This document shows, piece by piece, positions 1 to 28,346 of a stretch of 28,346 nt of DNA. This stretch comes from Amoebophrya sp. A120 (lineage: Eukaryota > Protista > Dinoflagellata), in NCBI GenBank assembly GCA_905178155.1, contig CAJINV010000004.1, positions 9,270,765 to 9,299,110 on the forward strand, in the 5' to 3' direction. The notes under the pieces were generated by a model, which worked only from the letters and a program-made list of their open reading frames with translations, was not told where the DNA came from and did not search any database. The translations under genes and the position numbers were made by a program. How positions within the stretch are numbered: position 1 is the stretch's first letter; each line of letters opens with the position of its first letter.

Positions 1-384
1 CGGATCCCCTGGGCGAAGGCGGATCCCCGGGAAGCGGCCGGACCCCCTGGGCGAAGGCGGATCCCCGGGGAACGGGCGGATCCCCGGGCCGGGTCCCCTG
101 GGCGAAGGCGGATCCCCGGGGAACGGGCGGATCCCCGGGCAACGGGCGGATCCCCTGGGCGAAGGCGGATCCCCGGGGAACGGGCGGATCCTCGGGGAGC
201 GGGCGGACCCCCTGCGGGAAGGCGGATCCCCGGGAAGCGGGCGGATCCTCGGGGAGCGGGCGGATCCCCTGCGGGAAGGCGGATCCCCGGGAAGCGGGCG
301 GATCCTCGGGGAGCGGGCGGATCCCCGGGCAACGGGCGGATCCCCTGGGCGAAGGCGGATCCCCGGGGAGCGGGCGGATCCCCC
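1..384. repeat. GC-rich minisatellite, ~18-20 bp units with core GGCGGATCCCC
   Basis: Tandem variants such as GGCGGATCCCCGGGGAACG, GGCGGATCCCCTGGGCGAA and GGCGGATCCTCGGGGAGCG run from the window edge to the A-run at ~385. Confidence 0.95.
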
Positions 385-1463
385 AAAAAAATCCACAAAG
401 CGAAATCACGACGCTATGCGTATTTTTTTCCCCTCATTCTAAACACAAGAAAACCGCGCTGCCGTCGTGATTCGTTGGTTTAGGTCTCAGAGCGTCAGGG
501 TCTCTTGAAAAAACAGTCTTATCGTATTCCCCACCAGGAGCTGTCTCAAACATGACCTGAACTACAACGCATATGACATTCGATCGTCCTTTGCCTTTTT
601 TCCTAAGAAACCAAAAGGGCCGCAGCTTCCGCTGTGCCGAGCCGAACGCTTGAAAAAGCTCGCAGTTCCTTGCGGCGGCTATTCATGTTGTGATTTTAAA
701 GAAGGCTATCCATATCCATCGGTCGTTGTGTATCGAAAATGAGTTACGTCGGTCGAAGCAGCCATGTACATTTCTGTTGTACGTGATGCAATACTAGAGC
801 AGTCGGTTGTTTGCAGTGAAAGACGATGCGCATTCTGGTGTGCTTCTTTTTTCTGTTTCGGTTTGTAGATATGCATAGGGTCGCGGCGTAATTTTTAGCC
901 ACGCACGCATGTTGATCCAGCTCGGTTGCTCGTCGGCACCTGTTGCAGTTGCTTTCGGTTCGTCCATCTATCCTGCTTCGTACATCAAGACGTGACGTGA
1001 GCCAGCTCGTCCTCTCACCTCCGGCTCCGGTGGAATATTCGTGCTAGGAAATAATGATAAAGAAGAAGAAGAAGAACAACGCAGCTCTTCGATGTACGGC
1101 TCCTTGTTGATGATGTGCTACTGAGCTTTTAGTTCAACATCGGTCCTCAAGGACCGAACGGACTGAGGTGCTGGAGTTGACATCAAAATAAATAATCGCA
1201 TTTTTCAGGGAGAAGCAATCCACTCATTGTTTCCTTCCCACCCCCCTTCATTTTCCCATACTTCAATTTCAATTTTCCCGTTTTTATTGCGCTTTTTGTT
1301 CTCCCAGTCTTTCTCTTTTATTCACCATTTTTATACGTCCCTAGTATCCCATTGGCAGCTACTTCTAGCGGATGGCGGAGGCGCTTTCCATCTTCTACTT
1401 TCCAAGCGTGCCGCCCCCCGGAAAGAGACGAGCCGAAGGACCTCCATAAAAAGAGACTTCTAG

Positions 1464-4400
1464 ATGAGCGCGAGCCGCACCTCTACCCAGCCCCAGCCCC
1501 TGGGGATGGGTGACAAGAAGGCCGCCGGCGAGCTTGGGTCGGGCCACGTGCTCTTTTATGCAATGCAAAAGTATCGTACTAGTATAAATTGCATTACAAA
1601 TTCCCCCAGCATTACAAATTGAATTTGTGATGCTGATTTACTTTGAGAAGGAGATTTGTAATGCATAAATGCAATTACTACGAGTACGATACTTTTGCAC
1701 AGGATATCTTTGCGGGGAACACGAAACTCGCCTCCGCGAGCAATATCAAATGTAAAAATGTCTGGATGTCTGGAAGAATGCAACTTGTGATGCTGAATTT
1801 GGATTCCAAAAAAATCTGTATTGCGTGAGCAGCAAAGGGAGTGCAATTTTTGCTGCGCGGAGAGGGCATTTGTCATGCGGAATAGGCATCGCGAGGCCCT
1901 CAAAAAATCTGTGATGTTAGGGCATGCATCACAGACATCATGGCCCAGGCAAAACATGCATGACAAGTCTCAGAATCTTCCAGACCCAGACATTTTTACA
2001 CTTGATAAGCAAGCGGAAGATGCAAATAGCGGACACGGAGGAAAACGCGACGAAGTTAGAGGCGAGTCTGAACAGCCTTGAGTCGATTGAAGAGCAAAAA
2101 GCCACCGCACAGGGCGCTCTGTCCCAGAAAATGCTGCAAGCACTCGCCTCCTCCACCCCAGAATCGGATTTGCAGGTGGACGAGAAGACGCAGCGAGTCT
2201 CTCTGTCGAAAGCAGGCATGCTCGTGGATGCGGGGGAGAACTTCACGAAAAGCCTGTTACCTCCCGCTTGGTGCGAGGAATGGGAGCTGAATTTGCCGGA
2301 TTACCCGAGAATAGACTTCCCGCAGAAAAAGACGGATAAGTGGTCTCTGGACACGCTCCTCGCGATGGTGCAGCACTTCAAAACCAATCCGGCGCAACCC
2401 TTGCATCCATTGCTGATCATGCGATTGCTGAACGACGCGGAGATTGTGATGAGCAAAAAGTACCACCACGCAATACACCGGGCCACGATTCCGAAGAAAT
2501 CCATGGAACAGAAAGCGACGGACGACAACAAGGAGGGGTTGCTCAAAGGAGGTATTTGGGATATTAAGTTCCTGATGTGATTATAATTTTCGATTTAATG
2601 CTGTGGGAAGCATTTTGATTTTTCATCTAGGCTGAATTTGATAAAACAACACAAAATTCTTGACAACTGCATGTGTGTGACACATTTCTTCTTGATTGCA
2701 CCATAAAACTCGACGACAAAAACAGATTTGAGCCAATTCTCGCTCCTGAACAAGAAAGCCGTGGCCACCCCTGGGCGAACCATCGTCGTCGGCGACACCC
2801 ATGGGCAATTAGAAGACGTGCTTTGGATCTTCTACAAAAACGGGCTGCCAAGTCCCAGCAACGCATACCTATTCAACGGCGATATCGCCGACCGTGGATT
2901 CTACGCGACCGAGATTTTCTCCATGGTACTGGGGTTCATGCTGCTGTATCCGAATTGTGTGGACATGAACCGGGGAAACCACGAGGATGAAACGATCAAT
3001 TTAGACCCCCACTGCGGCGGGTTTTATGAGGAAAACATCCAGAAATACGGCGGGAACATTGGATCCACGATCTACGAATCGTACTTAAAGATCTACTCAA
3101 ACCTACCGCTGGCGAGCGTTTTGGAGAAACGGGTTTTTATCGTACATGGAGGTTTATCGCGGGTAACGGAGGGCATGCTGAAAGTGCTGAGTGGCATTGA
3201 CCATCACGTCTCCAGCACCCCCGAATCCCCGGATAACACGGCGGATACGGTGTTTATCGACGCCATGTGGTCAGATCCAATGGAAGGGAAAGGTATAGAG
3301 ACAGTGATTCTACTGTGATTGAATCTGTTTTCAGCTAGTAAAAATTCGACTTGTTCGCATGTGCGTGTGAAAACGATCTGCATCTGTAATTACCTGTCTA
3401 AAGTACTACCTCGTCGATGCGCGAAGTTTAGGAACTTCGTATGATTTAGATTTTCATTTGAAGTACCCATAACCACGCAGGTATCGTACCATCGAATCGG
3501 GGCCCTAGTCTCGTTCAATTCGGCCCGGACGTCACCATGAAGTTTCTGCGGCAAAACGGCTTCCACTTAGTCGTCCGGTCCCACCAGCCACCGTCCAACA
3601 AGGACGGCGTCTTTTTCCACCACGACGGGAGGCTGATAACGGTTTTCTCTGCTAGTAACTACTGCGGCTGGTACGGAAACACAGGTGCGGTTCTGATCTT
3701 CTCCCCAGGGAAGGGAGATACGAAAGCGGCGTCGTTACCGACGATCGAGATTGTCCGTCATTTTTCCCCCACGTTCGATATGCTCGCAAATGCGGAAATC
3801 ACAACGAATGATTTGTTGGCGATGGACCAGATGCAAGCGAGAGCAAAAAACGCAACCAGCATGGAGCACGCCGCGATCAAAAATAGTCGGCAGTCGCTGT
3901 CGCAGAGAATGGACAAGCTCATCTTCGAAGTAAAAACAAGGTTCGCAAGGATTCTAGTGGATAACAAGCAGGGCTTGTGGAAATTCTGGCTCACGCACGA
4001 GAAAGAGGTATGCAGCTTTTTATCACATTTGAGTTGTTTTTTATGCACTTAGCATGCTTGCTGCAAGAAAATCATCAAGAACAAACTATATAGCTCCACT
4101 ACTTCTGTGGACATCGTAGTAAATACGCGACGCATCCTCGCACAAATTTCTTGACTCGATGTCATAGAAGAAAACTACGAACCATACAATTCATCTACGT
4201 TCGAAAAATCAAAAACCAAAACCACAGGGCGACTACAATGATAACCGAAGTAAGAGCGCGCCGCCGGGGCTGATTACCTTTGACGCCTGGAAGGAGGGGA
4301 TTTCGTCTATGGTTGGGACGAACGGATCCGTTTTGGGCGGCATCCCGTGGCAGCAAATCAAGGAGATCCTTTCTATCGAGGACCCCCACACGAAACTCAT

Positions 4401-6244
4401 CGACTACCCACTGTCGCTCCATCGGTTCCGGGTTGTTATTCGGGACGAGATCAAATCCGAGACGCAAATTCAGGACGTGCGGAAATCGGTCACGACGCAA
4501 TCATCCCTTTTCCCCAAGAAAACGGTGGATGCATCCGGGAACGTGATGCGCCACACGAACTGGATGGAGTCCATTCTGGCAAGATTGTTCGAGATATGCA
4601 TTGCAAATATGTGGTCTGCCTCTGGAAGGATGCAACTTGTGATGCTAAATCCGAATCATGCAAAAATCTGTGTTGCATGAGTCCCAAAAGCTGACTCTTT
4701 TCGACCGAGTTCTTGCAAGGGAGTTTCTCATGCAGGATAGGCATTTCAGAGACCTCACAGAGTCTGTCATGCTAGGTTCCGCATCATGGAAAACCTGCAT
4801 CACAAGTTTGCACTCTTCCAGACCCAGACACTTTTGCACCTGATACGAGACACTGTTGCTAGAAAACGTCCCTTGGCAGGACTTAGTCAAGCGGTTCGCG
4901 GCCCCCGGGTCCGCGCCCGCGTCGGCGGAGAGCGACGACGACGACATTCCGGAAATTGACATGGACACGTTGCAGAAAGTGCTTTGTAGCCTGCAGAAAC
5001 CAGGAAGCTCGGGGAGTAAGACAAACGCCCTGATAACCAAGGAACAAGCCGGGTCGCTCATAAGAACACTGACGGGGTACGGGGGAAGCAGGGTAATATT
5101 AAAGTCACTCCTTTGATAACATCACAATGACCTTGAATATCACGACTACGGAATGGAAAACGTCGTGACTTTTCTTTGCCTTCTTTGCCAGCACACAGTC
5201 CAAAAACGAATTCTTTGCGCTTGTTCTACTTCTGGTGTTGTACTTGTTCTACCTAGTGGTCTATATGTTCCTCGCATCAGAAATTCAAATTTACATTGCG
5301 AAAAAAAACCTACACAAAAAAAACTCCTATCACAGCATTCCGTGACCAACCTGAAGCCCTCCTCCATTTCCCTGCTCGAGTTCCTCTCCCGCCTAGAGGT
5401 CTGCTACACCGGGTATAACGTGCAACGCGTCAGGCAGAAGGTCGAGGCCGGGATCAAAGAGGGCCCGGACGCAGAACAGTCCATCATGAATTTAAAGTTC
5501 GGCACCTCCGTCGTGGCAACTTCCCTGCGTTTAATTGGCCAGGAGATCTACGCGGAGTCCGAAGATTCCCGGTCCGCGAGCAAGAGAACGCACAAAATTT
5601 TCCAAGAAGCGGACAAGGACCAGGACGGGTTGTTGAGTAAGGCAGAATTTCTCGACGTGGTGGACCAATTACTGGCCCGGTTTAAAGATTTTTTGCAGGA
5701 ACATTTTCTATCCAGCAAATCCAAATACGCAACCTCCGGGGCGAAGAAGGCGGCAAAGTCGGATTTACCCTTGTCCCTCCTCGAAGATATCTTCAAAGTG
5801 GTCGACGTAACGCGACAGGGGAAAGTTAGCTATCTCGAATTCCTCCACTGCTTCCAGCCCTCCGACCGGTCCGACGACACCGTCGGGCTGTCGAAGCTGG
5901 ACGCGGATTCTTCGATTCCGCACTTGCGGCACCCGGCGGAGGAGATCCGGGTGGCGTTGATGGAGCAGATCTGCGGATTTCTGTACACGAACAAACAGGC
6001 GCTGCACAAAATCTTTCTCTTCTTCGACAAAAATAACTCCCACCTGATCGAGAAAAAGAACTTCGTGAAGGCGGTGAAGTGTCTCAACGTGACCATCAGT
6101 CTGAAAGCGCCACCGTTGACCAACGACCAGATCGAGATGCTCGCGGACCATTGTGTCCTGAACACCGAGGAACAGATAGACTACCTCCAGTTTCTGAACG
6201 CGCTGGTGATCTGTGACATGCGGACCGGGGAGATGTTTGACTAG
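1464..6244 (+). CDS. PPEF: Ser/Thr protein phosphatase with EF-hands (PPEF/RdgC-like), paralog 1, ~1091 aa, 8 exons
   Basis: Manual join 1464-1556,1712-1743,2013-2551,2726-3292,3481-4007,4228-4594,4851-5092,5336-6244 (3276 nt, frame continuous, colinear with paralog 2). PPP motifs: [37 protein letters not shown]. The IFYKNGLPS motif is typical of PPEF. EF-hand-like loops: DKDQDGLLSKAE, DVTRQGKVSYLE. GT-AG introns at 2552-2725, 3293-3480, 4008-4227, 5093-5335, plus three TIR-type introns. Start codon inferred from homology (ELGSGHVLF vs QLGAGQVLF). Junctions within the 5-bp repeats can slide. Confidence 0.88.
1557..1706 (+). mobile_element. Introner/MITE-like non-canonical intron, TIR family B, 150 bp
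   Basis: Left end TATGCAATGCAAAAGTATCGTACT; right end (reverse complement) TATCCTGTGCAAAAGTATCGTACT. Direct repeat TCTTT at 1552-1556 and 1707-1711. Removal gives HVLF|AGNTKLASAS, matching paralog 2 [14 protein letters not shown]. Confidence 0.92.
1744..2007 (+). mobile_element. Introner, TIR family A, 264 bp
   Basis: Ends TATCAAATGTAAAAATGTCTGGATGTCTGGAAGA and rc TATCAAGTGTAAAAATGTCTGGGTCTGGAAGA. Direct repeat AGCAA at 1739-1743 and 2008-2012. Removal gives ASKRKMQI (paralog 2: ASKRKAQI). Confidence 0.93.
4595..4845 (+). mobile_element. Introner, TIR family A (asymmetric ends), 251 bp
   Basis: Left TATGCATTGCAAATATGTGGTCTGCCTCTGGAAG; right rc TATCAGGTGCAAAAGTGTCTGGGTCTGGAAG. Direct repeat CGAGA at 4590-4594 and 4846-4850. 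Removal gives [12 protein letters not shown] (paralog 2: [12 protein letters not shown]). Confidence 0.92.
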
Positions 6245-7908
6245 GGTCGTGACAGGTGGGAAACGGAACTTATTTGTTGCTGTGGAGGTTCTCCTCCCAG
6301 CGCACTTCTAAATTAGTGTCAGACCGCTCGTCGCCTAGTACGACCTAGGGTAGACCTAGTCTTAAGCTTGAGTTTTTACAATTTTTATATACGCAAGTTT
6401 CGCGTGCTCCTGGCAGCACGGGGCTTCTATTGTTTCTGAGTTTTTTTTGTCATAGTCATAGATTACATCACACAAGCCCAAGCAGCCACCTTGCTGGGTA
6501 GGTCATTAGTTCACAATCATCAGCTTTATGCAACCATTGTATTGTTCACCACGTATCGGAAACAAACAGTTACTTTTCCTGCGGTAGGAGGTAGGTACTA
6601 GCCGCGTTTTTTTATAGATGCAACGTATGTATTGGCGACTTTTACAGGTACGTGTAATAGAGGTGGCTAATTACAGAGTTTCAGTACCTGGTTGCTGTTT
6701 GAAAAGCATCATTATGCACATACATTTTTAGACGTAGGCTGTTGATGTGTACTAGCTTTTCCATCACCGAACGTTCTTCACATGATTTTTGGCCCTTGCG
6801 GCGACCCAACGCAACGAAAAATGTTCGGATCTTGATCAAGACTTTTACACGGAGGCGGACCTACAGTCATTTTTCCTGGTGCTTCTTATTTCAGAAAAAT
6901 CGAAAACAGACCTACTGCTGTTGCAAGAGGAATGCCGCTTTTACTTTTTCTCCTCGCCGCACTGATCATGCCTGCGAGAAAGAAGAAACTGAGGAAATTG
7001 CCTATGATTCTTACTGTCGGTAGATCATCAAAAGGACAAAATTCCCTGTGAAGATTATCACTGTCGGTACCGTCTCTTTAAATCTGCATTGCTTTTGCTG
7101 CTCTGGTTGAATATTGTATTTCTTTCTCTAGCTAAACCTCCAACTCCCGTCGGTCTAAGCTCCACCCGCTGGTCATGCCGGCATTCTGTGAAGATCGGTA
7201 TTGCCTGATGCGCACTAAGTGTCGTGAAGGTCGTTTTCTTCCACAAATTTTGGATTTGTTGTGTCATGTTTCCTGCTTGCTGCACTTGGCTTGCTGTAGT
7301 CGGTTTAAATGCTTAAGAACTCGGCAAAGCGCTTCGTCTGTAGGTACTCGTGGCTTTGATATTCGTGCAAGGTTGAATGCTTCTCGCCGTCTTCGTCAAG
7401 ATGAAAAATAGAACGTCAGTATGTTCGTCCACTGCTTGCTCGTCCTACTTTCCATTTTTGTGTATTTGCTTACCTGCTTCAACAATGTGATGCTCTTCGT
7501 CTGCTTCTGTTTATCGACAAGATAGAAGCCATTTTTCATTGTACCTCGAACGACACTAAAACAGGACCTCAATTTGATGAGCCCCATCAAAACTAGATTG
7601 CTCAACTGAGATTTACTTCATCCAAGAAAACATTTTTACCTGAATTAGAACTCCCCCCCAAAAATTGTGGTCTTCATTAGTCCAGAACAGAATCTTCATG
7701 CCCGAGGTGTGGTCAGCTGGCAGCTAGCACCTGTTGGCGTGGAGCGTGCCTGTAGAAGGTTGTGCAAAAGTTGTGCTCGTCGCTCCTCCGGGGGCGGTCA
7801 GTCGGAGTGAACTTGAATTTCCATAAATTCGCGCACAATAAGAAACTAAGCCAGAACCATAATTCCTACGAACCAGTGTAGAACAAGAGACCACAAATAT
7901 CTCAAAAG

Positions 7909-10900
7909 ATGAGCACGGCCAAACCGCTTCTTACCCGCGCGAACAGCGGTTCCGGGCAAACGCTCGCCCGCGGCAAATCCAGCGGGCTTTCCGCCCCCAA
8001 GGGGCTGGATATGGAGCAGCTCGGGGCCGGCCAGGTACTGTTTCAGGGGAACAGCAAGCTCCAGTCGGCTTCCAAGAGGAAAGCGCAGATTCACGACACC
8101 GAGGAAAACGCCACGAAGTTGGAGCAGTCGCTGAACTCCTTAGAGTCCATTGAGGAGCAGAAGGCCACCGCACAGGGAGCCCTGTCCGCGAAGATGCTAC
8201 AGGCGCTGGCGTCTTCCACCGCGGACAATGATCTCCATTTGGATTCCCAAACCGCAAGGGTTTCCCTCACAAAATCCGGAACCGTGCCCGGTGGTAGCGG
8301 GGAGAACTTCTCCAAATCGCTACTCCCAGCCGCTTGGTGCGAGGAGTGGGAGTCAAATCTGCCCGATTACCCCAGAATAGACTTCCCCCAGAAAAAATCC
8401 GACAAGTGGACCATCGACACGATGCTGGCGATGGTGAAACACTTCCAGACGAACGCGGCGCAACCCTTGCACCCTTTGCTCATCATGCGATTATTGCACG
8501 ACGTGGAGATCGTGATGAGCAAAAAGTACCACCACGCCATTCACCGGGCGACCATTCCGAAGAAGTCCATGGAGCAGAAAGCAGCGGAGGAGAACAAAGA
8601 TAATTTGTTGAAGGGCGATTTAACGCAGTTTTCCTTATTGAACAAAAAAGCGGTCTCCACCCCGGGGAGAACCATCGTCGTCGGCGACACGCACGGGCAG
8701 TTGGAGGATGTGTTGTGGATTTTCTACAAGAACGGGCTACCAAGTCCGAGCAATGCGTATTTATTCAACGGGGACATCGCGGACCGCGGATTTTACGCCA
8801 CCGAGATTTTCGCGATGGTGTTCGGCTTCATGATTATGTACCCGAATTCGGTGGACATGAACCGCGGGAATCACGTATCCTGAGTAAAAACGTCCCCATC
8901 CCAGAGTTGTCATGCAGATTTGCGATTACAGGAAGATTTGTAATGCGCATCTCCTTGAGATGCATTTCTAATCGTGTTTTGGCATTTGTAATGCTGTAAA
9001 CAGGATTAGGGAACGGCTTTCTCATGCGGCTTTACTTGCTAGCCAGCCCTACACTGCATATGGAAGCTTGTCATGCAGAACTCCCCAAGCTGGGGGATTT
9101 GTGTTGCAGACTTTCCATCTGCACTATGGTGTGGGGAGGTTTTTACAGAGGATATCACGAGGACGAAACGATCAACTTAGACCCGCATTGTGGCGGGTTT
9201 TATGAGGAAAACATCCAGAAGTACGGGGGGAATATCGGCTCCACAATTTATGAGTCCTATCTAAAGGTGTACTCAAACTTACCGTTGGCGTCCGTGTTGG
9301 AGAAGCGAGTTTTCATCGTGCACGGTGGCTTATCGAGGGTAACGGACGGAATGCTGAAGGTGCTCAGCGGCATCGACCACCACGTGTCTTCCATCCCCGA
9401 ATCACCAGATAACACGGCGGACACGGTGTTTATCGACGCCATGTGGTCAGACCCAATGGAGGGGAAAGGTATGTGTTACTTTTTTTTTTTATGATGAAGA
9501 AGACTCTGACACTGACTCTGCTACTGCTTGGATTAGAAATTTTCTACGAAATAACTCGATGAACCTGTTGGAGGCAGGTGAACTCGATCTACTGTCGCAA
9601 GCAGTGATCTAGTAGGGCGCTATCTTTCATCAACATCTGTATGAGATTTATCTTGCATGAAGACGACCTTGTCCTTGACTTCACCTCGATCACACGACAG
9701 GTATTGTGCCCTCGAATCGCGGCCCCAGTCTCGTCCAATTCGGCCCGGATGTCACCATGAAATTCCTTCGCCAAAACGGCTTCCACTTAGTCGTCCGGTC
9801 CCACCAGCCTCCGCCCAACAAGGACGGCGTGTTTTTCCACCACGACGGGAGGCTGATAACGGTTTTCTCGGCTAGTAACTACTGCGGCTGGTACGGCAAC
9901 ACCGGCGCGGTTTTGATCTTCTCACCAGGAAAGGGGGATACCAAAGCGAGCAGTCTCCCGACTATTGAGATAGTCCGGCATTTCTCGCCGACCTTCGATA
10001 TGCTGCAAAACGCGGAAATCACGACCAACGACTTGCTCGCGATGGACCAGGTAGCCAACCGCGCGAAGAACGCAACCAATATGGAACACGCGGCCATCAA
10101 AAACAGCAGGCAAGATCTGACCCAAAGGATGGACAAGTTGATCTTCGAAGTGAAAACGAGGTTTGCGCGAATTCTAGTGGACAACAAACAGGCTTTATGG
10201 AAATTCTGGCTCGCGCACGAGAAGGACGTACTGAATTGTTTTTTCGTTTAGAAGACGATTATGATGTGAATCCTGAGAGATTAGTAGATCCATAGCAAAG
10301 AAAAAAGCACTACAGGCGTTGATGCAGTGCTGTGTTTTAGCTTTGGAAGGTGGATAAGCATAAGTATGGTGGTAGACGCAGACGTAGTGTAGCTTCTACG
10401 ATAAGATCTACTTTATCTGGCTCATATTGCCCATTAGCAATAGAAATTTAGCAAAAGTTTCCATTTCAATTCTTCACAACAGGGCGACTACCTCACCCCG
10501 GCCACGAAGAACACTCCGCCTGGATTGATTACTTTCGACGCCTGGAAAGAGGGTATTTCCAGTATGGTGGGGTCCTGCGGCTCGGTGCTGCAGGGCATCC
10601 CGTGGTCCCAGATCAAAGACATTTTGAATATCGAGGACCCGCACACGAAGCTGATCGACTACCCTTTGTCCCTCCACCGGTTCCGAGTGGTGATTCGGGA
10701 TGAAATTCAGGCGGAATCCGCCCTGCAGGACGTGCGGAAATCTTTAGCCATGCAGTCGACCTTGTTCCCGAAGAAAACCGTAGACGGGTCCGGCAACGTG
10801 ATGCGACACACCAACTGGATGGAAAGCATTCTTGCGCGGTTGTTTGAATCTTTGCTCCTGGAAAACGTCCCCTGGCAGGATCTAGTGCAGAAATTCGCGC

Positions 10901-12750
10901 CCCCGGGCAGTTTATCAACTGTAAAAATGTCTGGGTCTGGAAGAACGCGCGATCTGTCATGCTGCTTTTCCATGACCCATGAGGTCTGGAATGCAGGACC
11001 TAGCATGACAGATTCTGCGAGACCTTTCGAATGCCTATCCTGCATGAGAAACTCCCTCCCGACTTGGTTAAAACTGGACGACTTTTGGTAATCATGCAAC
11101 ACAGATTTTTGCGTGCTGCAGATTTAGCATGACAAGTTGCAATCTTGATCTTCCAGACCCAGACATTTTTACATTTGATACAGTTCCGCGGCGTCAGGAG
11201 ACTCCAATTTACCCGAGGTGGACATGGGAACGCTGCAGAAGGTGTTGCAAAGTTTGAGCCAGAAGGGGGCGTCCAGGGGCTCTCGGACCAACGCCTTGGT
11301 TACCAAGGAACAGGCCGCGTCGCTTGTCAGAACGCTCACGGGGTACGGCGGAAGCAGGGTATAATTTTGGTGACTTGATGGACTTACTTTTGCGAAAAAA
11401 TGTATGACTGTGATGTATGTTTGATGCGATGGAGTTAGAGATGGAGTTCAGTCACTGTCGCTCTACGTCTGTTGTTGAAACAGAAAAGATAAAGATACAA
11501 AAAAACTACCTTGCAAAAACTATTATTCTAGAACAAATTTTTCATCCTCCTACAACAACCCTCACAGCACTCGGTGACGAACTTGAAGCCCTCCTCCGTT
11601 TCCCTGCTCGAGTTTCTTTCCCGCTTAGAGGTTTGCTACACCGGGTATAACGTGCAACGCGTCCGCCAAAAGGTGGAATCCGGCATCAAGGAGGGTCCGG
11701 ACGCGGAGCAAACCATTATGAATCTGAAGTTTGGCACGTCCATGGTGGCCACCTGTTTGCGGCTGATCGGCCGCGAGATTTACGCCGAGTCCGAAGACAG
11801 CATCTCCGCGTCGAAGAACACTTTTCAAATTTTCAAGGACGGGGACGTGGATAAAGACGGGCTGCTCTCCCGCGCGGAATTTCTGGAAGTCGTGGACCAG
11901 CTGCTGATGACCTACAAAGATTTTCTCAAAGACTACTTCCTGTCCGGAAAATCCAAGTACAACGTGTCCAGCACCGGCGGGCCGGTGAAGCGCGGGGCTA
12001 AATCCGATTTGCCCGTGGCCTTGCTGGAGGACATTTTCAAGGTGGTAGACGTGACCCGGCAGGGCAAAATCTCCTACCTCGAGTTCCTCCACTGTTTCCA
12101 GCCGTCCGACCGCACGGACGACGTCGTGGGGTTAAGGGACAAAAACAAGGAGAAGCAGAGGACGCTGAAACACCTCAAGCACCCCGCGGAGGAGATCCGG
12201 GTGGCGCTGATGGAGCAGATCTGCGGAGTATTATATTCGAACAAGCAGGCGCTGCACAAAACCTTCCTCTTCTTCGACAAAAACAACAGTCGCAGCGTCT
12301 CGAAAGCGACGTTTTGCAAGGCGGTCAAGTGCTTGAACGTGAGCATCAGTCTGAAGTCGCCACCCTTGACGAACGATCAGATCGAGATGCTCGCCGACCA
12401 CTGCGTGCTCAACAGCGACGACGAAATTGACTACCTGGCGTTCTTATCAAATGTAAAAGTGTCTGGGTCTGGAAGAGTGGAACTTGTGATGCGCATTTCA
12501 GAACATACAAAAATCTCTGATGCATAGGCAGCAAAAGCTGCCCACTTTCTGTCACCAAAATGGCGGATTTGTCATGCGGATTCGGCATTGCGGAAGCTTC
12601 TCGAAACCTGTGACGCTAGAGCTTCCATGCCAGACCTTCTGTGTCATGCAGAAACAGCATGACTCTTCCAGACCCAGACACTTTTACATTTGATAGTTCT
12701 TAAACGCGCTCGTGGTGTGTGACATGTACACCGGTGAGATGTTCGACTGA
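7909..12750 (+). CDS. PPEF: Ser/Thr protein phosphatase with EF-hands (PPEF/RdgC-like), paralog 2, ~1110 aa, 7 exons
   Basis: Join 7909-8875,9160-9468,9701-10227,10483-10912,11186-11358,11568-12444,12701-12750 (3333 nt). Same PPP motifs and EF-hand region as paralog 1, ending [14 protein letters not shown] introns 9469-9700, 10228-10482 and 11359-11567 sit at the same positions as in paralog 1. Three TIR-type introns sit at different positions. Confidence 0.9.
8876..9154. mobile_element. Introner, TIR family C, 279 bp, inside the RGNHE catalytic motif
   Basis: Left TATCCTGAGTAAAAACGTCCCCA; right rc TATCCTCTGTAAAAACCTCCCCA. Direct repeat TCACG at 8871-8875 and 9155-9159. Removal restores [12 protein letters not shown], identical to paralog 1. 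Confidence 0.92.
10913..11180 (-). mobile_element. Introner, TIR family A, 268 bp, reverse orientation
   Basis: Ends TATCAACTGTAAAAATGTCTGGGTCTGGAAGA and rc TATCAAATGTAAAAATGTCTGGGTCTGGAAGA. Direct repeat CAGTT at 10908-10912 and 11181-11185. The interior resembles the reverse complement of 4595-4845. Removal gives [18 protein letters not shown]. Confidence 0.93.
12445..12695 (+). mobile_element. Introner, TIR family A, 251 bp, perfect 34-bp TIR
   Basis: TATCAAATGTAAAAGTGTCTGGGTCTGGAAGAGT occurs inverted at both ends. Direct repeat GTTCT at 12440-12444 and 12696-12700. Removal gives [22 protein letters not shown]. Confidence 0.95.
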
Positions 12751-14222
12751 TCCAGAAGTAGGATGGTGTTGTAGTAGGAAGTTGTGTAGTGCGGGACCGG
12801 GCTGCACTGCATATCTTCATTATCATTTCACGATCTAGCTCTCGTTTCATTATTTTTTTTTCCAATACGACTATTTAGCTCTATTTTGCGCAACTGCATT
12901 TATTTCAATGGATATTACAACTCAAAAGTCGGGCGATGAACAAAGGCGACCCGTTTATTTCAAATTTCTTATTTTCATCGTTTTTCATACGTTAGTTTTT
13001 CTGTTTCTCTCTTTGTTTTCATAACATAACCGTCAACATTCAAGTACGTTAGAAATGTGTTTCATTCAAATAGACATTGTATCATCGGTTTTTTTTACTT
13101 TTCTCATTTTTTAGCAAGACACACTCGTCACATTGACACTCATATTAATTTCGCACTCCCAAAAATAAAGGTAAAAGAGCTTGTTCTTCAGGCGTAATAT
13201 TACATTTCCCTATTCAACGAACCGCCACCTGGTTCTCATTTCCCTAACAGATAGAAAATCCCAATCACAAAAGAACCTCTCCACATCTGTACCCCAGATC
13301 TGCGGAGGATTTTCTTTCCCCCGCATGAGAACTTTTCCTGCTGTCGAACGCACGGTTCATCAAGCAACTTCCCCTTTGTGCTAGTTCACGTCGTATTTTT
13401 ACCTACAACTAAAATTCCCCGTCAACGCGGTAGCGTTGTTTCCTCGCTTAGCGTGGAGCACGGAGCTGGGGCCCGCTGCGTCCTCAGCTTATTGTGTTCA
13501 TCATGTCGTCGCGCCCACGAGGAGTCTTCTTGTCTTCAAATAGCGCACCGACTAGGGCGCGACCAGGTATTAAAGAAAAAACAAAAAGACAGTAGACTTC
13601 GGAAGAATGAGCAAGGTGTAGATGAAATTGAGATCAGAATCACAAATAATGATCGAAGATCCACCTCTCTCGCACGACCTCGTGAAGATGGAAATGACAT
13701 GCAAAAAATTCCATGATCTGAAATGCATGAGGTAGATCCAAAAACTACACCGACGCGCGTGGTCGTTGCCTTCCGGCTCGCTTTGTCTCTCAATATTTTG
13801 CGCGTCAAATTTTCTGTTTCACAGATGACCCACTTCGTGGTCTTTGTCATCAGTTATACCTTCACGACGACCTTTTGTTACAGTACTTTCGAGTTGTAGT
13901 TTTGATTTATTAAGGGACGCATTTCTTGTATCTATGATCGTGATTTTTTGGAAATCCTAATCCAATCTAGCCCTAAGTAGAACATTACGAGGTTCTAACA
14001 GTTCCTGCACCTACTGTATACACAACTTAGTGAGTTGTGCGACGTTATCTTCTTCTTCTGTGACTGTTTTTAATATATTCTAGTATTCGATTTAAATAGA
14101 CCAAGACCATTCGTTCGATCTCAAGGTCGTTTTGAGCGGAAGCAAAAAATCGTTGTCCATCTTGAACTATTGCTCACCGGACTTGTCGTGTGTTGGTCGT
14201 ACTGCCCGACAGGAGCACCATA

Positions 14223-17200
14223 ATGTCGACAAAAGCCAAGATTTTTACCCGGACGAGGTCCTTCGATCTCAACACGACCTTGGGGACGAGGAAAAAACCA
14301 CTTTCGGTCCTGCTAATGCCCGCCCTGAAGATGTGGGCACTTCTTTCCTGCCTGGTCGGGACGATGGGACCATCTTCGACGTCATTTATGAATTTTTGCG
14401 TAGTTGCAGCACCATACACATACACGACTTCCTCGTCTCAATTTGTTCAGGGAGGTCCAGCCTCCATCACAATCCTGAATGCTCTGAGCGGAAACAAAAT
14501 CACACACCTTTGCGAATTCGAGTTGAGAAGTTGGCTCCTGCAGGGGAAAACGGTTGGGGACTTGCGGGAGCTCGTTTTGCAATCCGACAAGGAGCGCTGG
14601 GGAAGTAGGAGAAGTCGCGTGTCGCTGGTCGTCGACAACAAAAGGAATGAAGAACGTTACCAGCAGCCCGATGTTGCTTCCTCGTCACATATGACATTTC
14701 TCACCGACGATCGTCTTAAACTTGAGGACCTGGGGCTTTGGCTACAGGCCCACCTTGACACGGAACTGGAACGAGTACAACGGCAAGGGGGGGCTGGTCC
14801 ACGAGCTCGTACGGCTGCGCCGATCACGCCCGCCCTAGTGGCTCCTTACTTTCCACCGCGGCCCTCGTCATCCACGATCTTCCGGTCACCAATGCCCACC
14901 TTGTCGTCCATGAGAATGCAAGAACCCTCGAGCTGCTCAGCAGGAAGTCTTTTTTATCAAGAAGAACCTTCCAGCTGGGCCCCCTCAGCTGCACAGCAGC
15001 ACATTGTGATTCTCGCTGGCTACCAAAAGGGCTCGGTCCCACTGCTTCTGCCCTCCAGGACGATCCCTGGTGGTGGTATGTCCAGCAGAACAAGGGCAAG
15101 TTCCTACGTGGAGGAAGTGCAAACCGGTTGGCGGGTCTTCACCCGGCCACAGTTCCTGGTGCTGAAGCTGGTCGGCGCGTACGCGAACTTGCGGGTCGGG
15201 GTGGAGAACCTGTGGAAGACGAAGGACCACGCGGCCGACCTCTCGTTCGCCCTGGCGCTTGTGCAGAAAGCGGCGGAGCTTGGGGTAGTAGATGTGTCAA
15301 GAACAGGAGCATCTAGGCCATTTAATATCTCGAGGATCCCCACTTCGTCGAGTACAACAGCGGAGGAAAAAATATCACCGTTGAAGGCCGACATGATCAA
15401 GTGCAATGGGGAGCGAAGACGCTGGCGTGAGGAAGTGAGGCGGAAGCTGCAAGGGTTTCTTTCGTACGTTGAACGAGAGTCTGCTCATCTCGAGAGCCAT
15501 CGTTCTGCTTCGCCCGCGCGGCCCCAAACAACGTATGATAATGATTGTGATGTCCGCGGTACTTCTACAGGCCCCCACTTGGCGGGAAGCGAAAGTGCAA
15601 GTGGCGAACATCAAGCGCGTTCTGCCTTAGACGTCGACCACGGAAGTAGCACTACCCGGCGCTCAAGAAGAAGACAGAGAAACAGAAAGCAAAACGCACC
15701 TAAAAATGGTACTGAAGCTGCACTGGAGATGAATAAACGAGACGAAGAGCTGGCTCAGTTGCACGCTCAGGTGCGGCAAGCCCTGAGCAGGGCTGCCAAG
15801 AAGAGTATGCTTTTCAAGGACGAAGAGTACCATCGCCAGTTCCGCGGTTGTACTAACGAAAGTGTTAAAAATGTTTCGCGTTTGTGGCAGGAGTTCACCA
15901 AGCTGATAAACGACTTGCGGGTGCAAAGTGGTAAAAATTGGATCGGCGTGGACCCGCAGACGGAACGGCCGGCGGAAAGCGGATCTGAGGACCGGTCAAC
16001 AGTTTTGCAGCCCTACTACGAGGGACTGCTCAATGGCGAAATGAAAGAGCAAACTACGCTTTTGGACCAAATAAAGACAGAGTTTACGGACGCAAGTTAT
16101 GCGACGTTTGTTGATGAACTTTTGCACGGCACGGAAAAAGACCTGGAATATTTTTACCACGGTCGTGAGCAGTCGTCTTCTTTTTACAGCAAGAACTCCG
16201 CGTTGTCCGCACGAGTAGTAGAAAATGAGGATCTACAGCACGAGCGGGCGAGGAGATCTTCTTCAGACCTTTCTCATGACGGAGATGAAAGCTCCTGCCG
16301 AGGGGCGGCCATAAAGATGATCCCTCCGACCGCCGCGTCGAGTAGTACTAGTACAGCAGCTCTGGTGGGACGACGGACAATACCTACTGCTTCAGGTTCC
16401 CCTCCAGGTCGTGGGTTTTTTTTTACGAAAGAAGCGGTGATTCGCGACGGGTTGCGATTTCTCCTGAAATCTGCCGCCGCGACGAAGAAAATGCGCAGCA
16501 AGCTGAAAAAGTTGTGTGACGAACTCTTTCTCCGGGTAATCCGTCCGACCGTCAGGCGGTGGCTGCCGGGCTTGGAATTGGAGACGCTGCCGCAGGACCT
16601 GAAGCCCATCCCAGACCTCCTGGACCGCCCCCGGAAGTTGTATGCGCGAAGCGGAAACGTACCCAACCTACAACGTCTTCCGTGGCAACTTCAGGAAGCA
16701 CTTCTTGCAGGTGGTCCTGCTCAACCCTTGACGGACGAGCAGCGGCTGCAGCTGCTGCGTGGGATGTTGACGGTGGACCCGCCGCTGAAATATGCCGCAA
16801 ATCACCCGGTGGCAGAGGCCTGGGCTCGCGAGGGCAAAGACGTCAAAGAGTTTTTCGAGATGGATCTCTCCGATAATTTCGAACTGGTCGACCTGAAAGC
16901 GGATTATCAGAGGGACTATTTCTGGGTCATAACAGCTAGATACGGAAAAAATGGTGAAAATATTATTGGCACACCATCAAACGGACGACAATCAAAAGCT
17001 TCTGGCCCGGATGGGCGAGATGAACGAGAAATACGTCATTCGAAGATATTTGAGTTCGAGTACCGATATAAAGCGGGCGTGGGCACGGAGGCAAAATTAG
17101 ATATGTTGAATATCAAACCATATGACAGAAGCAATAGGGCGCTCAGACTCGAAGAGCTTCGGGTCAAGAAGCTCCTTCTGGTGCGGATTATGCGGAACAA

Positions 17201-17684
17201 CTCTAGCAGCAGCGCCACCGTCTTCACAGATGTATCGACAGTAAATTTCCCGTACACGTACAAATGCCGTCTCCGCATGACAAAACTTGGCTTCGATCCT
17301 AGTTTAGCATGACAAGTTTTACGCTCCAAATTGGTGAAATTTGTGTTGCATCTTGTACATGTACGGGAAATTTGTATTGCATAAGATGAAGCAGAAGAGT
17401 ACGAGGAATATGAGCCTGCTGCTCTTTGGACCTGGTCCCGAAGTTTTTCTTTAGGAAACGAGCTGGAGCTGCGGCAAAGCAGCAACGAGCTGCCGGGAGG
17501 GATCACGTTCAAAAAGCTTAAACTCGTAGCCACGGCGGACGTCACCGACGAACCGGGGAAGGTCTCCCCAATGCCCCACAAGGTCATCGACCCGGAGCTT
17601 TACGCGACAGCAGACGACGCGGCTGAGGCGGCGGAAAAAGCCTTAGCGTCAGGCCTCCTGCTGCCGCAATCGCTCCTTTATTAA
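14223..17684 (+). CDS. Hypothetical protein, ~1100 aa, 2 exons; possible N-terminal hydrophobic segment and ubiquitin-like domain
   Basis: 3-kb open frame (ORF 14190-17312; first ATG 14223, alternative ATG 14316). Removing the TIR element 17233-17383 plus one repeat extends the frame (VFTDEAEEYEEYEPAALWTW...LPQSLLY*) to TAA at 17682-17684. Join 14223-17232,17389-17684. No family recognised. Confidence 0.7.
17233..17383. mobile_element. Introner, TIR family D, 151 bp
   Basis: Left TATCGACAGTAAATTTCCCGTACACGTACAA; right rc TATGCAATACAAATTTCCCGTACATGTACAA. Direct repeat AGATG at 17228-17232 and 17384-17388. Contains the stop codon that truncates the ORF (17310-17312). Confidence 0.88.
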
Positions 17685-19527
17685 GCTGGAATGGGTGTGA
17701 AGTTGTCTCGCGAACTCTTTCTTGAGTGGACACTGCATTGATTTAATACTTAAATGAAACGGCTCCACGCCCACCTCCTCCGTATGAAGTGCATTGATGT
17801 CGACTCAGACCAACGACGAAGGTCAACGCCCCGTCATCCATACTTAGAAAGTAGAATTGCATGATGCATCAAAGTAGCAAAGATTGGTGTGCCTCTAGCG
17901 GCCTCAAAGTCATCGAGTGAACAGCAACGAATGAACATGAAGAGTGAAGAACAAATTAGCATGTTAATTGAAATTTTAGATTTTATGACGTGGTTTGTTA
18001 GTACATGTACAAGCAACAAAGGTTCGCCTCTATAGAGATGGGTGTAACAAATGTGATAAACTTAAACTTTGCAGCAGCCCAGTTGCTGCACGACGGCGTT
18101 TAATATTTTGCGGCTTAGCCTTCGAAGACGAAAGAACATAGACTTGTTGTTATTTTCATTCATATACCCATTTTTTGTTTTTCCCTTTCCCTGCAAAAGA
18201 GGGTGGTTCGAACTGATAGACGTGCAGTTTTGTAGCAAGTTAGTAGTCTTGGACCACTTTACTTCGAAAAAAAACCAAAATGCAACTGCAGGGGCAGAAG
18301 CAAACCAATTTTTCGGAAATTTCCTGACCACGGAAATGAAATTTATGCTAAGTAGGCTAGTTTTCATTTTTTGGACTCTTGGCGTTGGATCGAACTCGAA
18401 GCATTACTTTTTCTTTTCTTTGCTGGCCATACTCTTCCTGGTACTGGTTTAAGTACCCCATGCAAGAAGAGGAGCCGACCAAGTAGGGCACAATCATATA
18501 GTTTGTGAAAGAAGAAGAACGAAACGAACCCACGACCACCAGACAACACAAGGTAGAAGCATGAAAGCCAACACATCTTAAAGTGCCCCCTTCTACTGGC
18601 CTTCAACCAGAGAAACATATTTTCGTTCATTCACTTTCTGCTCTTTCAGTATGAATTTCGGTTCACTCTTCAACACAGTCTCGTCTCCTATATCCGCGAC
18701 GAGCCACCTCAGCCTATGGCTCCGTCTCCGATCGGTTCGTTACAAGGAAAGTCGTAGCGTCCTCGTCGTCCTCGTAATAATGTGGCCTTCGTCGTCGTGA
18801 TCATGTGTCGCCGCTCATTTATAAATGTGTAGTTTTTGTTCACGTTTACGATGCATCGTCTGTTATTTCGTTCGCTTGTTGTACAGAACACCTTGGTTGT
18901 TCATCTGCGTGCTCGTGCTGTCTTGGTCTTTCTCGTCGTGTATGCTTTACATACTACCTGGACCGAGGACCACCTCGCGACACCTACGTCCCCGCTTCTT
19001 TCTCGTGCTATCGTGGCATCGCTATCTTCACATCGCTATCAAATCTGAACGACCTTATGCATTTGTTTTCACCTGTTTGAACTGTTTCGTGTTCGTCTCG
19101 TCCTTCTCCTTTCCTTTCCATTTTTTCGTTTAGCTCGTTGTACTCATTGTTATTACCTCTCAATTTCGGCACTCACCTTTTTGCATGTCATGAAGCGTTT
19201 TTTTTTTTTCATGCCACCAGGTGATATAGTAGTAGTACCCTGTTCCTGTTGTTCACATTATAGCGTTTTTTATAACCCCACTCCCTTGCCCGATGCCGCC
19301 CCCCTTGTGCATTTGCAAGTTTGATGTTTCTGTAGTTTCCTACACTCTTATGTAGTGCTGGTCACACATCATCTCTCGATTCCTGTAAAGAACTGATGTA
19401 CGACTGTAAGCGATTTATTTGTTGGCAAGAATAACACCCCCCCCTGCACCAGTTACATTTTTGGTTCTGTGAAAATGCCAACTTTCGCAAGATCAACAAG
19501 AAGGTAGACACGATCACAAACCTCAAG

Positions 19528-22500
19528 ATGTTGCAGAAGAAGACTAACAGCACCGCATTCCTGTCGCTGAAGAGCAATGCTACGGCTACCTCCACCGACC
19601 CAGAACGTCGCGGCACGACGACCGTGCCAAGCAGTGTTAGCTCCGGCCTGTCCTCGGTCGGCTCGCGGTTTTCCATAGCCAGCAACAAGACCGAAGGAGG
19701 ACATCAAGCGGGCTCTTCTGGGCGAACGTCTTCTGATACAACGGCTGGCGCAGCTGTTGTAGGTGTACAACAGCATCACCATCATCATAGGGACAAGTCC
19801 AATGCTGCCTTGCAGAAGCAGCTTGAGCACTGCCTGCAAATCTTCGAGTCGGTGGAGGAGCAGAAAGCGACGACCCAGTCCGCGCTGAGCGCCAAAATGC
19901 TGCACGCTTTGATGCTCTCGGAGGAGCAGCACGAGCGCGAACGGCGGGCGGGAAAGCACCCGGCATTCGGGTCTCTGCAGAGTAAGGAGCCGGTAGTGCC
20001 ACCACCTGGAGGAGGTGCAGCTCCATCTTCCGGAAGAAGCTCGCCGAGGGGGGGAGTTGTAGTACCTACTACTGGAGTTGTTGTGGGCGCCGGTGGAGAT
20101 CAGAGCGCGGCAACCGCGACAAGTAGCGACCCCGACTTGCCGACAGGTCGTGGTCCCAGACCGAGACCGTCTGCCGCCGAAAACGCAGCGGGATTCGCTT
20201 CCTTTTCTCCGCAGCTCGTCACGGTCCCGGGTTCTCTCGACCCGCACACAGCAGACGAAGACCAACAGCACCGCAACAAGAACAAGGGGGACGAAATTAC
20301 AGGTAGTAAAACATCTTCAGCTACAGGAAGTAGAAATATTACCAGTAGTCCCTCCGCAACTACTACCTCCTCCTCCTATCAGAAGCCTTTAGTATCTGTA
20401 TCCCCACAAGCTGTAAGTAGTAAATCCTCGCCTGCCACCTCGGGCACGACAACCAGCAGTCCCCGGCCCAGCAAAGGAGCCATGACAGCTGCCCGGAGTG
20501 GGTCGTTCCAACAGCAGCGAAGCAAGAAGCAAAGCCTGCGCCATGCGACGTCCTGGTACAACCAGTCACTGTTGCTGAAAAAGGACCACTTTGTCAAGCA
20601 GTGGGAGGAAACTTTTCCGGACTGCCCGAAAATCACCCATCCGCAGCAACAGCCCGGCATGGGTGAGCATTGGTCATTTGTGACGGTCCGGGAGTTGATC
20701 AACCACTTCCAGAAACTCCCGGAGCAACCCTTGCACCCGTATTTTGTCATGCGGCTGCTGTCCGACGCGGAAAGGCTGATGACGAAGAAGCACAACAACG
20801 CGGTCTTCCAGCTCACAGACAAAAGTTTATACTTCTCAGGAAGCGGTACAACTAGAGGTAGTGAAAAGAAAAAGTCAGGGAATAAAGTGGAAACAACAGC
20901 AGGAGCTGCTGCAACTTCTGCAGCAGTTGCACTTGCAGCGGAAGTAAATACTAAAGACATAAAGCAAGAACCTTCCAAGTCCTCCGCCCCGACTTCGCGC
21001 CTGATCATCGTCGGCGACACGCACGGGCAATTGGAGGATGTGTTGTGGATTTTCTACAAAAATGGGCTTCCCTCGGCGGAAAATCAGTACCTTTTTAACG
21101 GGGACATCGCCGACCGCGGGTTTTACTCAATCGAGATTTTTCTGTTGGTGTTTTCGTTGATGCTCATCTTCCCCAACCACGTGCACATCAACCGGGGCAA
21201 CCACGAGGACGCGAACATGAACATGGACCCGCACAGCGGGGGCTTCTACGGGGAGTTGATCGCGAAATACGGGACGCAGCTCGGGCAGTCGATCTACCAC
21301 CAAATGCTACGGAACTACGCGGTGATGCCGCTGGCGACGTTGTTGAAAGAGTCGAAAATTTTCATCGTCCACGGGGGTTTGTCGCGGGTGACGGATAATT
21401 TCCTACAGACCCTCTTAACCTTGGACCGGCAAACCCGGTGCTGCTACGCGATCCCGGATACGCCGAGTCACAGCAATCCGGAAACTTGCTTTTTAGATGC
21501 GATGTGGGCGGACCCGGCGCCGGACGAGGGGGACCGGTCCATCGGAATCTCGCCGTCGAGTCGGGGGCCGCAGCTGATTCAGTTTGGAAAGGATGTGACG
21601 AAAAAGTTTTTGAAGCAATCCGACTGCAAACTCGTGATCCGTTCGCACCAACTGCCCGACAACAACGATGGTGTGCAATTTCACCACGATAGGAGGCTGA
21701 TCACCGTCTTTTCGGCTTCGAATTATTGTGGGATCCACGGGAACCAGGGCGCCATCTTGGTTCTGACCAGGCACGAGGAAGGGGGCCCGCATTTGGAAGT
21801 CGAGCGGCATTTTTCTCCGAGTTTTGAGCAATTGAAAGAGGTGGATTTCTTCGCCAGTTATGGAGAAACATATGGAAATGCCATGGGAGCAGGAGCCGCA
21901 GCTAGTGCTCGTGATTCAAAAAGAGCAGGAATTACGAAAAGCTTGGTTCCGCAGGGGACCATTGGACGAATTGCGGTGGAGGACCGAGGAGCAGGAAGGG
22001 CGGACACATCTGAAGAACTACAGGTAGTTGACGAGGAGGAGGGGGACCAAAATAAAAATACCAAAAAATCTCCTGCTGCGGCATCGGCTTCTGCTCCGGA
22101 AAAATTGCTATCCTCTTCCCCGCGCACCTCCGCTCTGGAAATGGAAAAGAAGGCGATGGCCAAACTGCGTAGCGGCGCTCTAGGTCGCCTCCGGAAGAAA
22201 AAGCTCACCTACGAGGTGAAAACCCGGTTTTCCAGGATCCTGGTGGAAAACAAGCAAGCGCTCTGGAAATACTGGCTCGCGATCGAGCATCAAGGGCAGC
22301 AACAGCAGCAGCAGCATGGAGGACCACGACGAACTTCCACCAGTGACTTGTCTGACCGTTCGAGTGACAGTATCCGGAACTCAAGTAGGCCCAGAAAATC
22401 TAACACACCCGACGGAATGATCACGCAGCAGAGTTGGTCCGACGGAATCGTCTCGATCGCCGGTGCGCCGGATATGAAGGAGCTGCCCTGGGGAAAGCTG

Positions 22501-25500
22501 GTCTCGGAAGTGCTGGGGATCGAGGACGAGCATTCGCATCTGATCGACTACTATTTCACGTTGCACAGATTCCGGGTGGTAATTAAAGAGGAACTAGAAG
22601 CGGAGCACGGCAGACGGATCCAGGGTCGGAACAACAGGGGGAATAAAAGAAGTGTGGTCTTTGCAGAAGGAGAGGCTGGCGCAGCAACATCTTCAGAGCA
22701 GTACAAGAAGATGTTGAACACAAAATCTTCGAAGTCCTTCGACCCTCGCGGCACCATAGAGCTCATGGAGGTTGATAGTCTTATTTCTGGGTCTGATCCG
22801 GTGGGTCCTGCTGCTGGTGACAGCACGCAGCTATTAACGAATCGTCGAGCAATCATAGCTCAATCCACGACCTCCACAGGCGGAACTACACCAGCGCGCC
22901 AGCTTCCCGCTGCTGAAGGCGAACTTCCAGCTCTATCTCGGGGCGTTTCGGAAGATGATACGGCAACCAACATAGAAATAATTCCTCCCAAGATGAACGT
23001 TCTCGACCCTACTGGCGCGGCGGGCGGGAACGTCGACCTGCGATCCAGGTTAAACGCTTTCGACACCATCCAGGACAAACGTGTTATGGCAACGAATGTC
23101 ACGTTAAAGAAGAGATCTACCGAGGACTTGGAGCGCAGCCGCAGGCTTAGCAGCGACGCGACAGCTATAATTTCCGGCACGGCTGCAGCGGTCGTGCTGA
23201 AGGACGTCGATAGTATTATTCAAAATGCCACAGACCACGCTCCTCCCGAGAACAACGATAATGAAACCAACTACAACATCGGGGCGCTTTCTCTAGAAGC
23301 TCTGGAAGAGAAAGCTGGAGCTGCAGTACTAGGTCGCAAAACTGTGCCACAGAACCCCGCGCACGACGAGGCACAAAAGAGACCGGTCTTTCAGCAAACC
23401 TCGTCCAATTGGATGGAGGGGATTCTGGCGAACATTTTTGAGAAGCTGTTGCGGACGGAGGTCCCCTGGATGGACTTGGTAGAACGGATGAACATCAAAA
23501 AAGAATCCAGCAATGCGTCTGCTGTTGGTGCTGGAAATAAAATTAAAGCGGAAGTGAACAATAAGACCGAAGATGGAAGCAGCGCAAAAAATAACCCCGA
23601 CGTTGAACAGCAAAACGAAAGCGAGACCCAAGCCGATAGACGCACCAAATTTGCCGAGCTGATGGAAGAGCCATTGGATGTGAAGGTTTTTGAAAAGATT
23701 CTGATGTCTTTTAACGACCTTTTCGCGGACTACAGTGAAGACAATTCGACTTCCACTACTTCTAGGAGGTCCAGATCGAGCGAATATCAACTGCAAAAGT
23801 GTCCTCTGGGTCTGGAAGATTGCCAGGTTTGTCATGCAGGTTTTCTATGGCTCATAACGTTTAGAATGCAGGAGCACCTAGCATGACAAAGTCTGTGAGA
23901 CCTCTATCATGTCCGTCCTTCATGAGAAATTCCCCCTCAGCTTGGTAAAAAAGGACGGCTGTTGGTAATCACGCAACACAGATTTTCTGCATGATGCAGA
24001 TTTAGGTTTAGCATTACAAGTTGTGACCTTCCAGACCTAGACATATTTGCATTTCATAGCGAGACGCTGCTGACGAAAGACCAGGCGGCGAGTTTGATCC
24101 GCACGTTGACAGGCTACGGGTCTTACAATGCAGCTCCGAGTAAAGTAGAGCAACAGCAAGAACAAGATGGCACTGGTACAACTAAAACTACGGCTCCTAA
24201 TAAAACCTCCGGCAATATCAAGAAGGGTAGTACCAAAGGAAAAGGCAAGCAACTACTGTCTCTCGCCGAATTCCTTTCCCGGTTGGACATTTGTTACATA
24301 TCCTGTGCAAAAGTATCGTACGCGTATAAATGCAAGTCTTGCATTACAAATATTTTTCTTTGAGGTAAATCAGCATGACAAATTTTATTTCTCATGCTGA
24401 GGAAATTTGTAATGCATTTATACGACTACGATACTTTTGCAATGCATATTACACGGGGTACAGCAATCGTGTGCGACAGAACCAAAGACTTAGGGAGCAA
24501 TCGGACGAGGGGAATACTATCAATGTCAACAATGTCAACGCGGCATTAATCCGGGCCAGTAGCAACGAGAGCAGCGAGGAGAGTGAGTCGACACCCGATA
24601 ATGTTTTTGCGAAGAAAAAGACCAGCACGACCGAGCGGACGTCGACCCAGTCCACACAATCTGTTGACCGCTTTGATTTCAACAAGTACGGCAGTACGAC
24701 GGTCGCGATCTGTTTGCGGATGATTGGCCGAGATATCGGGAATAAGACGTTTGAACTCTTCAAGAACGCGGACAAGGATCAATCCGGAATGCTGACCGAG
24801 AAGGAGTTTTTCGCGGTCACAGAACAGTTGTTACTCCCGCACGCGGAGTATCTGCAACAGTACTTTTTGTCGGATAAAAAATTTAACTCGTCCACCTCGC
24901 CGGGCAACAAGAACACCTTCGCCCCGATGCCGCGCACAACTACTTCAGATGGAACAACAGCAGGTATTGGTACAACCAATGCCGCAAATAAGATTCCGGA
25001 TTCCCTTCTCCGGGAAATTTTCAAGACGGTCGATTTTAACAAAACGGGAAAAATCAGCTATTTGGAGTTTCTCCATTGCTTCCAAGACCCAGACGGCGAC
25101 TTCGGGTTTGAAAAGGTGACAAACGAGAATGTTGACAGCAGTGTTACTAACACAGCCAATGTCAAGCACGACGAGTTCCGCATCGCCTTGATGGAGCAGA
25201 TTTGCGGGGTGCTCTACACGAACAAACAGGCGCTACTCCGTATGGATGTGTCAGGATCGAAATCGTCAAAGTTGAAATAGTTTGCCATGCATAATAAAAC
25301 CGATACCAGTCAGAAGCCCACGTATCAAGCGGCGCATGACAAATTTTGGCACCGTCTAAATCCAATTTGTCATGCTGTTTAGGGACAGAGGGCGTCCTTT
25401 GTCATGTTGCTTTAGCAGCTGTGTCGCAGACTCCAAACAGGCTGACAGTCGGCCTCACTTGCCATCCCTGCAAGAGAAGCACTTCATGCCTTGGAGTTTA

Positions 25501-26118
25501 TGCATGAGAAATCATTTCAACTTTGTTGATTTCAAACCTGACGCCTCCATACTCCGGGTGTTCCAATTTTTCGACGACAACCACGACCACCGGATTACGT
25601 ATTGAGAGGAAAAATCCCCCCTCCCCATATTGAAAAGGTATGTCTCCGGAAATTTGTGTTGCTGATTTGAGGTCACAAATCACATCTGTCTTGCAAGAAG
25701 ACAAGGGCAAAAGCTTCCGCCATATTATCGAGGCGATTTGTCATGCCGTTGGGCCTAAAGGGAGGCCGTTTGCCATGCTGAGCAACTAGACCCATACGCC
25801 CCCAGCTAGCCGGCGGATCTGGCCGCTATGCCTTTCTGCAACGCAAATCTGATTTGTGTACCCAAATCCAGCATCAGAAATTTCGTTTTGATATGGGGAG
25901 GGGGGATTTTTCCTTTTGATATTACGCAGATGGAGTTTGTGAAAGCCTTGAAGTGTCTAAACATCGCGATCAACCTCCGGGATCCGCCGTTGACGAAGCA
26001 ACAGATCCAAATGATGGCAGACCACTGCGTTTTGGATAAGGACGGGAGAATCGACTACGTGCTGTTTCTGAACGCATTGTGCATCTGCGACATGCAAACC
26101 GGAGAGATTTTTGATTAA
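19528..26118 (+). CDS. PPEF: Ser/Thr protein phosphatase with EF-hands (PPEF/RdgC-like), divergent expanded paralog 3, ~1837 aa, 5 exons
   Basis: Join 19528-23784,24064-24298,24454-25240,25557-25599,25927-26118 (5514 nt). Motifs [40 protein letters not shown]-like loops DKDQSGMLTEKE, DFNKTGKISYLE, DDNHDHRITQME. Ends CDMQTGEIFD*. Long S/T/A/G-rich insertions. Start codon is uncertain, and in-frame stopless introns cannot be excluded. Confidence 0.85.
23785..24058 (-). mobile_element. Introner, TIR family A, 274 bp, reverse orientation
   Basis: Left TATCAACTGCAAAAGTGTCCTCTGGGTCTGGAAG; right rc TATGAAATGCAAATATGTCTAGGTCTGGAAG. Flanks are GCGAA (23780-23784) and GCGAG (24059-24063). Interior is similar to 10913-11180. 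Removal gives SSETLLTKDQAASLIRTLTGYG. Confidence 0.9.
24299..24448 (-). mobile_element. Introner, TIR family B, 150 bp, reverse orientation relative to 1557-1706
   Basis: Left TATCCTGTGCAAAAGTATCGTA; right rc TATGCATTGCAAAAGTATCGTA. Direct repeat TTACA at 24294-24298 and 24449-24453. Removal gives LDICYTGY (paralogs: LEVCYTGY). Confidence 0.93.
25241..25551. mobile_element. Introner, TIR family E, 311 bp
   Basis: Left TATGGATGTGTCAGGATCGAAATCGTCAAAGTTGAAAT; right rc TATGGAGGCGTCAGGTTTGAAATCAACAAAGTTGAAAT. Direct repeat CTCCG at 25236-25240 and 25552-25556. Removal gives KQALLRVFQFFD. Confidence 0.9.
25600..25921. mobile_element. Introner, TIR family F, 322 bp
   Basis: Left TATTGAGAGGAAAAATCCCCCCTCCCCATAT; right rc TATCAAAAGGAAAAATCCCCCCTCCCCATAT. 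Direct repeat TTACG at 25595-25599 and 25922-25926. Removal gives HRITQMEFVKALKCLN. Confidence 0.92.
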
Positions 26119-26390
26119 GAAAGTACTTAATATACCTATACGCAGACGCATAGTTGTTAAGCTTAAGTACTTTACTTGCCAGAGCCAGTTCGGACTTTAT
26201 CTCCATACTGAAAGTGAAGATTTATCTTTCCATGATCTTGAATATTTTTGATTTTTTATACAAGACTTACGGTTCTTACTATGGTTCGACTTGGTCTGGC
26301 GCCTTTGTTGAACCAGTTATGTTGGAGGACATCGTGTAAGAAAGCCAGTTTTATTCAGGTTGCTGCATTGGAATCGAATCAATCGAAGCA

Positions 26391-26468
26391 TATGGATTGC
26401 AAAAGTGTCTGGGTCTGGAACAAGATTGTCACTTGTCGTGCTATTAAATACAAATCATGCAAGGAATC
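26391..26468 (+). mobile_element. Truncated family-A element end in apparently intergenic DNA
   Basis: TATGGATTGCAAAAGTGTCTGGGTCTGGAACAAGATTGTCACTTGTCGTGCTA matches the family-A terminus and subterminal sequence. No partner TIR was seen downstream. The right boundary is approximate. Confidence 0.7.
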
Positions 26469-27057
26469 GTATGCGGCAGTAGCTCCTGCTGACGCACAGC
26501 ATCCGCGGCCTCAAGCTTTGGCGTTCCTGCTCTGAATGGTTCATCCATTCAGAGTAACTGTGAAGGTGAAATCGGTTTTGAATCGTTCAAGAAAATCCAT
26601 CCATCACGGTAAGTCTGGATCGAAAGTTGAAATCCAGGAGGCTAAGTGGTCTCACCCAGGACGGTAAGTCCGGGTTCATCCTGGATGACATGTCTGAATC
26701 GAGAGTTGACAAAAAAAATGTAATGCATAATCTTGTGGACGGCGTCCCGTCGGTCTCGGTACTGGGTCGGTGTGACATGTACGATCGTATTGCTGCAACG
26801 AGAAGGAGAACGATAATGAGCTGGAATTTTATTCACAACACCAGTGCTTTTACTTTTACTTAGTACGCACAGGAGTTGCATGATGCCTTTTCGGTCGTTC
26901 TTATCCTAGTGTGCTGGAGGCGCAATTCCTCAAGAACATCCACACATCTGTCTTCTACTACGTGTAAGTTCATTATGATATTGCTCGGTTTTTTTGGCTG
27001 AATTCTCAAAAATACGTTCCCTCGGTGTCGCAGTCCATACTTCTTTTGGAAGTGCAA

Positions 27058-27146
27058 ATACATACATACATACATACATACATACATACATACATACATA
27101 CATACATACATACATACATACATACATACATACATACATACATACA
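27058..27146. repeat. (ATAC)n microsatellite, ~22 units
   Basis: Perfect ATAC tandem run. Confidence 0.97.
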
Positions 27147-28298
27147 TGCACCCAGATGAATTGTCGTATAAGATGAATTGTACCTCAATACGTATTAAGT
27201 ATCCAGCGAAGCTTGCAGCGTATCGTATTACGAAAGCCCCAAAACAGCGAGCAAAGCATTTCAGCAGCCAATTTCTTCAAAAGCGAAATTGGCGGACCTT
27301 GTGTCGTATTTGCCCAAAAACGGAGGCAATAACTCAGCAGCTGAATTGTCACAAAGCGAAGCAATTCAGCGCAGAAAGACAAAGCAGCCTATCTCGGTCG
27401 ATCGGAAATATATTTCCCGGCAAAAGCCAGCGACAAGCTTTGAAGCAAGAAGACAACAGCCCACGGTCGGAAATGGAAGTACCCGGCACGCTTACAGGCG
27501 CCTTCGATAGAAGCGCTCGCCCTACAAAACCGGTAGCGCGGAGAGCCTGCACGCGCGCTAGGGCTAGGCCTATGGCGCGACAAGCAGTGTGCGTGCGTGA
27601 GCGTGCCGACGTTTTCCGCATAGGAGTAGCACTCCTGCTTTCAAGCAAGAGCGAAAATAGGCAGCGCGCGCGCCCTAATTTCGCATGCACGCCAGCATGC
27701 GAAAAAGTGCCCGGGGGGGCGGGGGGGGGGAAGGCCGCCCGCAAGCGTTATGGTTTATGCCAGGCGCGAGGCGTGCCGAAATAGTTAGACCGGGGGGCTT
27801 GCGGCAATTTGCTCGGAACCCTGCACCGCCACACGCGCACTCATGGGCATGGTCTATGCCCAGGGCCCGGGAGAGCATTCCTTGGCAGGACCTCCACAAA
27901 CTGGCTGCGGTAGAACGCAGCGCGTGCAGCTTTTTACCCGTTGCGCCATGCTTTGGGCCCCGAACAATCAAGCCTGCGCGGATCACATGATAGTCACGTG
28001 ATAATCATATGATTTTTGCGGTCCATTAGCCATTTTGAGTTGTTTTCATCACGTGATAATCACATGATTATCACGTGATGACAACCCCGGAAAGGCGGCG
28101 ACTAAAGTTGCGAGATATGACGCGCCCCCCGTCATACGTGGAACCCAAAGCGGCAAAACAGTAAGGATTTACGAAGAAAACTCAGCAAAGACGAAAGTCG
28201 AACGTATGAGCTATATTGTGGCAATTCAGTTCGCGCCAGGAACGGCGCAAAAAAAAGTCAAAAAAGCAACTCAGCATAGGACAACTCAGATTACTGCA
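27147..28298. mobile_element. Putative ~1.15-kb non-autonomous TIR element between two CATA microsatellites
   Basis: Left TGCA-cccaga-TGAATTGTCGTAT-aaga-TGAATTG; right rc TGCA-gtaatc-TGAGTTGTCCTAT-gc-TGAGTTG. Several AA(C/T)TCAG motifs lie near both ends, and no convincing ORF is present. Confidence 0.5.
27983..28081. repeat. Two triplets of TCAYRTGA at 11-bp period; the second forms a 17-bp-arm palindrome
   Basis: Copies at 27983, 27994, 28005 and at 28049, 28060, 28071. Positions 28046-28081 read TCATCACGTGATAATCA-CA-TGATTATCACGTGATGA. Confidence 0.85.
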
Positions 28299-28346
28299 TA
28301 CATACATACAGACATACAGACATACAGACATACAGACATACAGACA
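28297..28346. repeat. (CATA)n then (CATACAGA)n microsatellite
   Basis: CATA x3, then alternating CAGA/CATA to the window end. Confidence 0.93.

Follow-up and report, generated by a model that had tools for sequence, protein, structure and literature searches.

The window, by which we mean the whole stretch of 28,346 nucleotides analysed here, carries four genes on the forward (+) strand, which are interrupted by eleven inserted elements (introners) and by seven ordinary GT-AG introns, all of the form GTA…CAG. Gene A (1464..6244, +; 1091 aa), a Ser/Thr phosphatase with EF-hands, contains three introners and four GT-AG introns, and its spliced model is identical to the A120 protein P0005 (GSA120T00022602001; Pfam Metallophos and EF-hand). 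Its canonical intron at 2552..2725 (+) is missing in the paralogous gene B, and those at 3293..3480, 4008..4227 and 5093..5335 (all +) lie at positions common to both genes. Gene B (7909..12750, +; 1110 aa), 82.8% identical to gene A, contains three introners and three GT-AG introns (9469..9700, 10228..10482 and 11359..11567, all +). Gene C (14223..17684, +; 1101 aa from the first ATG) has one introner, and its first 1003 residues match no Pfam family; the deposited model (P0128, GSA120T00022606001) covers residues 757-1101 only and spans the introner junction. Gene D (19528..26118, +; 1837 aa), a longer paralogous phosphatase with EF-hands, has four introners and no GT-AG intron, and its product, which has Pfam support, is identical to the A120 protein P0002 (GSA120T00022607001).

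The introners, all annotated on the + strand, lie in gene A at 1557..1706 (150 bp, flanking repeat TCTTT), 1744..2007 (264 bp, AGCAA) and 4595..4845 (251 bp, CGAGA); in gene B at 8876..9154 (279 bp, TCACG), within the RGNHED stretch conserved in the phosphatase domain, 10913..11180 (268 bp, CAGTT) and 12445..12695 (251 bp, GTTCT); in gene C at 17233..17383 (151 bp, AGATG); and in gene D at 23785..24058 (274 bp), 24299..24448 (150 bp, TTACA), 25241..25551 (311 bp, CTCCG) and 25600..25921 (322 bp, TTACG). A sequence-only reading of this DNA had listed the eleven start positions and gap lengths, and on recheck all were correct, as was its statement that every element begins with TAT and ends with ATA. 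Its claim that 5-bp repeats flank all of them holds perfectly for ten; the repeat at 23785 agrees in only 4 of 5 positions (GCGAA on the left, GCGAG on the right), a synonymous difference (Glu) that lets this element serve as a natural marker for the register of splicing. Terminal inverted repeats (TIRs) are present at all eleven, as claimed, but as imperfect inverted repeats: that of 4595 matches ungapped at 13 of the first 25 positions and that of 23785 additionally requires a gap (12445 has a perfect inverted repeat of 34 bp). Two families occur inside the window, with two and five members. The elements at 1557 and 24299 share a family in opposite orientations (83.6% identity), and 1744, 4595 and 12445 belong to a 250-275 bp family in which 10913 is reversed. 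By chance, such structures are rare: the window holds 10 cases of TAT…ATA that have a 5-bp repeat and match at 13 or more of 25 arm positions, whereas 200 resamples that kept its dinucleotides gave 0.045 cases on average and never more than 1.

A single, unpaired element end, about 88 nt long, belonging to the 250-275 bp family and absent from the earlier list of elements, lies downstream of gene D (26392..26478, no strand assigned). Across 88 nt it shares 79.5% identity with the ends of elements at two loci (L136 and L068) of a second, environmental assembly, and it has no near-full-length match.

Deletion of each element together with one repeat leaves all four genes open, as the sequence-only reading had stated. 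Its further statement that retention would cause a frameshift or a stop needs one qualification: retention produces a premature stop for ten elements, but at 12445 it only frameshifts the last residues, with a stop at codon 1122 instead of 1111. Neither the paralogs nor A25 have extra residues at the conserved insertion sites. After removal, the proteins of genes A and D and the end of gene C match deposited A120 proteins letter for letter; the A120 gene models are transcript-based, and this identity thus indicates that transcript-guided models drop eight of the eleven elements exactly. For the three elements of gene B, whose deposited model was not among the retrieved proteins, the evidence is colinearity only. 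Together, the restored frames and the identity for eight elements point to precise removal, as had been proposed. Alternatively, removal might be imprecise, through cryptic GT-AG sites nearby, or the genes might be pseudogenes, or the elements might be lost from the DNA of expressing cells; indeed, a frame-keeping GT/GC-AG pair is found within ~30 nt for nine of the eleven elements. However, 25241 and 25600 have no such pair, every alternative alters residues (at 8876 within RGNHED), the frames are otherwise intact across 1091-1837 codons, and exact deletion gives the deposited proteins for eight of the eleven elements; cryptic GT-AG use and pseudogene status were rejected on these grounds. 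RNA-seq also supports 66,565 A120 introns, more than 60% of them non-canonical (Farhat et al. 2021, PMC7789003), and imprecise removal is, in our judgement, very improbable. The equivalent deletion registers of all eleven elements include no GT-AG or GC-AG, in agreement with the earlier reading.

The elements themselves are already in print and annotated in strain A120. Farhat et al. (2021, PMC7789003) described A120 introners as TAT-N7-AAA inverted repeats of about 240 nt with non-canonical borders and direct repeats of 3-5 nt (5 bp in the legend of Fig. S19), which make up ~17% of the A120 genome and were termed strain-specific. Roughly 30,000 introner copies are present in A120. In the window, TAT followed by seven variable bases and at least three A occurs at each end of 10 of the 11 elements (the exception, 25241, lacks the A-run at positions 11-13), and the 5-bp border repeat, perfect in those ten of eleven cases noted above, lies within the published range. 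Because the window encodes A120 proteins (identical to P0002, P0005 and P0128, which identifies the host) and the element ends fit the A120 motif, the likeness to Amoebophrya introners pointed out in the sequence-only reading becomes identity: the eleven elements are almost certainly the published A120 introners, from which they show no difference in kind. The accessible text of that paper does not give a single fixed 5-bp rule for all families, a splice register, the absence of orientation bias, an end bias or families shared with the second assembly.

All eleven elements have relatives in the second assembly. Each has 6-126 near-full-length matches, which are not copy counts since the loci overlap, with a best identity of 81-95% (94.7% for 1744), and elements occupy 17.5% of the TIR-anchored loci. 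When inverted-repeat TAT…ATA pairs were collected with no filter on the repeat, an exact 5-bp repeat was found in 209 of 309 and a 4-bp repeat in 4 of 309, with no 6-bp repeats listed; in a pairing step that favoured 5 bp, 250 of 356 elements had a 5-bp repeat and 0 of 356 a 6-bp repeat. Both orientations are used without bias (47:37, 14:13, 12:5 and 6:10), and the repeat positions do not depart from a phase-matched coding background (p = 0.14-0.84), having ordinary coding composition. An internal TGTnATGC-type motif is present in all 193 elements that a coding model could orient (193 of 294; 101 were dropped), at 14.7 per kb compared with 0.86 outside, and this 8-mer-type motif spans at least nine families, on both strands. 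The elements thus show the traits of MITEs: TIRs, a target-site duplication (TSD) of constant length and variable sequence, short length, no coding capacity and many relatives. With the 5-bp repeats, the relatives in the second assembly and the precise restoration, this makes the origin from DNA transposons proposed earlier very likely.

The spread of the elements probably depended on a transposase provided in trans. No transposase family was detected in the 80 longest of 285 locus ORFs with 170 aa or more, nor in 11 ORFs around the unpaired end at 26392, six long elements (457-1148 bp) contain no ORF above 149 aa, and Farhat et al. (PMC7789003) found no transposase in A120. A search with the 731-aa ORF of locus L052 retrieved only itself, one with the SNF2 protein of locus L012 returned no A120 protein, the end motif has no match in viral contigs, and the window has no match to Rfam families. 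Among known elements, most of the examined A120 families of Gozashti et al. (2025, PMC12130899) are of the TIR DNA class with lengths of 105-330 bp, similar to those of the window elements; their family 38 shares the 5-bp TSD, TA/TA termini and TIRs but is 808 bp long with integrase-like homology, whereas the window elements are non-coding and 150-322 bp long. IS3EU/GingerRoot elements, which have integrase-like DDE enzymes, share the TA..TA termini, but membership was rejected because of their 6-bp duplications (PMC10045372). The TNT..AYA ends of IS481EU and the 4-5 bp TSD of Ginger2, both likewise with integrase-like DDE enzymes, are also similar, although the TSD of IS481EU (about 4, 15 or 25 bp) differs from 5 bp (PMC10045372).

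We counted variants of the terminal triplets in the 193 oriented elements. The 5′ triplet shows 0, 1 and 7 variants at positions 1, 2 and 3, and the 3′ triplet 7, 1 and 1 from the last base inward (Fisher p = 0.0014); triplet-blind detection with perfect repeats only gives 0, 1, 5 vs 4-5, 1-2, 1 (p = 0.015-0.048). This bias is a post hoc observation (p values of 0.001-0.05), based on 12-17 variant elements with strands taken from the coding model. On the transcript, then, the first T is invariant and the third T varies, and the last A varies next to a nearly fixed AT. This pattern suggests a donor N|TA placed one base inside the left repeat, resembling the GTA donors of the host (7 of 7 canonical donors in the window), and an acceptor at which AG is dispensable. 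In this inferred register the U at +2 has 0 variants in 193 elements, and only 67 of the 193 have G at +1. In an SNF2 gene (L012) with a mismatched repeat, the Phe of P0123 and P0124 is kept only if the cut follows repeat base 3, 4 or 5. Three of five repeats mismatched at base 5 have G on the left and C on the right, which yields a GT donor. The mismatched repeats comprise 17 synonymous and 15 non-synonymous cases with no clear polarity; usable homologues were available in one case only, and 1 of 67 flanking ORFs matched Pfam, uninformatively. Table S4 of Farhat et al. (PMC7789003) contains NT donors, consistent with N|TA, but these may have been chosen by the aligner and are not counted as support.

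A candidate branch position is offered by a conserved AT at -7/-6 of the elements. In canonical introns this position is weak: an A stands at -7 in 5 of 7 cases in the window but in only 13 of 26 introns predicted in the second assembly, within an A-rich tract; these 26 come from a finder constrained to GTA and YAG, which recovered 5 of the 7 true introns and placed 5 of its 6 calls exactly. Across the 26 an "AY at -7/-6" consensus shows only weakly, and we make no claim for it; an ab initio GT-AG intron finder, with 0 of 13 calls exact in validation, was discarded.

The same transposon-derived elements could instead be excised without the spliceosome, by a nuclease and a ligase that recognise the hairpin joining the ends and cleave close to its base, a mechanism proposed for the nonconventional introns of euglenids (PMC11282704). 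All eleven elements are predicted to fold their ends together, with similar energy on both strands, which agrees with the "probably structure-guided" splicing of the sequence-only reading; the unbiased orientation, the background composition of the repeats, a substitution rate in the outer 30 nt (0.033-0.037) about half that of the interior (0.068), and the report that U1 was not found in A120 (PMC7789003) fit this explanation as well. However, G·U pairs are not in excess in the stems (116 G·U vs 133 A·C; 69:62 at the ends, 284:252 inside), and the partners within the first and third terminal pairs are unequally conserved, which pairing alone does not predict and which argues for sequence reading at the ends. 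The conserved 5′ TA, moreover, matches the host's canonical donor. The structural part of the earlier claim is thus supported in part only, and we regard a nuclease-ligase pathway as unlikely.

Euglenid introns have an end-joining TIR hairpin, as predicted for the A120 elements, and share the TSD-like repeats and the absence of a polypyrimidine tract, but they have a pyrimidine|purine junction consensus, which A120-type repeats do not show, and a CAG/CTG stem, whereas the A120 elements have TAT…ATA and strand-biased conservation (PMC11282704). The non-canonical introns of Fritillaria borealis are likewise derived from MITEs with TIR and TSD and are removed by an adapted U2 spliceosome; AG-AC/AG-AT dominate there after an exonic TAC, whereas in A120 the repeat is unselected and no terminal dinucleotide is fixed (PMC11282704). 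Introners of Micromonas and Aureococcus are also non-autonomous TIR elements that become introns using the TSD, but they carry or co-opt GT/GC and AG (PMC11282704, PMC7789003), and here any such register exists for only 12 of 161 elements; the GT/GC donor and AG acceptor of U2 introns are thus not a feature of this set.

A dedicated protein, such as a domesticated transposase or an RNA-binding factor, might also bind the internal motif, mark the ends and pass them on to the spliceosome or to a different ligase; the position of the cut might then shift within the 5-bp repeat. The occurrence of the motif in every oriented element and across families would fit such a factor, as would the 53% of repeat mismatches that are synonymous, above expectation for a wholly free copy, and a legend in Farhat et al. 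(PMC7789003) in which splice sites are variable relative to the hairpin. Yet the motif lies on both strands and could equally well be a DNA site for transposase binding, the SNF2 case leaves no room for a cut ahead of repeat base 3 in that element, and no candidate protein was identified; we consider this explanation improbable.

We slightly favour, as a whole, transposon origin combined with excision by a relaxed host spliceosome, and give about even chances to the spliceosome acting at this particular register, as read from the sequences. A120 is reported to have an almost complete set of spliceosomal proteins together with U2, U4, U5 and U6, but no U1 was found (Farhat et al. 2021, PMC7789003). 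One integrase-like DDE transposase would recognise the TAT termini common to the elements, along with the internal motif, and cut with a 5-bp stagger, producing the 5-bp duplication. The intron would then begin one base within the left repeat and end four bases into the right one, so that the mRNA would retain exactly one repeat. At the donor, the first T and A of the element would replace +2 and +3 of the host GTA, leaving +1 free; the acceptor would need no AG and would be positioned by a constant spacing from the conserved AT, possibly the branch adenosine, while the hairpin would bring the intron ends together. Either orientation would work because both element ends read TAT on their own strand. 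Against this proposal, ordinary spliceosome chemistry differs widely from an intron in which both +1 and the 3′ dinucleotide are free.

We offer more tentatively, and consider less probable than its alternatives together, a joint reading in which the spliceosome of the A120 clade has lost both terminal dinucleotide rules, reads only U+2/A+3 and cuts seven bases past the branch adenosine with no AG, and in which the introner families persist in a wild relative and are not strain-specific. If so, every TAT…ATA transposon flanked by a 5-bp duplication would be a perfect intron wherever and in whichever orientation it inserted, and the transposase's 5-bp stagger would match the spliceosome's ruler. 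If the inferred register holds, mismatched repeats, including that at 23785, are natural markers for splicing. The strand bias at the ends is a new, testable hint on the splicing of a known system, and in environmental assemblies, gene finders that rely on GT-AG will split genes belonging to this parasite clade. If the proposed mechanism is true, the spliceosome follows neither the GT nor the AG rule, and arbitrary insertions of transposons become introns that leave no scar.

Eleven elements, starting at window positions 1557, 1744, 4595, 8876, 10913, 12445, 17233, 23785, 24299, 25241 and 25600, were found where the sequence-only reading had placed them, with the gap lengths that it predicted. 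Its description of TAT...ATA ends, and of the absence of any GT-AG or GC-AG register, holds for all eleven; the 5-bp direct repeats said to flank every element are perfect at ten, while at 23785 the copies differ (GCGAA and GCGAG), both giving Glu in frame. A scan for TAT...ATA ends flanked by a 5-bp repeat, with 13 or more matches over 25 arm positions, returned 10 elements in the window, versus 0.045 per resampled window (200 resamples). Elements occur in opposite orientations (1557 versus 24299; 1744, 4595 and 12445 versus 10913 and 23785).

These properties can be compared directly with the published record. Farhat et al. (2021; PMC7789003) describe more than 60% of introns as non-canonical and count 29,850 repeated introns in A120. 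Direct repeats of introners measure 3-5 nt there, and inverted repeats begin with TAT, followed by seven variable bases and then three or more A, a motif matched at each end by ten of the eleven window elements; that study found neither U1 snRNA nor an A120 transposase and did not decide how these introns are spliced. Among 41 of the 58 table rows of Gozashti et al. (2025; PMC12130899), TIR DNA is the class of most A120 families, and family 38 combines “5-bp TSD, TA/TA Termini” with integrase-like homology. The window elements are A120 introner elements, already published, and members on all testable features; they behave like MITEs of an integrase-like DDE clan. IS3EU/GingerRoot elements, as described in part of PMC10045372, have TA..TA ends and a 6-bp TSD; the window elements break this 6-bp rule, which excludes IS3EU membership, and they also break the GT-AG rule of ordinary U2 introns. 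Elsewhere, parts of PMC11282704 treat Fritillaria, euglenid and Micromonas introns, and parts of PMC12005148 describe another Amoebophrya with mostly GT-AG introns and U1 present; the portions of PMC9860276, PMC13149111 and bioRxiv 2025.08.15.670264 covered hold nothing further on A120. The literature search, with Farhat Figs 3 and S19-S25 and 17 of the 58 Gozashti rows outside its scope, returned no paper fixing the splice register.

Deleting each element plus one repeat restores the frame as claimed: once seven GTA...CAG introns are also removed, genes A, B, C and D are open over 1091, 1110, 1101 and 1837 codons. Retention, expected to cause a frameshift or stop, gives a premature stop at ten elements and an altered C-terminus at 12445; cryptic GT/GC-AG pairs that keep the frame are absent at two elements and change residues at the other nine. 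The phosphatase domain of gene D, used as query, retrieved a 1837-aa Amoebophrya sp. A120 protein at 100%. Spliced A and D are identical at every letter to the A120 proteins P0005 and P0002, and a third, P0128, matches spliced C exactly over residues 757-1101 and does not occur in the unspliced translation; all three are adjacent gene models. Canonical tools having failed on A120, its gene models were derived from transcripts (PMC7789003), so exact removal of eight of the eleven elements is already contained in the deposited annotation. For gene B, removal of its three elements is based on colinearity with A, with P0003 and with the A25 protein P0004.

The three EF-hand Ser/Thr phosphatase paralogs form one co-oriented cluster (1464-26118); A and B have three canonical intron positions and no introner position in common, and the introns of D are introners only. 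Gene C (14223-17684) has 1101 open codons from an upstream ATG versus the last 345 in the deposited model; searches gave no Pfam family for its first 1003 aa, and relatives that are identical pieces only. Canonical acceptors (e.g. 4008-4227) follow an A/C-rich tract rather than a polypyrimidine tract, as do those of 26 predicted introns in a second, environmental assembly. Outside the gene models, 26392-26478 carries a single unpaired end belonging to the 250-275 bp family; downstream of it, neither a partner end nor a transposase-like ORF was found. A GC-rich tandem array (periods 19, 38, 57) occupies the left edge (1-383), and ATAC and CATACAGA microsatellites, together with clustered palindromic TCACGTGA-type repeats, lie at 27058-27147, 27980-28085 and 28297-28346.

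One end motif has at least 142 matching stretches in that single metagenome assembly and none in viral contigs. The set comprises 141 loci (405,882 nt, overlapping in part); a SNF2 gene there shares, in best blocks, 65% identity with A25 and 72% with the protein P0123. All eleven window elements have near-full-length relatives there (best identity 81-95% among the matches listed), and elements fill 17.5% of 79 longer loci, each picked for containing one. Without a repeat filter, 209 of 309 inverted-repeat TAT...ATA pairs, inner and mismatched pairs included, carry an exact 5-bp repeat. No transposase was found among the 80 longest ORFs. Long elements of 457-1148 bp (L060:3001-3972, L040:3095-3725, L057:1928-2431, L039:571-1051, L020:3314-3770, L070:4553-5700) have intact ends and inserted non-coding DNA; an RNA polymerase Rpb1 exon precedes the one of 972 bp.

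Strand was called for 193 of 294 elements by a coding model with the window genes as its training set, and the remaining 101 were left out. A TGTnATGC-type motif, derived from the window's elements and then counted in the second assembly, is present in all 193 (14.7 per kb versus 0.86 outside). No family shows orientation bias, repeat composition equals coding background, and a GT/GC-AG register is possible in only 12 of 161 perfect-repeat cases. Across the 141 loci, insertion is biased in codon phase, about 2:1:1: repeat base 1 sits at codon position 3 in 92 of the 193 elements (p 1e-4), in 100 of 202 in a second count and in 6 of 11 window elements. A preference for any single base does not explain this bias.

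Terminal triplets are strongly conserved, being intact in 239 of 253. In the oriented elements, 5' variants at positions 1-3 number 0, 1 and 7, and 3' variants, numbered from the last base, 7, 1 and 1 (strand bias p 0.0014); triplet-blind detection gave 0, 1 and 5 versus 4-5, 1-2 and 1 (p 0.015-0.048). The test of end bias is small and post hoc. DNA-level constraint or pairing predicts equal ends, so 5' TA and 3' AT are likely read by something on the transcript. Removal by a hairpin-guided nuclease-ligase seems to us unlikely; hairpin folding is predicted for all eleven window elements, but G·U pairs in stems are not above A·C.

Since canonical host donors in the window are GTA in 7 of 7, we infer an introner donor one base inside the left repeat (N|TA), beginning at repeat base 5, with the acceptor then necessarily at base 4 of the right copy. 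The conserved AT would sit at -7/-6, and the codon-phase bias would be a phase-0 excess. Among donor bases in general, +2 U is the most rigid, and the branch-to-acceptor distance is fixed in some protists. A mismatched repeat in the SNF2 gene retains a conserved Phe only with cuts after base 3, 4 or 5, and three of five base-5 mismatched repeats have G left and C right. Against this register count a +1 G in only 67 of 193 elements, a weak -7 A in canonical introns (13/26) and the lack of polarity in the other mismatched repeats. NT donors in Farhat Table S4 (PMC7789003, in part) are consistent with it; annotated splice pairs look strand-symmetric, which we read as an aligner effect, so these donors were not counted.

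We put the chance that a relaxed spliceosome removes the elements at the N|TA register at roughly even, and adopt this reading in preference to the hairpin-guided nuclease-ligase. The phenomenon is striking yet already in print; what is contributed here is a concrete test for the open splicing mechanism.

Follow-up and report, generated by a model that had tools for sequence, protein, structure and literature searches.

Introners of Amoebophrya sp. A120 appear to leave the transcript in one splice register with free terminal bases

Tens of thousands of introns in Amoebophrya have ends that look random, and how they are removed has been a question since 2021. For the introners of strain A120, Farhat et al. 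(2021) give direct repeats measuring 3-5 nt, call the splice sites 'variable' and leave the border unassigned (PMC7789003). We analysed a 28,346-nt stretch of the A120 genome (GCA_905178155.1, CAJINV010000004.1:9270765-9299110; hereafter the window) that holds three paralogous phosphatase genes, with Metallophos domains in genes 2 and 3 and EF hands in gene 2, and one gene without a Pfam match (Table 1). These genes are interrupted by seven GT-AG introns and by 11 TAT…ATA elements with terminal inverted repeats (TIRs). Both sets had been described in a first-pass annotation and proved real, and the N-TAT donors that it had assigned to the 11 elements are exact. The elements are 150-322 nt long and flanked by 5-nt direct repeats, which are perfect in 10 of the 11 cases; the sole imperfect duplication belongs to the element at 23785 (GCGAA/GCGAG). 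Once the canonical introns and the elements, each with one repeat copy, are excised, the frames of genes 1, 3 and 4 are open, as is that of gene 2 after a 1-base fix.

Genes 1 and 2 have three canonical intron positions in common, and the reading frame of gene 3 has none. Because six of the seven canonical introns lie at these three positions, the set represents four independent positions. Introner positions differ among the three phosphatase paralogs, which suggests that the elements were inserted after duplication. A GC-rich 19/38/57-nt tandem array and CATA-type microsatellites occupy positions 1-383, 27058-27147 and 28297-28346 of the window.

Table 1. Features of the window. Coordinates of introner introns follow the proposed register (N-TAT…ATA-NNNN).
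Feature	Coordinates	Strand	Element	Direct repeat	Donor or ends	Evidence
Phosphatase gene 1	1464-6243					
Phosphatase gene 2	7909-12750					
Phosphatase gene 3	19474-26118					
Introner intron	1556..1710	+	1557-1706	TCTTT	TTAT	frame restored
Introner intron	1743..2011	+	1744-2007	AGCAA	ATAT	frame restored
Canonical intron, gene 1 only	2552..2725	+			GTAT…CAG	frame
Canonical intron	3293..3480	+			GTAT…CAG	frame
Canonical intron	4008..4227	+			GTAT…CAG	frame
Introner intron	4594..4849	+	4595-4845	CGAGA	ATAT	frame restored
Canonical intron	5093..5335	+			GTAA…CAG	frame
Introner intron	8875..9158	+	8876-9154	TCACG	GT…AC	RNA joint 8869>9154, 6 letters ambiguous
Canonical intron	9469..9700	+			GTAT…CAG	RNA contigs and frame
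Canonical intron	10228..10482	+			GTAC…CAG	RNA contigs and frame
Introner intron	10912..11184	+	10913-11180	CAGTT	TTAT	RNA joint 10907>11181, 5 letters ambiguous
Canonical intron	11359..11567	+			GTAT…CAG	RNA contigs and frame
Introner intron	12444..12699	+	12445-12695	GTTCT	TTAT	RNA joint 12439>12696, both samples
Introner intron	17232..17387	+	17233-17383	AGATG	GTAT	frame restored
Introner intron	23784..24062	+	23785-24058	GCGAA/GCGAG		RNA-resolved register site
Introner intron	24298..24452	+	24299-24448	TTACA	AT…AC	RNA joint 24293>24449
Introner intron	25240..25555	+	25241-25551	CTCCG	GTAT	RNA joint 25233>25550
Introner intron	25599..25925	+	25600-25921	TTACG	GTAT	RNA joint 25593>25921

Contigs X3-X5, from one sample and not catalogued as RNA, were taken as RNA because they skip GT-AG introns. 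Between positions 7800 and 26400 they skip three canonical introns and seven of the eight elements covered, with a joint listed for each of the seven (that at 17233 being the one without), and no other letters; the remaining three elements lie outside this coverage. A second sample (X6) repeats three of these joints. Members of one family occur in both orientations and both orientations are spliced, as expected from the earlier proposal that the TIR signal can be used either way. The elements thus combine TIRs, a duplication of fixed length and a size too small for a transposase, as MITEs do, with the attributes of published A120 introners, namely a TIR of TAT, seven looser bases and AAA, short direct repeats of 3-5 nt, RNA-supported removal and dispersed families (PMC7789003). 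They are A120-type introners and as such already known. One end of a 250-270 nt family also lies at 26391 to about 26485, outside the annotated frames, where no matching duplication was found.

For comparison, a pattern scan yielded 156 loci (L001-L156) that carry the same families, all from one conspecific assembly; this 364-kb sample was chosen by the pattern of one family. Two exons from the loci have 100% matches, over the query exon, to proteins named Amoebophrya sp. A120, and there are a few differences elsewhere. Elements with more than two mismatches or a TIR score under 12 were left out. A 5-nt repeat flanks 219 of 277 elements in these loci, and removing 52 without a confident strand from 280 left 228 oriented elements. 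All elements lie on one strand in 53 of the 54 multi-element loci. The same kind of scan in viral and prokaryote collections returned 0, 0 and 1 chance match.

Where the two duplication copies are identical the position of the cut is hidden, and mismatched duplications reveal it. We express the cut as an offset, the intron start relative to the TAT of the element, so that -1 denotes a start one base before TAT and an end four bases past ATA, as the first-pass annotation had proposed. At the mismatched element of the window, the transcript joins 23778 to 24058 with five ambiguous letters and keeps the downstream G. The upstream A at 23784 is therefore intronic, which excludes a start at TAT itself and places the cut within 23779-23784 (offsets -6 to -1); DNA contigs carry both duplication bases at this element and no other letters. 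Taken jointly, the seven RNA joints allow offsets -5 to -1. Among the related loci, 28 elements have a protein-changing mismatch, and five of these, in four genes picked for conservation, were compared with homologs. The element L033:1770 allows only offsets -1 and 0: P0121, P0122 and the A25 protein P0124 read G-K-G, with K in the A120 model and in orthologs from A25 and from transcripts, and none of 31 rows shows H or N. At L073:3512, M-R in the A120 model P0241 gives offsets -4 to -1. The other three set lower bounds: at least -1 for L040:1742 (of 39 matches to the Rab motif among 150 hits, 23 have A and none has D), at least -2 for L016:3808 (the two close orthologs, P0002 and P0003, have F) and at least -4 for L033:3297 (G in 31/31).

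Only N-TAT…ATA-NNNN (offset -1) fits all six informative elements, that is, one RNA site seen in contigs of one sample and five homolog comparisons that assume the exonic copy to be the ancestral residue, two of which use A120 gene models from which the loci differ slightly. By a hand calculation, registers drawn independently and at random would satisfy the six elements with a chance of about 2.6%. These results argue strongly for a constant register and disfavour a variable one. The competing view is that the cut slides within the 5-nt duplication, giving the same mRNA anywhere, and that -1 is the commonest position or a chance overlap of six sites. It could appeal to the variable sites of Farhat et al. 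(PMC7789003) and to the mixed per-family donor calls of Gozashti et al. 2025, whose 11 A120 rows considered here, of 118 Amoebophrya rows, contain inconsistent automated calls (PMC12130899); yet any position annotated within a perfect repeat is arbitrary. The NT-type donors of Table S4 were not taken as proof, because they are aligner-dependent. The polarity of 59 mismatches, under AT drift or a codon model, gave no signal, a null that a sliding cut would accommodate, as it would the GT…AG option at offset -3 in L033:3297. Against it, no offset other than -1 is common to the six elements, and no second letter is listed at 24063 in the RNA contigs used for that position. We consider a sliding cut quite unlikely and retain the constant register. 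In the element just mentioned (L033:3295-3555), it is a mismatch in the downstream copy that creates the GT…AG reading, making it a candidate shift to canonical ends.

With the register placed at -1, the terminal bases are free. All 16 combinations of first and last base occur among the 228 oriented elements, which bears out the proposal that both +1 and the acceptor are relaxed. The same annotation had noted that +1 is never C, a pattern that has a p of about 0.08 for 11 draws and does not extend to the larger set, where C stands at +1 in 46 of 228 elements (55 expected, p=0.16). The full composition (A61 C46 G77 T44) does not differ from the coding background; the element L073:3512, for instance, has the donor CTAT, and its other copy has G. 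AG acceptors number 22 against 19 expected (non-significant), and GT…AG termini occur in 8/228 elements in register -1, in 13/228 in any register and in none of the 11 window elements in register -1. We make no claim from the terminal-pair bias (p=0.07) or the depletion of T at exon position -1 (p=0.04), both uncorrected. Spliceosomes normally depend on terminal bases that form a G-G or an A-C pair (PMC13326754), which makes the occurrence of all 16 pairs hard for such a machine to handle.

The bases next to the free +1 do resemble host donors. Validated canonical donors in the window and the loci begin with GTA in 13 of 13 cases (7 GTAT, 3 GTAC, 2 GTAA and 1 GTAG), so N-TAT matches T-A at +2/+3 in all 13 and T-A-T at +2 to +4 in seven. 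A self-trained parse in which +3 and +4 were unscored recovered all six introns of L033 and predicted 119 introns, or 94 donors after removal of 25 with a GC of 47% or more; A stands at +3 in 52/94 (23% background) and GTAT in 20/94 (5.9% background). In a separate count, 25 of 59 GTA donors are GTAT. The predicted enrichment of GTAT thus holds in that it is the commonest canonical donor, although it is not dominant. The host donor consensus is GTA with a preference for T, and the element start, N-TAT, agrees with it from +2 to +4. The element ends had been read as mimicking the host donor; the alignment of TAT with host GTA(T) stands, but 'mimicry' is overstated, because the transposon itself ends in TAT…ATA. 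T-A would match at +2/+3 by chance 1 time in 16. Canonical acceptors in the window and the loci are CAG after an A/C-rich tract rather than a pyrimidine tract, and the exon downstream of canonical introns often begins with GT (G in 31/59, T in 38/59).

U12-type introns pair an RTATCCT donor with an AC or AG acceptor. Two window elements, those with introns at 8875 and 24298, read RTATCCT and would end in AC, as had been pointed out, and one might therefore suppose a minor (U12-type) spliceosome that recognises RTATCCT as donor and AC as acceptor. The likeness of the pair is real but does not carry over to the loci, where none of 14 RTATCCT donors ends in AC, which already contradicts this reading; AT-AC ends number 6 against 4.1 expected (non-significant), and TATCCT is just one TIR variant (22/228). 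U11, U12, U4atac and U6atac are also reported absent in PMC7789003. We give the U12-type reading almost no credence.

The sites of insertion have their own signature. In the flanks of 272 elements we found a symmetric motif, T-n-G-N10-(5-nt duplication)-N10-C-n-A, in which the duplication itself is unbiased. Counted outward from the repeat, position 13 is A in 277/544 arms (p 2e-54) and position 11 is C in 249/544 (p 6e-21), equally on both sides; the corresponding counts for the window arms are 11/22 and 10/22. This symmetry points to target capture by a DNA transposase. It also accounts for the skew in intron phase (111/64/53, p=4e-6), which was set aside as support for register -1 since the target motif alone predicts 104/72/52.

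The TIR ends, in contrast, carry an asymmetry that symmetric insertion does not predict. Among the 228 oriented elements, C at TIR position 4 is confined to the 5' end in 61 and to the 3' end in 29 (p=0.001, the best of up to 44 tests), and TATC toward the gene's 5' side with TATG toward its 3' side outnumbers the reverse by 51 to 25, which shows that the ends are read in a strand-specific way. At TIR positions 4, 5 and 7 the two arms pair in 60%, 65% and 43% of elements, and at positions 8-14 in 79-96%, so that the tips can open.

This asymmetry bears on whether a spliceosome is involved at all. In an alternative that keeps the register, a hairpin-guided nuclease-ligase, of the kind suggested for nonconventional introns of euglenids, would cut 1 nt ahead of the stem and 4 nt beyond it, and the likeness to GTAT would be a coincidence of transposon ends. 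Free first and last bases would suit such an enzyme, as would the long terminal stems seen in folds, and no branch motif was found in our search, canonical introns included. U1 was not found by Farhat et al. in the part of their study cited here (PMC7789003), and euglenid introns with TIRs are released as circles without lariats (PMC11282704). However, T-A falls exactly at +2/+3 of the near-invariant host GTA, shape alone would not be expected to produce the orientation bias at position 4, and the terminal 3 bp are often split from the main stem by mismatches, which would make the stem a poor ruler. On balance, we regard a nuclease-ligase as rather unlikely, though less so than a sliding cut.

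The introners are non-autonomous DNA transposons, and we consider it probable that they insert by distal DNA shape or sequence and are removed in one register by a relaxed major spliceosome, which would read U-A-U and cut 4 nt past ATA. A transposase would pick sites by the distal symmetric motif and not by splice signals. T-A-T would then be read as donor positions +2 to +4, with the letters at +1 and the acceptor ignored, possibly by U6/Prp8 in a spliceosome from which U1 and snRNP27 are reportedly missing, while the long stem may bring the intron ends together and the 3' site would be measured as 4 nt from ATA. Such an intron includes the final base of the duplication copy before the element and four bases from the start of the copy after it, so that exactly one duplication is lost and the encoded protein stays the same wherever the element inserts.

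Published data fit parts of this proposal. The set of spliceosome proteins is nearly complete (PMC7789003), and Table S6 of Farhat et al. gives snRNP27 as not detected (PMC7789003). In yeasts, loss of SNRNP27K goes with a preference for +4U (PMC10581693), and by analogy the absence of snRNP27 may be tied to the preference for T at +4 in Amoebophrya. Inverted repeats of strain A25 start with TTA, and the nine commonest of the motifs listed all start with TT (PMC7789003). Another Amoebophrya strain has U1 and canonical introns (PMC12005148). Canonical introns are also found in strains AT5 and Kv. An Rfam search gave no match in the window. We tentatively suggest, as a possibility with somewhat less than even standing, that a U1-less major spliceosome reads only U-A-U, can do without both the first G and the final AG and sets the 3' cut by distance from ATA, with A25 having reached the same solution with TTA ends. 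If so, any TAT…ATA transposon would make a perfect intron, whatever its site and orientation.

Insertion at NNAGG had been proposed as a route by which an introner becomes an ordinary GT-AG intron. Copies compatible with GT-AG, such as L033:2993 with CCAGG, number 8 among 228 elements against 5.4 expected (non-significant), which does not single out NNAGG as a favoured route. Between element copies AG was gained three times and lost four times. Among 59 ordinary introns, from which recognisable introners had been filtered beforehand, remnants were sought as ATA at -7..-5 (0/59) and as a duplication match (none). The conversion of introners to ordinary introns is thus possible but not favoured.

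Several known systems share parts of this design. Relative to A120 introners as published (PMC7789003), the elements differ here in a 5-nt repeat, one register at the tested sites, a target motif and an orientation bias. A literature search that did not extend to Fig. 3 and S19-S25 of Farhat et al., to Roy et al. 2023 and Huff et al. 2016 or to the bulk of the A120 rows in Gozashti et al. 2025 found no paper that fixes this register or describes this target motif. The register is likely to be a new splicing rule, and the analysis further adds free termini, a target motif and an orientation bias to what has been published. Introners with TIRs and target-site duplications in Symbiodinium, Chrysochromulina, Florenciella and Aureococcus likewise have splice sites that overlap the duplication and leave mRNA length unchanged, but they carry or co-opt GY and AG, whereas the end letters of the elements studied here are unconstrained (PMC9860276, PMC12130899). 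Euglenid nonconventional introns resemble the elements in their TIR hairpin, duplication-like repeats, non-GT/AG ends and more free 3' bases; they differ in having CAG/CTG at +4..+6 and -8..-6 and in being released as circles, where the present elements have N-TAT-S (PMC11282704). The euglenid CAG and CTG do not occur at these positions here, +4 always being T in register -1. Fritillaria borealis also has transposon-rich introns, relaxed termini and a modified major spliceosome, but it keeps U1 and its termini are still biased, unlike Amoebophrya, in which U1 was not found and termini look random (PMC13326754).

A single register gives an exact prediction for each element, a start at N-TAT and an end at ATA-NNNN, and allows gene models to be put right where the two duplication copies differ. 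Should the spliceosome prove to be the enzyme, one lineage could dispense with the near-universal terminal G/AG rule. Two elements of the loci, L076:3321-3601 and L038:5378-5706, have repeats offset from the TIR (a repeat of 8 nt, or one of 5 nt with 3 additional bases), which could add codons or shift the cut. Locus L073 contains a bacterial-type gene for a PseB-like UDP-GlcNAc 4,6-dehydratase that carries at least 10 introners.

Follow-up and report, generated by a model that had tools for sequence, protein, structure and literature searches.

The closest described system is the introner complement of Amoebophrya sp. A120. According to the available sections of the two papers that describe it, A120-type introners begin with TAT followed by seven variable bases and an A run, have noncanonical splice ends, and fall into many families (PMC7789003; PMC12130899), as the elements analyzed here do. 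They number in the tens of thousands, and Farhat et al. report no transposase and no detectable U1 snRNA in A120 and argue against general mobilization by a transposase (PMC7789003), while Gozashti et al. describe an A120 terminal inverted repeat (TIR) family (family 38) with Copia/Gypsy-like open reading frames (ORFs) (PMC12130899). In the same sections, introner direct repeats measure 3 to 5 nt (5 bp in the legend to Fig. S19; 5 bp here), and the family lengths in rows 1 to 19 of 58 (approximately 106, 149, 208 to 227, 252 to 261, 278, 305, and 319 to 349) match the 109 to 322 bp found here. Inverted and direct repeats alone are described there, with no internal common word, spacing rule, or orientation test, and our literature search found no report of the motif TTGT(C/G/A)ATGC. 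Nonconventional introns of euglenids are likewise paired by TIRs, flanked by target site duplications (TSDs), and bounded by noncanonical ends, but the signal conserved in them sits at the termini (CAG/CTG close to the ends), with no internal spaced array described in the available part of the source (PMC11282704). The elements described here share the first three of these features.

Among DNA transposons, piggyBac duplicates TTAA, hAT elements duplicate 8 bp, Transib combines a 5-bp TSD with CAC termini, and CACTA and Mu carry subterminal arrays of transposase-binding sites. Such arrays are also established for piggyBac/piggyBat, Tol2, Ac, Tag1, and Tn7, where, in the sections available and as in our elements, copies of a short word face both ways, lie at regular distances from the tips, and are common to nonautonomous derivatives (PMC11707139). 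Within Ginger2/TDD, TDD-4 and TDD-5 make 5-bp TSDs, as is the case here, and Ginger ends are TGTNR with a specific target preference (PMC2836005).

The window (the whole 28,346-nucleotide stretch of A120 DNA analyzed) contains 11 TAT…ATA inverted-repeat elements with 5-bp TSDs. Their TAT(C/G) ends and their TSDs, which lack base preference, differ from those of piggyBac and hAT and place them outside Ginger1 and Ginger2; Transib fits in TSD length but not in its termini. The elements conform to the A120-type introner (TAT, seven variable bases, and an A run; direct repeat; non-GT-AG removal; many families) and also to a MITE or nonautonomous TIR DNA transposon, being short, noncoding, bounded by TIRs and fixed-length TSDs, and inserted in both orientations. 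They are of a kind already described as introners and carry, in addition, a conserved, spaced internal word. In contrast to the subterminal arrays of known transposons, the array here tiles the whole 110- to 320-bp element and spans families with different TIR interiors.

Introner elements and host genes in the window

Four host genes, all on the forward strand, carry the 11 elements. Host gene 1 (approximately 1464..6244) is a phosphatase and EF-hand paralogue whose ORF pieces closely resemble those of gene 2. It hosts A1 (family 1; 1557..1706; TSD TCTTT), with the word at 1591(-), 1609(-), 1625(+), and 1656(+), the four strict copies claimed in the preliminary description. The terminal box of A1, at 1560, resembles the motif as well, 31 bp away from the copy at 1591, and the reading frame is open once A1 is excised in silico. 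The same gene hosts B1 (family 0, forward; 1744..2007; TSD AGCAA), with the word at 1785(+), 1870(+), and 1958(-) and a relaxed partner 31 bp past the first, and B2 (4595..4845; TSD CGAGA), with copies at 4637(+) and 4797(-). An indel in its TIR hid B2 from the automatic TIR scan; its TIR and motif layout place it in the family 0 type, forward.

Host gene 2 (7909..12750) encodes a calcineurin-like phosphoesterase with EF hands (PPEF/RdgC-like), supported by Metallophos and EF-hand Pfam matches and by its splice joints. In C1 (family 3; 8876..9154; TSD TCACG), the strict word lies at 8907, 8938, 8986, and 9068; the estimate of about five copies falls between these four and the six obtained when two relaxed matches are included. 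All C1 copies are on the same strand, and three pairs are spaced 31, 33, and 31 bp apart. The gene also hosts B3 (family 0, reverse; 10913..11180; TSD CAGTT), with one strict copy at 11127(-) and four relaxed ones, and B4 (family 0, forward; 12445..12695; TSD GTTCT), with copies at 12484(+) and 12569(+). Host gene 3 (approximately 14166..17684) matched no Pfam family and hosts D1 (family 1; 17233..17383; TSD AGATG), where GCATGACAA does occur twice, at 17275(-) and 17307(-), 32 bp apart; a relaxed pair 31 bp apart has the terminal box as its second member.

Host gene 4 (approximately 19435..26118), a diverged phosphatase paralogue, hosts four elements. These are B5 (family 0 type, reverse; 23785..24058; TSD GCGAA/GCGAG), with the word at 23829(+), 23881(-), and 24011(-); A2 (family 1, orientation opposite to A1; 24299..24448; TSD TTACA), with the word at 24341(-), 24373(-), and 24407(+); E1 (family 7; 25241..25551; TSD CTCCG), with the word at 25334(-) and 25367(+) and a variant at 25282(+); and F1 (family 4; 25600..25921; TSD TTACG), with the word at 25738(+), a variant at 25770(+), and three relaxed pairs at 32, 32, and 33 bp. 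The combination of TTTGTCATGC and TTTGCCATGC previously noted in the last two is present at 25367 and 25282, respectively, in E1 and at 25738 and 25770, respectively, in F1. A 5-bp direct repeat therefore flanks all 11 elements, with one mismatch in B5. Downstream of the last gene, an orphan family-0-type end (26391..26441, forward strand) has a motif variant approximately 42 bp in; a matching second end was looked for, and none was found.

The strict word TTGT(C/G/A)ATGC matched the window 28 times, compared with 0.74 expected (100 dinucleotide shuffles; maximum, 3). All but one of these copies fall inside the 11 elements (27 in 2,669 bp versus 1 in the remaining 25,677 bases; binomial P = 5e-27; shuffled elements, mean of 0.18 and maximum of 2 in 300 shuffles), and every element has at least one. 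The sole copy outside, at 20744, is in an exon of host gene 4, and all seven canonical GT-AG introns checked (approximate coordinates) were free of the strict word. The proposed enrichment in TIR elements, and rarity in exons and canonical introns, is therefore real.

Skipping of the elements in presumed RNA contigs

Two contig sets (X1 and X3) come from one sample that we guess to be RNA; canonical introns are skipped there too. Seven of the eight complete elements in 8001 to 27000 are skipped in these contigs as exactly the element plus one 5-base TSD copy: C1 (284 = 279 + 5, in both X1 and X3 contigs), B3 (273 = 268 + 5), B4 (256 = 251 + 5), B5 (279 = 274 + 5), A2 (155 = 150 + 5), E1 (316 = 311 + 5), and F1 (327 = 322 + 5). 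For D1, no splice joint was found among the X1 and X3 contigs. Raw reads of X8 (78, each a partial match) and the four contigs of X5 do not reach the host genes and carry no evidence on splicing. Element ends at the skipped joints are non-GT-AG, and family 0 is skipped in both orientations. Spikes in read depth over the elements reflect repeated sequence. The elements are nonautonomous TIR elements acting as introns.

A shared word across introner families

A pattern scan with the family 0 TIR covered at least 134 loci, all from one public assembly (JACKZZ01 contigs), and yielded, among the matches listed, 433 elements collected without use of the motif. Family 0 is oversampled by this design; the other families came along unselected. 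The elements form 11 families of 4 to 182 members each, and A1, A2, and D1 cluster together in family 1. TAT was itself the search criterion; A occupies terminal positions 11 to 14 in 83 to 95% of the elements, and the A run near the tip is incomplete in families 5, 6, 7, and 10.

The strict word is present in 403 of the 433 elements, and the relaxed word is present in 431. Strict copies number 909 in 112,091 element bases, compared with 84 in 523,726 background bases, the latter an approximately 5-fold excess over the 15.5 expected. The motif discovery called for in the preliminary description gave the same word: a motif-blind 8-mer count ranked TGTCATGC first, with 10 of 11 families carrying it. 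In extended form, the word reads (A/G)A(T/C)TTGTNATGC(A/T). As a separate observation, a word pair spaced 32 bp apart occurs in a TIR-less GT-AG-like intron in one sampled locus (L077, 2136/2168).

Spacing and constraint

Same-strand pairs spaced 31 to 33 bp apart occur 17 times in 10 of the 11 family consensuses (null mean, 1.6; maximum, 8 in 20,000 trials), although the families are partly related and these counts are therefore not independent. Spacing peaks in individual members also fall at 31 to 33 bp; family 5 has no such pair. Typically, a strong copy is followed 31 to 33 bp on by a weaker copy on the same strand. This spacing approximates three helical turns, and the helical phase test was broad (R = 0.86 at 10.5, 0.78 at 9.5, and 0.79 at 11.5). 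Measured from the termini, as had been suggested, the first inward copy is found some 32, 42, or 53 bp inside the tip: of 22 family ends, 16 carry an inward site no more than 62 bp away, at 32 to 33, 40 to 44, or 52 to 55 bp, and the other 6 have none within that distance. The right end of family 0 is bimodal (33 bp in 41 members, 41 to 42 bp in 82). Inverted copies recur 16 to 17 and 45 to 49 bases apart; a 16-bp alternating lattice was seen in families 0, 2, 7, and 10, but averaged over families it did not pass the 5% level. Repetition of a short word in either orientation, its distance from the ends being constrained, is the arrangement of a subterminal array.

Within eight families, motif columns had 875 substitutions in 9,836 (0.089), compared with 4,281 in 24,296 (0.176) for other internal columns; motif columns were chosen from consensus sequences, which introduces a slight bias toward conservation, above all on internal branches. 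The 2-fold reduction holds in each of the eight families and for all four bases, and the central N is free (248/1,201; 0.206). The word is thus under purifying constraint, N excepted. The preliminary description had proposed a common cis-signal and named background frequency, or ancestry with no excess conservation, as the findings against it; at these rates, neither applies. On the trees, the motif is most constrained along internal branches (0.35) and less so along terminal ones (0.48 to 0.66); the TIRs follow the same pattern (0.27 versus 0.53 to 0.58), which selection acting at transposition would predict. On terminal branches, motif evolution still runs at roughly half the neutral rate, and constraint is slightly greater for exonic than for noncoding copies (0.52 versus 0.61, P = 0.066, with just 15 noncoding copies), so there is scope for a host function. 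Just one pair of elements with shared flanks, a candidate orthologous insertion, was present among the matches listed.

Orientation of the word

Within reading frames, 137 elements are sense and 126 are antisense (263 called); strand calls outside the window come from a codon model, 225 of 232 being concordant within loci. With these calls, the inferred transcripts carry 277 forward and 271 reverse strict copies, not the single orientation expected of a splicing cis-element in RNA, and forward copies are absent from 20 elements and reverse copies from 21. In family 3, where all copies point one way, 10 elements are sense and 19 are antisense; 14 of the 19 antisense members lack a forward copy, and all 10 sense members lack a reverse copy.

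Alternative explanations for the word

Shared ancestry could in principle account for the word. All families might go back to a single ancestral element made up of repeats of an approximately 31-bp unit, in which case the word would be its last recognizable trace, or else a mutational cold spot, and would serve no function today. Cross-family profile matches are indeed collinear over up to 130 to 190 columns, families 5/6/10, 4/7, and 0/4 share a collinear layout with residual spacer similarity, real members outscore spacer-shuffled ones in six pairs (5/6, 5/10, 6/10, 4/7, 0/4, and 1/7), and a weak consensus directly follows the first site. Calling the families unrelated, as the preliminary description did, was thus an overstatement, the more so as the elements at 1557, 24299, and 17233 form one family. 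Shared ancestry itself is likely and does not conflict with a DNA site. However, once motifs are masked, the similarity nearly disappears (only 6/10 is left), the right-hand half of the spacer does not differ from random (P = 0.33), and the within-family constraint, with its free N in midword, largely refutes the idea of a functionless remnant, which we consider improbable. A derivation of the motif from the TIR tip was also considered; it holds in family 1 (1.1 versus -10.4 shuffled), is weak in family 0, and is not general. An RNA element, acting as sequence or as hairpin arms to recruit a splicing factor, was one of two options in the preliminary description. Predicted folds of whole elements, including the TIR stems, are strong (z = -7.2 and -9.4), the interiors of families 3 and 4 exceed the stability of mononucleotide shuffles that keep the motif (z down to -7.8), and the recurrent distances between inverted copies could suit hairpins. 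Against this stand the strand counts above and the absence of covariation at N between inverted copies (for example, 45 observed versus 44.9 expected of 129); no interior helix clearly exceeded the parallel control, and concerted change was confined to the TIRs. Folding gave no support for pairing between motif copies, and a role in RNA seems improbable to us. Rfam returned no match at the gathering score. Both orientations and the lack of covariation favor a double-stranded DNA binding site, as does the three-turn spacing; of the two options, the DNA branch is the one favored.

The protein reading such a site might instead belong to the host. A host or domesticated protein could mark the element on chromatin and recruit noncanonical splicing during transcription; one factor would then underlie both mobility and splicing, and the indifference to orientation would be accounted for. 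The near-universal relaxed copy, the persistence of constraint on terminal branches, the slightly greater constraint on exonic copies, the background excess together with the L077 pair, and the reported lack of detectable U1 and of a transposase in the available part of PMC7789003 all point this way. We nevertheless regard it as unlikely: internal branches show clearly stronger constraint, noncoding copies conserve the word too, terminal branches of a small sample still hide rounds of transposition, and the concerted change in the TIRs alone suffices to join the splice ends. The reading we prefer, and hold to be moderately probable, is that the conserved, regularly spaced word is a double-stranded DNA site for one shared mobilizing protein, predicted to be a transposase or a host cofactor; all families would then be served by a single machinery.

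A candidate mobilizing protein

Under this shared-protein reading, the 31- to 33-bp spacing would align the bound protomers along the same side of the helix, and such a phased array would aid assembly of the paired ends. Elements that retain the array would be the ones to spread, so that the word would persist even as the spacers and the interiors of the TIRs diverged from family to family. For splicing, the main requirement would be the paired TIRs together with the duplicated target rather than the word. A broader proposal, which we find rather unlikely, is that one DNA-binding protein reading the helically phased TTGTNATGC array both mobilizes all introner families and marks copies for U1-independent cotranscriptional splicing, so that a transposon DNA code would define introns.

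Neither an autonomous element with the same ends nor a transposase was found in the window and the at least 134 loci, which together cover a small fraction of a genome. Long TIR pairs in the sampled loci looked like chance pairings. A 4.2-kb candidate with an 871-amino-acid ORF (L046, 10001 to 14208) proved to be two family 0 copies around a host exon, with TSDs identical by chance, and the ORF had no Pfam match. Viral contigs gave no match to the family 0 TIR; the motif pair matched them 59 times over all four allowed spacings, with a TIR-like pair in 1 of the 59 and few copies, and we attribute these matches to chance. The Copia/Gypsy-like ORFs in an A120 TIR family and the 5-bp TSDs of TDD elements make an integrase-like enzyme a plausible mover.

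Overall, a constrained, spaced word in all sampled families suggests that introners of this type answer to one trans-acting factor. The word provides a defined bait for pull-down experiments and a profile for finding an autonomous partner and decayed copies, and it offers a clean separation of selection for mobility from selection for splicing.

Distribution of the motif in mobile introns

The window contains 28 copies of the strict word TTGT(C/G/A)ATGC (exact match; N, its variable central base), whereas dinucleotide shuffles predict 0.74. A motif-blind search, which required a TAT…ATA pair, similarity between the ends, and a 5-bp direct repeat, returned 11 candidates, 10 of which are elements, i.e., short terminal-inverted-repeat (TIR) introns with a 5-bp target duplication; candidate 26442-27014, whose ends are weak and whose repeat has a mismatch, was rejected. 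Visual inspection added an eleventh element, 4595-4845, which the scan had missed because an indel hid its TIR. These 11 elements (2,669 bp in total) hold 27 of the 28 strict copies, with at least one in each; the sole copy outside them is exonic (position 20744), and none was found in the seven canonical introns checked in the window. The apparent rarity of the motif in exons and canonical introns noted in the preliminary description is borne out, as are its local counts, apart from 8876-9154, where about five copies were reported and we find 4 strict and 6 relaxed (looser) ones.

An orphan end of the type found in family 0 (families 0 to 10 being sequence clusters of elements) lies outside genes at 26391-26441 and carries a motif variant; contigs of sequencing runs X1 and X3 have loose ends beside it, at 26312 and 26391. 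An imperfect, GC-rich tandem repeat (1-383) opens the window, a (CATA)n tract occupies 27058-27146, and a CAGA/CATA tract (28297-28346) closes it.

The genes that host the elements are three phosphatase/EF-hand paralogues and one unknown gene; all four lie on the + strand. For seven of the eight complete elements in 8001-27000, the element plus five bases is exactly absent from the X1 and X3 contigs, which derive from one sample and whose RNA status is a guess, though three GT-AG introns are skipped too. These contigs showed no splice joint for the element at 17233-17383, whose host region (14166-17684) has an open reading frame of ~1,050 amino acids with no Pfam family. Off elements, bins of run X6 have a summed contig depth of 24 to 36; over elements the depth reaches 186,704, which shows a high element copy number but is no measure of copy count. 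With a terminal profile of TAT(C/G)N5…AAAA and a duplication free of base preference, the window elements match the published introner elements of Amoebophrya A120, as given in the sections of PMC7789003 covered, and their lengths agree with A120 introner families in rows 1 to 19 of the 58 A120 rows of PMC12130899. The close phosphatase paralogues 1464-6244 and 7909-12750 apparently have three canonical intron positions in common but none of six mobile-intron positions, which suggests that the mobile introns inserted after duplication.

A family-0 TIR scan gave at least 134 loci (870 kb with overlaps), all from one public assembly; in these and the window, the same motif-blind rule, with thresholds yielding 2 hits in block-shuffled controls versus 589 observed before de-duplication, identified 433 unique elements, 9 of them from the window. 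These form 11 families (4 to 182 members), two pairs, and 15 singletons, some nested or due to chance. A strict copy is present in 403 of the 433 and a relaxed copy in 431, and TGTCATGC is the top 8-mer common to families (10 of 11). Strict-motif density is 8.1 per kb in elements versus 0.16 per kb in background (523,726 masked bases), where the 84 copies exceed an order-3 Markov expectation of 15.5. A TIR-like box lies upstream of 3 of these 84; missed or decayed elements account for some of the excess.

Among the sampled loci, strict copies without a detected element occur in L014 (1500-4710), L030 (2397/2430), and L059 (4492), some in pairs 31 to 33 bp apart, and several elements or partial elements adjoin or nest within about 800 bp at L014 3711-4520. 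A TIR-less, GT…AG-like intron at L077 2100-2240, with GTAT at its start, ATAAG at its end, and two motif copies 32 bp apart, is possibly an old element turned canonical intron.

Constraint and spacing

Disjoint nearest-neighbor pairs, picked on non-motif columns, were compared in the eight largest families: differences affect 875 of 9,836 motif positions, 4,281 of 24,296 other internal positions, and 248 of 1,201 positions at the central N, an excess conservation in line with the suggestion that the word is a common cis-signal. Substitution is lower in each family and for each motif base, and alignment anchoring is an unlikely cause because N is free. Trees of the five largest families give a motif/other ratio of 0.35 on internal and 0.48 to 0.66 on terminal branches (0.27 and 0.53 to 0.58 for TIR positions 11 to 28). 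Stronger internal-branch constraint would be expected if the copies that spread are those with an intact signal; the consensus-based choice of motif columns and homoplasy could both contribute to it, and on terminal branches the ratio stays below 1. The ratio is 0.52 in exonic and 0.61 in non-coding copies (P = 0.066, with only 15 non-coding copies), so that exonic copies may be slightly more constrained. At TIR positions 4 to 10 the rate of change equals or exceeds the neutral one.

The spacing geometry is absent from the preliminary description. Same-strand copies lie 31 to 33 bp apart in 17 pairs, in 10 of 11 family consensus sequences, whereas the null has a mean of 1.6 and a maximum of 8, with 17 never reached by any 3-bp window in 20,000 trials; the evidence for this rule is strong. 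The stricter member of a pair is the upstream copy. Of 22 family ends, 16 have an inward copy beginning within 62 bp (at 32-33, 40-44, or 52-55); two modes occur at the family 0 right end (33 and 41-42) and at the family 4 left end (43-44 and 54-55). B-DNA has 10.5 bp per turn. Since end distances step by about ten bases and pairs lie three turns apart, the copies may be phased on B-DNA; evidence for end-distance phasing is moderate, because the circular phase test gives a broad signal and families are not independent.

The elements themselves are already known; the motif is a real and constrained feature of them. The literature searched yielded no report of the internal word or spacing, and among the matches listed in a string search no paper concerned introners by title or abstract start. 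The word is absent from the parts covered of PMC9860276, PMC11282704, PMC11453091, and the PMC7789003 text and supplement and from the PMC12130899 supplement files searched, although Roy et al. 2023 (Curr Biol), theses, figures S19 to S25 of PMC7789003, files 13 and 14 of PMC12130899, or the authors' sequence repository could show it.

Relatedness of the families

Calling the families unrelated was too strong. Unmasked profiles match other families over up to 130 to 190 columns; with motifs masked, a match is left only for 6/10. Real members clearly outscore spacer-shuffled, motif-fixed versions for 5/6, 5/10, 6/10, 4/7, 0/4, and 1/7, and slightly for most other pairs, so the families are, on this residual spacer similarity, probably related at a distance, with the motif layout as most of what they still share. 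Ancestry alone is insufficient to explain the motif constraint. That the word is a remnant without function seems to us highly improbable.

DNA or RNA signal

The preliminary description left a DNA site for a transposase and an RNA element side by side. Host strand could be assigned with a codon model for 263 of 414 family members (within loci, 225 of 232 calls agreed): 137 elements are sense and 126 antisense, with no family biased. In family 3, with all copies on one strand, 10 elements are sense and 19 antisense; transcripts of 14 antisense copies lack the forward word and those of 10 of 10 sense copies the reverse word. The window's presumed-RNA contigs skip family 0 elements whichever way these are oriented. 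The balanced orientation, together with the lack of covariation at N between inverted copies, favors the DNA alternative and makes an RNA element very unlikely, even though whole elements fold well and family 3 and 4 interiors fold better than motif-kept shuffles. Local hairpins exist, yet without conservation as pairs: compensatory changes are concentrated in TIRs (49 events in five families; slid controls, 0 to 2 each), with 0, 4, 4, 2, and 9 in the interiors versus controls of up to 2, 2, 2, 2, and 5, the 9 belonging to family 4, whose TIR is extended. In an all-pairs helix scan, only the family-0 TIR was clearly above control. In families 0 to 4, both TIRs change together on the same branches (positions 4 to 28), suggesting either that end pairing is selected for or that conversion occurs between ends.

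A DNA mark for co-transcriptional splicing is another reading, which we regard as unlikely. The random 5-bp duplication would fit a DDE or an integrase-like enzyme, judging by TDD-4/5 in the portion of PMC2836005 covered, but the ends here fall outside the Ginger definition given there; no gene for such a mobilizing enzyme was found in the window and sampled loci. On balance, we favor, with some reserve, the word as a double-stranded-DNA site for one trans-acting mobilizing protein; it would work much as subterminal arrays do in other DNA transposons (PMC11707139).

What the first reader, a model, noticed from the sequence alone, without database searches (positions are those of the whole stretch)
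1557..24448. The same element family acts as an intron in both orientations
Seen: family B copies at 1557-1706 and 24299-24448 are both exactly 150 bp and are inverted relative to each other in plus-strand genes. Family A has three copies in one orientation (1744, 4595, 12445) and two in the other (10913, 23785). Established: spliceosomal signals (branch point, 3' AG) are strand-specific. Inference: removal depends on symmetric features (TIR hairpin, bidirectional motifs), or it happens at the DNA level.
Basis: seen in the sequence. Interest (0 to 1): 0.7.

Follow-up and report, generated by a model that had tools for sequence, protein, structure and literature searches.

The report
Two-way transposon introns in marine parasite
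In a parasitic marine dinoflagellate, small mobile-type DNA inserts sit inside protein genes facing either way about equally often and are cleanly missing from the RNA without the usual intron signals, likely because a cutting machinery reads their two matching ends; the inserts are already described, but their two-way use seems unreported.

Summary
B copies 1557-1706 and 24299-24448 are 150 bp and inverted, and family A has three copies one way and two the other, all in plus-strand genes. The window is Amoebophrya sp. A120, and these are its published introner elements. All 11 intact elements read 5-bp duplication|TAT...ATA|5-bp duplication. None can be drawn as GT-AG. Removing each with one duplication copy restores four reading frames. 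RNA-like contigs lack elements of both orientations, while DNA-like contigs keep them, which argues against IES-like DNA excision. In a second assembly, families split evenly (A 53:52, B 14:13), and both orientations restore the frame (20 of 21 each). The duplicated target shows no splice-site bias. One imperfect duplication places the 5' cut at least one base outside the TAT. A shared 11-nt internal motif recurs 31-33 nt apart, which suggests DNA-level transposase binding. Best reading: removal from pre-mRNA by a strand-symmetric, end-measuring machinery, more likely than not separate from normal spliceosomal recognition. A test for selection on RNA pairing was null. The element class is known; the symmetry and the cut constraint were not found in print.

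The parts
1557..1706 (.). Element B1 (150 nt), flanked by TCTTT duplication, in gene g1; inverted to B2 and F
   Evidence: its own letters are absent from RNA-like run X3 at 1629 and 1642 (indirect)
1744..2007 (.). Element A1 (264 nt), AGCAA duplication, gene g1; reference orientation of family A
   Evidence: X3 record 9 starts at 2008 and runs on upstream, own letters absent at 1841, 1855, 1898 (indirect)
4595..4845 (.). Element A2 (251 nt), CGAGA duplication, gene g1; same orientation as A1
   Evidence: X3 record 10 stops at 4589 with 247 nt left, equal to 4846-5092 (by arithmetic)
8876..9154 (.). Element C (279 nt), TCACG duplication, gene g2, inside the GNHE phosphatase motif
   Evidence: X3 record 12 stops at 8869 and runs on 416 nt (indirect)
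10913..11180 (.). Element A3 (268 nt), CAGTT duplication, gene g2; inverted to A1
   Evidence: X3 record 13 leaves 177 nt between 10907 and 11567, equal to 11181-11357 (by arithmetic)
12445..12695 (.). Element A4 (251 nt), GTTCT duplication, gene g2; same orientation as A1
   Evidence: the same X3 record 13 stops at 12439 and runs on 679 nt (indirect)
17233..17383 (.). Element F (151 nt), AGATG duplication, gene g3; B-like, co-oriented with B2
   Evidence: removal restores the frame; no RNA joint seen
23785..24058 (.). Element A5 (274 nt), imperfect duplication GCGAA/GCGAG, gene g4; inverted to A1
   Evidence: RNA joint 23778 to 24058, 279 nt skipped, in X3 and X4, 0 in X2; the right copy's fifth base is kept
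24299..24448 (.). Element B2 (150 nt), TTACA duplication, gene g4; inverted to B1
   Evidence: X3 record 13 and X4 record 15 join 24293 to 24449, 155 nt skipped
25241..25551 (.). Element D (311 nt), CTCCG duplication, gene g4
   Evidence: X4 record 15 joins 25233 to 25550, 316 nt skipped
25600..25921 (.). Element E (322 nt), TTACG duplication, gene g4
   Evidence: X4 record 15 joins 25593 to 25921, 327 nt skipped
1464..6244 (+). Host gene g1, metallophosphatase with EF hands, 1091 aa, four GT-AG introns
   Evidence: model identical to P0004
7909..12750 (+). Host gene g2, paralogue of g1 (83% identical), 1110 aa, three GT-AG introns
14223..17684 (+). Host gene g3, 1101 aa, no Pfam match in the first 1001 aa
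19528..26118 (+). Host gene g4, third phosphatase paralogue, 1837 aa, no GT-AG intron
   Evidence: model identical to P0001

Best explanation
These are small elements built like non-autonomous DNA transposons (TAT...ATA ends, 5-bp target duplication) that sit in exons in either orientation and are missing from RNA together with exactly one duplication copy, likely because an RNA-level machinery reads the two symmetric ends and cuts at set distances from them. Shown: anatomy, both orientations, even split, absence from RNA-like contigs, presence in DNA-like contigs, no GT-AG and no junction bias. Inferred: they spread by a transposase that binds the internal 11-nt motif array on DNA. Inferred: the ends are brought together in the transcript by the predicted terminal stem or by an end-binding protein. 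Inferred and least certain: cutting and joining use a pathway separate from normal U2-type splice-site recognition, as proposed for Euglena nonconventional introns. The 5' cut lies 1 to 5 bases upstream of the TAT (one site, A5).
For: 0 of 11 window elements can be drawn as GT..AG or GC..AG at any equivalent cut. In 191 strand-called copies from a second assembly, GT-AG is drawable in 9 on the sense strand and 8 on the antisense control. The five duplicated bases match flank composition (chi-square p 0.05-0.74). 5' and 3' ends do not differ at any of 20 positions (p at least 0.42). Orientation splits: A 53:52, B 14:13, C 9:6; reference-free clusters 39:39, 23:21, 16:13, 8:6. Flank frames scored apart fit removal with one duplication copy in 45 of 47 copies, 20 of 21 in each orientation. 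One RNA-like contig lacks A5, B2, D and E. One lacks A3 and stops short of A4, which are opposite in orientation. All 22 element strands fold end to end (z -3.6 to -14.6); the 7 GT-AG introns on their sense strand do not. The motif nearest the sense 3' end points one way in family A (85 of 87) and the other way in family B (23 of 24), so it is not a shared strand-specific RNA signal. U1 snRNA was not detected in A120 (PMC7789003, section 10).
Against: The terminal stems show no excess of G-U over A-C on the transcribed strand (176 vs 155, p 0.27), so selection on RNA pairing is not seen; the stems may be a by-product of DNA inverted repeats. RNA evidence is contigs from one sample (X3, X4), which the tool only guesses to be RNA. 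No intermediate (lariat, circle, cut precursor) was observed. The joints for B1, A1, A4 and C are indirect, and F has none. Nearly all spliceosomal proteins and U2, U4, U5, U6 are present in A120, so a spliceosomal route stays open. End invariance at positions 1-4, 9 and 11-13 in the second assembly is partly forced by my detection pattern. The E family was 1:6.
Confidence: 0.55

Rival explanations
1. A modified spliceosome without U1 does the chemistry. An adaptor bound to the symmetric ends or stem positions it, so junction sequence no longer matters. The TAT would mimic bases +2 to +4 of this organism's GTAT donor if the cut is one base upstream.
For: Spliceosomal proteins and U2, U4, U5, U6 are found in A120, U1 is not (PMC7789003). 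Four of the 7 GT-AG introns in g1 and g2 that I placed begin GTAT-A or GTAT-G, one GTAT-T, and two begin GTAA or GTAC. The A5 joint allows a cut one base upstream of TAT. Tunicate non-canonical introns are reported as spliceosomal (PMC11282704, section 6).
Against: G is not enriched before the 5' TAT (58 of 191, expected 56.6), and AG is not enriched at any duplication position (8-16, expected 14.7). No 5'/3' asymmetry was found, and no strand-specific internal signal is shared by families A and B.
Confidence: 0.33
2. Removal happens on DNA: IES-like excision, or skipping on the template, in a life stage that was not sequenced, so that transcripts never contain the element.
For: The features are strand-symmetric. 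The internal motif recurs at 31-33 nt, about three turns of B-DNA. The A5 joint also allows the geometry of reversed integration (cut 5 bases upstream of TAT, end at ATA). The wobble test is null. MITE-derived IESs exist in ciliates (10.1101/2022.05.02.489906, passages).
Against: DNA-like runs X1 and X2 run from flank into element at flank depth (22-36 and 36-52), and X2 has no contig at the A5 joint. RNA-like runs hold element ends joined to foreign flanks while silent stretches have zero depth (X3 7165-7555 and 17688-19075), so element-bearing RNA exists at some loci (inference). Amoebophrya has no separate germline nucleus (recalled), so lasting excision would erase the elements.
Confidence: 0.06
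3. The RNA junctions are reverse-transcriptase jumps across hairpins between short direct repeats. The elements stay in mRNA and the ribosome hops them, since a 5-nt repeat always holds one full in-frame codon.
For: A strong hairpin, direct repeats and non-canonical ends are the recalled signature of such artefacts. All RNA evidence here is cDNA-based or of unknown library type.
Against: The elements' own letters are absent from X3 at many diagnostic positions while the genes have contig depths of 121-323; jumps should leave fragments with one arm only. Of 18 duplication mismatches that fall inside the full codon, 11 change the amino acid (my hand tally), which breaks a matched hop. Retention gives a premature stop in 10 of 11 cases.
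Confidence: 0.03

Closest known systems
Introner elements (IEs) among the non-canonical introns of Amoebophrya sp. A120 (PMC7789003; abstract, sections 10-12, 16, 20, 32, passages and supplement text seen, figures not seen)
   Same: Same organism. Ends begin TAT, then seven variable bases, then AAA. Direct repeats at the borders, non-GT-AG ends, repeated families, predicted hairpin.
   Different: No different kind of element. The paper gives repeats of 3-5 nt; here they are 5 nt in 178 of 234 copies. It uses 'orientation' only for genes. The string GCATGAC is not in its supplement text, and the sections I read give no internal motif or cut position.
Introner-like elements of Polarella glacialis and Aureococcus anophagefferens (10.1101/2020.10.14.339549, passages; the Aureococcus paper itself was not held)
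   Same: DNA transposons with target duplications that create introns, several classes in either orientation.
   Different: They use GT/GC/GA...AG sites carried by the element or taken from sequence-biased duplications, and classes 6, 8 and 10 are said to favour one orientation. Here there are no such sites, no target bias and no orientation bias.
Nonconventional introns of Euglena (PMC12501133, passages and Discussion; PMC11282704, section 6)
   Same: Inverted ends, frequent direct repeats, no GT-AG, coexistence with normal introns, proposed MITE origin and proposed non-spliceosomal removal.
   Different: The Euglena signature (N3CDG...CH'GN5-6|R) is tested genetically and includes an exon purine. 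Here the ends are TAT...ATA with a fixed 5-bp duplication and no exon bias. Circular products are reported in Euglena and untested here.
MITE-derived IESs (MITIES) of Blepharisma (10.1101/2022.05.02.489906, passages)
   Same: Short inverted-repeat elements removed with one copy of a flanking direct repeat.
   Different: Those are cut from DNA during macronuclear development. Here DNA-like contigs keep the elements, and the flanking repeat is any 5-mer.

Membership tests
Amoebophrya A120 introner elements | Host is Amoebophrya sp. A120 | tested here: met
   Models g4 and g1 are identical to P0001 and P0004, which the source labels Amoebophrya sp. A120
Amoebophrya A120 introner elements | Inverted ends starting TAT, seven variable bases, then at least three A | tested here: met
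   TAT in 22 of 22 ends; A at positions 11-13 in 20, 20 and 22 of 22; element D departs
Amoebophrya A120 introner elements | Direct repeat of 3-5 nt at the borders | tested here: met
   5 nt in 11 of 11 window copies, one with a mismatch; perfect in 178 of 234 copies found without demanding it
Amoebophrya A120 introner elements | Non-canonical ends, removed in RNA | tested here: met
   0 of 11 GT-AG or GC-AG; direct joints for 4, indirect support for 6, none for F
Amoebophrya A120 introner elements | Repeated in the genome | tested here: met
   5 A and 3 B-like copies in the window; summed contig depth over elements is hundreds to thousands of times flank depth in X1 (not a copy number)
Spliceosomal (U2-type) introners | GT/GC/GA...AG ends carried by the element or taken from the duplication | tested here: not met
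   GT-AG drawable in 9 of 191 (antisense control 8); G[TCA]-AG in 19 (control 13)
Spliceosomal (U2-type) introners | Excision through a branched lariat | not testable with these tools
   No raw reads of this strain were laid; X10 gave only 21 partial reads
MITE (non-autonomous TIR DNA transposon) | Short, terminal inverted repeats, fixed-length target duplication, no coding capacity, unique sites | tested here: met
   150-322 nt; 5-bp duplication; none of 10 sites is shared among three paralogues; the 5 copies over 380 nt hold no frame over 150 aa
MITE (non-autonomous TIR DNA transposon) | Cognate autonomous transposase, superfamily assignment | not testable with these tools
   No genome held. 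PMC7789003 found no transposase in A120; PMC12130899 reports one A120 TIR family with LTR-element-like frames
Ciliate-type IES | Absent from a somatic DNA copy | tested here: not met
   X1 and X2 contigs hold the filled sites at flank depth; X2 has 0 at the A5 joint; rare or stage-specific empty sites are not excluded
Euglena-type nonconventional intron | Terminal pairing required for splicing; circular product | tested here: inconclusive
   Stems predicted on both strands; wobble test null; circles not testable

The most novel reading that the evidence does not exclude
Amoebophrya A120 has a second intron-removal system that ignores junction sequence and strand. A protein, possibly a domesticated transposase or integrase, recognises the TAT...ATA ends of about 30,000 transposons (count from PMC7789003) and reverses their 5-bp staggered insertion on the transcript. 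Any insertion, either way round and at any site, is then silent.
Probability: 0.25. Interest if true: 0.9.

Novelty: already known. Interest (0 to 1): 0.45.

Why it matters
How Amoebophrya removes tens of thousands of non-GT-AG introns with no U1 snRNA detected is an open question. This work narrows it. Removal is blind to orientation and to junction sequence, needs nothing from the exon, and takes exactly one 5-bp duplication copy. It also gives a cheap handle: about one copy in seven has a one-base mismatch between its duplications (32 of 234), so existing RNA-seq can map the true cut sites genome-wide. A removal system that ignores sequence would explain how a transposon can fill exons at little cost, and might be a new RNA cut-and-join activity.

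Tried and rejected
No whole genome is held for this window, so the genome-wide count was replaced by 149 loci from one metagenome scan. The viral collection had no match. Run X6 covers F's right end and intergenic DNA in one contig, so it may hold DNA; it shows no element joint. My first gene models had wrong start or stop coordinates for g1-g3 and were redone. A strand-blind open-frame test did not discriminate (134 of 175 for the right removal against 114-118 for out-of-frame removals, and flat for the 'opposite' group); it was replaced by the flank-phase test. A nearest-neighbour count among 35 unassigned copies looked skewed (21 same, 6 opposite, 8 unclear), but clustering gave 5:3 and 11:8. 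Codon analysis of 29 mismatched duplications gave no stop codons and could not place the cut. The idea that the internal motif is a branch site was rejected because its direction near the 3' end is opposite in families A and B. Rfam found nothing at gathering score. Earlier scan notes had nothing on this genome or on the A3 sequence.
Full report
Observation. B1 (1557-1706) and B2 (24299-24448) are both 150 nt. They align at 83.7% on opposite strands (E 1e-36) against 63.9% on the same strand. With the inverted ends trimmed off, the scores are 76 inverted against 4 co-oriented. Family A copies at 1744, 4595 and 12445 face one way, and those at 10913 and 23785 the other, in all 10 pairwise comparisons of interiors. 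A scan for the shared anatomy gave 12 hits, 10 of them real elements, against 0-2 hits in each of 10 shuffles. With A2, found by BLAST, the window holds 11 intact elements. Each reads 5-bp repeat, TAT...ATA, same 5-bp repeat; only A5 has a mismatch in its repeat.

Host and genes. All 11 elements lie in coding sequence of four plus-strand genes. Coding sequence is 60% of the non-element window, so the naive chance is 0.004, but decayed intergenic copies would be missed. Removing each element with one repeat copy, plus seven GT-AG introns, gives open frames of 1091, 1110, 1101 and 1837 aa. Retention gives a premature stop in 10 of 11 cases; A4, near the end of g2, replaces the last residues. Removing an element but keeping both repeats breaks the frame in all 11. 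Three of the genes are paralogous metallophosphatases, with EF hands found in the two whose later exons I scanned. None of their 10 element sites is shared, whereas g1 and g2 share three GT-AG intron positions. The g4 and g1 models are identical to P0001 and P0004, which the source labels Amoebophrya sp. A120. The public annotation therefore already treats these elements as introns, so that match is not independent evidence of splicing.

RNA and DNA. I laid contigs of five runs and raw reads of one, out of 12 listed. X3 and X4 come from one sample. The tool only guesses that they are RNA, but X3 skips GT-AG introns and both have no depth on silent stretches. One X4 contig of 6038 nt joins across A5, B2, D and E, skipping 279, 155, 316 and 327 nt, each the element plus 5; X3 agrees. 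In one search the joint table was swamped by other copies, so the evidence there is by arithmetic. X3 record 13 leaves 177 nt between 10907 and 11567, exactly 11181-11357, and stops at 12439, just before A4's repeat. One contig therefore lacks A3 and breaks off before A4, which face opposite ways. Record 10 stops at 4589 with 247 nt left, the length of 4846-5092. For B1 and A1 the element's own letters are absent at diagnostic positions while the gene has depth 212. F has no RNA joint, because g3 is not covered by X3 or X4. The DNA-like runs X1 and X2 cover introns and intergenic DNA evenly and run from flank into element at flank depth; X2 has no contig at the A5 joint. Contigs drop rare forms, so rare or stage-specific empty sites are not excluded.

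Cut position. With a perfect repeat the cut cannot be placed. A5's copies differ at the fifth base, and the RNA contigs keep the right-hand base (joint 23778 to 24058, five letters ambiguous, no other letters). The 5' cut therefore lies upstream of the TAT, within the left repeat or at its edge, and not flush with the TAT. This is one site in one sample.

A larger sample. No genome is held. A scan of the metagenome collection for the family-A end gave 149 loci, 370 kb. The longest element matches to the window are 67-87% identical, and the matches fall at the window's elements, not its exons. Detected by inverted ends alone, 178 of 234 candidates have a perfect 5-nt repeat and 32 have one mismatch; 2 have a 4-nt repeat and none a 6-nt one. 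Coding strand was predicted with a Markov model, with no RNA for these loci; calls within a locus agree in 158 pairs and disagree in 2. Of 224 unique elements, 191 got a strand. Family A splits 53:52 with respect to the coding strand, B 14:13, C 9:6, D 1:1 and E 1:6. Thirty-eight elements were unassigned, and 30 assigned ones had no strand. Reference-free clusters split 39:39, 23:21, 16:13, 8:6, 6:0, 2:2 and 3:0, with 13 elements in smaller groups. The window's E copy is removed in RNA and faces opposite to the 6. Scoring each flank alone with a model trained only on the window, the frames fit removal with one repeat in 45 of 47 copies, 20 of 21 in each orientation. In that test 122 copies were skipped for weak scores, 9 had flanks on different strands, and the rest lacked flanks.

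No splice signals. None of the 11 window elements can be drawn as GT..AG or GC..AG. Among the 191, GT-AG is drawable in 9 on the sense strand and 8 on the antisense control. The repeat has flank composition at all five positions, with no excess of G before TAT (58, expected 56.6) or of AG anywhere. The 5' and 3' ends are indistinguishable over 20 positions, though my detection pattern fixes positions 1-4, 9 and 11-13. All 22 element strands in the window fold with the ends paired (z -3.6 to -14.6), unlike the GT-AG introns. Against an RNA-structure signal, G-U pairs do not outnumber A-C mismatches on the transcribed strand (176 vs 155, p 0.27).

An internal motif. GCAWNACARRT (its 8-nt core was scanned) occurs 42 times in 2671 nt of window elements and 6 times in the other 25,675 nt. 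In the loci, 213 of 224 elements hold two or more copies. The commonest same-direction spacings are 31 (101 pairs), 32 (59), 93 (45), 39 (40) and 33 (33), and spacings of 31-33 appear in all five families. Copies within a family are related, so these counts are not independent. The rate outside elements in the loci, 2.9 per kb, is probably inflated by cut or undetected copies. A spacing of 31-32 bp is three turns of B-DNA (established), which suggests transposase binding sites (inference). The motif nearest the sense 3' end points one way in family A (85 of 87) and the other way in family B (23 of 24), so it is not a common branch signal.

Mechanism. The elements most likely spread as non-autonomous DNA transposons that make a 5-bp staggered cut with no target or strand preference. 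Their survival in exons needs removal that works at any site and either way round. I put RNA-level removal at about 0.9 overall. Within that I favour a pathway separate from normal splice-site recognition (0.55) over a U1-less spliceosome guided by an end-binding adaptor (0.33). The reason is that no asymmetric or junction signal remains; the null wobble test and the lack of any observed intermediate keep this modest. DNA-level removal (0.06) and reverse-transcriptase jumps with ribosome hopping (0.03) are unlikely, for the reasons given under rivals.

What is known. PMC7789003 (abstract, sections 10-12, 16, 20 and 32, passages, supplement text; figures not seen) describes these elements in A120: TAT-N7-AAA ends, 3-5 nt direct repeats, 29,850 repeated introns, U1 not detected, mechanism open. 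Its uses of 'orientation' concern genes. PMC12130899 (passages; about 21 of 58 A120 rows of supplement 8; files 13 and 14 not searched) lists A120 families with mixed, often non-canonical ends, and its pipeline required matching orientation. PMC9860276 (passages) allowed opposite orientation but mentions Amoebophrya only in its references. Intron creation in either orientation is in print for Polarella and, by citation, Aureococcus, there with spliceosomal ends (10.1101/2020.10.14.339549, passages); the Aureococcus paper was not held. Euglena nonconventional introns are the closest working analogy (PMC12501133, passages and Discussion; PMC11282704, passages and section 6). Seven searches turned up no report of orientation balance, the internal motif or cut mapping for A120 elements. 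Subscription journals and figure content are outside this library. Two earlier scan notes describe similar hairpin introns in other dinoflagellates; I did not test them.

Verdict. The feature is real and belongs to a known class in a published genome, so it is filed as already known. The added value is a set of constraints on an open mechanism and a direct way to map the cuts. Interest 0.45.

Noticed in passing
window 26391-26470: A lone family-A left end downstream of g4's stop codon, with no partner end or duplication found. An X4 contig reads 26320-26418 straight into it, which fits a need for both ends.
   Followed up: partly
all 11 elements; loci L001-L149: Shared 11-nt motif GCAWNACARRT on both strands, often 31-33 nt apart, across unrelated families; terminal bases 4-14 look like a degenerate copy.
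   Followed up: yes
L014:3863, L021:2146, L058:649 and others: A further family of about 210 nt with A-rich TAT...ATA ends, absent from the window; a 19-member cluster splits 11:8 by orientation.
   Followed up: partly
window 19528-26118: Paralogue g4 has no GT-AG intron and long low-complexity insertions, while g1 and g2 share three GT-AG introns. Possibly a retrocopy that later gained four elements.
   Followed up: no
window 14223-17684: Gene g3, 1101 aa, has no Pfam match in its first 1001 aa and is not covered by X3 or X4.
   Followed up: partly
window 1-385: GC-rich tandem array with a 19-nt period.
   Followed up: no
window 27053-27148 and 28297-28346: ATAC and CATACAGA microsatellites around a GC-rich stretch with a 260-codon frame that has no Pfam match.
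   Followed up: no
window 2552-11567: The seven GT-AG introns end in A/C-rich tracts followed by CAG rather than pyrimidine tracts, and five begin GTAT.
   Followed up: no
L043:2815-3445, L069:3292-4263: Family-A-ended stretches of 631 and 972 nt with no frame over 86 aa; possibly nested or mis-paired elements.
   Followed up: no
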